In this document: positions 1 to 64,000 of the stretch, piece after piece
Layout: each line of letters starts with the position of its first letter
Numbering within the stretch: the stretch's first letter is position 1
Notes under the pieces: model-generated
What the model was told of the DNA's origin: nothing
Database searches by the model: none
The model's input: only the letters and a program-made list of their open reading frames with translations
Position numbers and translations under genes: made by a program
NCBI GenBank assembly: GCA_973895155.1
Contig: OZ316897.1
Coordinates: forward strand, 12,957,375 to 13,021,374
Direction: 5' to 3'
DNA length: 64,000 nucleotides
Source of the DNA: Marsupella aquatica
Taxonomy: Eukaryota; Plantae; Marchantiophyta

Positions 1-1148
1 CAGGATACCCAAATCAATTCTCAACTGTATGCCTCAGCGTATTTTTTAAGGTTTTTTATTTTTAGCCAGTGTGGCGAATGTTTCCTTCTCTGAGGGAGGA
101 GATTCTAAGAATATTCTCTGTCAAATTTTATTAAATTAAATTGTTTCCATCTCAGTCTCTTTAGAATTGAGCTCTGCAATCTCCATGCAACAATCCGTGT
201 AGCACGACCACAAGTAGACAACGATATACATCGACAAGTTGCAGGACAAGGAAAGTTGGCAGAATACAGATTTGTAATTACCCTGGTTCAATGTGAGTAG
301 TACTATTGTAGCTTCAGTTCCAGTGGTAGGGATCCGCCCACGCTGATATACATCAACCAGTTGCAGCAGGACAAGGGAAGTGCCTGGTCAAACTCCTCGT
401 AAATTTCAATATTCACACTGGTACAGTTGTCGCCTCATGTTGCCCGGAAGAAAGGCCGAACTGGTAGTAAGCCCTTCACAATGCAGGCCCTAATTGTCTC
501 ACATACCAGTGGATCACATTATCACTAAATGAAACGGACTGGGTGACCCTGCGCCAGACCTGTGGCACCAATCGATGCATTTTCAAAGACAAGGGCCAGA
601 AACTTTCTAGCCCTCTGGATTTCTAAAGGCAAGTGCCCGACATTTGATTTATGGAAAAACTAAACATAAATTGTAAACTTGTCATAAACTCTATAATAAT
701 TGAGAGAAATAGGGAACCAGAGTGGTGTTGGATTATGTTATCAGGATAAAATTATGTTTTCCTCAAAAGTGCAAAAAGCCCCATGTTTGAGGGTTCTCAC
801 ATGCGATTGGTCACACACCGTGATCACCTGCCGAGATTTAAGGAGATGTCCTACTGACAGAAACACTCTGACTCCTCATTTTATTATTTGCCACCCTTGC
901 TCAAAGTTTTACATCAAACTGCCAAAGTCAACACTTTTCCGTCCGGACAGGTTGCATGCAATTTGGATTTTCACGTGCAATGATTTAATGCGCGGCGGCT
1001 GCTATCATTTGGGGCAATGCAGGCTTGCAGGAATGCAGGGTGAGAAGGCGAGGTTCGGATACGAATCGAACGCAAAATGTTAATTTCCGTGCTTCCAGGA
1101 GGCGAGCATTTTAGGGGCCAAAAATGCGCTATCCCTGCCAGAGTCGAC

Positions 1149-1172
1149 TACGGTGTTCGAAATGTTGCGGGG
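1149..1172 (+). repeat. Left terminal inverted repeat (24 bp), preceded by putative TSD GTCGAC 1143-1148
   Basis: 23/24 identity to the reverse complement of 25448-25471. Confidence 0.9.
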
Positions 1173-3090
1173 TGTTTTTTCCAGAAAAAGAGTCTAAAGA
1201 GAGAAAATATTCAATATTTCACAAGAAAAATACAAATACCCCAACTTATTTTGTAGGATACCCTAAAGTGTAATTTGCACGTGTTTGAATTAATTTGAAA
1301 TAATTTCTCACTCACTTCAGTAATTCAACAAAAACATTTTGAACATTATCATGTGATACATAAAATCATTCACATATGAATTATGTTTTTAAAATATTCT
1401 AACAAAATTCATATTTTTTCTCCACTTTTTGAAATTTAAAAACTATTTGGTCCTTCATTTTTGTATACAATATTTTGAAAATTTTCAATCCTTGAAATCA
1501 CAAGAATTCTACTCATGAGTGAAAACTCACAAAATATTTCCTACACCGAACAGAAAAAATTCAAAGAGCAAAACATAACGTTCAAGCAAGATTGAGAGTA
1601 AAACACATTTATATACCAAATCAATGAAGAAGCAAAAAAAGTTGACCAAAATAAATCATCTTGAAAAGTGTGAATGTTTTTTTTCTCTCCTTACATAGTT
1701 TTTTTTTCTCTGTACGGTTCCGTAAAGTGAAAATTTCTCCCCTTATCTACAAGCCAACCAGAAATGTCCAACTGTACTTTTTGTTGGCTCATAGACACTG
1801 GGAGAAAATTTGTACTTTACTCAGCCAATACTTTTAAGTTTCAAGGAAAGAAGAGGCCAACCTGAAGGATTAGGTTAGTCATCTGGGAAGAATGTTGTTA
1901 CTCCATATCTATGAGTTTCAACCATGGCCAAGTAAGTCTGCATGTTGGTTCAACTCCTCCATTGATGGATTTACTCTTCCCAATGGATTTGACTCGTTTA
2001 TCATTGGGACATGGGCCTTGATCACAAGAGACAAGCACCTCCTTCTTGCCTTCTATTTTTATGAAATTTATTAGTCCACTCTAATTGAGATAGGGAGTAT
2101 ATCATTCTGAGGTGGGTGGGATCCTCAAAGGACAAATCGTGCATCCCTCAATGGCAAAATTAGAGATGTTATGGAGCAACTAGAGGCCTGGTGTTGACTG
2201 CTGAACAAACAATTACCCCCAAATGTTGACATGCTTAAAGTTACTAATTATATAGGTCTACAAGTCCTTTATACCTCTACATCCTTCAATGCTTGTCTTT
2301 TGGATTGGAAAATATTGGGCATCCAAGCACAGGATAGTATTGGGCTTAAAAGTGTCTTTCTTGTTGAATCATGATGAAAATGTTTATGTTTGTGCATCCT
2401 GCAATGCTTGTCTTTTGGACAATATTGGCCTTAGAAGTGCCTTTCTTGTTGAATCATAATGAAACTGCAAGTACTCCTCAAGGTTGTAAGAGCTGACAGT
2501 TTATTTCTTTGCAGGTTCTACAAAAACACTCTTGTGCCACTACTCTCAATGGAACGTTAATATATTTACTAATGTGTCAAAAATATTTATAACTGACTCT
2601 TTGGTAGAAGTTTTGGGATTCAAAATGATCAGTTCCATCCAGGCTATGATAGAGACATTATTGTGAAGTTTGAACAGTCCAAAGTCTTTACCAACCATTA
2701 CACAAGATAGATTAATAAATAGCAATTTATGTCAACTTTGAAATGAACTCTCAATCACATTACTTAAAATCAAAGTACACTTTGTTGCCTCCAAACTCAA
2801 AGATAAGTAATTTTTGCCTTAAATACTAATTCTTGATGATTAGCAAGCTAGATAAAAAATAACTATTGGAGGCTATCCGGTATCCAACAATGTTTTCTTC
2901 TGTGATCCTTCCAAGCCATTGCATTTCTATCGTCTCTTGTAGAGTGTATAACCTGAAAATCCTGAAAAAACAACATGATATATTCACATTAATGATACTG
3001 AGAAAAAACAATACGAGTTTCCACAATACAATTAACACATGCAACAGTTGAAAAATTACCTTGTTGAATCTTATCAGAAGATAATAATCC

Positions 3091-6041
3091 TTATAACTTG
3101 CCGTAGGCGGTGTTGAAACTAGCCATGACCAACTTGGAGTGCATCACTTCCACATTTGGATATGCAGGAATATCAATTTGTTTAGAACAGGTGGATGCAA
3201 TAGGCAAAGAGCTCGAAGGTCGACTAGGGCTAAAATTCACATGACATATTGTACCTGCATTGTATTTCTCATCTGTAATAAACCTATATAATCTATAGGT
3301 TTCAACACCAGAAAATTGACCAATTGCTTCTTGAAATAAGTCTTTCAATGCTGGTGGAAAATCTATTGAATATCTGACCCTTGACAAAAACTCTCTATTT
3401 GTGATTCCTTGTTGCGCACTGAAAAATGCTTGCATGGCTTTCACAGAGACGTCTTTAAATGTACTTGTCAACACAAGCTTCTTTTCAGCCTCGTTAATGA
3501 AGGGAGATGCCATCACAGTCTTTGCCAATGAGAAGAATCCGTCATGAAGTAGTGCACCAACCATGCTGCAAGCTCCAAATAGAGTCTCATATATGATATC
3601 TGCATACAGTTTTGTAGTTGCTTTCTGAAATGCTTCAGTTGACCAGTTTGGGTCAAGTGTTACAACTCTGCAATAATATTCAGGCATTATATCCTCCATG
3701 CTGTCAATGAGACCCTCTCTCGATTCTTCAGGAGCATTAATCAAAGACTGCATGAAACCATACCTGCAATAAAAAATTAGTTTGATCATTACCTATAAAA
3801 TTAAGATCACAGTATAAAATGAGAAGACAATAATATCATAGAAATAATGTATAACAAAAAAGTGCACGGTTCCCAGTAGGTACATTTACATACCATGTTG
3901 GTCGAACAGCTCGAAAATCTTCTATATAAATTGATCGTTTTGTTTTTTCTTGTTGCACTTGCATGTAAATATCTTCACGGGAGGGACATTTACCCATGGC
4001 ATGAGCAATTGTGGCCATTGTGATTGGACGATGAACTTGTTTCTTTTTCAATATGAGAAGAAACATGAGTTGACCAACAAGTTGAACCTGATGGAATATG
4101 ACAAGTAAAAACCTAGTTAAAATCAATAACATTAAAAAAATTGAAGCAATGATATAAACCACTGAAACAGTCTGGAACACTACAATTGAATAATATTTTA
4201 AAAACTTTACATTGTTATTTATGACTTACATCTTTCTTGGAGATTTCTGTAAACTGTTTTTTGGAATTAAGATGATGAAGCCCGCTACATCCCTCTGTGA
4301 AAACTGCATGGAATTCCTGCATTGCATAAATATGTTAATCATGATTCAAGGTTGAATTGCATGACTAGTCCCAGGACTAGTCTTGAACAAAATTATTGAT
4401 TCATGATCAAGAAAACTTACTGCACTTCCACTAAACAGAGTCTTCCAAGCCCCTGTCAACAATCGACTTGTGACACCCCCTGCATCTACAGTTTCAGATT
4501 CCTCCAGTGTTACTTCTCCACTATGTGTTGTGTAGATTAACTTTGCTGCAAAATCTCCAAATATCTCTTGTCTTCTCAAGGCTTCTTGGCACATCTTTCG
4601 AATAGCAGTTAACTCATCACCGTCATAAAACTGCACAGACAAAATAAAGCTATTTAGATGTATAAACTTAAATGCAAAATGACATTAAATACAACAAGGC
4701 TATAGATAAGTATGAACATTTTCAAGACTGGGTTTCTTTTGTTTCTACATTACCTGAATTCGAATTTGTGGAACCTGCCTATAGAGTTTCCGAAAGTGAG
4801 AAAGTCCAATGTCAGAAATCTGATGGACCCTTAACAAGTATTTTGTCCTTTCAGTTTCTTTTTTGGCTTCAATGTACATATTTTCACAACTTGTAAGCGT
4901 CGGTTCTTCAAGCTGACATTTTCCAATCCATTCAATGTATTCATCGCGCAGAGAGATAATGCGGGCTTCTGAAAATTTCCCTTTCCCGTATGATGGAGTA
5001 AGCAAATAATCTCTGAAATAATGCTCAACAATCCACAGTATGTTGTTAAATTCAACAATGAAAACTATTCACTTTAAATTTACAAAAATCATAATTTTAA
5101 TGGAATGCATTCAGCTCACTGCATCTGATGAAAATGAACACTTAAATAAACATGTCAACCATTAATTACCTGAAGATTTGTAATGATCTGTCCAAATTGT
5201 TTTGAACAAACTCAGGAACAAGATCGGGTACGAGTTTTTGCAATTGTTCCCACATGTGCCACCTTGGAATGGCTGCTGCCTCAAAATAGTATCCAAAGTC
5301 ATACTTGGTATACGAACTTAGGCCTTCTAAACCATTTAACACTGGTGTAACAAAATCTTCCAGCATTGCATCTGATAATCCCAATTTTGCTTCTCTTCGA
5401 TGTTGAAGGAATTCCAGATCTGCACAAGCAACTGTCGCATCCATTTTATTGCGTTCCTCTACTAAAACGGCATCAAAATTTTCCCAAAAGATTGCCATGG
5501 CTTGATTTGGTGCTTGATCCACAGGCAACTTTATGCCTTTATCCAATTTTTGAAGCCGTTCTTGTGCTGCACAATACGCATCTAGCAGGGCTGACGTCTC
5601 TGTCTCACTTGTTATAAGATCGTCCTCAAATCGGTCATTCTCGGGTGTGCCTGTACAATCACAAAATAGTTCTAAAAATATTCAACCATCCACTCAAGCC
5701 TACATATTATAAGAATCAATCCAAACCCGAATCAAAATCCTTAACTCTAAATCCTGAACCCTAATCAACACACAATTCTGACATTTTCACTTACCTCTTT
5801 GTAGTAATCTTGATTGTCTTTCAATAACCTCTTCATTTTCCAATATAATGGGACTATGAACAGTCCCTACAAGGCTTACTTCATTCTCATGTCTTGAAGA
5901 TCCAAAGACTAGGGCTCCTTGTGCAGGTATAGCTTCGTTCAAAACACCTCTGGTTCTTGCAGTTTGAAATGAATGAGCTCGTAAAGGTAAAGTTGGCAGT
6001 AATAATGCACCTGTATCATGTTTCACAATTACCCAACACAT
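3091..6041 (-). CDS. Divergent HECT-domain E3 ubiquitin ligase (spliced; transposon cargo)
   Basis: Phase-compatible GT-AG exon chain: ~6041/6010-5795, 5650-5170, 5012-4754, 4630-4421, 4316-4230, 4087-3894, 3763-3091. The spliced product shows HECT landmarks in order: EESETVDAGGVTSRLLTGAWKTLF (cf. GEEGxDxGGxxREWF), VQLVGQLMFLL, LYRFIT (cf. LLxFVTG) and C-terminal LPIASTCSKQIDIPAYPNVEVMHSKLVMA..YG (cf. LPxAHTCFNxLDLPxY..LxxKLxxAI..FG). The catalytic Cys is retained. The 5' start is uncertain. Confidence 0.8.
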
Positions 6042-7898
6042 TAGGGTTGGATTGTCAGATTGCTTTCACTCACATAGCCACTCTGTATCCTTTTTAATAC
6101 ATATTATGATTTCATGGCAGCATTGTTAACCTACTATCGCCTTATTGTAGACATCTTGAAAAGCCTTACATACTACAGTAAAGCATCTCAAAGCTTGGTA
6201 TCCAGATTGAGCTTCGGCCATAACTGTAACTCAAGACTTAGATATATAGAAACTTTACAAAAGTTGTATGAGGTCAGGCAAGGGAATCCACATGAAGAGA
6301 CCAGAGCATCTAATGGAGAGCAATAGAGCAATAATTAGCACGCTGAGAAAAGCAAAATAATGTCTTGAGAATTCCTTATACAAAAGTTGACCAAAAGACC
6401 AATGACTTAGTATGCCAATGATTTACCATTTAATTACTCTACTCTCCTAAATGCAGGTGTACATTATGATCAGAACTGTGATGAGTGCAATATGATTTCA
6501 TTTTACTCAGCAGAACTAAAGAATGTTTTTGCTTCAAAGCTTTGGCTGGCTGCACACAAGCCTATGATGCTAGACACTCCATTTGTTCCTCATACTAATC
6601 AGCGTTGATGGAAAATACCATGGCTGCTACGGTTTGAAGTGTGTACTAAGGGTCTTCCTCTTGAGCTAAGAAAACATGTACAAACTTGCTTCAACACGCT
6701 TGCAATAAAAAAACTCATTGGTCGGTAGTCGATCTTGAAGTGGCCAAACTTTCAAGATTCCCCAATGCTTTCATCAGTTAATTGTTTTGTTGCACTAAAA
6801 TGCAAAAGAAGGAAACACCTGAATCAGGATTGGGGCTCATCCGGGGGCTCATCTTGCATACCACAAGTAAGCTTTGGAGCATCAATCACCCCACCTGTCT
6901 CTGCTCCATATCTACTGGAGTTTGTTTGGAATCATGTCACCTATAACTCCAGGGTCATAGGAAGTGCTTTTCTCAAAATGGCCAACAACCAACCTTGATC
7001 AGCAGGGTCAGTGGATGTCAATTCGAGGGCTGCGTCCTGGGGCCATGATTACCTGGTAATGAGCATCAAGTATTCCACTTGCAGTGATTCCATCACAGTC
7101 ACTAGGAGTTTGGTTCCAGTAAGGCTCATTCTGGAGTCAGGGCTGTAAGTGAGAGTAATATGGAGAGAAGAGGGCCATTGACCTGTTGGAGTGGATTGGA
7201 TTGATAGGGTCATTCCACTGTAGTTTCAAAGAAAAAGCATCTCCAAAAATCTATTGGCAAGGTGTTGACAGATAAACAAAAGGACTGCCCACAACAAGGC
7301 AGACAAACAGAACACCACCAGAAGCGCACAACAAAAACCATGTTGGTCAAAAATTGAAAGGATGCGGTACAAAATGCACAACCAAGAAGAGCAATCATTT
7401 GCAGCCCATAGCCTCATTCAGAACATGCTTTCATAGATCTTACATATGCATGCTGTGCAATACTAATTTCATACGTACACCTACAAACTAACCCCCACCC
7501 ATGCTAACATGTAAGAAATTGAATAATTATTAAACTAAAGTGATCTATGGCCAAGGAAACTCAAAGGATGCACGTACTTGAGTCACCATGGGGTGAAGAC
7601 GAGCTGTCATTGGGCTGGGTTTGAAACTCAGAAGTCGAAGGGTTTCCCAATTGAGGTGACGAGCTCGTTAATGGAGATGACAAATTAGAGGATCTTCTTG
7701 ACAGATTTTGCGGGGCTTCAAACCAGAACAATGCAATAAGCAATTAGATACCTAATTCGATCAATTACATAGAAGCTACACTATATAATCCATAAAGCTT
7801 CATGGTGTATTTTTCACATCAATGGAGCTAGAAATGATTTACCTGTTACTCAATATTACTTGTGCATCGATCAAGACAAATGAAGTTGATATCCTTAC

Positions 7899-9085
7899 CT
7901 GTCAAAGTTATTGTGGGGTCATGCAAGTTTTCTGTCTCCTCAATCCCTTCAGACTCAGAAGCTGCAAAGCTCGAGTTTGAGCTCTCTCTTTGAGTGTTAG
8001 AATTCCATGACTGTGAAGGACTTTGGGCATGTTCTGTTTCATTTTCAAATGCCCGACGATGCTCTGTCGTTGGAGAATCTTCTGAATAGACAAAAGTTTC
8101 AATTAATATGCAAATCATATCCAAAGACTTGCTGGGAAAGAGCAGAAAAATGTCATAATCTAAGAATCTAGTAACAATGATGACAAAAATGTTTGCTTGC
8201 TTTACCTGGACGTGCAGTCGAGTGACCATGGATATTTCGTCTGGTATCTCGTTTACGTCGACGTGTTCCTTGTGAAGGCACAATAATTGTTGCACCTGAA
8301 CAACCAGCCGCCTCAACATGGTAATGTCTTATTTGTTGTGGCGTCATTTGACAAGAGGGGTCTGGAATGTATACTACTTTATCAAACCGAGACACGTTTC
8401 TCCATTTGGTGTCCCCCGATAGAAAATATGAATCTAGTGTTGCACCACCTAGTTTGTCCAGGTCGTCTCTGTGTTGCCCAACATTTGTCATTCTCAAAAA
8501 GCATCCTGATATGTCAGCGTAACCAGTATTTTGGGCCCATTCTTGAGATGCCACAATTTCCCGAATATGCCATTGAGCAGTATTTTCCTGGAATTGACCT
8601 CCATCATAGACACCACCCCAAGGCGTTGACCCAGGTAGACTAACATACATTGGAGGCCTGAATTTTTTCACTCTTCGCATGTAGCAACTCTGATTGCCTG
8701 TGTCCACTTGTTGTGCCTCCCAAATTTGTTGAGGACAATATATAGCACGACTCACTGGTTTATCATAATTCCTTCGATTGCAAATTATTGGAGGAGGTCT
8801 TGCAATCATCTGTCTCCTTCCTCTGTTTGCCGCACCTCCACCTCTGTTTCCTCCACCTCCACGTCTATTTGATCCACGTCCAGATTCTCCTTCAGGTTGA
8901 TAATTGTATTGGTGATACGAGGCTGGGAATGTTGGAAATTCATATAGTGGAAGTGTCACTGGCTCAGTAGTTTCCTGAGGACCCGATTGTGTACTAGTTC
9001 CTAGTGGGATCATCCTCGAATTTCTATTGTATCCTTGGACAGGGTTTCTCTGACGAGGATCTCGACTATCAGTAGGTTCATCCAT
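7899..9085 (-). CDS. Two spliced exons (9085-8206, 8081-7899) of an unknown protein with a Gly/Arg-rich N-terminus; possibly the 5' part of the HECT gene
   Basis: Long ORF from ATG 9085 (MDEPTDSRDP...GRGSNRRGGGGNRGGGAANRGRR..., then a globular-looking segment ending KVVYIPD). Donor CCAG|GTAAAG at 8206/8205 is in phase with the acceptor at 8081; next donor ACAG|GTAAGG at 7899. The connection across 6050-7750 is not resolved. Confidence 0.55.
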
Positions 9086-10249
9086 ATTGCAATTCTGAAT
9101 GCAACGCAAGATTGAAACCCAAGATCCAAATGGCCAAGAACCTGAGGCTCTGCTCTAGTTCATTACTACTTTTGCGAACAGAGTGCAAAGTGTCAAGCTC
9201 AAAGGTAGATATCACTGAGTAGTACAAATTATCTTATATTATGAGCAGAAAGTAATAGATGTTGTTAGAGTACAGCCGCCATTTCAAGAATTTGGTGAAC
9301 ATTAGTATCACATTAACTTCCAGTACATATCATATTTGTTAACAATCATCTCATCATAATGAAGACTAGCTACCGCAACTCTTTTTAGCCCTCGGATACA
9401 TAATTGCCAAAAGCGGGTTACCGTATTTCTTATTTTCTTTAGAAAGACACTGCTACGCATGTAAGATGATTGAACTATTGTAAACTATAGTATTGTAGCT
9501 AGTAGTACACTCCAAACTATTCAAAGTTAGAGACATGCATGAAAGAAATAAGTATTTTAAAATTGTGTCGATTATTAAGGTCCAGTTAGAAACATCCAAA
9601 ATTTATAATTAACAAGAACTTTACATGTCACCAAACAATTATGTTTGTTGGATTTGACATGTCAATGGTGAAGAGTGGGCATCGTGACTTATTCCCCAGG
9701 TGAAGGTTGGAAAAACTAGTGTGAAGAATATGATTGGTTCATGTGCACGAATGATACATATTTTTTGGTGCCAAATTCCAATAGAAAGTTCGATAGTAAA
9801 CGAGGCAATAGCTATTACAAAAAAATCCCTACCATTGATATCTATTGATGAATGGTCAGTAATTTGTAACATTGGTTAGTATGCATGAATTTAATTGTAA
9901 AAAACAAACATAATGTGGTAGCTTGTGTGACAGTTATAACGCATGTGGGATTCATGCCATTTGCCACTTGCAAAATGACAGTTAATGCTAGTGACAAATT
10001 GGGTTGAGCCTCTTATGGGATTCAGGGAGACGCTTCAATGATTTGTCATTCAATGCACCTCGATTCTCCCCCACATCGGCAAATACAGAATGCTCTCTCC
10101 CCATTTTTGGGTCCCACTTCAGTTTCAGGCCAGCCCCATTTTTGGGTCCCCGTTCAGTCTTGAGAAGGGCACACCGGCACAGATTCTGGAGGAGAATCTA
10201 ATGCTCGATTGTTTTAACTAGGCTATAATAACTGAATGTAGTCGGGTGG

Positions 10250-10600
10250 CCAAGGGAGGGAGGCGCAGGGCTGGCTGTGGCAGGGTCCGTGGCAAGTGGT
10301 GAGGCAGGCAAGGGCGCTGGGGCTCGCCGTGGCAGAAAGGAAGGAGGGCGGCATGTGGGCTGGCCGGGGCCATCGTGAGTGGTGAGGCAGGCGAGGGCGC
10401 TGGGGCTCGCCGTGGCAGAAAGGAAGGAGGGCGGCGTGCGGGCTGGCCGTGGCAGGAAGGAGGGAGGTAGCCGGGTGGCCGAGGGAGGGAGGGACTCAGG
10501 CGGCCAAGGGAGAGGGGCAGTCGTGCAGCCAAGGAGGAAGGGCTGGCCGTGGCAGGAAGGAGGGAGGAAGGTAGTCACGGCCGAGGGAGGGAGAGACTCA
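10250..10600 (+). repeat. GC/purine-rich degenerate short tandem repeat (GGCTGGCCGTGGCAGGAAGGAGGGAG-like units)
   Basis: Several imperfect copies, e.g. near 10328, 10410, 10441 and 10541. Confidence 0.75.
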
Positions 10601-10624
10601 ACCGGGAGTCGGTAGTCCCGCGCA

Positions 10625-13185
10625 TTCAGGGAGACGAGTCCCTGAATTGTCATTCAATGCACCTCGATTCTCCCCCATAGCCCACCGGAATACTCTCTCC
10701 ATTGTTGTGTCTCGCTTTCAAGCCAACCCCATTTTTGGGTCCCAGTTCAGTTTTGAGGAAGGCACAGATTTTTGATTGAGGAGTTCTAATGTTTGATGGT
10801 TTTAACTTATTCACAAATAATGTAAAACTATAATATTAATTTTAAAAATATCAATATATTTAATAAAAATATATAATTATTATAAAATATTAAATGGTAA
10901 TGAGCATGGAGAATTGACGCATAGAACTAGTGTGTGACCTAGTCGTATTGGAGGTCAGTTGAGACTAAGACGTGGCGTGTTCAAGGCACACGATGGGCAA
11001 CTTTTCTTTTCTTTGATTGAGGGCATGGAAAGGAATGAACTTTGGAGGGGGCGGGGGTGTCTCATTGTATTTGAAAATGAAAATGGTAAATGAGATATAT
11101 ATGGTTCAAGTAGTTTGGAGATAGCAAAAATAACAAAGGAAACACCCATGAGAGCCAGGGAGATAAATTAACCTCTTTTGTTAATTTCCTATACCTGCCC
11201 ATTGTTGTGAGGTGCCAATCATGTTCCTGGTGGGTAGTTGCTTTCAGTTTTAGGAAGAATCCAACAAAAGAGGTTAGAAGTCAAAAGGCAAACAATATTA
11301 GAGGTGGTGTTGACAAGAGAAGAAAAGCCTTGTGCAACAAGCTGAGAAACCAGTAAGACAAACGAAAGCCCCTATGAAAAAGGCACAAAACCAACCCAAC
11401 AGAAGGCCCCTATGAAGTCCAAAAGTGTGTGGTAGAGAAGACAACAGGGCCAGGAGTGGTAAGTGTGCTCCAATTGACAGGTTTTGAAAGTTTGCAAGGA
11501 ATTGGTGCAAGCATGGGTCTGAATTCTTTGAGTGTCTTGACAAATGTGTCAAGCACAACACCTTTGGTACACTTGTTTTCCAGGGTAGCCAACTTAGACT
11601 ATTTCCAACCTTGTATGTAGAAAAGATATGTGATTGAGTGATTAATTGTAGGGCGGTAGGCTGCCGTTGGCTTCTAGGTTTTCTATTGATTTGAAAACAA
11701 ATTTCATGAATAAAGTTTTGTTTCTTATACAATAAGATGTGTGCTTACCATAAATGGTTTAGGAGATAAATGGTTTTTTATGTGATCATGTCTCCTCAAC
11801 TTTTTTGTTGCTGCTATATGGCGCATCCTTGGTTCATATCCCCAAGTCCAATTTTTTTGGACATTATTTACGGACCCCCATGGGAAGTTCCTTCCAAAAT
11901 CCCTGGCACCATGTTGAGCCACATCAGCAGGAATGGCCACAAATAAGAAAATCCAGATGTGAAAGAAGAACAAAACCTTATGGTTCGTGTTTGTGACAAG
12001 GCAAAAAAAAACTGTCAATCCTAGTAACTGTAAAAATGAGAAAAAAAACTGAAGAATAAAGTTGAAACAAACAAAGAATGAGGTAAAGAGTACTTAACAC
12101 TTGGAAGTTCTAGAATTGATATATCAGTGTTTTGCATTAAATGTTAGATTTTTTTCTAATTTTAAAAGATTTTTAAATAAACACTGCTAGAGGAAGTAGA
12201 AACAAACTGTTGGGCTTCCAAGATTTTTTTATAAGTATTTGGTGAAGTAACAAATTGTTGGGTTTCCAAAGTTTTGTAATAAATATTTGATAAAGTAAAA
12301 ACAAACTGTTGGGTTTCCAAGCACTGGTAACCGCAGTAAGTTGTAGATGGTACGTTTTAGATGACTTGAGATGACAAAGGGAATGGCTTGATGACTTGAG
12401 ATAACATGACAAAGCTAATGGCTACCCTTATACTCTTAGATCTGGCAATTTACCCCTCACCCAAGCCAGTTTTTGGTGAATTTAGTAGGAATATTAAATC
12501 CCTCCTGCAAGTTACAAACAAATCCTGCTACTTACATTATTTGGCAATTCCTCCTACTAATAGATGGAGTAGACAAATGTCTTGCAGATTGGGAAACCCT
12601 TAAACCACAACTCCAGATATATATACCTGTAGCTCTCATTTCCACTATGAATGAAGGGATGGGCAAGAGTGTTCTTTCATTGATCCAATTTGTTGAATGT
12701 ATTCAAGTTTATCTGTCTCAGGGGGTCCTCATACTAATTTAATTTTTATGCCTGGCTCTGATGGGTGTCTCCTTTGTTATTTTTTCTATCTCCAAATTAC
12801 TTGAACCCCTCATATATATCTCATTTGCCATTTCCATTTTCAAATACAATTAGACACCCCCGCCCCCTCTAACGTTCATTCTTTTCCATGCCCTCAATCA
12901 AAGGAAAGAAAAGTTGCCTGTCATGTGCCTTGAACACGTCACCCCCTAGTCTCAACTGAGCTTCAATACCACTAGGTCACACACTAGTTCTATGCGTCAA
13001 TTCTCCATGCTCATTACCATTGAATATTTTAGAATTATTTTATATTTTATCTTAAAAAATATATTGATATTTTTAAAATTGATATTATAGTTTTATGTCA
13101 TTTTTGAATAAGTTAAAAACGTCAAGCATTAGAACTCCTCAAAAATCTGTGCCCTCCTCAAAACTGAAGGGGGACCCAAAAATGT
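10625..13185. mobile_element. Nested non-autonomous foldback/long-TIR (possibly Mutator-like) element
   Basis: ~440-bp arms ~10730-11170 and ~12740-13185 are inverted copies (e.g. ATGGTAATGAGCATGGAGAATTGACGCATAGAACTAGTGTGTGACCTAG vs its reverse complement at ~12972-13020). Related terminal sequence is also at ~10020-10220 and ~44893-45140. No TSD identified. Confidence 0.65.
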
Positions 13186-15374
13186 GGGGATTGGGACACA
13201 GGGTACATCTGGGAAATTGATAAATTCAGGCAAACATGAAGACAAACATTGATTTTTGACATTGGCAAGGGACTTTGTAGCTGAGGTGAACAGTTCTGTT
13301 GACAGACATGACATGTCTTATGCACAAAATTCAATGATAAACACCAGTTTGTCTCTAAATGTCAATGGTTTATAGTCTGAAAATCAACTTACACCTGAGC
13401 TTCAGAATATCATAACGAAATATCGAGTGAAGTTTTAAAGGAGTTGAGTTGGCCTTGACATTGATGCTACTGTTGAAGTGGCTCCTGATATTGGTGACCC
13501 AGGTGAAGAGCCAGCTCAACCCTCTTCTCTTGGGGCTGTACAATGTCTTGCAAGGATGAGACACATGGGACAGATTGTAGGAGAGTGAAAAAAATGTTAG
13601 TTTGTAGCTTATGTGAGACAACATCTACTATTCATAGTTGATTAAAGTGAATCAAAGAGATCTTGTTTGCTCAATGTGTTTCAAGAGTACCCCAAACTGC
13701 AAATGTGAGGAGGAGTTATAGATTTCTGAAGTTTACTCAATATTTGAATAGTATATGAAAGGAGTTATAAGGTTCTGAAGTTTTCTCAATGCTTGAATGA
13801 GTAGTAAGTTTTGTAAATTGTAATCAAATATTGTGCACATTTTTAGCGTTTTTATAAGCAAATTTTAACTATTGTCCATTCTTTGTTTTTAACTTTAAGT
13901 ATGTGTGACACTATTTGACTTGTGACCACAATTAGTGTCATATTATATTAGTGTCACACACCCTAATTACCGTCACTTACCTCAAATATAACCTCACAGT
14001 AATTAGAGTCTGTGAGACTACATACTGTAAAGAGTGTAGTTACCCTTGGAAATATTATAATGGATTAACTAGTAAAACATGCAAGCTGGGAAGCAAGGAA
14101 GCAATGGGGAACGATTGGCTAAAATGACACTAAGAGAAAATATATCTTTTTGAATTATAAGTGACCTGGCAATACTTCAGTTGTTAGTGGCCTATAGGTG
14201 TCATGCTAATTACAAGAGATTTAATCCCAAGATTTTTATAGATTACATAAAGACATGTTAGTGACTAGTCAAAAACTGAATCATGTAAATGTTAGTGACT
14301 AGTCAAAAAGTCACTCATGTGACCATGGTAGGTGAGTCCTAAGGAAGTCATATAAATAGCAGAAATAGACTTTAGTTGCAAGACATCTGTATACCTTACA
14401 CCCATTTCATGCAAACTAATTTAGACTACACATTTTTTCATGTACACTTGTGAAATAGTGTTTGAATTATTTGTATACCAACACTATATCTAATCACAAC
14501 ATTTAGTGTTATATCCATCGCTTTTCTAGGTCCACAGGCATAACAAAGTTACAACTTGAGAATTCCTCCAAGCACTATTTTTCCTCCTTCAACTTCTTCC
14601 CTCCTTTTGTATTTCAAACTTGTCTTTCTCAATGAATGTATTGCTCACTATGTTAGGGTACAAGGCCTTGGGGACAGTTTCATTGTTTTTTCACCAGAGC
14701 TAATTAATCTACCAGCCATGTAACATCCTAAGGCTAGATAGTGTACCAGGGCTCAAAAGGAAAGTCTAGAATTATTTCATGGTCGCTCGTTTATTCAGAA
14801 TTTATGCAGGTCTTTAGTGGAGTCTTCTCTATCTAATCACAGTTCACGTGCTTTTGATTCAAAGAAAGGTCCATCCAAAATGTTCCTTTCTTAATGCCCT
14901 TTGCAAGTTTTCCATTTGTATTTTTCAGGACATTCTTGGAGCATAATGCCCACCACAAGATTCGGATCATCTCTTGAGTAAGATTGTCCATTACTTTCAC
15001 TAAATCAAGAAAAAATAAAATCTCTCAAGCCTTTCAATATAATAAGGTTTTATTTGCCAAACCATTAGGGAAACAACCCCTCCAAATGCAAGCTAAAGCT
15101 CTCCTTTTTTGGTCATGTTCCATAATGCCAACTAAACATGACTTTACTACATACTTCTAAAGTCTATTTTTTGCCTTCAATATTGTGTTTGGTTTTTCAT
15201 GGTTTACTCTATTTTAATGATCCATGCTCCATATTTTTCAATATGGATGCTAAGGTCAGTTGTTCTTGAATATTTTCCAGAAGAGTTGGCATTATTTGCT
15301 CAATAATCTTGGAAACTTTTAGTCAATTTTATCAGTGCACATGTAGTCGTATAAAATTCAGGAGTCGTAGTGTT

Positions 15375-17060
15375 TCTTAAGTCAAATTTTGATTCTAAGC
15401 TTGGTTTCCCTGAAACTTTGCCAACATAGTCGTGGCTCTATCTTCCAAAATCTGGCAAAGTTTGAGTGCATTCCATGTAGCAAATGTTGCCCTACAAAAT
15501 TTGAGCAACTCGCAGCTTTTTATAAGTCAAATTTTGTCGATTTCATATCTCTTGATCATTTTGTTTTTTCAGTTTTGATTCTGAGCTCGGTTTTCCCTGA
15601 AACTTTGCCAGCACACTTGTGACTCTTTCTTCTAAAATCTGGCAAAGTTTGAGTGCATTCTGTGCAGCAAATGTTGCCCTACGAAATTCGAGCAACTCGC
15701 AGCTTTTTTTAGGTCAAATTTTATCGAGTTTGTATCTCTTGATCGTTTTGTTTTTTCAGTTTCAATTCTGAGCTCGGTTTTCCCTGAAACTTTGCCAGCA
15801 CGGTCGTGACTCTTTCTTCTAAAATCTGGCAAAGTTTGAGTGCATTCTGTGCAGCAAATGTTGCCCTACGAAATTCGAGCAACTCGCAGCTTTTTTTAGG
15901 TCAAATTTTATCGAGTTTGTATCTCTTGATCGTTTTGTTTTTTCAGTTTCAATTCTGAGCTCGGTTTTCCCTGAAACTTTGCCAGCACGGTCGTGACTCT
16001 TTCTTCTAAAATCTGGCAAAGTTTGAGTGCATTATGTGCAGCAAATGTTGCCCTATGAAATTCGAGCAACTCGCAGCTTTTTTTAGGTCAAATTTTATCG
16101 AGTTTGTATCTCTTGATCATTTTGTTTTTTCAGTTTCGATTCTGAGCTCGGTTTTCCCTGAAACTTTGCCAGCACGGTCGTGACTCTTTCTTCTAAAATC
16201 TGGCAAAGTTTGAGTGCATTCTGTGCAGCAAATGTTGCCCTATGAAATTCGAGCAACTCGCAGCTTGTTTTAGGTCAAATTTTATCGAGTTCGTATCTCT
16301 TGATTGTTTTGTTTTTTCAGTTTCGATTCTGAGCTTGGTTTTCCCTGAAACTTTGCCAGCACGGTCGTGACTCTTTCTTCTAAGATCTAGCAAAGTTTGA
16401 GTGCATTCTGTGCAGCAAATGTTGCCCTACAGAATTCGAGCAACTCGCAGCTTGTTTTAGGTCAAATTTTATCGAGTTCGTATCTCTTGATTGTTTTGTT
16501 TTTTCAGTTTCGATTCTGAGCTTGGTTTTCCCTGAAACTTTGCCAGCACGGTCGTGACTCTTTCTTCTAAGATCTAGCAAAGTTTGAGTGCATTCTGTGC
16601 AGCAAATGTTGCCCTACAAAATTTGAGCAACTCGCAGCTTTTCTTAGGTCAAATTTTATCAAGTTTGTATCTCTTGATCATTTTTTTTCTTTAGTTTTGA
16701 TTCTGAGCTCGGTTTTCCCTGAAACTTTGCCAGCACGGTTGTGACTCTTTCTTCTAAGATCTGGCAAAGTTTGAGTGCATTCTGTGCAGCAAATGTTGCC
16801 CTACAAAATTTGAGCAACTCGCAGCTTTTCTTAGGTCAAATTTTATCAAGTTCGTATCTCTTGATCATTTTTTTTCTTTAGTTTTGATTCTGAGCTCGGT
16901 TTTCCCTGAAACTTTGCCAGCACGGTTGTGACTCTTTCTTCTAAGATCTGGCAAAGTTTGAGTGCATTCTGTGCAGCAAATGTTGCCCTACAAAATTTGA
17001 GCAACTCGCAGCTTTTTTTAGGTGTCATTTTTTGGCAAAGTTTGAGTGCATTTCATCATG
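15375..17060. repeat. 187-bp tandem (satellite-like) array, ~9 units
   Basis: Unit starts at 15632, 15819, 16006, 16193, 16380, 16567 (exact 187-bp period), with near-identical central copies. A 12-bp inverted pair AAACTTTGCCAG / CTGGCAAAGTTT spans each unit junction. Confidence 0.95.
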
Positions 17061-17627
17061 AGAAAGCTGCCCTAGAAAATCGGAGAGAGTTACAGGTTTC
17101 CTTAGGTCCAATACTATCGATTTCAATCTCCCGATCACCATGGCGTTTGACAAGACCACCACCATTGTTGATGTGGATATTCTATTCACAATCTTCAACG
17201 GAGGAAGATTTGTAAGTGAAATAAGGCTTTCTGAATTTATCTCTTTGGATTAGGTTCTGTTATTTCAGTTTGTTTGTCCATGAGCTCATTATGCCCTGTC
17301 TGTTACAAGTCACTTTTACAGATGCAGCGTTGACTCTAAAATCAAGTCTCCCATTGCTAAGTTCGCGCACTGGATGACACCCTACCTGATACACCGTATC
17401 TTCAATTTTTAGGTATGTTACATACTACCATAGGAGAAATTTTGCGATTCATATTTTGTATGGTGGGCTAATGTTAGCTTTGTTGCTGTTTGCCGTCCAA
17501 CATAATTTTTGAACTAGGATGACAAGAATCCATTCTAAATTTAAGATTTTTCCTAGGTGATAGTCTTTCTATTGCACATAGTTTGACAAATCATTGAGAA
17601 TTTAAATCATTTTACAGGTTACTCAAT

Positions 17628-19322
17628 ATGGAAGGACTGAAAGACAAAATAAAAAAAAGAAGAAGTGAGACTCCAATTCTAAAGGTAATATATTTTCTCA
17701 CTACTAATATACTTTGAGATCAGAAAATGTTTGGAATATATTTGAAACCAGTACACATTTTGTGAGGCCAATTCATTGTCAGGTGAATATATTGATAGTT
17801 GACCTACTGGGGGGGCGTGACTTCCCGTATTGTGGAAGAAACCTCATTATCCGGTGGCCGATACAGTCTATATTCTATGGCTTTGTTTTGTGTCCGAAAT
17901 GTTTAGCATATTTGATACTCATCATAGGTTTATATTTGTTATTTTTACTGCAAATTTAAGATGAAACTCTTTTTTCTTTTATAGGGCAAAAAAACAGTGA
18001 AGGTATCTTCCGAGAGGTTCTCTGCAGCATCTCTTTATTTCTGTGAAATCATCAAGCTTGCTCAAAAAGCTGGTGGGAAAGTAGGACATTTTCATACAAA
18101 AATTCTATGTAAGTGGTTGTTGGGCGAATACTATCTTTTCGAATATGGAGTACAGATATTATCTGAGGGAAACCTAAAAGGAAATCAGTCAACCTTTTTT
18201 GATGGTTTTCACAGTTTAAGAAGAGATGGAAGTTGGATTGCTTGGTTTGATGAAAAAGAATGGAGTAGCATCAATCATATGATAATGAATCGTTACAATC
18301 TATCATCTGTTGGGAGAGGCTTATCAGATCGGATACAGAAGTTCCGAACTGATCCAGACATGTATCTAAGAAGTAAGAAAGATCATTACCAGAAATTTGG
18401 AAAATCCCGTATAAAGTTTACAAATTTCACCAAGAAATCTTCCGATTTTGTTGGTAGATTTTCCTCCAACTATTTGATTGAGGAAGATTTGGAAACACCT
18501 TGGGCAAATCGAATTATAGTCTGGAGACCGATGATCGAGCCTTTCTACAAGATGAATATTTCATCAAGAGTGGAGATTTGGATGGATGGTGATGAAATTG
18601 GAGGTCGGATGAAAGGAGGTGTTCCAGAGAAAGATAGATCTTTTGTTCAGTTGTTTGTGGAAGAAATATGGAATGATAAATATATAGTGAAGAGGTCAGA
18701 TACACGATCTGCATTGAAAAATGTCATGAGGGCAATTGGCCCATTAGTGAACTGGCGAGAAGGGAAAGGTAATCATTTTGTGAGCTTCTACCGTAACAAG
18801 TTGAAGATATCACAAACACAGGATCCTACTGTGGTTCAGTTAGAATTGCTCTATGAGCAATGTGCACATCGATTACTGTTTGAAATTATTTTTGTTCTTT
18901 TCTGTGAACACTTATGGCCAGTGGTGGAGAGTTTTATTGAGATTATGCCTCCAATGATGGAACTTAGCAGTGAGCTTTTGGCTTGTTTTTCAAAGCCTGA
19001 ACTCATGAAAAAAGCCATTCATGCATATCCTTTATTCATCACAAAGGACTATTGCAATGAAGTTCATACAGATGTAGATGAAAGCGAGTTTACAATGTTC
19101 ATGGCATGTAATCCATCGAATGAAAGTAGAGGTGGAGATTTAGTGATGCTAAAATATGGAATTAAAATTCCAATTTTAGATGGAGATTTGTTTTTTGTTC
19201 GGGGTCAAGATCCTCATGCTACATCGTATAGAAGTCCACCAATGAAACCAGTATATGTAGTTGGAATTGCCGTAAACCAAAAACTTGGCAATGCTTATGA
19301 GTTTCGCGGTGAAAGTAATTAA
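17628..19322 (+). CDS. TET/JBP-like Fe(II)-dependent dioxygenase (double-stranded beta-helix), ~464 aa, transposon cargo
   Basis: Exon 17628-17684 (MEGLKDKIKKRRSETPILK, basic NLS-like) splices in phase 0 to 17985-19322. The C-terminal ITKDYCNEVHTDVDE...GGDLVMLKYGIKIPILDGDLFFVRGQDPHATS...VVGIAVNQK carries the HxD...H iron triad. HATS resembles the HATT of animal TETs. Confidence 0.7.
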
Positions 19323-19751
19323 ATAAATTTTGTGATACACTGAGATTAGCTATGCGGGTTTTCTTTTGGTCTATTTTTTGTTTATTATTATGGTGGATTT
19401 GGTTATAATAGTGTACTATATATCCTGATGCTAAAGTTTTTAGTTTATCTTCTTGTTATAGAATTTTTGTTCATTGGTGCTTGTGGCTGTAATATGACTT
19501 GTGAGTTTTTAATAGGTTCAAGAAAGCCAATGAAAATTTTAAAAATGTCATCTGCTTCCAAATTGGGAATCATCAACAATTTTTTATGAACAGACAACGT
19601 TGGGGCCAAGCTTACAAGAGCAATAGTCAATTGCTGTAGAAAACAAAAATTGAATGACTACTGTTATTTGTATATGGTTGCAGGTGTTAAAATTGTTAGT
19701 TGATGAAACTGTGGAGTATAATCTATACTCAACCCACGCTGGACAATCAAT

Positions 19752-21423
19752 ATGAATGATCCAGATTTTCAACAGTATACAGATGTAAAAAGAGCTCTCG
19801 ACCTAGGGTACACTATGAATGAATGTGCAGATGCATTTGGTGTACATAGAGTGACTCTATGGAAATGCCTCAAAAACTTTGATATTGAGCATAGAATATA
19901 TCCCCGATATACTTTAGAAGATGTTTGCTCTCTTATTACCGAGATTGTACCAATCCATGGATATGCTGAAGATTGGGGAATACGTTTCGTTAGAGCACGT
20001 TTAAAAAGGGCTGGTTATAAAATCTCACTAGCACTTGTCAGAAATGCTTTGGACACATTACTTCCTGGTGTACTTGAAGGAAGGGCACGAAGATGCATCA
20101 TAAGGAGATTTTATGATGTAATTGAGCCAATGCATCTGTGGCATATGGATTGTAAGTAGAACATCTATGTCTCTTCTAAATTTTTCCTGCTTTTATATTG
20201 AAGTTAACTTTAGAATAGATCCTCAATACTAATAGATTGTTTGGAAATTGAATGCAGCGTATGATAAATTGACGCAATGGGGATTCAGAATTCATGGTGC
20301 AATTGATGGGGCTACACACTTTGTTCCATGGATGCATGTGGCATTGAACAAGAAAGCGCATACTCTATATGTGGGATATAAGACAACCATACTTAGATTT
20401 GGTCATCCATTGATGATTCGTTCTGATTATGCAACAGAGCATGTTTTGGTAAGAAGAAACCTTGAAAGAGCAAGACCAAGTACAAATTGTTTTTGCATGG
20501 GGTCTTCTGTTCATAATCAGGTAATGTTTCTGATTAACAAGAACATATAGAGTGGTTCATTTCATATTTCATGTCATCGATTGCAGCTTGGAAATTCTGT
20601 AAATTTGAAATCAATTTTGTGCAGGTACTTATATTTGTATCCTATCATGTATGTTTTGGCAGAGAATTGAGGCATTTTGGAACTACATGAAACAAAAAGG
20701 AACTAATCACTTCAAGAAGACTTTATATGACTTATCATGTGTGGAAGGATTTTTACAAATTGATATCCCACTTCATAGATATTGTATGGTTACTGTGATT
20801 CTTCCTTTACTACAAGAGGCTGTAAATGATGTGGTTTTAACATGGAATGCACATACTGTGAGAGCTGTGCGGATTGGAGGTATGTTGAGACCATCACATA
20901 TTCCAGAACTTGCATTTCAATCACGAGAAAGAGAAGCTAGAATTATTCAGCCTCCACCTTATGCCGAAGAAGCTCAGGTGGATATCGAACAAGAAGATGA
21001 CATCATCGATCCAATGGGAATTGATTATTGGAATCACAACAATGATCGTAGAAACTTTGAAGATCGCATAAACGATTTGAATGATGAAGTAAGCATTGTT
21101 TTGTATTATTATTAATGTTCATGTGAATTATGAAATGATGATGTAAGAAATACTTTTGTTTATATGCCCTTATTCATGTTTTATTTCTTTTGCAGAATCT
21201 ACAATACATTCGTGATATTGCATATGAAAGGAACCAAGTGACAGTCACAACTGCAAAAGACAAATTGCGAATGCATCTTCTTCTTTCTATAGAGTGTCAA
21301 AATAGTATGGATGCTTCATTGGACTTGGAGGACTATGTACAAAATGAATTAGGGCTACCTAATTTGTCAGATGGTAGATTATGGGCCTTAAGATCCTTGC
21401 AACAAACATTACAGATTATATGA
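19752..21423 (+). CDS. Integrase-fold DDE transposase (IS3EU-type), 438 aa, 4 exons
   Basis: Exons 19752-20151, 20258-20520, 20663-21088 and 21196-21423 join in frame (1317 nt, all GT-AG). N-terminal HTH (GYTMNECADAFGVHRVTLWKCL). Catalytic motifs WHMDSYDKL..WGFRIHGAIDG, PLMIRSD and GSSVHNQRIEAFW; later WNAH. Confidence 0.9.
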
Positions 21424-21574
21424 CTGACACAATATGTGAGGTAATGTAATAGTTTACTAGTGACACAAACACTTCTTCTTGAGGCTTTAGCAATATTCGA
21501 AGAAATTATTTTCTAGTCTATTGGCTTGAGAGATACTTGTTCATGTTTTGAGCCCATAATTTTGCTCTCATCCT

Positions 21575-24520
21575 AGTATTTAACCTAGCTTTGGACCCTT
21601 GTCTGAAAATGCCAATAATTAAATCCTTGATTTTTTTTCATAAATTTGCATCCAAGACTAAGCATGCCTGGTATTTTGATTCCAAATCCACTCTCACAAT
21701 GTTGGTTTGAAATTTCCTTGGCCAGTTGTGGTGGGGCAAGTTGATTCAAGTCCTTTGTATTTTGTTATAATGGTCCTCCTATTTACCCTAACTTTGGACC
21801 CTAACTAGCTTGTCTCAAAAAAATGCCAAGAACAAATCCTCAATATTTTGTTGTGTATTTATAGCATAGACTGAGCCCAATATTGTGATTCAAAATCCAC
21901 TTACACTTTGAAGGTTGAATCTTTCCTAATGGTGGTGGTGGAGCAAGTTCGTGATCTACCTTTGTATTTTTTGTCATGGTAGTCCCATTTACCCTACCTT
22001 TGGACCCTTGACTTGGACAATGTCAAGAAATAAATCTTCATTAATGTAATGTGTATTTACACCCTAGACTAAGCCCAGGACCAAGCTTGACCTGGTGATT
22101 CCAACTTTGCTCTCACTTTGTGGGTTCCATCTTTCTTTGCTCACTTGTTTGGTGGAGCTAGTTTCTTTATCGTCCTAAGTTGTATTTTTGTTATTTACTA
22201 TAAGTGACCCTAGCTTTAGACCCAACCTAGCTTGTCTGAAGAAACCAGATCCTCATAACTTGTTTATGTTGTACACCCTCCATTACAATGATTGTTGTCA
22301 TTGGACAAGCTCTCACTTTGTTGGTTTCACCTTTTTTAAGTCACTTCTGTAGTGGAGCAAGAGTATTCAAGTCATTTCTATATTTTTCTCTAGGAGAGCT
22401 TATTGTCCTTTAGGTCCTTGTCTCAAAATGCCAAGCGTCAAATCCTCATAATTTTGTCACAAGTTCACACCCTGGACTAAGCATGGTATTTTCATTCATA
22501 ATCTGCCTGTCACATTGCTGGTTTGACATTTTCTTGGTCAGTTGTGTGGTGGATCAAGTTTGTTCTCATCCTTTGTATTTTGGATATGATCTTCTCATTT
22601 ACCCTACCTTTAGACCTTGATTGAGCAAAATCCCAAGATACAAATCCCCATAATTTTGTTGAGTATTTACACCCTTAGTAGACTGAGCCTGGCTTGGCTC
22701 ATTCCAAATCCACTCTCACTTTGCTGGTTCAGCATTTTCTTGGCCAGTTATGTGGTGCACCAAGTAGGTCCAAGTCCTTTGTATACTTGTCATGGTCTTC
22801 CCATTTAACCCTAACTTTGACCGTTATTTTAAGAAAATGCCAAGACACAAATCCTCAAAATTTATTTGTGCTTTTCACCATATGCTCAGACTAATTATAT
22901 TGTGATCAGATATCTGCTCACTTTGTTGGTTTCATTTTTCCTTAGCCATTTGTGTGAGGGAGCATGTTTGTTCAACTCCTTTGTAATTTGGTTATGATGC
23001 TCTCATTTACCCTAGCTTTGGAACCTTGTTTCAAGTAAATGTCAAATACAAATCCACCTAATTTCTCCATTTATTTACACCCTTGATTGAGCCTGGTCCT
23101 GTGATTTCAAATCCACTCTCATTTTGCTGGTTGCAGATTTTCTTGCTAAGTCATGGAATGGAGTGAGTTTGTTCAAGTCCTTGTTAATTGTGTTATAGTT
23201 CTCCTATAATTTACCCTATTTGACTTTGGACTCTTGTCAGATTAGGGAAATGCCAAAACACAAATGTTCATTATTTGTTTTTGTATTTAAACCTTAGGCT
23301 GAGCCTCATATTGTGAATCAAAATTGTTGATTTTCATTTTTGTTCTTTAGTCAATTGTGTGGGGGAACAAGTTTGTTCTTATCCTTTGTATTATTTTTCA
23401 TTTTGATCTTCACATTTACCCTAGCTTTGGAGCCTTGTTAGAAATGTCAAGATACAAATTCACATAATTTCTCCATTTATTTACACCTTTGATTGAATCT
23501 GGTTTGGTGATCTCAAACCCACTTTTATTTTGCTGGTTGCACATTTTCTTGGGCAGTTGTGGGATGGAGCTCGCTTATTTAAGTCCTTGGTATTTGTGTT
23601 ATGGTTCTCCCATTTACCCTACTTGACTTTGGGCCTTTGTCATAGAAAAATGCCAAGAAACAAATGCTCATGGTTTTTTTTTTGCATTTACACCTCATGC
23701 TGAGCCTCATAATGTGAATCAAAATCAGTTCTCCCTTCGTTGATTTCATTTTTCCTTAGTTAGCTATGTGAGGGAGCAAGTTTGTTCACGTTCTTTGTAT
23801 TTTGGTAATGATCCTTCCGTTTACCCCACTTAACTTTGGAGCCTTGTCTAAGAAAAATGCCAAGAAACAAATTCACATGATTTATTTGTGTATTTACCCC
23901 TCAGGCTAAGCCTGATATTGTGATTTGAAATGTGCTCTCACTTTATTGGTTTCATTTTTCATAAGTCAGTTGTGTAGGGGAGAAAGTCATTTGTATTTTG
24001 GTTAATATGAGCTTCCCATTTACCTTAGCTTTGGATCTTTCTTTCAAAAAAATGTCAAGAAGCAAATTAACATAACTTTCTACACCCTAGATTTAGTGGG
24101 CCTTGGTGATTCCAAATTTGCTCCCACTTTGCTGTCAGTTTGACATTTCTTTGGCCAATTGTGTGGTGGTGCAGGTCAATTCAAGTCCTTTGCATTTTTG
24201 TTGTGCTCTTCCCATTTACCCTAGCTGTAGACCATTGTCTTAATAAAATGCTGAGAAACAAATCGTCATATTTTCTTTGTGTATTTACACCATAGAGCGA
24301 TACCCAAATGTGTTCAAGTTGTTTGTATTTCTAAACAGTGTTGGTATTTACTCTAGTCTGGACCCCTTTGAAAGAAATTGCCAAATAATAAATGCTGATA
24401 GTTTCTTTGTGTATTTTTTAAGAGACACAGCATGACCGACCTTGTGATCTCAAATTGGTCCTGACTTTGGTGGTTCTACCTTTCCTTGAACTGTTGTTGT
24501 TGTGGAGCAAGTATGTTGAA
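21575..24520. repeat. Old degenerate ~200-bp tandem array, ~14-15 units
   Basis: The anchor CATTTACCCTA(G/A)CTTTGGA..TTGT..AAAATGCCAAG recurs near 21580, 21782, 21988, 22205, 22598, 22804, 23006, 23211, 23416, 23613, 23820, 24019 and 24215. Confidence 0.85.
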
Positions 24521-25447
24521 GCCTTAGTTACGCCTTTTTTTCTATGGTGATGGTTAGTCATAAAATGTGGTTAAGGTTAATGTTTACAAAACTAGCTTAT
24601 TTATCAATTAGTTATGAATTAAAGTGTCAATGGACCAGGGTAGTATGAACAAAGTATCACGAGGGTTTGATGTGAAAGGGGTTCCAAGAAACACAGATAG
24701 ATAGCGATAGACCACATTATCCTTACCAGAATAAAAGTTATTTTTTTTAATAAAATGAGTTAAGTTCATATAGTCATCTGGGCAGTTTGTTAAGCATTTA
24801 AGTGCATGAGTTTTAATTAGTTCCTATTTATTCCCTATTTAGAAATTGGATAATTAGTTTTTCAATGTGTACAGTAGTTTGTTCAACGAATCACTCCCCC
24901 CCCCCCCAAAAAAAAAAACTCCCGCTTGAAAACTATTGCATGTTTCTCTCTTGAGAATGAAAACCATTTTTTAGTTCTCTAAAATAAAATAAAACCTTGG
25001 TGGTGGTGTATATTTTGTGTGTTATTTTTTCTGGATGTGCATTGTTTTTTGGGGTGACTTTTTCGGGAGAAGGTATTTTTTCCGTGGAATTTGTTCTCCC
25101 TTCAAAATGTTCCATTTTTGTTATTCCCCTAACTATCATTTGGAGTAAAACTTTTTACTTTCTCCAATATCTCAAAATTAATTTTCTCTGTAGAATTTTT
25201 TGAATTTTTTGCTCTTTATTGAATGCTTCAAATATTTCTCACCTTATAATATTTCCAATTTTTTCCGATGTTGTGTTTGAGAAGAAAAATTTTAATTACA
25301 CTATTTAGTGACCCATTTGATTATTTTTACGCATTACTAGTTATGTAATTCTGTTTTTCTCCCTTTATCTTTCAGTTTCGAATACTCTCTTTTCAGACTC
25401 TTTTCCGCAGATATTTTCTCTCGGTTCAACTTTTTAGCCGATTCTCT

Positions 25448-25471
25448 CCCCGCAACATTTCAAACACCGTA
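25448..25471 (-). repeat. Right terminal inverted repeat (24 bp), followed by putative TSD GTCGAC 25472-25477
   Basis: 23/24 identity to 1149-1172 in inverted orientation. Confidence 0.9.
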
Positions 25472-25613
25472 GTCGACACCTTTTCGTGCGGAGAGGCTGC
25501 ATGGGGCCATTGGGGCGGTTATCATCCGACTATAAAATAGCTTATTGCAGGTCGGGGACGGCACAGGCAATTTTTACAGGCGAGGAAAGCTTCCCTTGCC
25601 CGCTCCGACCGAA

Positions 25614-26275
25614 ACCCTGAGTTAAATCTACATCAAGTTAATGCTCCCCCACTTTCCCGGGGCGCCGTACACTGCCCGTCCCAATCCCCGATGCTGCTGC
25701 CCGCTCCAGCCCAAGTTTGGCAGAACATAAACCAATACTCTACGATTTAACGCATGCGTTCCGGTCCAATCGATTTTGCGCCATCGACTTCGGGTTTATG
25801 TTTTGGCACCCATCACTTTTTGTCGGCCGCTCCAGCCCGGTCTACTTTGTGTCATCAACTTTTTGAAAATAAGTGTTGCCAAGGCAACATAAACCACAAC
25901 TCCATAGAGAATAAGTACTTGGCATAACATAAACCAAGAGTCTAACAATCATGACTCTCAACCAAAGTATTAGGCTCGACTTGAACACTTAGATTCTATT
26001 ACAAAATAGGTATGACTCCATCGGAAAGAAGTGTTGCCAGAACATAAACCATGACTCAATCCAGAAGAAGCATTTGGAAAAACATCAACCAAGACTCTAG
26101 AATCATGACTCTTAACTAAAATACTAGGTTGTGTCTAAATGCTTAGACTGTCTTACTAAACAAACATCACTCCCTTGGAAAGAAGTGTTGCCAAAACATT
26201 AATCACAAGTCCATAGAGGATAAGTATTTGGCACAACATAAACCAAGACTCTATAAATCATGACTCTTAACCAAA
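25614..26275 (-). mobile_element. Truncated copy of the Mutator-like MITE at 37707-38705
   Basis: Begins ACCCTGAGTTAAATCTACATCAAGTTAATGCTCC and follows the reverse complement of 38705 down to ~38050 at high identity, then breaks off. Confidence 0.85.
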
Positions 26276-27688
26276 TACCATAGACTTAAATTTTTCCTGT
26301 TCATTATTACTTTTTTACATGTGTACTTTTATTCTTGTACCTTATGTGCACAATTTTTCAATGTCAGGCTTCCTAATCAATGTCCTATTTATATTTGCCA
26401 CAAAAAAATTAGATCACCTGTATTTCAGTAAAAAACTCAAACTTTTTACTAGAGGATAAAATACTTTTCATGTTCCAGGATGAGTATACTATATTATATG
26501 GGAAATCCATGAAGACATCTTGTAGATACCACTTGTTTCCCCTAGAATCCCATGAAGATTTTCACTTTATAGGAGTAGAAGTTGTACTGTAGGCTAGATT
26601 GATAGCTTGTCTAGCATGGACCCACTGTTAGGTGCAGGACCCACTGTTAGGTGCAGTCCCCCGCCCCCCCCCACCTGTCCACTGGCTGGTCTTTTTGGGT
26701 TGTATGCTGCCCCTTTTGTGGTGGTTGAATTTTTTGTTTGGTTTCCTCTCTTTGGGTCTGTTTCCCTCCTGGTTCCGGCTTCCCGGTCCTTTAGGCCAAG
26801 GTTCCATGACCGTACGGAAGGGAGTCCCCGTCCGCGCGCCCTTCCCTCTCCCATAACTTGGGAGGCAGTCGGGGTACCCAGGCCACAGTCGCATGGGGTG
26901 ACTGTGAGGGGGTACCCAGCACATTGTGCCCGTAGGCTGCCGGTTTCCACCCCGGCTGCATTCCAAAAATGTTCAGCCAGCCCCCCAGCCCCAAGCCCGA
27001 CTACGAGACACCAGCCCAGCCCCAAGCGCAAGTGAAATGCCGACGCCATAGCTACAGCAAGCTCACGAGCTTTTGAGCTCGACATTGAGCTTCCACCATA
27101 GCTCCGTGATACCAAACGCCTCAATAGCGTAGCTCCGCATCTTCTCGCAAAGCCATTCCTACAGCGCGGCTTCATCCCAAACCCAGCCGGCCATTAATCT
27201 AGAGTTCTGCTGCGCTGCCATACCTAACCGAAGAGTCGTTTTCAATTGGAATAATTGCCCACTCCAGCACATTCGTAGAATAGCAATGCAAGAGAGATCA
27301 TTGTTTGACTCTTGGGATAGGGGGCTGCGCATGCAATCGACACTCATGGGAGGCTTGGAGTCCATGTTCACTATCTCAGCTACACTGTTCGAGTGAAAGT
27401 CTGATTCTGTACCACAGTCGAGACTCCCGGATCAGGTGCGTAAATTCCCTATCACTTAAATTGATATTTCAATACTACATTCAATGCATGCTGGCCTGTG
27501 TAATTAATCTGCAAAATGTGGTAACGAATCAGTTTGAGTAGTGCAATTCCATATTAAGGTCATTTGCATTTCATATTTGCTCTGTGTTTTGACTGTCCTT
27601 GTGAGTTTTCAAGCTTGGAATCCCGTTCTCAGAGTTTCTTGTTAATTTCAGGAGCATTGCAGGCATCCGATGTCATAGAAGAAATCCC

Positions 27689-29116
27689 ATGGCAGATGTG
27701 TATGAGCTTTCAGACCTCCCTGATCTTAATCAATCTATCCCCACTGTTGTTGCACAGACCAGACCCCCTCCACGAAGATTCCAATCTACTTCAGTGCCAC
27801 ATTCATTCCACTCAATACTTAGAACACTTGCTTCTTTGATGGCCTCAATTGCCACTGTTGTGCAACTGATGATGCCTTACTTTGACAGTGGATCCTCTTA
27901 TTTACTTGAGTCTAGTGACCATTGTCCAATCACCCAAGCAATGTTTTGTAGAGCCCTGTTATTTTCTCACATAGTGCCATGCTTTTTGCAAGCACTTGGG
28001 TTAGTCCATATTCGGCTGAGACAAGTTGTTGATCAGTGGTACATCAAACCAAGGACTCGACAGAGATTAATAATCTGGATTGATGAGACACCTTGGGAGG
28101 ATCCACACCGATTTCAAGAGTTTTTCAGAATTAGCCCCTCTCTGTTTTTTTACTTATGTGAGATGCTGCATGATGATATGATCACAGACCCTCCTGTTTC
28201 ACTTAGAATCTTGCCCAATCGACAGCTTTTGGTAATGAGACAAGTGGCTCTTGCATTGAGACGTCTAGCAACTAGTGATACTTTTTTGACTCTAGGTGAA
28301 TTGTTTGGAGTTTCGAAGAGTTCTGCTGTGAAGGTTACTTGGAAATTTATTTACTCTCTACGGAGGAGGGCTGCACATGTCATTCGATGGCCAGACGAAG
28401 CAGGTCTTCTTGAAGTTAAACAGGGATTTCAGGATAGATGGGGTTTTCCTAATTGTTGTGGAGCTATTGATGGCACTCACTTCCCTATAGAGTTACCATT
28501 TGGCGAGGACTCCACTCAATACTATGACTGGAAACACAAGCTTTCAATCTCCATGCAAGCAATTTGTGATCAGAGATTGAGGTTTTTGGATGTATGTGGT
28601 GGATTGCCGGGAAGCATTCAGGATACCAGATTAATGAGGATGTCCCGATTTTATTACCATGTCACACAATACCACACTCGATTGGTTGGGCCTCTATTTC
28701 GCTGTCAGGATGGCAGGATGTTGCAAGAGTACATCATTGGGGATGCAGGGTACCCTTTACTCCCTTGGCTTATTGTTCCTTTCGCTAGAGGTGTGTCTCA
28801 GCAGACTGCTGATTTTAATTACAAGTTGTCCAGTAGTAGAATGTGTGTGGAGCGAGCTTTCGGAAGGTTGAAAGGAACATGGAGAATTCTGAGCAGGGTA
28901 TTGTGGAAGCCTCGAATTGAATGACTTGGGCCAATGATCTTTTCATGTTGTGTTCTTCATAATCTCATTATAGATAGGAATGATGGGCTGCCAAATGTTG
29001 TTTGGCAGCACTATCCACCTCACCCACCAGGCTATGCAGGAGTGTTGCGTCCTAACCGAAGAGTCTATAGAGGGGGGCCTGAAGCAAGAATGGCTTTATT
29101 GGACCACGTAGGATAG
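27689..29116 (+). pseudogene. Harbinger (HARBI1/ALP1-like) DDE transposase with a premature stop at 28922-28924
   Basis: Motifs FQEFFRIS, LRRLATSDTF..LGELFGVSKSS, GFPNCCGAIDGTH, IIGDAGYPLLPWLIVPF, FNYKLSSSRMCVERAFGRLKGTWRIL. After the TGA the same frame continues to CCVLHNLII. Confidence 0.92.
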
Positions 29117-29372
29117 GGAAGCCTGTTCAATTGTCTGATGAGCAATTTTCTTCAATTTTGAAGCCATTGTAATCCAATCTATTTTATAATACCATGATTC
29201 TGTTTTTCAAAAAGCCTCCAGCACCATTGATTTGATTTGATTTGAGTTGTACTTTACTTTGAATGTCACAATATCACAACTAAATAACATGCAGAAAAGC
29301 TTGTACAAATGAAATGTTTCTGCAATAGCTCACAGTATTAATCTCAAGAAAATTGTCCATACATTAGTTGAA

Positions 29373-29493
29373 GGTTACAAAATGTCAAAATATCTTCTGT
29401 AGGTGCGAAAATGGTTACAAATGTCAAAATATCTTCTGCAGGTGCGAGAATGGCTACAAAATGTCACAATATCTTCTGCAGGTGCGAAAATGG
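29373..29493 (+). repeat. ~40-bp tandem repeat x3 between the convergent Harbinger genes
   Basis: GGTTACAAAATGTCAAAATATCTTCTG(T/C)AGGTGCGAAAAT at 29373, 29413 and 29452. Confidence 0.85.
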
Positions 29494-29611
29494 TGCTAAT
29501 CAAACACTACTTCTATCCATGATCTGTTTCAGAATTTTCTAGCCTGTATTTCTCACTTCTTTGTACAGACATCAGTCGATGGCAGTAATTAATCTCAAGA
29601 AAAAAAACTAG

Positions 29612-30655
29612 TCAAGTCTCTGTCGACTGCCTCAATCCATCAGCAAGGTACCGAACAGAATTTGCAATGAATGACAGAGTTTTGGCAACATCTATCCCTG
29701 TTTGTCGGGCAGAGCGAGTCACTTCAGCTTGGGCTAATAAGGTATCCATGTGTCTCTTGTTGTTAAATGTGAGCAGCTCATTGTGCTCCTCTCTTCTTGC
29801 CATACGATCCTCTGCAATTGCTTTGACAAAATGCTCAATCACTTTGTGCATCTCATCTCGAGTCCGCTCAGATGCCTTCTTTCTTTTCCAGCCCCGGGTG
29901 GTTGATGGATCAGCATCTCCTTGTCCAGTGACAGAGGAGGCTGGGCTTCTCCCCATGGGGCTTGGATTGGGGGAGCTGGTCGGCTGAGAGGGTGTGGACC
30001 GGTCTCTAGTCTCATAAGCAGGAGTTGGTGTATCACGGGTGCTCGATGGTGGTACATATGAGATATCCAAAGGATCTACATCTGAATCTAGGTCCTCAGA
30101 TGCAGCAGTAGGGCTTTGGCCATTTGTGTCACCTCCACCAAAGTCTGAATTGGTAGTGGACCATGGTTGGGATTCAGGATTTGTGTCTGGTGTTGGGTCC
30201 ATGGATCGTCTAATAGCTTCTTCAGCCTCAGCATCTGCTGTGCTGTCCACATACTGATTCGGGTTTGGATTGACTGCTCTATTGGCAGGGACAAACACCA
30301 CCATAGCCTCATAAATTTCTTCCTGGAAAGTAGCAGGTAAGCTTCTATCCTTCTTTTCAGATCTAGACAGTTGAAAGTACCCATCACCACCAGATGGAGT
30401 GTGGGCCTGGAAATCAAAAATCTTTTTGAAATCGGTCAGTAATTTCTCCCACCTTTTCTTGCATAGCTTCCAGCCCCTGTGAACATTGTTGGTCTTGCAC
30501 ATGTCTTCAATGTCCTTCCACCTTTGCTCAGCTGTCCGAATTCGTTCTCTAGATGAATCCAGTTGAGCTTGATCTTGCTGGTATTTCTTGCTATCTACCA
30601 GCACCAGAAGTTCTCTTGTGTCCCATTGAGCAGAAGCTCGTCTATCCTCTGCCAT
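29612..30655 (-). CDS. Harbinger Myb/SANT-like (trihelix) DNA-binding protein
   Basis: WDTRELLVLV...RWKDIEDMC...RGWKLCKKRWEKLLTDFKKIFDF trihelix motif, Ser/Pro-rich linker, KRKK NLS and a C-terminal helical region. The ATG at 30655 directly follows a TGCAG acceptor. Confidence 0.88.
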   Translation of the reverse strand: MAEDRRASAQWDTRELLVLVDSKKYQQDQAQLDSSRERIRTAEQRWKDIEDMCKTNNVHRGWKLCKKRWEKLLTDFKKIFDFQAHTPSGGDGYFQLSRSEKKDRSLPATFQEEIYEAMVVFVPANRAVNPNPNQYVDSTADAEAEEAIRRSMDPTPDTNPESQPWSTTNSDFGGGDTNGQSPTAASEDLDSDVDPLDISYVPPSSTRDTPTPAYETRDRSTPSQPTSSPNPSPMGRSPASSVTGQGDADPSTTRGWKRKKASERTRDEMHKVIEHFVKAIAEDRMARREEHNELLTFNNKRHMDTLLAQAEVTRSARQTGIDVAKTLSFIANSVRYLADGLRQSTET

Positions 30656-32779
30656 CTGCAAACTCAGCCAAACACTACATATATTTACTTCAATTCAAGT
30701 GTTTTAAAATTTCTGTTCTCTGTTCTGCATGGGACGATTTAACAAAAGGGGAATTGAATACTACAATATAGTCTTTACTAGTAGAATTATTTATTACTAG
30801 CAGTCTGTACAAGCTCTTTGCAATATCAGAGTAGTACCATTGATTTCTATAGAGGATTTCTAACAGCCACGCACATTGCAATTCGACAGGATTCTGAACA
30901 CTGCAGATTGAAAACATTTGGATTCACAAGTATTCACAATGGTCCATCCACATTCAAGGTTTGCAAGAGCATACATTGAAGTCCACTTGACAAAGCGTTG
31001 ATGGATCAGTCCTGGTAATCAGGCCCACAAGCAAGAGATTTTATTACCCAGCACAAGCAAAAGCAGAGCTCCGGATGAATCCACAATCTATGAATCGAAT
31101 GAAAGGAACGCTTTATTTCAAGGCATGGACAAGCTATCGCAACAGGAGCAGAAATAGCTATGGCAGCAGCAGCAACATCAATACCTTCGGTGGAAGCCGC
31201 AGAACAAGGTCGAAGGTCGAAGGTCGAAAAAGCTATGGTGGGAGATAATGTGCAATTTTTTTTGCGCCAAACGGAACGCCAGGGCTGCGGGTTTGCGGGA
31301 CTCAAACTTGGGCGACAGGGCTCCCCCTCCTCCCCAACTCCCCGCACTCCCCTCCCGGCCGCTCCTCAGTACGGCCCCTGTGTGGCAGGCGGCCCGACAT
31401 CCCTGGGCATTCCGTGCACCGGGCAGTCCCTGCCCGTACGTGCATGGAACCCCGCTCTTAGGCTTTTGGACCTTTGGTCTGCTAGGGTGCCCAGTTGCCC
31501 GCCCCTTCTTGCATGCCACTCGTGTTGTATGTAGGCTTTTTGAATGGAATTCAATTAAGTTAAGTTTTTCCAGACCAAAAACAAAAGGTGAAGAGTGCCC
31601 TGTCGAATGCAGGTCGGAAATGTGTGAGTGAATGTTTGAACGATTCTGGAGTCTTGATTCCCGAGTCTCTGGGCGGTGCAGGTACACAACAGAGCACCTG
31701 GATTCTGTTGTCAGATTTAGATTTAGGGTAAGACAATGGGCGCAACTACCAAAAACTTCATACAATCATTTAATGACTTTAGAAGGATCCCCAGTCCCCA
31801 TAGGCATGACCAACCACAATCATTTTGCCATGAGATTAACAGAAGATCCGCCTAGTATTTCACCTAATCTTAAGGACACTGCACAGTCAAATTTGCATTA
31901 TTTTGTTACCCTAGAGATTTCTTCCTAAATAATGATTTCAACGCAATTTGTCTTCCATTGGACTCCAATGTTCATGGAAGCAGGGACGGACACCTCCATG
32001 TTTGACAAAAGGCTCAGATTTTGGATCCTGATGGACTGCAGCAAAAATTCTATATCTGCTCATATAGCATAAATTATGTAGATGAGTAACATGTGAAAAT
32101 GCGACAAGAAAACAGGTAGCTGATCATGTTTGAAAATTTGTAGGTCTGCTAGCTCTCACTAAAATTTGACTACGGTAGGCTCATTGCAAAAATCTTTCCG
32201 AGCAGTTGCAATTGAACTCAAACCTGCTTCAAATATTTTGGAAGTGTAAAGTTCACAATGAGTGAGTGAGTGAGCTTTAGAAATTCATAATTCTCTCATT
32301 TGGAAACTAGAGCTTTCATACTAATATTTTTGAAAAAACCTTTCCAAGCTGGTTCTAAGTAGCCCAAGAAGGTCCGATTTCACTCCATAGAAAGGGAGAT
32401 ATTATAGGTCAAACTTTTGCGGTTGGAAATCCAATGGGTTGTCTGCAAAGTCATGCTGGGTGCGTTTAATGTGTTATGAATGGAAGATTTGTAAATAAAA
32501 TCTGGGGTGTTCTTCACGTATCGTCAACCATGTCTTGGGCTTGTGCAAATTTTTCGTGTATGGTGGAGGCCTTATTGTTGGTCCAGTTGGATATTAACTG
32601 ACTTCTTTTGGCAGCATGTGTCGGTTGCACTAGGGTGGGCTCCGGTAGTCACTATTCTTTGTCATGACAAGGTGGTTGATTTTAGGGTCTCTAGTAAAAA
32701 TGCTATTTGTGAACTCATGCGCAATTTACTCAAGAGATGTACCAGATATGTTTTTCAGGTTATTGCTCAACGGGGTTTT

Positions 32780-34040
32780 AATTATAGGCCAGGGAATGAA
32801 TTGAAAGAATCCATTAAGCGTGTAAATTTCTTAGTTTCTTCAATCGCATTATGAGCAGTAGTTGTAACTTTACAACTTTTTGGAATTTTGGCCACTGTTG
32901 TTGAAGCTCCGCCAACGGAGCTTGGCGGAGCTTGGGACATTGACTTGGCAATGCTGACATAAAGGCCACCAGGGTGAAGAGATCTCTTTCCTGACGGGGG
33001 CTGGAATGTTGGATCATTTATCCTTGTCTTGTCCAAGCGGCCGCGCGTTAGATCTGGGTCCGATGAGAGGTCCCGAGGGGGCCAATCAAGGAACCTTGGA
33101 GGGCAGGGTTCTGTAGCTGCTGCTTTTAGGGGAATTGAACGACCCATTTAGACAGATTTCTCACAGCACAACGTGGTCTAGATTAGAGAATGTAAGTCTT
33201 CAGAGCGGGATCGATCCTCCACTAGCCCGGATATGGGTGCCGCCAATTCGGATTACTGGAGCCGAACACATCGACCTTTAAGACTCTGGATGGATTGCAC
33301 TGAATAGTCCATCGCCGGGTGATTGTGCTTTCCATAGCTTTGCCCGATTGCAACGGGTATTGAAAACTTTTAGATCTTTAGACTCAGGTGTGACTTACTC
33401 TCGAAGTGAAACAATAAACCGCATATTTAGGGATCTGACGCCTGCAGCAACAAACGAACAACCGACTAAGGTCAATCTCCTCGTGGGAAATCGGATTACA
33501 ATCGTAAGGGCCAACTCGAATGTGAGAGCAGCCGTATGTTTTGCAGCCCTTTGCCCTCGCAACAGTTTCGTAAAAAGCCTATCTACTCCTTCTTTGAATA
33601 TCAAACGTGTCATGTGTGCGGCTGAGGCTGAGTTCATAACTCAGCTTGCTTGCTTTACTGTATTAGTAAAAGCCCCGGATCTACAAGGGCAGGAAAGTTT
33701 CCTGCCCTTGCCTCGGAATGGAAGGAGAATGTGTCCTGTGTGCGACTGGGTTCGGCTGAGTTCGTAAAGCTTTTCTGCTCTATTCGTCGATCAAAGCTCG
33801 GGCCCTGCAGAGTTTCCGGCCCTAGCCTTCGTAAATGCAAGGATCAAAAAACCTGAGGAAGAACTTGGGCAATTCAAACTCAACTTATTTAGGATCGGGT
33901 CGGCAGGAGATTAGGAATATCTGCTACTAATGTGGCTGCAATGAAAGATTCCAGCCATCACACAAGAGAACGCTTCCGATCGAGCGTCTAAACTGTTTCC
34001 CCTTAAGATTGTGTGGCACTGTACTATATTGTATGTGCAC
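32780..34040 (-). pseudogene. Degenerate NLR (NB-ARC-like) relic; direct-repeat paralog of 41620-42835
   Basis: High nucleotide similarity to 41620-42835. Decayed P-loop-like segment GRLDKTRINDPTFQ and downstream AHNAIEE are shared with other relics. Many stops. Confidence 0.5.
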
Positions 34041-36049
34041 ATGCAGCTAGGGCACAGTAGAAATTCCTTTTAGTTTGTAATCCTGCAGTCACGTAATAGA
34101 CTGATTAGTCACGTAATTTCTCTACTTTCCATTGAAAATGATGAATTTCTTAAGATCACTACATCACTCACTTCCACTATACGCTTCCAAAAGCTTTTTA
34201 GCAGTTAAGTTTGACATTTAGTATCTCTCTAGCTATCCTGTCAAAATCTTATTTTGTTGGGTTTTTTAGCAGAAACATCCTTCCAATGAACCTAATGTTG
34301 CCAACTTTCATTGAGAATTGAGGGACCTACAAATTTCCAAAGATGAGTGTCTTGTTTTCTTGCCACATTCCACTCATCCACTTAATGTGTACTATATCAT
34401 GAGCGGAAAGAGGGTGCAGATCCATTTGGATTACAGAAATCCATCTGAGTCATTTGGCAAACTGTGGAGGTCTGTCTGGGCTTCAACACTTCAATCAAAG
34501 AAGATTCTTGATTGAAAGGGAGATATAGAGTCAAATGAAATACTATTTTGCCTAAATGATTGTTTAGGATGAAGGATGATCTTGAGGCTAATAAATACTA
34601 ATTAGCTTGTGCTATTTGTGACCTTAGTGTTAGGTTCCCGGTCAGGTTTTAAAATGTGACACCTCCATACAATGTATTATGTCACTCCATATATATCATG
34701 TATCTGGCTGTCAATTTTTGATGTGCAATTACCGGAAGCTTAGGTTGCGTACCAGGAGGAGTCACTCATGTTGTCACCTCGCCTCTGGCCAACAATTTTA
34801 TGTGCAACTAGCCTCAACTACTGGTTCTTTGAACTTGAATAGAGGAGAGGACAATAAAAATGTCAACAAAATATATTTACTCATCTCATTCTTTGAACTT
34901 GGTTAATGAAATGATAAAAAAAACCATCATGTCTAGCCCCATCATCAGGTCATCAGGGCGGAACAAAAGCCTGAGTGGATGGACTGGCACGTTTGCCCTG
35001 GTTATCTCCATGGACTGTGATGGGGGACATACCATTTTACACCTAATCATGAGATAATTCAACTGCAAATGGATGATAAATTCTCTCATTATTTGTTCAT
35101 CTACATTTATGTCAGTCTAAACATTATGTGTTTACCTCAAAGCCAAATTGAAAATGTAAATGGAAGAGTGAAGATGCACATTTAAAATCTTCCGTAGCTC
35201 CGCAACAGCAAAGTACTCAAAACATTCCTTGTAACATGAGCAGCGCTATATGAAAAATATGATTTCTGGTAGCTTTATTTCCAAAAAATTACTTGTAGTT
35301 TTTCTCTGAGAAATTTCAGTAGCCCTCTCTGAAAAATTGAATTCATCAACTCCCCCAAAAAATTCTCAAGTAGCTCTATAGCAATAGATTAATAAAAATA
35401 CTATTTATAACAAGAACAATGGTCTCTAAAAATAGTATTCCCACAACAATGCTTATGAAAATTGGAATTTACTTGGCTCCACAATGAAAAACTTACTATA
35501 ATCCCAATAACAAGAGCAATGCTCTATAAAAAACAACATCATGTAAAAACATTTTTGGAAGTTGTATAGTCATTCCATAAACTATCAATGCACTAGAATC
35601 TCAAAAACATAGATAGAACAATTGTAATTTATTTATGAAAAATTGAGTTTATTTGGGTTTTAGATTTGACCCCCTAACGTCCTTGGTGGGAATTGTTTCC
35701 TTGGTTCATGAGTTATTGTGTTACTTTTATCCCCCTTTTTGTAGGGCTTATAAACATAAAAATATATTTTTGAGTAAATTAAATTCATTTGGTTTTTATC
35801 ATTAAGCAAAATTACTTGAGGCGGTATGAGTAAAATGTGAAGCACTCAATCTACTCAAAATGTCATCTCCCATGAAGGTTAGATAAGGTATTTATATAAG
35901 TACCTAAATGTGCTTTATATTATATTTTTTTATTAAACTCTAAAATAATGGTTAGAATAACTTCATTGAGGGGAAAGAGTTGGAAGAATGAAGCGCTGCC
36001 TTAAATTAAAGTGCTTTGGAATTTGTCAATGCATCTTTAAGACAAAAAC

Positions 36050-36186
36050 GGTGACATAGTTTACTGACAAGTAAAATACTCGGGCAGAGGTGGTGACATA
36101 GTTTACTGACAAGGTCAGTAAAATACTGGGGCAGAGGTGGTGACATAGTTTACTGACAAAGTCAGTAAATACTGGGGCAGAGGTGA
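36050..36186 (+). repeat. 42-47-bp tandem repeat x3
   Basis: GGTGACATAGTTTACTGACAAG...AATACTGGGGCAGAGGT at 36050, 36092 and 36139. Confidence 0.85.
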
Positions 36187-37264
36187 TGATTTGGTTATTT
36201 AAAGTGTACTCATATGACAAAAGTGTAAAAAACAATATTCAAACATATTTTTACGGACCCCACTAGAGGTCCCTTCCAAAATTCCTGGCACCAGAGCATG
36301 CCACGTTAACAACAACAGCAACAAACTCGTCGGTTTTGTGAATAAAACTTATAGTTTTCATTCGTGTTTGTGTCAATTTGAGTGTAAATTTTGGGACACC
36401 GTGCCATAAAAAGAAAAGTAAAAACATTGGAAATGCAAAGAGCAAGACGATTAAAACATTTCCAATTTTAAAACTTAAATTCAAAGATTTATAAAAAGTA
36501 ATTTTCATATAATAAATAATGACTAATAACTAACTTGATAACTTCCTTGTTAAACTACAACTCCCGGTATGTAACTACCTCTCGTATTGTACGACCATTA
36601 ATGCTGGGAAGAGCACATAGAAACCCAGGATCGGGGAGGAGGAATGGCTGGAATCTTGACGGTTCATCGAATTTTATACTCAAAACTATTTACTCATTCT
36701 CAAAACAAAAATTACCCAGTCTTAGATCTCATTGAGATCTTTCTTTTGCACCCTAGATCGCCTTCTAACATGGATGAATCAGATTTCTAGAGGCATTACA
36801 AAATGGACGGCAAAGATCGTAAAATCAACAAAATCGACGGCTAGGAAGGCTTGGATTTGTTTAATTTTTCATTTGAAAAATATTGACCCATTTGTAAAAC
36901 GGACAGAACCCATCCATAGATCTATTTGAGATCTTTCTTTTGAGCCATAGATTGGCCATTATGATGAACGGACGAGATTTCCGGAAATAAGAAATGGAGA
37001 CGTCTCAGATCGACTCTTCCCCCTGATTTTATTAGCCAAGGGGTCCACGAACTAATTATATTTCAGTCAAGTCTTGGTTTATCCATGAGAGCTTCATGGA
37101 GCAGGTCCATCCTGGCTTTGACTTCCATCAGGGCCAGTATATAAAATTAGCGGATATTAGGTTACATACCAAGTGGTAGACCTCGGCAGTCCAGGTCTTT
37201 GCTGCTACAATACGGTCAGAATGCCAATCGTCGTGGTTTCTGCTACTGTAAAGTCTAATCCAGC

Positions 37265-37620
37265 GGGCAGCATGCGACAAAAAGAGCAAAAAGAGTAAGG
37301 GAGGCAGTCGACAAAAAGAGCAAAAAGAGTAAGGGAGCAAAAAGAGTAAGGAAAAGTGTGACATTGAAAAACAGTCGGACAGCAAGTGCGGGCAGCATGC
37401 GACAAAAAGAGCAAAAAGAGTAAGGGAGCAAAAAGAGTAAGGGAGGCAGTCGGACAGCAAGTGCGACAAAAAGAGCAAAAAGAGTAAGGGAGGCAGTCGG
37501 ACAGCAAGTGCGGGCAGCACGCAACAAAAAGAGCAAAAAGAGTAAGGGAGAAAAAAGAGTAAGGGAGGCAGTCAAGTGCGGGCAGCACGCGACAAAAAGA
37601 GCAAAAAGAGTAAGGGAAGC
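37265..37620 (+). repeat. Purine-rich compound minisatellite (AAAAAGAGC / AAAAAGAGTAAGGGAG / GCAGTCGGACAGCAAGTGCG modules)
   Basis: Many reshuffled copies of three short modules. Confidence 0.9.
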
Positions 37621-37706
37621 TCTTTATGAGCCTCAATCTTGTCTTTCGTCCTGAAACCAAAGTAACAAAGCACCCACTAGTCCACCTCCTATAGGAGCAC
37701 AACATC

Positions 37707-38705
37707 ACCCTGACTTAAATCTACATCAAGTTAAAGCTCCCCCACTTTCCCGGGGTGCCGTACACTGCCCGTCCCAATCCCCGATGCTGCTGCCCGCTCC
37801 GGCCCAAGTTTGGCAGAACATAAACCAATACTCTAAGATTTAACGCATGCGCTCCGGCCCGATCGACTTTGCGCCATCGACTGCGGGTTTATGTTTTGGC
37901 ACATTCGCTCGCTCCAGCCCGAACGACTTAAGTTTGTGTCATCGACTTCTTCCTTGTGGAGTCGTGGTTTATGTTCTGGCAACTCTTCTTTCCAACAGAG
38001 ATATATTTTCTTTGTAAGAGAGTCTAAGTGTTCAAGGCAAGCCTAGTACTTTGGTTAAGAGTCATGATTTATAGAGTCTTGGTTTATGTTGTGCCAAATA
38101 CTTATCCTCTATGGACTTGTGATTAATGTTTTGGCAACACTTCTTTCTAAGGGAGTGATTGTTTAGTAAGACAGTCTAAGCATTTAGACACAACCTAGTA
38201 TTTTAGTTAAGAGTCATGATTCTAGAGTCTTGGTTGATGTTTTTCCAAATGCTTCTTCTGGATTGAGTCATGGTTTATGTTTTGGCAACACTTCTTTCCG
38301 ATGGAGTCATACCTATTTTGTAATAGAATCTAAGTGTTCAAGTCAAGCCTAATACTTTGGTTGAGAGTCATGATTGTTAGACTCTTGGTTTATGTTATGC
38401 CAAGTACTTATTCTCTATGGAGTTGTGGTTTATGTCTTGGCAACACTTATTTTCAAAAAGTTGATGACACAAAGTAGACCGGGCTGGAGCGGCCGACAAA
38501 AAGTGATGGGTGCCAAAACATAAACCCGAAGTCGATGGCGCAAAGTCGATTGGACCGGAACGCATGCGTTAAATCGTAGAGTATTGGTTTATGTTCTGCC
38601 AAACTTGGGCCGAAGTGGGCAGCAGCATCGGGGATTGGGACGGGCACTGTATGGCTCCCCGGGAAAGTGGAGGAGCATTAACTTGATGTAGATTTAACTC
38701 AGGGT
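37707..38705. mobile_element. Non-autonomous Mutator-like element (MITE), 999 bp
   Basis: ~200-bp TIRs (ACCCTGACTTAAATCTACATCAAG... / ...CTTGATGTAGATTTAACTCAGGGT). 9-bp TSD CACAACATC at 37698-37706 and 38706-38714. Internal GGTTTATGTT-type subrepeats. Confidence 0.9.
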
Positions 38706-39239
38706 CACAACATCATCCCCAAAGCCGTGATCTACCATCGGACCACCGTGATCTACCATCGGACTCTAAGAGCAGAGCACCGTTGGTACCAGTGTGCTAT
38801 AGCAGCAGATCACCATTTTTCCAACACCGAGCTATAACAGCAGAGCACCATTGTTCCAACACCGAGATACTACAGCGGAGCACCATACCACGGCAATCAC
38901 GACACATGCTCTGCAATTTTCACTTCTTGTGAGACATCCTCGAGATTCAGCACTTCCAGCTTTGCAAAGCCAGAGGATGATCCTATATTCGATCACATTA
39001 GTCTCGATTTCATAATCTTAGAAAATAAATTACATCTTCACGCCATCCAGATGATATGTAATTGCTCAACTTACCTCTCGTTGTTGCTGTTTGGATGCGG
39101 CAGGACCGTAACGCCAGTGGACCGCCTGTGCAGTTTCCTTCGTCACTCAGTCTTTGGGAGCGCTCGATTGATTTGAAGGCAGCTAAGGCGCCAGAAGTTG
39201 GCTTTGTCACGGGAAGTCTACTTGGCAGCTTTATTCCTC

Positions 39240-40900
39240 ACACGGCGGCTTCGTCATATCAGGTGTTCCTTCGACTCTCGTTTCTTAGTTCAAGCTAACC
39301 TCACTTTTAGTATGGTCGTGCTTTAGCAATCTCTGTTTGCCGGATGAGTCCTTCCATTAGCTTTGAATGGAATATGGCAGCCGCGGCAAGCCTGCAAGAT
39401 CCTTAGCCTCGTCGGTCGCATTATGAGCACTTACAATTCTTGCCACTGTTTTCCCTTCCAGACGCACGAGTGTCTTCCTTCCAGACACACGAGTGTTTTC
39501 CTTTCCAGACGCACGAGTTCTTAAAAAGCTTTTGGCGGCTTCCCACATCAGGTGTTGCGCCGAGTCTTGTCTCTTAATTCAAGCGAACCTCACTTTTAGC
39601 ATGGTCGTGCTTTGGCAATCTCTGTTGCCAGAGTCCTTCCATTAGCTTTGAATGGATTGAAAGAATAATACAGAGTTGACTAACCTCTAGGATTCTTCGT
39701 TTTTGCATCGTCGCCTTTAGCAATGTCTGTTGCCAGATGATTCCTTCCATTAGCTTTGAATGGATTGAAAGAACACAGCTGACGCAACAAGCCTGTAAAA
39801 TCCTTAATTTCATCGATTGCATTATGAGCACTTAGACGCACGAGTGTTTTCCCTTCCAGAAGCACGAGTTCTTACGAAACTTTTGGCGGTTCTGGAAGGG
39901 AAAATCCAGTTTGAAGGAACTTTTGGCACTGCGGTGCTTGTGAGGCTTCATTTGTTTGCATTTTTATCAAGATGGTGCACTCGCTCTTGCATGGAATCAC
40001 TTGCACCCGATCGTTGGACTGGGCATAGACCACTAAACTCTTAACGACACGGGCGGATCGAGAGTACGGAGGCCGAGGGCTTTGTTTAGAATTTGATGAC
40101 ACCAATTCAGTAGATTTCTCAGATTCGGGTCATGCTGGACAAGTATCGCGGCGCTGAATGTTGGTACTTTCATGTACACTTTCCTGCTGCTCTCTTCATC
40201 TCACCTGGATAGCTAACCGCTGCTTGACTTGAATCTGGAAGTCCGTGAGTATTGCGCTCAGCTTCTACTTGACTTGAACCCCGGCCGTCCGTTGTTCGTT
40301 TTGCCCAGCTTCGGATTTGAGGTTCGGAGTTCGGGTCCAGCTGGATCATATATTTGACATACCTTGTAGACATTTGGAGAGCAAAACCACCGCTCTCAGC
40401 TCCCCTCACTGGCTCCAAGAATGCTCAATTCTGACGCATGTCTGGACGTTTGATTCTACCCCACCGTCGTACAGGAGGACAGAATTAGCGCTCGGACACA
40501 CTAGATTCGGGCCTTTCTGTCCAGTTTACTCGAGCCTTAGTTTACATCCAGTTGATTATTGGTACCATTCTGGTTGTCCTTGACTTCTGTGTTGCTAGCC
40601 AGGACAGTACCGCAAAGATCACCTGTCATTGTTTCCTCCGATGTGGTTACTTTCTTAAGGAATGAAGTCCAAAATGCTTGTGTAAAGGACACAGATGTGT
40701 TTCGGAGACGACGTCTCTTTCCTGGCAAGGGCTGGAATGTTGGATCGTTGAACACTTGAACTTGCTTCCCTACTCTCCACAGGCTAAACAAAGTAAGCTC
40801 GCCCATCCCCACATGTTCCGCTGCTGCAGTTCAAGCACTGTCCCACTCCTCTAATCCGAACTTACCAATTAACATACCTCTGTCCGATGCTTCTTTTGTC
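39240..40900 (-). pseudogene. Degenerate NLR NB-ARC-like relic with internal duplications
   Basis: The minus strand gives GMG...RVGK...VFNDPTFQ (decayed P-loop region) and LEGKT..AHNAIDE. Segments are homologous to 49925-50285, 59480-59830 and 63240-63340. A 23-bp TTTCCCTTCCAGACGCACGAGTG repeat lies at 39450-39520. Confidence 0.5.
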
Positions 40901-41619
40901 GATGCTAGTACATCAGCCTCATTCATCTTAATAAGTCTCCGACGGCCTGCTGAGGACGATACATGCAGCACCCTTTCAGCTGGAGGTTGCGATGCACCAA
41001 GAGTAAAATGCGGAATTAAGATTTCGTCACGTATGCCGCCCGTGAGACTGCTCCGTCCTCCATGCCTCAGCGCAAGAATCCCACTCCTAATGTGCGTCGA
41101 CTTGGCAGCCTGCGCCGGAGAGATCGATGTCGAAAAACACATCCACGGGCCCGAAGCAGCTGCGCAACGCTTTGGTCTGGGCCTCCACATCGCCTCACGA
41201 TCTTGAGGCGGGTGGGGTTTAGCACGTACAGCAAGCTTTTTTAGGACAGAGATATTACGTCCCATGGCTATAACCAGCGCAACGACTGGCACAGCACATC
41301 CACCGTAGGGTCGCGTTGCCGTCTCCCCAGTCCTAGCATGAATACTGATTTCAGAGGGTGGCTCTACAAAACGTCTTGGCTCCATGGGGCTCCATGGCTT
41401 CTGTGTGCTCTACAATCTCTTGTGTCCATTGCTGTTTATTCGATTCAATCTGGATCATATATTGAATATCATATCCCTCAGCCCACCGTAGGGAACCATC
41501 ATTCGAGAAATGATTCCTAGGGATTCGACACTGTACCTTAGGCCGCCATCGCCAACACTTCCAAGGAGCTATTTCTCGTTCAGCACATGTCAATTCTCTA
41601 GTGGCACCTTCGCGGATTT

Positions 41620-42835
41620 CGCGTAAGTCGAATACAGCAGAGTCGACCAGCGTGGAAAATCTTTAGTTTCTTCACTCGCATTATGAGCAGTTGTAACTTT
41701 AGAATTTTTTCGAATTTTGGCCACTGTTATTGAAGCTCCGAGGAGCGTGGCAACTGCCGTGCTTGGGAACATCGATTTGGCAATGCTGACGTAAAGGCCA
41801 CCAGTGTGAGAGATCTCTTTCCTGGCGGGGGGTGGAATGTTGGATCATTTACCCTTGTCTTGTCCAAGCGGCCGCGCGTTAGATCTGGGTCCGACGAGAG
41901 GTCCCGAGTGGGCCGATCAAGGAACCTTGGAGGGCAGGGTTCTGTAGCTGCTGCTTCTCGGGGAATTGAACGACCCATTGAGACAGTCACAGCAGAACGT
42001 GGTCTAGATTGGAGAATGCAAGTCTTCAGAGCGGGATCGATTCTCCACTAGCCCGGATGTGGCTGCCGCCGATTCGGATTACTGGAGCCGAACACATCTG
42101 ACCTTTAAGACTGTGGATGGATTGCACTGAATAGTCCATCGCCGGGTGATTTTGCTTTCCGTAGCTTTACCCAATTGCAACGGGTATTGAAAACTTCTAG
42201 ATCTTTAGACTCAGGCTCAGGTGTGACTATCTCTCGAAGTGAAACAATAAACCGCATATTTAGGGATCTGACGTTGCAGCAACAAACGAACAACCGACTT
42301 AGGTCAATCTCCTCGTGTAAAATCGGACTACAATCATAAGGGCCGACGCGACCCTTTGCCCTCGCGACAGTTTCGGAAAAAGCCTATCGACTCCTTCTTC
42401 GAATATCAAACGTGTCATGTGTGCGGCTGCGGCTGAGTTCAGCTGAGTTCATAACTCAGCTTGCTTGCTTTTGGTAAAAGCTCGGGATCTGCAAGGCCGG
42501 AAAGTTTCCTGGATCTGCAAGCGCCGGAAAGTTTCCTGCCCTTGCTTCGGAAATGGAAGGATAACGTGTCATGTGTGCGACAGAGTTCGGCTGAGTTTAG
42601 ATCAAAGCTCGGGACCTGCAGCTAGAGGGCTGGAAACTTTCCGGCCCTTGCCTTCGAACATGCAAAGATCAAGAACGGTGAGGACGAACTTGGGCAATTC
42701 AAGGTCAACTTATTTAGGATCGGGGTCGGCAAGAGATTCGGAATATCTCCAGCCATCACACAAGAGAAGGCTTCCGATCGAGCGTTAAAACTGTTTCCTC
42801 TTACGATTGTGTGGCACTACACTACATTGTATGTC
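41620..42835 (-). pseudogene. Degenerate NLR (NB-ARC-like) relic; paralog of 32780-34040
   Basis: Colinear direct repeat of 32780-34040 with small indels. Confidence 0.5.
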
Positions 42836-43355
42836 ACCAGTATTAATGAGGAAACCATATCCTAAACAAAATGGACTGCCTGGGTGTAAGGATCATAGCA
42901 AAGTGATATCTAATTAGGATGAGATCTGTCAGGATCAGTCGAGTGGAGTAATTGTACTAAGGCCTGTGGATCTAGTTCCAGTCCCGTTTGTTTCATCAGA
43001 GCTGTCGTGGCTTCCTTCACTGCCATGACGCAAGCTAATACTAACGAAGTAATCTGAGTTTTACCCAATTTTCTGTTGGAAAAGTGGATTGTCTGAGTGG
43101 ATCAACCCAAACACAAACCTGTGGGAGACGCATCAGGCTAATGTGATTGTAATGTAGAGTTTGGTTTAAAATTGCTGTTTAAACTTGCTAATTTACGTGG
43201 GTAGTCTTTAGCAGTCCAATCGCGTACCACAGTCAAGCGAGTTGCAACGGTTTAGCAAACGTATGTGAGACCGAGATATCCCGCGAGTTTAATATTTGTG
43301 CTGACTTGGTTGAAGCGTTTTATGTCGTCAGGTGAAGAAGACTCCGAAGGCCGTC

Positions 43356-43556
43356 ATGGATCCAAACGTTTTGAGTGTGCTGCTCAATATCCTGTCCACC
43401 GGTATCTTTGAGGGCCTCAAACTCGTCTTGACATGGGTTAGAGATGTATTCGGTCCTCTATTAGGCAGGGAAGGACCTCAAGTGCAGCCAAGAGGGGCTC
43501 AAGGGCAGCCAGGAGAGGGTCAAGAGCAGCCAGGAGAGCAAGTAGGAGAGCCTTAA
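43356..43556 (+). CDS. Small protein (66 aa): amphipathic N-terminal helix + Q/P/G/E-rich tail; family of 3 in window
   Basis: MDPNVLSVLLNILSTGIFEGLKLVLTWV... is homologous to ORFs at 51294 and 60961. It is preceded by a branch-point-like GCTGAC and a CAG|GTGAAG acceptor. Confidence 0.5.
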   Translation: MDPNVLSVLLNILSTGIFEGLKLVLTWVRDVFGPLLGREGPQVQPRGAQGQPGEGQEQPGEQVGEP

Positions 43557-44892
43557 TTAAGAGTATACCCAAGAAGAATCTGGACCAATTTAACACGCCA
43601 AACCAGAAATTAAGCTACAACATTGACTGGTCAATGATATATTACTTTCATATAGATTGTCTTCTTGGAAACTAGACGAATTGCTTCATGGCTAGTCTGC
43701 GGACATGCAATATAACGGACGATGATTGTAGATTCCGTTCTCATTATTTTATGGTGATTTTATATTGTTCTGAGTAACGATCTGTTGCCAAGTTTAGGAA
43801 GAAATGTTGTTTCTTCATGCCGACTAGCATGAATGTGCTTGCTTGTTGGAGGAGAGAATTCAGTTTGACGTCGATTGAATTACTGTCAATTCACGCGTCA
43901 GCTGAAACCTAAGTCGAGACCTGAGTTCGCATTTGTCTACTACGTACAACCAGCTTCAGAGATCATAAGGTGGGCTTGTCAAAGCTAACATGAAAGTCGG
44001 CAGGAGATGGTATGAACTTGTTTGACATTTGCGATCGTCGTGTCCAATTGAACGAACTCTATATGCGTTGCGAATTTGATACCCGATTTGATACTGACAA
44101 GGAGCCAGCAGTGTCCAATTAAATCCATTGAGTCCAGATACCAAACGCTGTTAAGTGCTGTGATCACTATCTGTCCCACGCAAAGTTACAGTAGACCTAC
44201 CTTAGCTATAGCAACAGCAGCTGTCAGCAATCTACGCATTGTCATTATTTGGATCCTTTCATACCTACTACTAAAAACTGATATTAACTTTAAGGACTCG
44301 TGGACTGGTACCAAATTCTGAGCTGCGATCACTTCTTCAATGTCGTCTCTTAAACTTTGTATTCCATCGTAGTTCTCCTGTCTCATCTATTTTCAAATCC
44401 GGATGGTGAGGCCTTCTTGTCTCCTCCTCCTACATAAAGAGCTTCCGTTCTGGCTTTGGGGGAGGCGAGCAGTCTTAAAAAAAAGTAATGGTTGAAAATT
44501 CCAAACTCTGAGCTGCTCAAGTACAAGTAAAAGTTAGAGCCAAATTCAGAGACACGAGCACCCTCAACTTCATGGCCGAGACCTGGGCCCACGAGTTTAA
44601 TAACGACCATGTTTATGGGGTGCCGGTCATGCCCCTGGGAAGTATTATTATAGTCCATCTAGTCCAAAAAAACATGCAATATTAAAATGGCAAGAAACAT
44701 TTCTTTTTTACAAAGTGGTAACCTCCCAAATTTCGCCACGTGCTGAGGTTACGTACCACTCCCAAATTCGCCATCTGCTGAGGTGACAGAAATGTGGAGT
44801 CAGGAGCTCTCGTACTGATTGTGGGCTGTCTCGCCTCCTAGATACTGTTGGGATATACTTGACAGCCGCTAGCAGAAAAGATCCTCACAGAG

Positions 44893-45140
44893 TTCAGGGA
44901 GAGTAGTCCGGGCATTGTCATTCAATGCCCCTCGATTCTCCCCCACAGCCCACCCCAATGCTCTCTCCATTTTTGTGTCTCACTTCGGTTTCAGGCCAGC
45001 CCAATTTTTGGGTCTCGGTTCAATTTTGAGAGGGGCACAGATTTTTGAGGAGTTCTAATGCTTGATGCGTATAACTTATTCAAAAATAATATATTTTATA
45101 ATATCAATTTTAAAAATATTAATATAAAATCTTAAAATAA
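44893..45140 (+). repeat. Dispersed copy of the terminal region of the 10625-13185 foldback family
   Basis: TTCAGGGAGA...TTGTCATTCAATGC.CCTCGATTCTCCCCCA...GGCACAGATTTTTGAGGAGTTCTAATG shared with ~10020 and ~10625. Confidence 0.8.
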
Positions 45141-47447
45141 TTGAATTTAAAGTCTGGATGGATTCATACATTATCTATGAAGTCTCATAGACAAATCAAA
45201 ACTTGGATGTACTTGACTCAAAGATACATATATGCTTGGATATTATTTGTTATACTTGTCTCCAAAAATACCATGTCAGATCATCATTTTTGTTCACCTC
45301 CCCAAAAGTACCTTGTCAAAGCATCACCTGTGTACTTTTTTGTCCTTGAACATTCTCTTAATATCCTTTTCCCTCAAGCTAGTCCCTTTAACCATTTTCT
45401 TTGAGTTCAATAAAAAACCATAAAATATGTAAGGTATGTTTAGGTATTTGTATGCCTTATCTGGCATTCATGGTAATAAAATTATATAGACTAAGCTCTT
45501 CACAATTTGCGCCTCAAGTAGTTTGTTCAATGAGCAAAAGCAAAATTAATTCAAGTTTTTCCTCAAGAATATTTTTATGTTTATAATAGATCGCAAAAAT
45601 CCCACAAAAGGAGGCAAGAAGCAACACAATCCCTGTGAACCAATATAACAATTTCCACTAGGAAATTGAGTGAAAATCTTGATTTTCATAGAGCATTGCT
45701 CCTAAGATGAAATTGTATTTCTATAGAGTATCGCTCTTGTGTTAAGGAGGGGTTTGACTTGTTTTTCTGCAACAAAGCTATCTCAGATTTTAATCTAAGA
45801 GGGTATTGTCGAGAAATCTTATTTTTCAGAGAGCGTTGCTCTTTCACAAAGAGGGCTTCAATTAAATTTCCCACTGCAGAGCTCCAAGAAATGATATTTT
45901 TCAAAGAGCGTTGCTCTTGTTACAATAAGTGCTTCCAGTACTTTGCCGTCACAAAGGTCTCAACAATGGTCTCAACAATTTCAAATACAATACTAAATGT
46001 AAACCTTTGTTTCATTCAATACATATTTTCAGTTCACTTTCAAGTGTAAGTATCCTAACATATGGGAAATGTAGATAAACAGTTAATTAGGACATTGATT
46101 ACCTATGTTTTCTCATCATTAGGTGTAAAATGCTTAGTTTATGTGTCACAGTCCATGGGGATGATGGGAGACAACCTTCAAGTCCATCTAGGCTTCAGTA
46201 CTTAATTAGAGTTAATATTAATTAATTGATTTAATTATAAAATTCTGCTAAATATATTTAGGAAATGTTAGAATTTGATGAATAGCCTGGTATTGTCGAA
46301 ATGGAGGTTCTATTGTTCTTCTAAGAAAATTCTTAAGTCTTCCCTTCAAATCAATAAAATGACCCTATCTTTCGTCGCATATGATGTGTCATTTTTGTGA
46401 AACCCTCGAGCATCTGACCCTAGCACTCACTAAGGGAAATGTAATGAGATATACCTATGACCGAAACCTCCCCATGTACCCCTTGTTATATTTTGGAGGA
46501 ACATTTAAATCTTTCTTGTTTGTTCTAAAAATAAATTTCAGTCCTATATAAATCTTCCTAGGTTATTATAATCTTTGATTTTTTAGAATTTAAAATACCC
46601 TTCATTTTGTTATAAAAACAAGGTTTAGGAGATGCATATAAGAGTCTTCTTCACATCGGGCCGTTTATTCTACGACAACCTCCCATTGACCGACTCCAAG
46701 AACCCAGGTTACAACCAAATACGAGAGGGTTGGGGAGGGGGTTTAGGGTTTAGGGTTCTTGTGTGAAAACTGGTACGAGAGACTGGCCCTGTGACATTAC
46801 CTAAACCAATGAGACTATGACATGTCGACCAATGAAATGTTGACGCCTATCATGGAGTATTTACATACCCCACCAGCTAATGTAATGGGCAACCAAATTT
46901 ACAATAGTCTCCATTCCTTCTAACCTAGACTACACATATATGGTGCCCTAGTTCATTCTAACCTTGTTCTAATATTAATTTCAAAACGGATTTAAGATAC
47001 CTGTCGGACATTCGCACATATATTTTGTTATTTCATAAGCTGAGGGCCCAGGGCCATCTGATCAAAGATGAGTGCTGTCATCCTACAAACACTCCAACCT
47101 CTTTTTATTATTTTGCCAAGCCTTGCTCAAAGGAAATATATATCACAAGGCAGAATTGACACACTCCGTAAAACTCCCAGTTAGGGGCCTTTTTCCATAG
47201 CATCCTATACTAAAGTGGGGAAAAGCGCAAAGTGTGTAAAGTGACACGTAAAGTGAACACAACTCCACTTATATGATACTTAATATTCCCCACCTCTAAT
47301 GTAGTAATTACCAAGTAGTAAAAAACTCTAGGGAGAAAAGATTAATGTGAAGTATAATTATTTTTACTAGGGTTCAGACTTTGATTTCTTTTGTGTACAA
47401 TTTCATTTTGTAGATAGAGTGCAAGCATCGATGTCTCATGCATCACT

Positions 47448-47791
47448 TGTTGAGCATAGACGACATTCGTAACGACAAGCCCATGAACCATCCAACGCAC
47501 AATAGTCGACACAGAGAGATACGTGGTTCACCTCCACATGAGGCTACGTCCACGGGAACATACAAGAGCTTTACTGCACTCTAGGCCGACCGGCCATACC
47601 AAGCATCCACAGCACAAGCTCTCCCTATCTCTCAACTAGCTCCGTAAGAATGAGCCTAAGTTCCACCAGGGTCTGGCATCAGCCCTGGCTATATGCACAG
47701 TAACACTACCGCTAACATTAGCTAAGTCCTAACCCGAGTTAGCCTAACTGTAGTTAGCTCATGAGTCACAAGACTAGAGCAATATCTAACA
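47448..47791. mobile_element. Solo LTR (344 bp), probably Ty1/copia
   Basis: TGTT...AACA termini. 5-bp TSD TCACT at 47443-47447 and 47792-47796. Internal GATACGTGGTTCACC...GGCTACGTCCACG resembles plant copia LTRs. Confidence 0.85.
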
Positions 47792-49924
47792 TCACTACCC
47801 ATTTGAGCTCATTGACACTGTTTGGAAACCCCAAATTGATGCTTTGGTTAAAGATTATGGACAGTTCTAGTATTTGTAGGTAAGTGTGAAAACCCCTAGA
47901 TGAAGAAGAGAGATTTGGCAAACCCTTCTTATTACAAGGGGAACATACAAATCCTCTAAGATTGTCTTTTTTAAGTAGGGTTTAAGAACACCAACATTAA
48001 ACTAGGTAAAAGTCACACATATGGTAGTATAAATTTGATTTACCTACGGGAGGATATGTAAAATGATGCTCCCATGGACCGTAGACAAAAACATACAATT
48101 GGGATGAACTAACTAAAAATATTCCCTAACACATTGTGAGTAAAATGTGATCCACCTGAGTTACAAAAAATACATGTGCGTATTTTGACAAACTCTCTCC
48201 GGGCTTCATTTTGGGGGATGTGACAGTTCTGCCTTGTATAATTAGATCAACTGCTGAAGTCAATACTGCTGAAGTCAATACTTTTCAGTCTGTTCATTGC
48301 AATTAATAAAATTCCCTGACACATTGTGAGTACAATGCCCCTGACCTGCTTCGGGGCGTCGCTACGCTCCCGCAGTCATCACGAATCCCAAGATAATTCG
48401 TGGACTTCGGGAGCCTGCCTTCTGCGATGGAATTTGGAAGGACTCCGCAGTCTGTCCTGGGGCACGGGCGGCCGGGGCACCACATGAGGAGGTTGAGCCG
48501 GATATCTCTCGCAGAGTGGATTGATGACATGTGTGATAATGAGAATTAGAGTCCCTCGTACGTGAAGGACCCCCACATGCGAGTTGGGCGTTTAAGAGCT
48601 CGCTCCCGCCGTCATCACTCTAACGGATAAAACAAAACATGGAAAGCCCGACTGCCCAAATGAGCGAAAGCTCGACAGTCGAGCCCGAAACTTGATATTT
48701 TTGTTTAATCTATTTAATGTGAATTTAATCAAATGATATTAAAGTTTATTTTTGTTTTGAAAGGAAATGGGAAATAAATATAATTAGATTCCTCCACCCC
48801 AATGTGATAGTTTTTCTGTAAGGAATCCAAACCAGGGTGAGCCCCAACGGATCCTACATGAGGAAATATTACATCAGGGTCATAAAGTGGATAACATAGG
48901 CTGGCCAGATAATCAGAATTCCAATCCATTACTCACAAAATACATCCCACCCACACATATACCCTCCACACCCTAGTGTATGGGAAGGGGGATTGAATTA
49001 AAGTTAGGGGGGATTGAACCCCAGTGTAGTGTATGGGAAGGGGGATTGAATTAAAGTTGATTTTTTCCTGGACAGTCTAACAGAAAACTTGTTCCTAAAG
49101 ATAACTTTGTATCTCGACAGTCTAGCCGAAACTTGTTTGATATTGTGTTCGACAGTCCAGCGGAAAGTTTTCCTAAAGTTGACTTCTAATATTCCCTTGA
49201 CAATCGAAAGCAGAACGTCCAACAGGAGGATGCGATTCTTTAAGGTTCCCACAAGGGGGACGACACTCAATTGTGAATTGTGGGTTCCAGTTCGGGGCCC
49301 ACAATAGACTGTAAAAACCATTTTTTTATCAGACACTAGCCTTGGTTCTTGTCTACCTACTTAAAACTCATCATCAAACCAACTTACACTACCTTTTTAC
49401 CTTAGGGACTCTACTAGGATTTCTTTGCTTATCCCCCTATGCAGGCGTTATACCGTTATACCGTCGCTTCAGTTTGCCGATCAGTTGGCTTTTAGGCTTC
49501 TGGTTTTAGGTCTGCTGTTTTTTTTTCTTCTTTCATTTTCTTGGCCCTTTGGTTGTCCCTCCTTGATTGGGTCCTTTGCCTGAGGATCATGTGTCCAACA
49601 AAGGGCGTTTTTTTGGCAGTGTAGTAATACTAACAATTATTTTGACATTGCTCTGGTTAGTGTATTTTTCCTTGAAAGTGTGATGACCAGCAACATAGTG
49701 GAGTATGTAAGGAGTGGAAGTAGAAAAAGTCTTCCACTTATACATGATCACTTCCCCTTCAACACGTCGCCATTATATATACCTGACCATGCACCTGTGG
49801 TGACAATTCCCCTAATACATGGTTCTCCACTTCTCTTCTCGCATTAAGGAGCTTCTCTTGTCCTTCCTCGCACTCCGTCTTTGATTCGAAGTCACAGTTG
49901 CCACTGAAACGTGCTGGATTCCCC

Positions 49925-50285
49925 ATACGGCAGCTTCGTCGCATCAGGTGTCCGCCGACTCTCGTCTTTATTTCCAAAGGATATGTGCGTGTTCTCTCGT
50001 TGTTGCGTTGTTGCGATACTGCGTAACAAGCTAGCTCCGTTGTTGCTGCTGCAGGAGTGGAACGCCGCTTGTGCTCTCTCGTTCTTCTACTCAGTCTACT
50101 CGAAAGTATTGACACCGCCAATGTACTTGGCAGCCTAATTCCTCGCGCGGCGCTTCGCCACATCAGGTGTTCCGCCGACTCTCGTCTTTATTTCAGGCTA
50201 ATCTCACTATTGAGATGGTATTGCTTTAGCAATCGATCTCTGTTGCCAGATCTAAGCATTAGCTTAGAATGGATTGAAAGAATAT
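49925..50285 (-). pseudogene. Short NB-ARC-like relic (partly duplicated)
   Basis: Homologous to 39240-39370 and 59480-59600 (CGGC.GCTTCGTC..ATCAGGTG...TTTAGCAAT..CTCTGTTGCCAGATG). Confidence 0.45.
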
Positions 50286-51293
50286 CTATTGGGTCATAGG
50301 TTGTAGAATGTAGTTGTACTGAGGTCTGCCGATCTAGTTCCAGTCCCCTTTGGTTCTTCAGAGTTTTCGTGGCCGTGAGTTTTCGTGGCTTCCTTCACTT
50401 CCACTTCGGACGTCACGACTTGTGGAGTAATCTGAGTTTTGCTCAATTTTTCTCATCAGAAAAGTTTTTCATGTACGTGAGTGGATATTAAGCCAAAAAA
50501 CGAACATGTGTGAACGTGAGGGAGCCGAATCAGGCTAGCATATGTGAGTGAAATGTAGCTAGTTTGGTTTGCAAGTCCCCCATGATTGACTTAACAAGTT
50601 TGGAACTTGTCATGGCGGACTTGCATATATGCTGTACTTTGTGGTAAAACTTGTGCTGTATGCTGGGATCTCCTGTTGCTCTCTTTCATCTCAGCTGAAG
50701 AGCATGTGGAATTCCGTTCGCATTGGGCTTCTACTTGACTTGAATCTGGTACCCGCGTTCGTCAGGGCCATGAATCATCAGTGTCAGGAAACCATGTACG
50801 TTCTAATTAATAAAATGGACTGGGTGTAAGGATCATAGCAACGAGATATATATCTTCTTAGGATGATCGAGGTCTGTGAGGATCAGTAGATTGCAGTCCC
50901 CTTTGGTTGTTCAGAGGTTTCGTGGCCGGGCGTTTTCGTGGCTTCCTTCAGCGCCACTACCGAAGTCACGACTAGTGGAGTAATCTGACTTTTGCTCAAT
51001 GTTTCCCTTCAGAAAAGTTGTTTTATGCACGTGAGTGGATAAACCAAAAAACAAAAAAGGTGCGAAGGTGAAGTAGACGAATCAGGTAGAGTGTAGTTTA
51101 ATATCGGTATTTAAAGTTGCTGCTTTAGGTTCTTAGACTTTAGCGGCATCAAGGCACCTCATTCAAGCGAGGTTTCACGGATTATCAAGCTTATGTGCGG
51201 CTGACATATCCCGTGAGTTGTTATATTTTTGCTGACTGGGTTGAAACCATTGATGTTGGCTGGTGAAGGAGACTCTTACGGTCATCTGTGAAC

Positions 51294-51440
51294 ATGGATC
51301 CTACCGTTACGAATATACTGGTCGATATCCTATCCGACTTTATCTTTGAGGTGTTGAAGCTCGTCTTCATATAGGTTACTGCGAACCTCATGATATGGCT
51401 ATTTGGTCGTTCTCAAGAGCAGCCAGGAGAGCAAGCATGA
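51294..51440 (+). pseudogene. Small amphipathic-peptide paralog with an in-frame TAG (TGG>TAG)
   Basis: MDPTVTNILVDILSDFIFEVLKLVFI*VTANLMIWLFGRSQEQPGEQA; homologous to the 43356 and 60961 ORFs. Confidence 0.55.
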
Positions 51441-53479
51441 GAGCCGTAAGAGTATACCCAATTAAGAAGGATCTGGAGCAGTTTAGTTCCACAAAACCAG
51501 AAATTACGCTTTAGTCTCTCGTAGATTGTTTTCTTGGAGATTGGATTCTGGACCCCATTGGACTCCTTTCTTAGTTCGTGGCTAGTGTACTCACATGCAA
51601 GGGGGCAGGCGAAGATTCAATCTTCCTAGCTCTACAGACAGATGTGTCCTTTTGTTAAACTATATATGAAAGCTGGTGATCTCATCGTGTGTTTTGATTT
51701 CTTCATCAAGCTAGAAAACATATTTGTTGATCTTCTACCAAGTAACATAGTTTTGGTCTCGAATATGTATGCATCAACATGATTTCTTCATCAACAAAGA
51801 AGTTGAAGCATGGGTTTACGCTGCAAGTGGGTCTGTTGGACTGGATCTCAGTTGACAGGTTTATTATGCTTTGCGTTGCTTTTGATCTCCCGGTTTGATC
51901 TATCTAATCTAAACACTAAAATATCTATTTCTGTCGATTTGTTCAAGGGATCTATTTACAAAATGTCATTCAGAAGGCCTCCATATATATGGTAATTGGA
52001 TTATGGTGACATTTTTACTAATATTGAGATTTACTTGTGTGATAGTGCACGTTCTCATGCCCCAACCCCATCACTCTCCTCACAGCTGGCATACTCCTTG
52101 AAATTCAGTTTACCGGATGACTTGCCGATTCACTCCCAGTAGTGTCCCATTTCCTCACCATCTCACTTACTTTTGAAAACAATCTTGCTCAATATTGCTT
52201 AATATGTCAGTAATATTATGCAGCACAGGGGCATTGGACTAGTTTTTAAAACAAGAACGTATGGGTTCCGCAATCAACTCGAGTAAAAGGCAATCAACTC
52301 GATTAAATCTTGCGGACAAGACATTTCTATAACCACCTGCCTTTCCATGTCCTGTGGATCCAGGTCACCATGATTAGTGGCTGTTCAAGGTTTGTCCAGT
52401 AAATAAATATTTTAAATTTTTTCAAGCCCACTGAACAAAATCTGAGGGGACCTTGTGTAAAATATCCGATCATTCATATTTCAAGAATATTTTTAACACT
52501 CCATATAAAGCAATATTGCAATTATGCATCACGAGAATAATTATTCCCGTGATGATTGGAAAGCGTAGTTACCCTTTCGAAACCAAGGATGAAGACCAAG
52601 TGAGCTATTACCCAGCTGCCCAAAGCTGTGCTGAAAGCATTAAGGTTTCAGAGTCATCCACAGTATCATTCGGTGTTGGTAGCTAGGAAACAGGCAATTG
52701 AGAAAAAGGTATGTCCTCAATAATCAGAGCTGCATCGCTGCCAACGAGGGGCCTGGTAAAAGCTCCAACTGATAAAACAATTGTTCAACAATATTGGAAG
52801 AGCCCAGTTCAACTCCATGTAACCATTTTCTCGTTTCTTTACCCACACATGCCCCTTGCCAAAGTCGGCCTCATTTATGCAGCTCCAGCCGACTACTTCG
52901 CTGGAATATTAACAAGAAAAAATGATAGACCTCTCTGTGGCTCGCCCAAGACCAACGGATTGATCGTACTAGTGGATAAGGAAAGGTAGCATTGACCCAT
53001 GAATCAAACAGCCCTCATCCAACAGAGTCCGGGGCCCCAATCAAAGAGTGTAACCGCCAGCCGAATTGATCAAACGTCATCGATCTCACAAAGTACTCTT
53101 CAGGGCTCAAACAGGAAATGAGAATCAAATATCATGAACACAAATGTGGGGCACGTGACAGACACTACTGATGGGGAGTCTTTGCGCAGTCCCCAACGAA
53201 GCCACTGGAAGTTAAATTAGATAAAATCAACCCATTTCCCTTCCGTCAAACATTTATCCAGTCCGAATGGAATCTCATCCAACAATGAGTACCGATCGCA
53301 GCTCGATCACTACCAGGCCCTACTTCTACTCCGACCACCCCAGGGAAAAGGTACGACAAACGAGTAGAGCTTGCTTTACCAGTGAAAGGGCCAGACCGTG
53401 ATGAAGAGGTCCAGCACCATGATCGAGCTTGGAGCACAGATGCCGAGGCTAGCAGGGCCATAGCGTCGTCAATTAATTA

Positions 53480-54800
53480 ACGCTAGGATCCCCAGCCGTT
53501 GCTGCTTGTGCGTCTCACTCTCCCTTGGCTATCTCGCGGAGGAGTACCAAGCTGTGCTCTGCACCCAATAGGCGAGACGACAAATATAAGCCTAGCCACA
53601 ATCCTTCTGCTTGCAATACGCAAAGTAGAAGCCTTAGAGGCTGACGATGAGCGCATCCCCGCCCTTCCACTGAAAGATTTCAACGGGAACAAGACGTTGA
53701 AGTCTAGAGTTGAATCCACAAACAACTCAGAAGGGTTTAAGAGAACCGCTGGCACTGAAAGAAAGTCTAGACTTGACAACTTTCCACAAGGACAGGGCTA
53801 ATCCCTTCCACTTGGCGGAACTTCTCAACTCAACTATAGCTAGATCTCCTATAATACTTGGCAGGGTGCATAGTTGCGTTGACTCCAAAGACAAGTCGTG
53901 TAGATTATGAAGTCTACTGATTGAATCTGGTAGTTTCTGCAACACAGTGCTGTGCAAATCCAGAGTTGCGTGTCATTAACTTGCACGGACGTGAGTCCAG
54001 TAAACTTCCCGAGTCCATTCCGAGCTTCCGGTTGCAAGCCTGTCCTATTCAGTAGTTCCAAGTGTTCAAGGCAGTGTATAGCATAGTCCGAATTGTAGCT
54101 CTGTCAACAGCTCGCAACCTTCAAGCTCTAATCGCATGAGCTTCCGTGCTTTCACAAAGTCGATCAGGCAGGAGGACCTGATGGATTTACAATCTAGAAA
54201 CTCCAGAGCTGCTAATGCATCAAATGGGCGAAATCCACAGGGCAAACGACAAACCATTTGTCCACCTCAAATACACCAAAGATCTACGCAATCCCAGTAT
54301 TGTCTCTTGTATCCTCACGTCGTCGAGTATCAAGTAAATTCCAGATGAATATAATTCTGGAAGGTGTTACGTGGTAGCGACGAATTCATTATCTAATACG
54401 ATAATAAACTCGTATACGATAATGAACCTTAAGAGCCGAAGTTTTGGTTTTCACAATCCCCTGCACAAGCCATGCAGCTCCATCTTCAGCGCTTGCGCCA
54501 TGAAGCTAGCATGCATCGTATCCAGCACAGTAAGGTCCAGTAGTACCAAATTTGTGAGATTTTGGAGAGTGTGGAGCTCTTGTTGTTAAACTTTTGCTAC
54601 ATTGTCACGTGACGGGCTTATTGGGTTCTCGGATTTTAATTACCTTACGATGATTTATCAATTCGCTCGGAGCCGACGATTCACATATGCTTTGCGATTT
54701 GAACGTCAATACCAGTACCCTCCGGACATGCAATCGTCTTCCCAGGATTTCTCAGGTGTCGGTGCACAAAGCAAGCTTCTTGCGCAATGAACAAAAGCAG
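53480..54800 (-). pseudogene. Leucine-rich-repeat region of an NLR pseudogene
   Basis: Frameshifted LRR segments LQNLTNLVLLDL, LMRLELEGCELLTEL, LGKFTGLTSVQV and LQKLPDSISRLHNLHDLSLESTQLCTLPSIIGDL, typical of plant NLR LRRs. Confidence 0.75.
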
Positions 54801-55139
54801 CAAACATTCTCCAGGCTAGACTACGACTTATCCCCTACTTCCACTTGCAATATTTTGAGTTGGTAACATTTATAGAACGACACATTTTCCATGACACAAC
54901 ACTTGCGTCACTACATCAGTTCACGACAATCCACAGGACTGAGCCAGTGAAGTAATATTATAGACAAACATAGAAAAAGAAATTCTGGATGTAACCCAGT
55001 TATCCTGCAAGACATGGCATATTATGTACGACAAAGTACTCTTGAGAGTCTGAGGTGTCCAAAGCGGAGCATTGCGCCCCCAAAAGTCCCTAACCGTATT
55101 GTCAGGAATCTAGGGGACGGTAATAGAGTTAAAACAGTT

Positions 55140-55839
55140 AAAACCGTATATCCCGGTTGGAGCCATTTATGACGATACGGTATATATCTGTACAGTTTAT
55201 GTCGTATATACCGGTTGGGATCGTATATGACGATAATGTATATAACGTCATACTGTATATCCCGGTTGGAGCCATGGACGGTACTGTGTATCCGTTCATG
55301 CCGTATATCCCGGTTGGAGGAGAAGAGGCGACCGGTAGGTGGGAAAATATGGGAACCGGTGAAAACCGGTACCGTTTGAAATTGGCCTGGTACAAGCGGG
55401 TACCTGCAGCAGGGAGTGATAGGACAAGGTAGGGTGTGTCGAGTGAGGACTGTCAGATTTTGGTTATTTTATCTTTTCTTGTGTTTTTGGGGTTTTTTCT
55501 TTTTTGAGACGAATTATTAAAAGCATTGGGAGAAATTTATTTTTCCTGCGGCAAGTTAGGGGTAGGGGTGGACGGGAAGGAATTTCATTTTCCAGGGGTT
55601 GTGGAGAAACTGTTTTGGGGTGAGTAGGGGACGAGGAGTAAAATTCAATTTTTTTTCCTATTTTGTGGGTGGGGAGAAGAGAAGTTTTTTGGGGGGAAGA
55701 GGAATGGGCCAGCAAATTTACTTTTGTTTAGACCCAGTTTAGACTTGGCAGACAAATAGGGCCATTTTGAGGCTACAAATGACATATATCACCCCGTCTA
55801 TCCCGGCCGGGCCAGAGTGTCCGGCCATAATTTGTAGTG
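55140..55839. mobile_element. Probable truncated CACTA/EnSpm end with subterminal repeats
   Basis: Ends TGTAGTG (reverse complement CACTACA) at 55839. The motif CCGTATATCCCGGTTGG occurs ~4 times (55144-55320), with a variant CCGTCTATCCCGG at ~55793. No matching other end found. Confidence 0.45.
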
Positions 55840-58235
55840 TTAATCAGGTTGTTTGACTTGAATATTTTGGTCATACATGGTCTATATGACATTCACCCCA
55901 ATTTAATGTCATAATATTAGTGAAGAAGGGCTGCCAAACATTACAGGACAAAAAATAAAAAAGAATCCAAATTTATGAAATGCTAGTGGGTGCAAAGCTC
56001 TAAGAATCTGACTCAAATTTATGGCCATCTGGTTTATTATAATCCCTAAACAGTAATATTTAAGTCTGAACAATTATTCTTTTTTTTGCCTTGAAAACAG
56101 AAAGCAGGTCCATCCAACAGAGGATAGACGTCCTGCTTTGGAGCATGCATTTCTATGTAGGACAGCCACAAGGGGACAATACCCAGGGATCCGACAGGGA
56201 CCCAGACCAGGAGGGAGCGAGGATTAAACCAGAACCCAAAGTGAGCAACCAGGGCTGAGAAGATAATCAATACTCCCACCACTACACCCCACCCACACAC
56301 ACACACACATACCCTCACACCCCTTATGTGTGGAGGGAGGATTGAACCCGGAACAATTACTCTTTTCATTTACTACTTTCTAGTGTCATGGCACCCTCAG
56401 AATCTACAGGGCTATGATATGTCATGAACTTTAGAATCTTACAGTGCCATGACATGAAACTGTAAGAGGTTACAGAACTACAGTAGGGAACCAGCTCCGT
56501 TACATATCAGTTGAATGAGAACGGAGATCAACTGAAAATGTTCTGTCAACTATCAAATGTAATGCATTCGCATCTCACCTTCTCGAACAGAAATGTAAGA
56601 AGATATTAGTCCAACCTATTGGAAGACCTTCCGTGTATCTCTGTCCTCCGTCTCTGAATCACTGAAGCTACTGTTGGAACCGTCGTTTCAGGGGAGTTGG
56701 TTCACGAACAATCTACACAGTGCAGATTTTTCATTTTTCATGACGGAGTCAAACCGTCGCAGAACCTTATCAGTTGCGCTGCATGGAGTCACGCTTTTAA
56801 TTTGCGTCGAGCTCCGAGTCGAAGTAATGATTTGTCAGCGCCAGGGCGATGCCTAGGAACTTGAGCTCCGAGTCGAACGCGGGCTATGGTGGCTGCCGCG
56901 CTGGGAGGGTCTGTTGAATATAGAGTCACTCATGGACTCGAGATCTGGATCCACGCAACTTCCCCTTTCTTGGGTCTTCTTTTGGGATGTGGTATTTCTT
57001 TCATGATTTCACACTTTTTCTTTTTTGGTAGTTTGGCTAATACATGTATTTTTGACATATACATGTATGTTCCAATCATTAGTATCACATGCTACTAACT
57101 TTTGCGGGATCTGAAGCCCCCATGGACCACAAGGTTGGTCTTTGAAACCCCCATGGACCACTTTCCCCTGAGTTTGATTGTAATAAATTGATGTTTAAAC
57201 CTCAAATATTTTGTGTTTTTGGGTATATGCTAGAGGAGTAGTAAAATTGCACTTCCATCAGAAAGTGACACTGATTTTTTTGGCCATTTTGGTTGAATTT
57301 TCAACACAAACTGGGGGGAGGGTGAAAATCATTAAATGAATTTTCATTGTGTTTGTGAAATATTTGGGGTTGTGTTTCTTTTTTTTCTTCTTCCTTGCAG
57401 GTGCGAAACCGGAGATTATTCTTATAACTATGAGTATACGTATACTCGAGGGGCACACGCTAGTTTTTTTTAGATTTACATAACACATTAAACCTGTTCG
57501 AGACTGCTTGTTTTAATTAGAACCCATGTTTTTATGCATATTCCGTTGCCACATCAGAGCTAATATAGGGGATGAAGTTTTTGTTAGGGGATTGAATTTG
57601 TCACAAGTCACCCCTGGCCACTTGAACTAAACACCAGGCCACACTCATGTGTTAATTTACTCATGTGTCAATAATAGCTCTAATTACTTTCTTAGACTCT
57701 TTTCTTTAAGCAAATATTAATAATAGTACAACCTTTTGGATTCCGTCTACGGAGAGCTAGACAACCTTAGATCTATAAGGGCTAAATTGTTTTTCTGACA
57801 TAAACATGAGATGTGGCCAACGTTCTCTGTTCTATTTAGTAGGCTGAGAATTCATATTTTTATGGGAAGCTATCTTTTGGGATGAGGGGAGTTTCACCTC
57901 AGTTACAAGGGGGTTCGTGGTAACTGCACAACAAAAAGCAGTAACCAGAAAGGTACGAAGAACAACACTCAATGATATAAAAGAACAATGACTGGGTTTA
58001 TGTGGTCTGGACAACCCTAAACCTGTGGGCATTTGCCATATAAAGAGCTGCTTGTCTCGATGAGTCCAATACAACACTCCAAATAAGCACAAATAAATAT
58101 TGCACGTACTTACTAGGAGACGCAGTATTGCTTAGAAATTGCAGGACTTCACCACCAGTAAGTGCAACCACTTGAATTGTAGTGTATTATAACCCCTTTG
58201 CTTCCAGGGAGATCTCAGTGTATATATCACCAGTA

Positions 58236-58364
58236 AATGTCAAACCTGAAGACAAGATCCCAAAGACAGGAAACCCAATTAAGCAGCGAATTCAGGAAGA
58301 CCACCAAAGAACAGAAAATGTGAAACCTGAAGACAAGATCCCAAAGACAGGAGACCCAATTAAG
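58236..58364 (+). repeat. Duplicated ~48-bp segment at 81-bp spacing
   Basis: AAACCTGAAGACAAGATCCCAAAGACAGG..ACCCAATTAAG at 58242 and 58323. Confidence 0.8.
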
Positions 58365-59479
58365 ATTGAAAATTCCAGGAACCAAGGAGCCAAAAGTCCC
58401 AAGAATCCCCACAATCATGGCAAAGGGACCCTGCGCATTGAACTCTGTGAAAACCAGGACGAGACTGAGCTGGAGGAAGGAGCCAGCTGCTTATATACAA
58501 ATAGTCAGCAAGTTTCCAGCTGACAATTTATCCTCTTCTCCACATGCAAGTGGGTTCATCTCCAGAACACTCATATACTGTACCCCAGACCCCCATAGCC
58601 AACTATCCCAAGTTTCTAATTGCTACAGTCGCTCTCCTTCTTAAGTCCACAAAATTTTGATTTCTTTGTGGGGATTTCCTCTTGTTTCTCCGGCCCCTAT
58701 ATTGCATCTCCTGCCTTTGGGGTGTTGGTTCCTTATTTGCTTTGTGTGTATTCTTTGGAAGTGTGATATATAGCTTATTTTATCACACGTACATATAAGA
58801 AGTCCAACGCCAACAATGGAACAATAGTGCCAAAGGGAAGCTGATAGAAGGGGTAAGTTCTATTTAGCGCCCGATTTAGATTGGACAGGGGAGGAAGCAG
58901 AGAGAGGGAGTACAAAAGTGGCCCTTTTGCAACTGTTTGTTGGCTGCTCTTTGCTGAAATCGTTCTAAAATTGTTATACTAAAAAATTACTCGGTGAAAG
59001 TCCGGAAACTAGCTTCCTCAATTTTTGACCGTTTGGGCAGCATGTTAGATTGATCTTACTCGCCTGGACTATGTCTTTCCAAATCATTTGAGAAATATAG
59101 ATTACATCTACTATTAAGTGAGATATGACACCTTTTCCATGAAGAACAAAAACTTGTCTTGTAGAAGGAGAGTAGTTGACTCCGAGACAAAACTGATCAC
59201 TAAAATTAACAAACTTTGATTCTGACAGAGGGACTACGAGACTAAAATAGTGTTCTCTCTAGAGAGGAGGCTTTGCAGAGTAGCTTTGTCATTCTCTAGT
59301 CAGAGAGGAGGCTTTGAGAGTAGCTTTCTATAGTAAGAGGCTATATAGTTATAGATTGCAGTCATGGTGATGAATTGTGAGTGTTCAAGTTAGCTCTCGT
59401 TGTTTCCTTGTTCTCCTTCTCGAACTCAGTCTTTGTGGGCGCTCGTTTGATTCGAAGGCAACGTAGGCAGCGGCAGTTT

Positions 59480-60350
59480 CTCACACGGCGGCTTCGTCAA
59501 ATCAGGTTTTGAGCTTTATCTCACTTCTAGTATGGTCGTGTTCTAGCAATCTCTGTTGCCAGATGAGTTATGCATTACCTCTGAATGAATTGAAAGAATT
59601 CATGAGACTCGATCAGCCTGTAGAAGTCTTATTTGCTTCGCTCTCATTATCAGTACTTACAAATGTAATTGGCCGGCTTCCCACTGCCGTGACTGGGATC
59701 TGCATTTGTTGTTATTTCTATCAAGATGCTGCACTCGCTCTTGAATGGAATCACTTGCACCCTCTCGCTAGACGGGGCATAGACCAGTAAACTCTAAGCG
59801 ACACGTCGAAAGTACACAGGCCGAGTGCTTTGCCCCCATTTTGATCAGAGCATACTGAAAGTACTTTGGTCATATTCGATTCTATACGCTGCAGTTATCT
59901 GCTCTTCAACTTTATGCCTGAGTTAAGTGCTCTTCGGTGTATGCCTGCACAGTTGTGTGCTCTTCGAGTCTAGTTTCAGAACTATTCTCTTCGAGACTAA
60001 GGATACTTTCTCGTGGAGTCTAAGGATGCTCTCACAACCTTCTCTCCACGGGGTACCGCTTCTACAATGGCACGTCTTTTGATAAGCTTCAAGAGCTGAG
60101 AGATGCAGTCCTGGACAGCGGAAGCCCATACGAATGGGGAGGCGCAAAAATTATTCCAAGCCGGGTAAGCGCATACCTGCCCCCATGGGGCGCGCAGTCC
60201 ATTCTACCGCCTGCCTTCCACGGGCAGCGCTTCTACACAATTGACTACACTTCCCGCAGGAGCTAAGCTCCTACTTGACTTGAATCTGGTACCCCAGTTC
60301 TTTGTTCGTTATGGCCCAGCTCCAAATTTGAGGTTCGGACCCGGTAATCT
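59480..60350 (-). pseudogene. Degenerate NB-ARC-like relic
   Basis: Colinear similarity to 39240-39420, 39960-40085 and 40255-40330. Confidence 0.45.
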
Positions 60351-60960
60351 TATCCTTGGCTGCATTTGATCAATAGAATTGATATGTTTGCCCACCATCT
60401 ATCCCGTTGTTGGTCGAAATTTACCAATATTTACCGCACTGTCATAATTGTGTGACAGTTCTATCACAGAGTTCGCTAAGTTCAGGCTGTCGATAGTGAG
60501 AAACAATGTTCAGGGAACGGTTCATCCATCAGTTAGTATGAGGAAACTGTCCCAGTCCTAATAAGGTCTGTCGATCGAGTTCCAGTCTCCTTTGTTTCCT
60601 CACAGATTTCGTGGCTTCACTCAGTGCCACGACGGATATCAACTACAGAGTAATCTGTGTTGCTCAATTTTTCCCTTGACAATAGTGGTTTGATGAGTGT
60701 ATAATAAACCAACAAAAAAAACATGTGGGCAGGTGAAGGAGGCGAATCCGGCTAATGTGATTGAAATGTAGAGCTTGGTTTAATATTGCTATTTGAAGTT
60801 GCTGCTTAAGGTGGATAGCCTCTAGCCGTCTGAAGGCACCTCAGTCGTTGAGCAAACGCATGTAAGACTGACATATCCCGTGAACATCAATATTTGTGCT
60901 AACTCGGGTCAGACCTCTTATGTTGGCAGGTGAAGAAGACTCCTAAGGTCTTCAGTGAAC

Positions 60961-61095
60961 ATGGATCCTACCGTTAAGAATATACTGGTCAATGTCCTGT
61001 CTGACTTTATCTTCGAGGTGTTGAAGCTTGTCTGCATATGGGTTATTGCGAACCACATTATACTCTTATTTGGTCCTGCTCAAGAGCGAGCATGA
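60961..61095 (+). CDS. Small amphipathic/hydrophobic peptide (44 aa), paralog of the 43356 ORF
   Basis: MDPTVKNILVNVLSDFIFEVLKLVCIWVIANHIILLFGPAQERA; upstream GCTAAC branch-like site and GGCAG|GTGAAG acceptor at ~60929. Confidence 0.45.
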   Translation: MDPTVKNILVNVLSDFIFEVLKLVCIWVIANHIILLFGPAQERA

Positions 61096-61393
61096 GAGTC
61101 TTAAGAGTATACCCAATAAGAATCTGGAGCAGTTTAATACCCACAAAACCAGATATTAAGTAACAACATTGACTGATCAATGATTACAGTCATCTAGATT
61201 GTATTCTTGGAGATTGCGAGGACTCTTCGCTCAATTCATGGCTAGTGTTTCACACGCAAGAGGGCAGGCCAAGAATAAATCTTCCTGGATAGATGTGGCC
61301 TTTTGTTAACATATGAAAGTTGGTGATCTCAAAGTTGGTGATCTAGCTCATCGTGTGTTTTGATTTCTTCGTCGACAAATGTGTTTTCTAGCT

Positions 61394-61491
61394 TACAATG
61401 GGCCTTGGTAGAGGTTATCAATGGAAATGGATTTTCTAAACTTCAATGGGCCTTGGTAGAGGTTATCAATGGAAATGGATTTTCTAAACTT
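61394..61491 (+). repeat. 48-bp tandem duplication
   Basis: CAATGGGCCTTGGTAGAGGTTATCAATGGAAATGGATTTTCTAAACTT twice. Confidence 0.85.
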
Positions 61492-62049
61492 CTCCATCTG
61501 TTGAGATCTAGCTACCTGCTGAGCTCCAAGGAAATCAAAATGTTTGCAACACATAGCAGGTCTGAATTCTCCCTCGTAATAAAAGAATGGACATTGATTC
61601 AAAACTGACCGTCATTTAATCGATCGGCAACTGCAAATTAAGCCAGTCGGGAAAATTAGCCAATCCTCAATGTAGCGATCAAAAGTAGATCTTCTACCGT
61701 CACCTCGTCCCCATCACGTCCGCCATCGTCTCCGTCAGGGACCACAATTCATATTCAAAAGCAAATAACAGGTCTAGCTGGTACTCACTGGTTCGGCGCT
61801 GAAACATTGCCCACAACAGGGCTGATTCTACTTGAGCCTATCCCCCTCTTTCGAACGATAACCGAAAATATCCCCGATGACGGCAGCAAAGCGTTCGGTC
61901 AAAACAATTTGTCACTTCTTCTCGAGTTCAATTTTGCAATCATTCCCACTTGGATTCGACCTTTTCATGCTCAATCTTTCCTCATGCCGCAATATGCTCC
62001 AGAGTTCAATCCTAATGTCACTGTTCACTCGCTGCGCTCAGTAGACACT

Positions 62050-64000
62050 GTACTTTGAATCCAGTAGCAATCAGTCAGAGCTTGAGATTTGTGACATTTT
62101 GTACGTTACGGTTTTTCCATCCGGTATGGGCTTTTTGGAGATGAGGAAAGGCAGGTTTCAGCTGGGTTTTTCCAGAGAGATTGTTTTCCCATAAACCCTG
62201 TTGGACATCAGGGGTTGTGATCTGTAGCTTGGAGAACAAAACATAAGACACTTTGACACATTCGTAAATCATACGTAGTATCTGTGGAGGAGTGCAAACA
62301 TTGCGCTCACATCCATTGATTGATTCATTGTAAAAGACTGAATGCTCTATCCAGAGTCAGTCGCGCATACTGCTTAAGTGCAGGCACTCCTGCCCTTCAA
62401 ACGAGTTTGAAAAGAGCCAGGCGCGCCATAGGAAGCTCGAACACGTGTTGGGCAACAGACTGCCTTACACCCGCGCCACTTTACGGTAAGGAGTAAAGAG
62501 CTAAAAACAAGCCCTACGATAAGAACGAAAGTGAAAGTGGGAAGACGTCGAGACCAGAACACAGAAGGGAAACACTTCACAAGGGAAACACTTCACAGGG
62601 GTCATAATCTTCTTCGCAACGAATGTCTCACAAATACTCTTAATGAGACTTACGCGTCCAACTCTATCGTGTCCTGTGGTGGGGAGCAATGATATAGGAG
62701 ACGTATCGACGATGAAAAAGCCGGTCGTTTTGAGCTGCTCAACTTCCACTACATTCCCCTGGCTGTTACATTTATCTTCCAATGTGAACTACGATAACTT
62801 GAATTCGATCACACATATCCTGAATCGTACATAGTTAGAGAAACAAAACTTTTGATATAGAGACAAAAACCAACAGCGCCATCACACTCATAACTTTTAA
62901 ATACTCTGTTTCCATTTTTACATTGAATATATCTACAATGCGTGGCTGGGTGCAAAACCTTTGTCTTCATCCTTTCCAAGCTCTGTGTATCATAACGGGC
63001 GGTATTGCCCCTCGTGACAAAACAAGTCTCTTGAGACCTGTGGGCCTTCGCGAGTATTCTTTCTGACCAAATCTCACCTCTCACATCAACTCGTGATTAC
63101 CCTCTCAAATCGGTGGCCGACTCGGACCATCACCTTCAAAAATTGCCATTCACGGTCTTTTCTCAATCCAGGGAGACAGAGGCGTTGAATTTTGTGAAGA
63201 AAAATGGATCGATGCTGAATCAGCTTCGCGGGCGAAGACGGGAAGGTCTCCCATCCCCACGTTTTTCTACTGCTGCAGTGAAAGCACTGTCCCGCTCCTC
63301 TAATCCGAAGTTACCAACGTACCTTTGTCCGATGCTAAGAGAAACTGAGAAACATATCCGACCAAATGAGGTCCATGAAGAACTAAAACACTGCAAAAAG
63401 TATTGCACCCAAAACATCAAAATATGAAAAGAGATAGAGCTTACGACGTATGTTTCTCGTTAATATGTTCCACCTATTCCAAATGTTGACGATTTCCCTC
63501 ACTCTTAGATTCCATGAGGCACTCATTTCTTCTTGTGGTAGGTGCCTTGAGGGTCTCCATCTCTTCTCTCGTCTCTTCTGCAAGTGCACCATCACCTTTC
63601 AAACAATCGTGCAACATGTCGCCAAGCATTGAGCTAGTGTGGGGAGTCCCATAGAAGAACATCCCTTTCATATTTGAAAAGAGAGCATGAGCATGCTGTG
63701 CACGAGGCTTTCCTGTAGCTCAGATAAACTTGGTCCGCAAGCAAACAGAATTCTTTCAAGGCCAAACCTCCAGGCAGTGCCCCACGAGTACCACTGGACA
63801 TCCTCCCTCTCCTGGATTAACCTAGACCCCAGCCACCAGATTCTCTCCTGTTAGATGCATGTCCATCCTCCCAGACTCTGACCAATACATTCTTAACGAA
63901 GAAAACTCCCTACAGTCATCTCCACTCCTTATACTACCAGGCATTCAATATTTGTCATAGGGGTGAGCAGTTGGTGTTAGGGCCTTCTTGTGATATGGTC
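62050..64000 (-). pseudogene. Alpha/beta-hydrolase (SERAC1/PGAP1-like) domain followed by probable NB-ARC remnants: hydrolase-type NLR pseudogene, running off the window end
   Basis: PVVLVGHCL(frameshift)GGLALKEFCL (decayed GHSLGGL) at ~63740-63800, then KGMFFYGTPH. Downstream GHDRVGRVSLIKSI (P-loop-like) and LQITTPD (RNBS-B-like) are weak. Confidence 0.6.

Follow-up and report, generated by a model that had tools for sequence, protein, structure and literature searches.

We describe here a 24,323-bp stretch that is probably a single copy of an IS3EU/GingerRoot DNA transposon, located at positions 1149-25471 of the window (the whole 64-kb stretch of DNA that was analysed) and inserted at a GTCGAC site. 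In addition to its own transposase, this copy carries a predicted TET-like dioxygenase gene on the same strand and, on the opposite strand, a multi-exon gene that is predicted to end in a HECT ubiquitin-ligase domain. The features retained are the following.

1143 to 1148, no strand: left GTCGAC, putative 6-bp target-site duplication, same as 25472-25477.
1149 to 1172, plus strand: left terminal inverted repeat (TIR), starts TACGG.
3091 to 3789, minus strand: terminal exon of the HECT gene, encoding the latter half of its domain, catalytic Cys included (Pfam HECT 5.9e-9).
4346 to 4642, minus strand: probable upstream HECT exon, tentative, N-lobe start (motif VDAGGVTSRLL, by eye only).
5166 to 9109, minus strand: further ORFs, candidate N-terminal HECT exons (ORF calls only).
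10096 to 13190, no strand: nested foldback-like insertion, inverted arms of ~450 bp.
15387 to 17023, no strand: young tandem array, 187 bp x 8.8, 95% matches.
17628 to 17684, plus strand: TET-like gene, predicted exon 1, ATG and 18 codons with a basic NLS-like KIKKRR, then a GT donor.
17985 to 19322, plus strand: TET-like gene, exon 2, dioxygenase; polypyrimidine tract and AG acceptor at 17983-17984.
19752 to 20151, plus strand: transposase exon 1, N-terminus resembling a helix-turn-helix, first of the catalytic Asp residues (in LWHMD), GTAAGT donor.
20258 to 20520, plus strand: transposase exon 2, second catalytic D (IRSDYATE), Pfam rva_4 2.7e-14, splice sites read.
20663 to 21115, plus strand: transposase exon 3, catalytic E (NQ|RIEAFW), Pfam rva_4 2.7e-7.
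21557 to 24500, no strand: old degenerate tandem array, ~205 bp x ~14, 60-89% identity.
25448 to 25471, minus strand: right terminal inverted repeat, ends CCGTA.
25472 to 25477, no strand: right GTCGAC, same as 1143-1148.

The left and right 24-bp repeats match at 23 of 24 positions, and a search for them with 3 mismatches allowed returned two sites only in the 64-kb window (0.00 expected from shuffles); they form the sole long-range inverted pair above 90% within 27 kb. Inward of the 24 bp, the two ends have only the short subterminal motif GAGAGAAAATAT in common. The TACGG...CCGTA termini and the 6-bp duplication agree with the TA..TA / 6-bp rule of IS3EU and GingerRoot (PMC10045372, PMC6839031), and the GC-rich target with the preference of GingerRoot (PMC6839031). 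GTCGAC is nevertheless a palindrome, alternatively readable as an extension of the repeats to 30 bp (29/30 matching) rather than as a target-site duplication; for this reason, and because a single copy is at hand, the duplication argument is weakened. Both the 24-bp ends opening on TACGG and the GTCGAC on either flank, as proposed in an earlier sequence-only reading, were recovered at these positions, as were the two internal satellite arrays that it had described. The 187-bp array sits ~600 bp upstream of the TET-like gene; the degenerate ~205-bp array, missed by TRF, has a CpG observed/expected ratio of 0.11. Beyond the right end, a neighbour element of ~13 kb with long inverted ends lies at 25614-38705.

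Assembled contigs of public sequencing runs, under three organism labels, carry the interior at 97.6-99.9% identity to the window. Word depth was ~200-290 inside the element versus 33-74 in the flank in public run X3, and ~13 versus 1-6 in public run X5, contig word depth not being equivalent to copy number. Depth is uniform over 1169-6000 and falls in the flank; the contigs begin at 1169-1176, none of those listed spans 1148/1149, and two X5 contigs connect the subterminal region with the HECT exons over 1703-6000. With interior depth exceeding that in the flank severalfold and contigs breaking at the inverted end, the element looks multi-copy. One copy was read directly, the public runs matched including none recorded as RNA, and this copy and the public-run contigs showed neither an empty site nor another copy flanked by a different duplication.

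These data bear on whether the ends at 1149 and 25471 could derive from different or truncated elements, the genes between them forming a fortuitous assembly in a region rich in transposons. The nested insertion (10096-13190), the 13-kb neighbour, the palindromic GTCGAC and the single copy read directly could all be cited for such an assembly, but the ends pair with each other and occur nowhere else in the window, both bear the family-specific TACGG, and contig depth runs evenly across 1169-6000 before dropping in the flank. We find a chance assembly barely credible and consider it very likely that the stretch is a single mobile IS3EU/GingerRoot unit.

The transposase was identified through Pfam rva_4, which matches the ORFs 20248-20550 (2.7e-14) and 20651-21115 (2.7e-7). 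Each match exceeds the 26-bit cut-off, and the profile positions abut across the exons (17-104, then 103-170). A D-57-D-34-E signature and GT..AG introns were read off the sequence, in agreement with the rve/IS3-type DDE transposase of IS3EU and GingerRoot. The gene thus apparently encodes, as had been claimed, an intact rve-type DDE transposase in which none of the three catalytic residues is missing; it comprises three exons or more, a further one being possible near 21190-21423. Its product would move the whole unit by cut-and-paste via the 24-bp ends.

Immediately upstream of the transposase and on the same strand, the dioxygenase ORF (17997-19322, motif HTD...PHAT) belongs to a predicted two-exon gene of 464 codons whose reading frame is unbroken. 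The iron triad H357, D359 and H407 (ORF numbering) is intact and aligns, in the family profile alignment, to H345/D347/H397 of CMD1 (PMC7854593); across the protein's own family, conservation reaches 25/25 sequences for H357, 24/25 for D359, 25/25 for D361, 21/22 for H407 and 13/13 for R233. A structure model of exon 2 from 28 sequences (pLDDT 83.4, pTM 0.85) was submitted to Foldseek, where ranks 1-26 were all TET-family chains (CcTet 6.7e-8, NgTET1, CMD1, TET2). With VIA-align, an independent aligner, four TET enzymes came first (Z of 15.9 for TET2, 15.6 for CMD1, 14.1 for NgTET1 and 13.8 for CcTet), ahead of other 2OG oxygenases (Z ≤12.4). At the sequence level, the best match of the family profile among solved structures was CMD1, across HxD..H (E 0.005). 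The window protein itself matched neither Pfam Tet_JBP (PF12851) nor 2OG-FeII_Oxy_6 (PF20515), and 6 of 28 relatives matched PF20515 (best 1.4e-3) and 3 of 28 PF12851 (best 2.9e-4), each of the matches seen individually lying below the gathering score. We are therefore confronted with what appears, from its sequence, to be a very divergent TET clade below the curated Pfam cut-offs; with its triad and its TET-first fold searches, the tandem upstream HxD...H gene can be assigned with high confidence to the TET/JBP-family dioxygenases, as first suspected.

The gene facing the other way matched Pfam HECT (PF00632) with 36.4 bits for a cut-off of 23.9, the match covering only positions 162-299 of the 306 of the profile. 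Its putative catalytic Cys, in LPIASTCSKQ, lies 32 residues before the stop, in line with the about 32-36 residues from the C-terminus of HECT proteins, and aligns on the catalytic Cys of HUWE1, the alignment revealing a very divergent domain. A homologue (P0041) aligns without gaps at 56% identity, keeps the Cys and an open frame, and scores 43.4 bits against PF00632. Towards the N-terminus, the ORF at 4346-4642 had no Pfam or PDB sequence match, and the minus-strand ORFs within 5166-9109 had no Pfam matches; they include an R/G-rich ORF of 313 aa (8168-9109), for which no homologues were found. The divergently oriented HECT gene with its catalytic Cys, announced by the sequence-only reading, is hence upheld, and HECT is probably a conserved part of the transposon family. 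Taken with the ends, the Pfam matches and the fold searches support the large cargo-bearing IS3EU-type element that this reading had put forward.

Acquisition of fragments of host genes is common among GingerRoot elements (PMC6839031), and the TET-like and HECT genes could similarly be passively captured passengers that bring no benefit and are decaying. The strong divergence of the HECT domain, and the fact that both gene models are predicted from DNA, would fit such a capture. On the other hand, the TET-like gene is a complete two-exon frame and a homologue of it (P0001, 479 aa, 53% identical) retains an open frame and the catalytic residues; since homologues of both genes, at 53-56% identity, still have long open frames and catalytic residues, neutral decay is disfavoured. 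No annotated plant host gene emerged as donor among ten TET relatives looked up, as nine were fragments of raw assemblies and one was an amoebozoan hypothetical protein. The layout, moreover, mirrors that of fungal TET-bearing IS3EU families (PMC12730594). Passive capture is accordingly highly improbable in our view.

If the genes do serve the element, the TET-like enzyme, with its basic NLS-like N-terminus, would modify 5-methylcytosine (5mC) in the nucleus and thereby make the element less subject to methylation-based silencing, a role already proposed for fungal TET-bearing IS3EU (PMC12730594). The HECT protein would occupy the slot of the fungal alpha-kinase and would most likely be a second counter-defence or regulatory factor, ubiquitinating a host protein. 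An anti-silencing role of the element is what we infer here; that the element profits from an action of the TET-like enzyme on 5mC is put forward tentatively. A fuller scenario, in which IS3EU/GingerRoot transposons introduced working TET/JBP enzymes into a land-plant lineage and maintain them there, bryophyte nuclei contain oxidised or hypermodified cytosines and HECT removes a host silencing protein, is in our opinion doubtful. If true, it would amount to a two-pronged, self-encoded anti-silencing kit, acting at the DNA level and through HECT, that is undescribed in any organism.

Fold and triad alone cannot separate 5mC demethylation from an activity on another, possibly hypermodified base (CMD1- or JBP-like) or on some other substrate, in which case the element would be real, its enzyme would not demethylate, and the benefit would be marking or transcription control rather than 5mC removal. 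JBP enzymes hydroxylate thymine. CMD1 converts 5mC to 5-glyceryl-methylcytosine using vitamin C (PMC7854593); it is the best sequence match among solved structures, as seen above, and is structurally tied with TET2. The Arg contacting the 2-oxoglutarate C5 carboxylate, canonically 10-15 residues past the second His, was not found at its usual spacing, and R412, at +5, is conserved instead (basic in 16/20 sequences, 14 R and 2 K). The CpG observed/expected ratio points the same way, as it is 0.39 inside the element versus 0.54-0.70 elsewhere in the window. This depletion is the reverse of what lasting self-demethylation predicts and, being stronger than in the surroundings, argues that methylation-driven decay has continued to affect the family. 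The same possibility has been raised for divergent fungal types (Kojima 2025, PMC12730594). Set against this, the consensus residue at Trp358 of CMD1 is not Trp (M369 of the window protein, by count), and neither a glycosyltransferase nor another modifying gene was seen within the element. We hold activity on another base or substrate to be rather unlikely, and retain action on 5mC as the preferred, if tentative, reading.

Comparison with known systems places the element precisely. IS3EU and GingerRoot form one lineage, whose plant reports are confined to bryophytes and lycophytes (PMC6839031, PMC10045372), and its occurrence in the present host is therefore expected; the earlier description of IS3EU, with TAY..RTA ends and 6-bp duplications and mainly from animals and fungi, needs correcting on this point. 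The account of TET genes as cargo of other families (KDZ, Plavaka) proved incomplete, since TET-bearing IS3EU of rust fungi and Tuber, with TAYGG..CCRTA ends and 6-bp duplications, were published in 2025 (Kojima 2025, PMC12730594). These elements (e.g. IS3EU-7_PSt) are DDE transposons with the same type of ends and duplications as here, and their TET gene, too, has the transposase on one side and, on the other, a third gene facing the opposite way; in some families it is co-oriented with the transposase, as here (PMC12730594). Their third gene is an alpha-kinase rather than HECT, and no Alpha_kinase match was obtained in any ORF scanned (exon-level scans, which a split domain could escape). 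They further differ by TIRs of >30 bp versus 24 bp, by fungal hosts where the present one is apparently a land plant, and by a much smaller size than the present element with its arrays and nested insertion. Their TETs fall into PU, AG and PE types; the clade found here goes unrecognised by Pfam at curated cut-offs. GingerRoot of Selaginella lepidophylla and bryophytes shares with it an integrase-related DDE transposase, GC-rich 6-bp duplications, TA..TA ends and the carriage of foreign sequence, reaching sizes up to ~13 kb (PMC6839031, PMC10045372), but has TIRs of 100-150 bp, and the cargo described for it consists of fragments of host genes instead of complete TET-like or HECT genes. CMD1 of Chlamydomonas reinhardtii (PDB 7CY4-7CY8; PMC7854593) is a green-lineage TET homologue that resembles the window protein in structure (Z 15.6) and in profile (E 0.005 across HxD...HGT), but it is a host gene using vitamin C, is only about 10-14% identical, and carries the 2-oxoglutarate-blocking Trp358 where the profile alignment has a non-Trp residue here. 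The VANDAL (MuDR) anti-silencing factors of Arabidopsis offer a functional analogy only: a plant DNA transposon encodes its own counter-silencing protein, yet that protein and its mechanism are unrelated to the TET-like gene and do not involve enzymatic base oxidation. CcTet of Coprinopsis cinerea, one of the Kyakuja/KDZ-associated fungal TETs and our top Foldseek match (6.7e-8), is likewise transposon-associated, but with another superfamily and at ~9% identity. It has been shown experimentally to oxidise 5mC and acts on 6mA too. The gene combination had been flagged as unfamiliar from plants, and no report of an IS3EU-type transposon with TET-like and HECT genes from plants was found in the literature; what is new here is the apparent land-plant host, a TET clade of very strong divergence, and a HECT gene where the fungal elements have an alpha-kinase.

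The element was found to be a DDE transposon carrying two additional enzyme genes, a TET-like dioxygenase gene and a HECT gene. It spans 24,323 bp (1149-25471) and its features are as follows.

Features of the candidate IS3EU/GingerRoot element (window coordinates; strand in parentheses)
1149-1172 (+) and 25448-25471 (-): terminal inverted repeats (TIRs), 24 bp, 23/24 match, TACGG...CCGTA
3091-3789 (-): HECT last-exon ORF, second half of the domain; Pfam HECT 5.9e-9, 36.4 bits versus a cut-off of 23.9
8168-9109 (-): 313-aa ORF with the Arg/Gly-rich stretch RGSNRRGGGGNRGGGAANRGRR; no Pfam match, no homologue
10096-13190 (unstranded): nested foldback-like insertion, arms of ~450 bp, 86-92% alike, with a 1.6-kb core between them
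15387-17023 (unstranded): 187-bp tandem array, 8.8 units, 95% matches, just upstream of the TET-like gene
17628-17684 (+): TET-like exon 1, 57 nt; ATG, basic KIKKRR stretch and GT donor, in phase with exon 2
17997-19322 (+): TET-like exon-2 ORF, 441 codons, co-oriented with the transposase and 430 bp upstream of it
19752-20151 (+): transposase exon 1, helix-turn-helix-like N-terminus, LWHMD at the end followed by a GTAAGT donor
20258-20520 (+): transposase exon 2, containing IRSDYATE
from 20663 (+): transposase exon 3, AG acceptor followed by RIEAFW as start
21557-24500 (unstranded): degenerate array, ~205-bp units, ~14 copies

The sequence-only reading had described 24-bp TIRs starting TACGG with GTCGAC on both flanks, and two internal satellite arrays; all of these were located. 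When up to 3 mismatches were allowed, the 24-bp end was retrieved at just 2 sites in the 64 kb (0.00 expected in shuffles), and inward of the repeats a short subterminal motif is the sole sequence common to both ends. The GTCGAC hexamer that abuts the element on either side is palindromic, so that it could represent either a 6-bp target-site duplication or 6 extra bases of inverted repeat. We prefer the duplication, since IS3EU/GingerRoot termini are always TA..TA with 6-bp duplications (PMC10045372, PMC6839031), the TET-bearing fungal IS3EU families have ends that are precisely TAYGG..CCRTA (PMC12730594), and the high GC content of the hexamer agrees with the preference for GC-rich targets reported for GingerRoot (PMC6839031). 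Within the foldback-like insertion, the terminal motif CCCCATTTTTGGGTCCC recurs in additional partial copies at 10096-10173, and a GC-rich stretch with an 83-bp repeat is present at 10295-10453.

The transposase was assembled as a spliced gene from three plus-strand ORFs, with splice sites read in the sequence; its outer limits are provisional. Domain and homologue searches of the spliced genes were run exon by exon, on single exons. The Pfam integrase core rva_4 was recovered on exon 2 (2.7e-14, profile positions 17-104) and on exon 3 (2.7e-7, positions 103-170), so that the profile is continuous over the proposed exon 2/exon 3 junction. With a D-57-D-34-E spacing, the catalytic core looks intact, in agreement with the spliced DDE transposase first proposed.

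The divergently oriented HECT gene with its catalytic Cys was likewise borne out, by the Pfam score of its last-exon ORF and by alignment to the HECT domain of HUWE1 (LPIASTCSKQIDIPAYP aligned to LPSAHTCFNQLDLPAYE). The Cys lies 32 residues before the stop, with an aromatic residue at -4; in canonical HECT ligases the Cys stands at the same distance from the stop, and an aromatic residue at -4 is the rule. A relative found by protein search (P0041, 198 aa) is 56% identical to this ORF, without gaps and with the Cys kept, and the encoded protein looks catalytically competent. The front half of the domain probably lies in the minus-strand ORF 4346-4642 (motif VDAGGVTSRLL), for which no Pfam or PDB match to a HECT N-lobe was obtained. 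No recognisable domain or homologue was found in the other minus-strand ORFs up to 9109, including the R/G-rich one of 313 aa, which may be a HECT N-terminal exon, a separate gene or noise. A weak resemblance of the latter to small viral coat proteins in the protein Atlas (0.91, low recognition) was not trusted. ORF scans, exon by exon, detected no alpha-kinase or PHD gene within the element.

The TET-like gene is predicted to comprise two exons and 464 codons, the exon 2 acceptor being read as a polypyrimidine tract with AG at 17983-17984. The window protein had no Pfam match, and a word-based search returned a sole relative (P0001, 479 aa, full-length identity 53%). An exhaustive profile search raised the number of relatives to 35, mostly fragments. 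Ten of them were looked up: nine are unnamed raw-assembly proteins (Logan, ENA or NCBI records), and one, from the amoebozoan Planoprotostelium fungivorum, is annotated as a hypothetical protein. Some relatives reach Pfam Tet_JBP and 2OG-FeII_Oxy_6, below cut-offs. In metagenome contigs, neither a protein-pattern scan nor a scan with a degenerate DNA version of the PLFITKDYCN motif gave a match.

Fold prediction was restricted to ORF 17997-19319. A first model from a 2-sequence alignment (pLDDT 31) was discarded; the model built with 28 sequences reached a pLDDT of 83.4 and a pTM of 0.85. When it was compared with the PDB using Foldseek, ranks 1-26 were exclusively TET-family chains (CcTet 6.7e-8, NgTET1 5.7e-6, CMD1 6.3e-6, TET2 2.6e-5). 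A scan of 48,161 chains, independent of Foldseek, gave Z-scores of 15.9 for TET2, 15.6 for CMD1, 14.1 for NgTET1 and 13.8 for CcTet, all other 2-oxoglutarate oxygenases scoring 12.4 or lower. The family profile also aligned to CMD1 (E 0.005), with the HxD motif and the second His in register. Conservation within the family (exon-2 ORF numbering) was high for H357 (25/25), D359 (24/25), D361 (25/25), H407 (21/22) and R233 (13/13), R412 being Arg in 14 and Lys in 2 of 20 sequences and Y420 being kept in 15/20. The Arg usually located 10-15 residues after the second His is absent from the TET-like protein, in which the conserved R412 stands at +5. At the position of CMD1 Trp358, which blocks 2-oxoglutarate (PMC7854593), the family profile alignment has a non-Trp residue. 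We conclude that the HxD...H dioxygenase initially noted in tandem upstream of the transposase is a member of the TET/JBP superfamily, in a clade missed by curated models.

Of the words sampled from the TET/transposase region, 13-69% were present in six public runs, which carry three organism labels between them and include no run recorded as RNA. Contigs of four public runs were aligned to window positions 1-6000, and interior contigs were 97.6-99.9% identical to the window. Contigs start inside the inverted end, at 1169 in run X2 and at 1176 in runs X3 and X5, and none of those listed bridges the 1148/1149 junction. Word depth, which is not equivalent to copy number, was ~200-290 in the interior versus 33-74 in the flank for X3, ~13 versus 1-6 for X5 and 240-900 versus 2.5-54 for X2. 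Two X5 contigs are continuous over 1703-6000, and the subterminal region and the HECT exons are thereby connected. Taken together, these data are consistent with a multi-copy family that has its repeat boundary at the inverted end. In the runs labelled organism B, flank contigs are only ~86% like the window, as against 98-99% for the interior of the element; in X3 and X5 the flank match ends at 1048 and gives way to 971 unlike letters, which indicates a different locus. This difference between flank (143-1048) and interior (1169-6000) fits activity of the element after divergence of the organisms, or transfer between them, unless the flank contigs are paralogous repeats.

At 53% and 56% identity, the TET-like and HECT relatives still have open frames (479 and 198 codons, respectively) and their catalytic residues, which neutral decay over such a distance would not permit. 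Their similar divergence would fit joint descent in a related element.

The surroundings are also rich in repeats. Very high word depth was recorded in public runs at 35-81 and 1048-1089 of the left flank (thousands at 1-200; 600-1000 near 1048-1089 in X3), and many contigs diverge on either side; these are therefore high-copy repeat pieces, the second lying ~60 bp from the element. The second large element, directly to the right, has 154-bp tandem repeats within its ends and is composed as follows.

25614-38705 (unstranded): neighbour element, inverted ends of ~390 bp, 97% alike (25614-26000 versus 38705-38322)
27689-28924: Harbinger/PIF-type DDE_Tnp_4 ORF, 4.6e-27, enclosed by the inverted ends
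29612-30661 (-): Myb/SANT ORF, enclosed by the inverted ends

In the mechanism that we propose, the element would be moved by cut-and-paste through its 24-bp ends, and the dioxygenase, imported into the nucleus via its basic N-terminus, would modify 5mC and weaken silencing, as has been proposed for fungal elements. Oxidation of 5mC has been demonstrated for CcTet. The fungal TET-bearing elements also have intact coding regions, and their function is likewise putative (PMC12730594). The CpG observed/expected ratio is 0.39 in the element versus 0.54-0.70 in the remaining window, which counts against lasting self-demethylation. The two internal arrays contrast strongly in this ratio, the old 205-bp one standing at 0.11 and the young 187-bp one at 0.78. 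Hypermodification of the CMD1 or JBP type, on whose side the depletion falls, is a serious alternative to the proposed weakening of silencing.

Land plants are held to remove 5mC solely via DME/ROS1-type glycosylases, and the literature retrieved on JBP or TET/JBP with land plants, Physcomitrella or liverwort placed no TET/JBP gene in a land plant. A recently active plant transposon that bears an intact TET-family gene under selection raises the possibility that some bryophyte genomes contain oxidised or hypermodified cytosine. Fungi and plants would have come to the same solution in the conflict between transposons and methylation, either separately or by transfer from one to the other. With its unbroken TET-like and transposase frames, the window copy is the obvious starting point for expression studies and enzyme assays.

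IS3EU had been taken at first as mainly animal and fungal; this needs correcting, the IS3EU/GingerRoot superfamily being expected in bryophytes (PMC6839031). The TET-bearing IS3EU design has been published for fungi (PMC12730594), and the present element is a variant of it, differing in its host, taken to be a liverwort, its HECT cargo, its size, its short TIRs and its divergent TET clade. The window itself gave no Rfam match and no informative host gene, the proteins recognised in it being those of transposons. What the window contributes is an unbroken TET-like and transposase copy, a fold-level assignment and a family-wide conservation pattern. HECT occupies the position of the alpha-kinase, the third gene of the fungal elements, and this analogy suggests a slot for interchangeable host-manipulating enzymes.

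Follow-up and report, generated by a model that had tools for sequence, protein, structure and literature searches.

An apparently intact gene for a putative TET/JBP-like dioxygenase carried by an IS3EU/GingerRoot-type transposon in a liverwort

In the window, a 64,000-nucleotide stretch of contig OZ316897.1 of the liverwort Marsupella aquatica, we found a gene that we read, with somewhat more confidence than doubt, as an apparently intact gene for a TET/JBP-type Fe(II) dioxygenase, carried as cargo by a complete 24.3-kb IS3EU/GingerRoot cut-and-paste transposon. On this reading the protein is probably catalytically active and may enter the nucleus, as its basic first exon suggests, where it would flip a modified DNA base, most likely 5-methylcytosine, and then oxidise it. 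Fungal transposon-borne TETs have been proposed to aid escape from methylation-based silencing (PMC12730594), and by analogy base oxidation would weaken such silencing of the liverwort transposon.

The initial annotation had taken 17628–19322 as a single open frame. A gene does occupy this span, but nine in-frame stops lie between 17628 and 17997, and the gene is instead modelled with two exons and an intron:

17628..17684, + strand, predicted exon 1 (57 nt, ATG, 19 codons, basic KKRR cluster)
17685..17984, + strand, predicted intron (300 nt, GT..AG, GTAATA donor at 17685, pyrimidine tract before the acceptor)
17985..19322, + strand, exon 2 (1338 nt, 445 codons plus stop; N-terminal helical bundle and TET/JBP-like double-stranded beta-helix domain)

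The two predicted exons give a spliced protein of 464 aa. Residue numbers used here take position 17997 as the start of the open frame, and those of the spliced protein are higher by 23. Because the conserved frame opens right at the acceptor and contains no ATG before codon 95, an upstream exon with an ATG is required, and 17628–17684 is best read, from the sequence, as this exon. The frame remains open over 445 codons in DNA of ~36 % G+C and a full-length homologue is 53 % identical (E 8e-153), so a chance frame is excluded. The gene is apparently intact. Of the ~330-aa N-terminus previously described as unrecognised, about 100 aa fall in the predicted intron; the truly unrecognised part is a helical bundle of ~115–130 aa.

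Four public runs, from two organisms, contain multiple copies of the sequence, and the best-supported variants listed from these runs, an in-frame 3-nt insertion included, leave the TET frame open. Those contigs of the runs that cover the predicted intron are unspliced and therefore represent DNA; no splice junction at this intron was among the joints listed for them, and no RNA record carrying the TET-like sequence was found among the public runs.

The family of the protein is tiny and carries no annotation. The exhaustive search recovered 31 relatives among 1.8 billion representatives, and a word-indexed homologue search gave one match with the sequence and two with the profile. The members span 20–60 % identity, and many of them are fragments on short contigs, maybe decaying copies. 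One metagenome relative, L001, has a matching HATVFR...VY...N pattern, and no recognisable transposase was seen within its 2.3 kb downstream. Relatives were found neither in phage genomes by tblastn nor in a scan of viral contigs.

Several searches point to the TET fold. Pfam gave no 2OG family match at all for the protein of the window; among its relatives the sole 2OG families touched were Tet_JBP (PF12851, best E 2.9e-4) and 2OG-FeII_Oxy_6 (PF20515, five members, best 1.4e-3), both below the gathering cut-offs, so that no curated threshold was reached. A single-sequence query of PDB sequences returned nothing relevant, and the family profile matched CMD1 alone at E < 1 (0.076), with HxD..GG..HGT in register. 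Tet_JBP was the assignment of 25 of the 30 nearest Atlas clusters by language model (score 0.96); the N-terminal 190 aa used as a language-model query had no usable match. The predicted model of the full protein had a pLDDT of 74.5 and a pTM of 0.79, and that of the domain alone a pLDDT of 79. Foldseek placed CcTet at the top (6e-7 to 8e-7), followed by CMD1 (2.5e-5) and NgTET1 (2.7e-5), with AlkB (1.8e-4) and PHD2 (5e-4) behind. The structural alignments cover 200–250 residues for TET/CMD1 against ~170 for AlkB, and the former reach elements N-terminal of the barrel. A structure search of the kind suggested in the initial annotation thus ranked the TET types ahead of AlkB and the prolyl hydroxylases by E-value. 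Its TET/JBP-like assignment holds, as the Foldseek top three, the CMD1 profile match, the sub-threshold Pfam families and the language-model neighbours all agree. The models predict a very divergent relative of TET enzymes with a TET/AlkB-type fold.

The residues on which the functional argument turns are the following:

18693..18695, + strand, R233 (in 10 of 10 covering members; candidate counterpart of TET2 R1261 / CMD1 R244)
19065..19073, + strand, HTD iron-binding motif (H357, D359), then the invariant D361 (from the family columns; the profile pairs the HTD motif with CMD1 H345/D347)
19215..19232, + strand, H407-A-T-S-Y411-R412, third iron ligand (H407 codon 19215–19217) and a family-specific aromatic-Arg pair
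19251..19277, + strand, strand VIII, V419 to N427 (V419, 2OG-arginine position; A425, base-stacking aromatic position; N427, base-reading His/Arg position)

The HTD...H(ATS) triad noticed earlier is present and invariant or nearly so across the family: in the alignment of 25 members H357 was found in 24/24, D359 in 23/24 and H407 in 20/20. By the family profile the three residues align to CMD1 H345, D347 and H397. GG and DGD motifs around the putative metal site are also conserved. After the third ligand, T409 is kept in 16 of 20 members, column 411 is Y, F or W in 13 of 18, and column 412 holds R in 13 and K in two of 19.

The last strand of the protein reads PVYVVGIAVNQK. We fixed its register by truncating the model at N427 and reading off the structural partners of this last residue. 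N427 pairs with TET2 H1904 (five entries), NgTET1 H297 (three), CMD1 R418 (three) and CcTet R393, and also with AlkB 212, ABH2 256, ABH3 277, PHD2 391, FTO 324 and ALKBH5 285. From this pairing V419, eight residues upstream, falls on TET2 R1896, NgTET1 R289, CMD1 R410 and CcTet R385; we take the same position to be AlkB R204, PHD2 R383, FTO R316 and ALKBH5 R277. The distal carboxylate of 2OG is contacted by the strand-VIII arginine in TET2 (R1896), NgTET1 (R289), CcTet (R385) and JBP1 (R255), and to our knowledge such an arginine serves throughout the solved TET, AlkB, FTO and prolyl-hydroxylase structures. Family column 419 is V in eight members, A in seven, T in three and Y in one, and never R or K. 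The register that the initial annotation had set against TRISLVFYQHK was thus right, and the arginine is replaced family-wide (V419 in the window).

Base stacking and base reading are done by Y1902/H1904 in TET2, F295/H297 in NgTET1, F416/R418 in CMD1 and F391/R393 in CcTet. The A425 column consists of A, T, V or S, and column 427 is N in 16 of 19 members. Two strand-VIII features of TETs, the 2OG arginine and the stacking aromatic, are therefore absent from the protein, and the His/Arg base reader has become N427. Because all three are replaced, the use of 5mC and of 2OG should not be assumed.

R233, R412 and R402 are conserved basic residues which, judged from the family columns, could hold 2-oxoglutarate in place of the strand-VIII arginine. 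The second arginine of related enzymes (TET2 R1261 / CMD1 R244), of which R233 is the candidate counterpart, contacts 2OG and stacks on the flipped base; the region of R233 is poorly modelled (pLDDT ~50). Column 402 holds R in 13 and K in two of 23 members. R412 is not invariant, the position being non-basic in four of 19 members that nevertheless keep the triad, and a parity argument suggests that Y411 points inward and that R412 may not, the strand ending at 409–410. JBP offers no precedent for R412, since the co-substrate arginine of JBP1, R255, lies 16 residues past H239. The predicted pocket appears remodelled, with a lining of small or aromatic residues (F347, Y352, A370, L382, Y411, V419 and V421). 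Across the superfamily the basic residue that anchors 2OG has often moved to a different strand, for example in JmjC enzymes and FIH. We slightly favour continued use of 2-oxoglutarate or a different 2-oxoacid, whose proximal carboxylate would be held by R233 and whose distal one by Y411/R412 or by R402.

The gene lies within a transposon, a context that the initial annotation had missed, with the following parts:

1143..1148, no strand, left target-site duplication GTCGAC (same hexamer at the right flank)
1149..25471, + strand, complete IS3EU/GingerRoot-type DNA transposon of 24,323 bp carrying the TET-like gene (terminal inverted repeats, ends, duplication)
1149..1172, + strand, left terminal inverted repeat, starting TACGG
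3091..9109, − strand, HECT ubiquitin-ligase-like cargo gene, multi-exon (Pfam HECT E 5.8e-9 at 3091–3786; more minus-strand ORFs)
15387..17023, no strand, tandem array of a 187-bp unit in 8.8 copies that are 95 % alike, inside the element, with the TET-like gene following 600 bp downstream
19752..21423, + strand, transposase gene of the integrase-core DDE type, four exons (19752–20151, 20258–20520, 20663–21088, 21196–21423)
25448..25471, − strand, right terminal inverted repeat, ending CCGTA
25472..25477, no strand, right target-site duplication GTCGAC

The ends were found by an inverted-repeat search at 1–45 kb; a search confined to 13–26 kb found none. The terminal inverted repeats are 24 nt long with one mismatch and end in TACGG..CCGTA. 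The 6-bp GTCGAC stands on both sides with unrelated flanks beyond, although it is palindromic and so could belong to the inverted repeat. The published signature of IS3EU consists of TA..TA termini, TAYGG..CCRTA in the TET-carrying families, and 6-bp duplications (PMC12730594), and we assigned the element to IS3EU/GingerRoot because its ends and 6-bp duplication match it. The transposase gave Pfam rva_4 hits on exons 2 and 3 (E 2.7e-14 and 2.7e-7). All its introns are GT..AG, and the exons total 1317 nt, or 439 codons, with the spliced frame intact. Its catalytic residues, located by eye, are the D of WHMD, the D of RSDY and the E of RIE, with D, D, 34-residue, E spacing. The contigs of the public runs contain one odd joint, 20158–20277, with no match to the predicted transposase intron. 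The TET-like gene sits between the transposase and the HECT gene, and the latter is opposite in orientation to the transposase. From these features the transposon is structurally complete and apparently autonomous.

Several other explanations have to be weighed against the reading of a TET-like oxidase that still uses a 2-oxoacid. The protein might use no 2-oxoglutarate but, like CMD1, ascorbate or another small molecule, a fragment of which would be attached to the base; the resulting hypermodified base would mark or shield the transposon. The replacement of the distal-carboxylate arginine in every member speaks for this, as do CMD1 being the best sequence-level PDB match, the alignment of its ascorbate-contact threonines T337 and T399 with the conserved T349 and T409, the small or aromatic, uncharged pocket positions and the dispensability of a basic residue at 412 in four of 19 members. 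However, CMD1's own solution is not seen here (W358→A370, S335→F347, S414→G423), CMD1 keeps its arginine in sequence and only turns it away, and the 2OG anchor is often relocated in the superfamily, as in JmjC and FIH, so we regard this explanation as a tentative one and on balance unlikely. We consider it more doubtful still that the TET-fold family has left 2-oxoglutarate by a route other than that of CMD1 and makes a novel hypermodified base with another co-substrate, a plant transposon then carrying the enzyme and a ubiquitin ligase as a self-sufficient kit for evading or rewriting host methylation silencing.

The protein could also be a TET relic that has lost its catalysis but binds DNA, and that the transposon retains because it serves targeting or protection. 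In line with this, the arginine for the co-substrate is gone, together with the aromatic that stacks and the His/Arg that reads the base, and many members are short-contig fragments and perhaps decaying copies. In a protein that only binds DNA the metal-site residues should be free to drift, but H357, D359, D361 and H407 are invariant or nearly so at only 20–25 % identity, and T409 and the GG and DGD motifs near the metal are conserved as well, which makes a relic improbable. The catalytically altered DNA binder raised in the initial annotation lost ground on the same invariance of the triad among members 20–25 % identical. We give as little credit to an AlkB-like or other non-TET dioxygenase (acting in alkylated-base repair, RNA or 6mA demethylation, or as a protein hydroxylase) whose likeness to TET is the shared fold only. 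Prolyl hydroxylases do come close behind in Foldseek, and CcTet, the best-matching TET, acts on 6mA too. Nevertheless, E-values are better by one to three orders of magnitude for CcTet, CMD1 and NgTET1, the TET/CMD1 alignments are longer (200–250 against ~170 for AlkB) and extend N-terminal of the barrel, the sub-threshold Pfam matches are to TET families only, AlkB R204 is likewise missing here, and the transposon context fits published TET cargo.

TET homologues in plants have been stated to be unidentified (PMC11233409), and demethylation in plants has been attributed to glycosylases of the ROS1 type (PMC11065753). A TET-like cargo of an apparently autonomous transposon in a land plant would extend the fungal strategy, in which the transposon carries the TET, to plants, and such an enzyme is a candidate source for the disputed oxidised methylcytosines in plant DNA. 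With its iron site kept and its 2OG arginine gone, the family is a natural experiment in co-substrate choice, and the precedent of CMD1 indicates that a lost arginine-2OG contact can create new DNA chemistry. The copy at 1149–25471 unites an open TET frame, an intact-looking transposase and near-perfect ends, and is thus a good one for cloning.

Among known systems, AlkB/ALKBH proteins differ from the present protein in a shorter aligned region, the lack of any sequence-level signal and the strand-VIII R204, which has no counterpart here; we know of no transposon association of this kind for AlkB. With NgTET1, human TET2 and Coprinopsis CcTet the protein shares the fold over 190–250 residues, the iron triad and, at the C-terminal end, the strand-VIII register residue for residue. 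The strand itself differs, being R-x5-[FY]-x-[HR] in those enzymes and [VAT]-x5-[ATV]-x-N in the family here. Unlike them, the protein has no Cys-rich or low-complexity insert and has a family-specific helical N-terminal bundle of ~115–130 aa. CcTet R385A is dead, whereas the corresponding arginine is naturally absent here.

Among solved structures, CMD1 of Chlamydomonas reinhardtii (PDB 7cy4–7cy8) gives the best match at the sequence level, with HxD, GG and HGT in register, and resembles the protein in that the canonical arginine-to-2OG contact is unavailable and in conserved threonines at +2 from the last His and −8 from the first. Its ascorbate contacts are R244, H249, S335, T337, W358, T399 and S414 (PDB 7cy4–7cy8). 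Two of the five that can be mapped are kept (T337=T349 and T399=T409, profile alignment), and S335→F347 and W358→A370 (profile alignment) and S414→G423 (strand register) are changed. In CMD1 R410 is retained but turned aside, and W358 blocks the site, whereas the protein here has valine in place of the arginine and alanine in place of the Trp; CMD1 also keeps F416 and R418, in place of which we find A425 and N427. Moreover, CMD1 is described in the papers as a host gene, in contrast to the transposon cargo reported here.

Fungal transposon-borne TET/JBP dioxygenases go back to Iyer et al. 2014, as cited in PMC11233409 and PMC12730594. TET-carrying IS3EU elements in the literature are from fungi only (PMC12730594), with families in rust fungi and Tuber (Kojima 2025, PMC12730594). 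The host here is a liverwort and no fungus, the partner cargo is a HECT ligase where the fungal elements have an alpha-kinase, and the Pfam thresholds, which the fungal types pass, are not reached by the protein here. As in the fungal elements, the TET-like gene is cargo, the ends are of the TAYGG..CCRTA type with 6-bp duplications, and the TET gene lies between the transposase and an oppositely pointing second cargo gene.

The initial annotation had treated 17628-19322 as a single open frame, a reading that had to be abandoned, as translation of the stretch between 17628 and 17997 contains nine stops and the long open frame covers only 17985/17997-19322. From the DNA we could read a two-exon model with a predicted spliced product of 464 aa:

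17628-17684, + strand, predicted exon 1: ATG at 17628, 19 codons, last codon AAG at 17684
300 nt ending at 17984, + strand, predicted intron: donor GTAATA, pyrimidine tract and TATAG at the 3′ end
17985-19322, + strand, exon 2: 445 codons, stop at 19320-19322

An ATG exon upstream is required, since the conserved protein starts right at the acceptor and has its first internal ATG only at codon 95. The exons were kept separate in all searches and the spliced sequence was never used as a query; residue numbers follow the frame from 17997, and those of the spliced protein are higher by 23. The window is eukaryotic in look, with sparse open frames and a G+C content of 35-50%, and its contents include tandem arrays, a Harbinger-type transposase with a Myb partner and a HECT fragment.

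The feature at the TET-like locus is real, and the protein is conserved and very rare. The word-indexed search recovered a single homologue, P0001 (479 aa, 53% identity, full length, E 8e-153), and only 31 relatives turned up when 1.84 billion representatives were scanned exhaustively with HMMER, three of them below 1e-30 and 17 below 1e-10; the majority are nameless fragments from short assembled contigs. One extra relative, L001, came from a metagenome contig. The HxD...H iron triad, initially described as intact in this one protein, is kept across our 25-sequence family alignment (H357 24/24, D359 23/24, H407 20/20), in which H357, D359 and D361 (24/24) are the nearly invariant columns. Elsewhere R233 (10/10), Y352 (21/23) and N427 (16/19) stand out. 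L001 itself occupies positions 4-915 of the soil or environmental contig Ga0066793_10026251, is 42% identical to the window protein, shows the family's pattern as HATVFR...VY...N, and has no recognisable transposase in the 2.3 kb downstream.

Searching Pfam with the window protein gave no match to a 2OG family. Of the 25 family members, five matched 2OG-FeII_Oxy_6, the fungal TET-like family (best E 1.4e-3), and two matched Tet_JBP (best E 2.9e-4); no other 2OG family was touched, and these matches all stay under the curated cut-offs. The top match of the family profile among all PDB sequences was CMD1 (E 0.076), whose HLDTDD...GGEF...HGT is in register with the family HxDxD...GG...HGT. Of the 30 clusters closest to the protein in a language-model search of the Atlas, 25 were Tet_JBP (score 0.96).

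The AlphaFold2 model built from the family alignment (pLDDT 74.5, pTM 0.79) comprises a helical bundle (10-138) and a double-stranded beta-helix, joined by a linker of poor model quality; in the beta-helix, H357 closes strand II, H407 opens strand VII and strand VIII spans 420-424. Foldseek against PDB ranked CcTet (6e-7) before NgTET1 (5.5e-5) and CMD1 (1.5e-4) for the full-length model, with thymine hydroxylase, anthocyanidin synthase and PHD2 at lower ranks (2e-4 to 5e-4). The domain-only model (residues 185-427, pLDDT 79) again put CcTet first (7.7e-7), followed by CMD1 (2.5e-5), NgTET1 (2.7e-5), AlkB (1.8e-4) and FTO (3.5e-4). Alignments of TET, CMD1 and CcTet to the full-length model cover 225-252 residues from residue ~117-133, and that of AlkB about 165-175 residues from ~190. 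Judged on these predicted structures, the search places the protein among nucleic-acid base dioxygenases, and sequence-level signals then pick TET/JBP among them. The proposed TET/JBP-like class is thus upheld by the agreement of the Foldseek order with the Tet_JBP, 2OG-FeII_Oxy_6, CMD1-profile and Atlas signals; the structure search did not group it with prolyl hydroxylases or any other 2OG family that acts on something else than nucleic acids. The N-terminal bundle (window 17997-18410, residues 1-138) has a pLDDT of 80-95, is kept in several family fragments and had no match in Pfam, PDB sequences or the Atlas. This bundle may serve as a module, specific to the family, that binds DNA or chromatin.

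The domain-only model ends exactly at N427 (model residue 243), and the last aligned pair could be taken from the structure alignment.

Residues of solved enzymes paired with N427
TET2: 1904 (five entries)
NgTET1: 297 (three entries)
CMD1: 418 (three entries)
CcTet: 393
AlkB: 212
ABH2: 256
ABH3: 277
PHD2: 391
FTO: 324
ALKBH5: 285

Counting back along strand VIII from this pairing sets N427 on His/Arg, A425 on Tyr/Phe and V419 on the arginine. The eight-residue offset also meets the arginines of AlkB (R204), PHD2 (R383), FTO (R316) and ALKBH5 (R277). The pattern common to TET2, NgTET1, CMD1 and CcTet is R-x5-[FY]-x-[HR]. R1896, Y1902 and H1904 are used in TET2 and R289, F295 and H297 in NgTET1, and R410, F416 and R418 are present in CMD1 (PMC7854593); CcTet uses R385, F391 and R393, and its R385A mutant is dead (PMC11040006). 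JBP1 needs R255, 16 residues past H239 (PMC1874643). The family columns read V8/A7/T3/Y1 at 419, A7/T6/V5/S1 at 425 and N in 16 of 19 at 427, with no conserved basic residue at 417-424, and strand VIII of L001 has the same pattern. The suspicion that the 2OG arginine had been replaced was therefore well founded and the alignment register right: the model-based pairing with ten solved enzymes, together with the column counts, confirms the loss at residue level and across the family.

Several conserved residues are candidates to stand in for the arginine. The alternative of a different co-substrate, as in CMD1, draws on the alignment of the ascorbate-contacting threonines T337 and T399 with the conserved T349 and T409. 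However, CMD1's own solution is not copied, as W358, the plug of its 2OG site, pairs with A370 in a V/S/A/C column. We lean slightly towards relocated 2OG binding, by analogy, because the basic anchor has already shifted within this superfamily, in the JmjC and FIH enzymes. Strand VI ends in one candidate replacement, R402 (R13+K2 of 23). Another candidate is the pair of Y411 (aromatic in 13/18) and R412 (R13+K2 of 19), which is specific to the family and directly follows strand VII, but four members that keep the triad lack R412, which is less constraint than an essential anchor ought to show. By strand parity Y411, not R412, might point into the predicted barrel, although the strand already stops at 409-410 in both models. 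R233, a further candidate in a weakly modelled region, is possibly the counterpart of TET2 R1261 or CMD1 R244. A catalytically dead binder is argued against by the invariant triad.

The gene is cargo of a transposon with the following parts:

1149-25471, IS3EU/GingerRoot-type element, 24,323 bp, from its ends and 6-bp duplications
19752-20151, 20258-20520, 20663-21088, 21196-21423, + strand, transposase gene in four exons, from DNA and Pfam rva_4
3091-9109, - strand, multi-exon HECT-like gene (Pfam HECT 5.8e-9)

A wide inverted-repeat search gave arms at 1143-1172 and 25448-25477. Both ends consist of GTCGAC followed by a 24-nt repeat beginning TACGG, with one mismatch, and the flanks outside the hexamer are unrelated. 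These ends are the published IS3EU/GingerRoot signature of TA..TA termini and 6-bp duplications (PMC10045372, PMC12730594); the fungal TET-carrying families have TAYGG..CCRTA termini (PMC12730594). Immediately 3′ of the TET-like gene, in the same orientation, three ORF pieces match rva_4 (integrase core), and the DNA reveals them as exons of the one transposase gene. All transposase introns are GT..AG, the exons sum to 1317 nt (439 codons), and the acidic residues are D (WHMD), D (RSDY) and E (RIE), with 34-residue spacing. In this copy the TET frame is open, the transposase looks intact and the ends are near-perfect.

Inside the element, ~600 bp upstream of predicted exon 1, lies a 187-bp tandem array (15387-17023, 8.8 copies, 95% alike), which may serve in regulation or in transposase binding. 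Between it and the HECT gene is a nested ~3.1-kb insertion (10096-13190). Its inverted arms are long and imperfect (up to 238 nt, 86-92% complementary), and at 10198-10653 it holds a repeat region rich in G+C and in Pro/Ala. Right beside the element, a ~13-kb unit (25614-38705) with inverted repeats of ~550-660 bp (97-99% complementary) carries a DDE_Tnp_4 (Harbinger/PIF) transposase (27689-28924) and, on the opposite strand, a Myb/SANT-like gene (29612-30661). The unit has the look of a young transposon of Harbinger type whose ends are unusually long.

The element stretch, whole or in part, was found in six public runs under three organisms, none on record as RNA. In the four runs compared (two organisms, all contigs) it is present as many short, slightly differing contigs, and so is a multi-copy repeat in those two organisms. 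The best-supported TET-gene variants among those listed are substitutions and one in-frame 3-nt insertion: in all four runs the other copies carry an additional ATC after 18596, a point at which P0001 is likewise longer by a residue. Other copies, again in all four runs, lack 2 nt at 20648, a harmless difference as it falls inside the predicted second transposase intron. By these two differences the window copy is a somewhat derived representative of a multi-copy family.

An open gene with an invariant metal site, a predicted TET/AlkB-type fold and a remodelled co-substrate and base pocket thus sits in a structurally complete transposon. The basic first exon, itself predicted, suggests that the enzyme would enter the nucleus, where a modified base may be flipped out of DNA and oxidised or otherwise modified. 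5mC would be the most probable target in view of the family and of the part this base plays in transposon silencing, but the target may differ, since the stacking aromatic is lost and His/Arg is changed to Asn. Such modification would work against the element's silencing, a role proposed for fungal transposon-borne TETs (PMC12730594). In all fungal TET-carrying IS3EU families, as Kojima reports (PMC12730594), the TET gene has the transposase on one side and, on the other, an alpha-kinase gene in opposite orientation; the layout here is the same, with the HECT gene in the alpha-kinase place. We classify the gene with the TET/JBP dioxygenases carried by transposons, of which the published cases are all fungal. 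The active site departs from that of every solved relative, and the interesting part of the locus is the enzyme chemistry.
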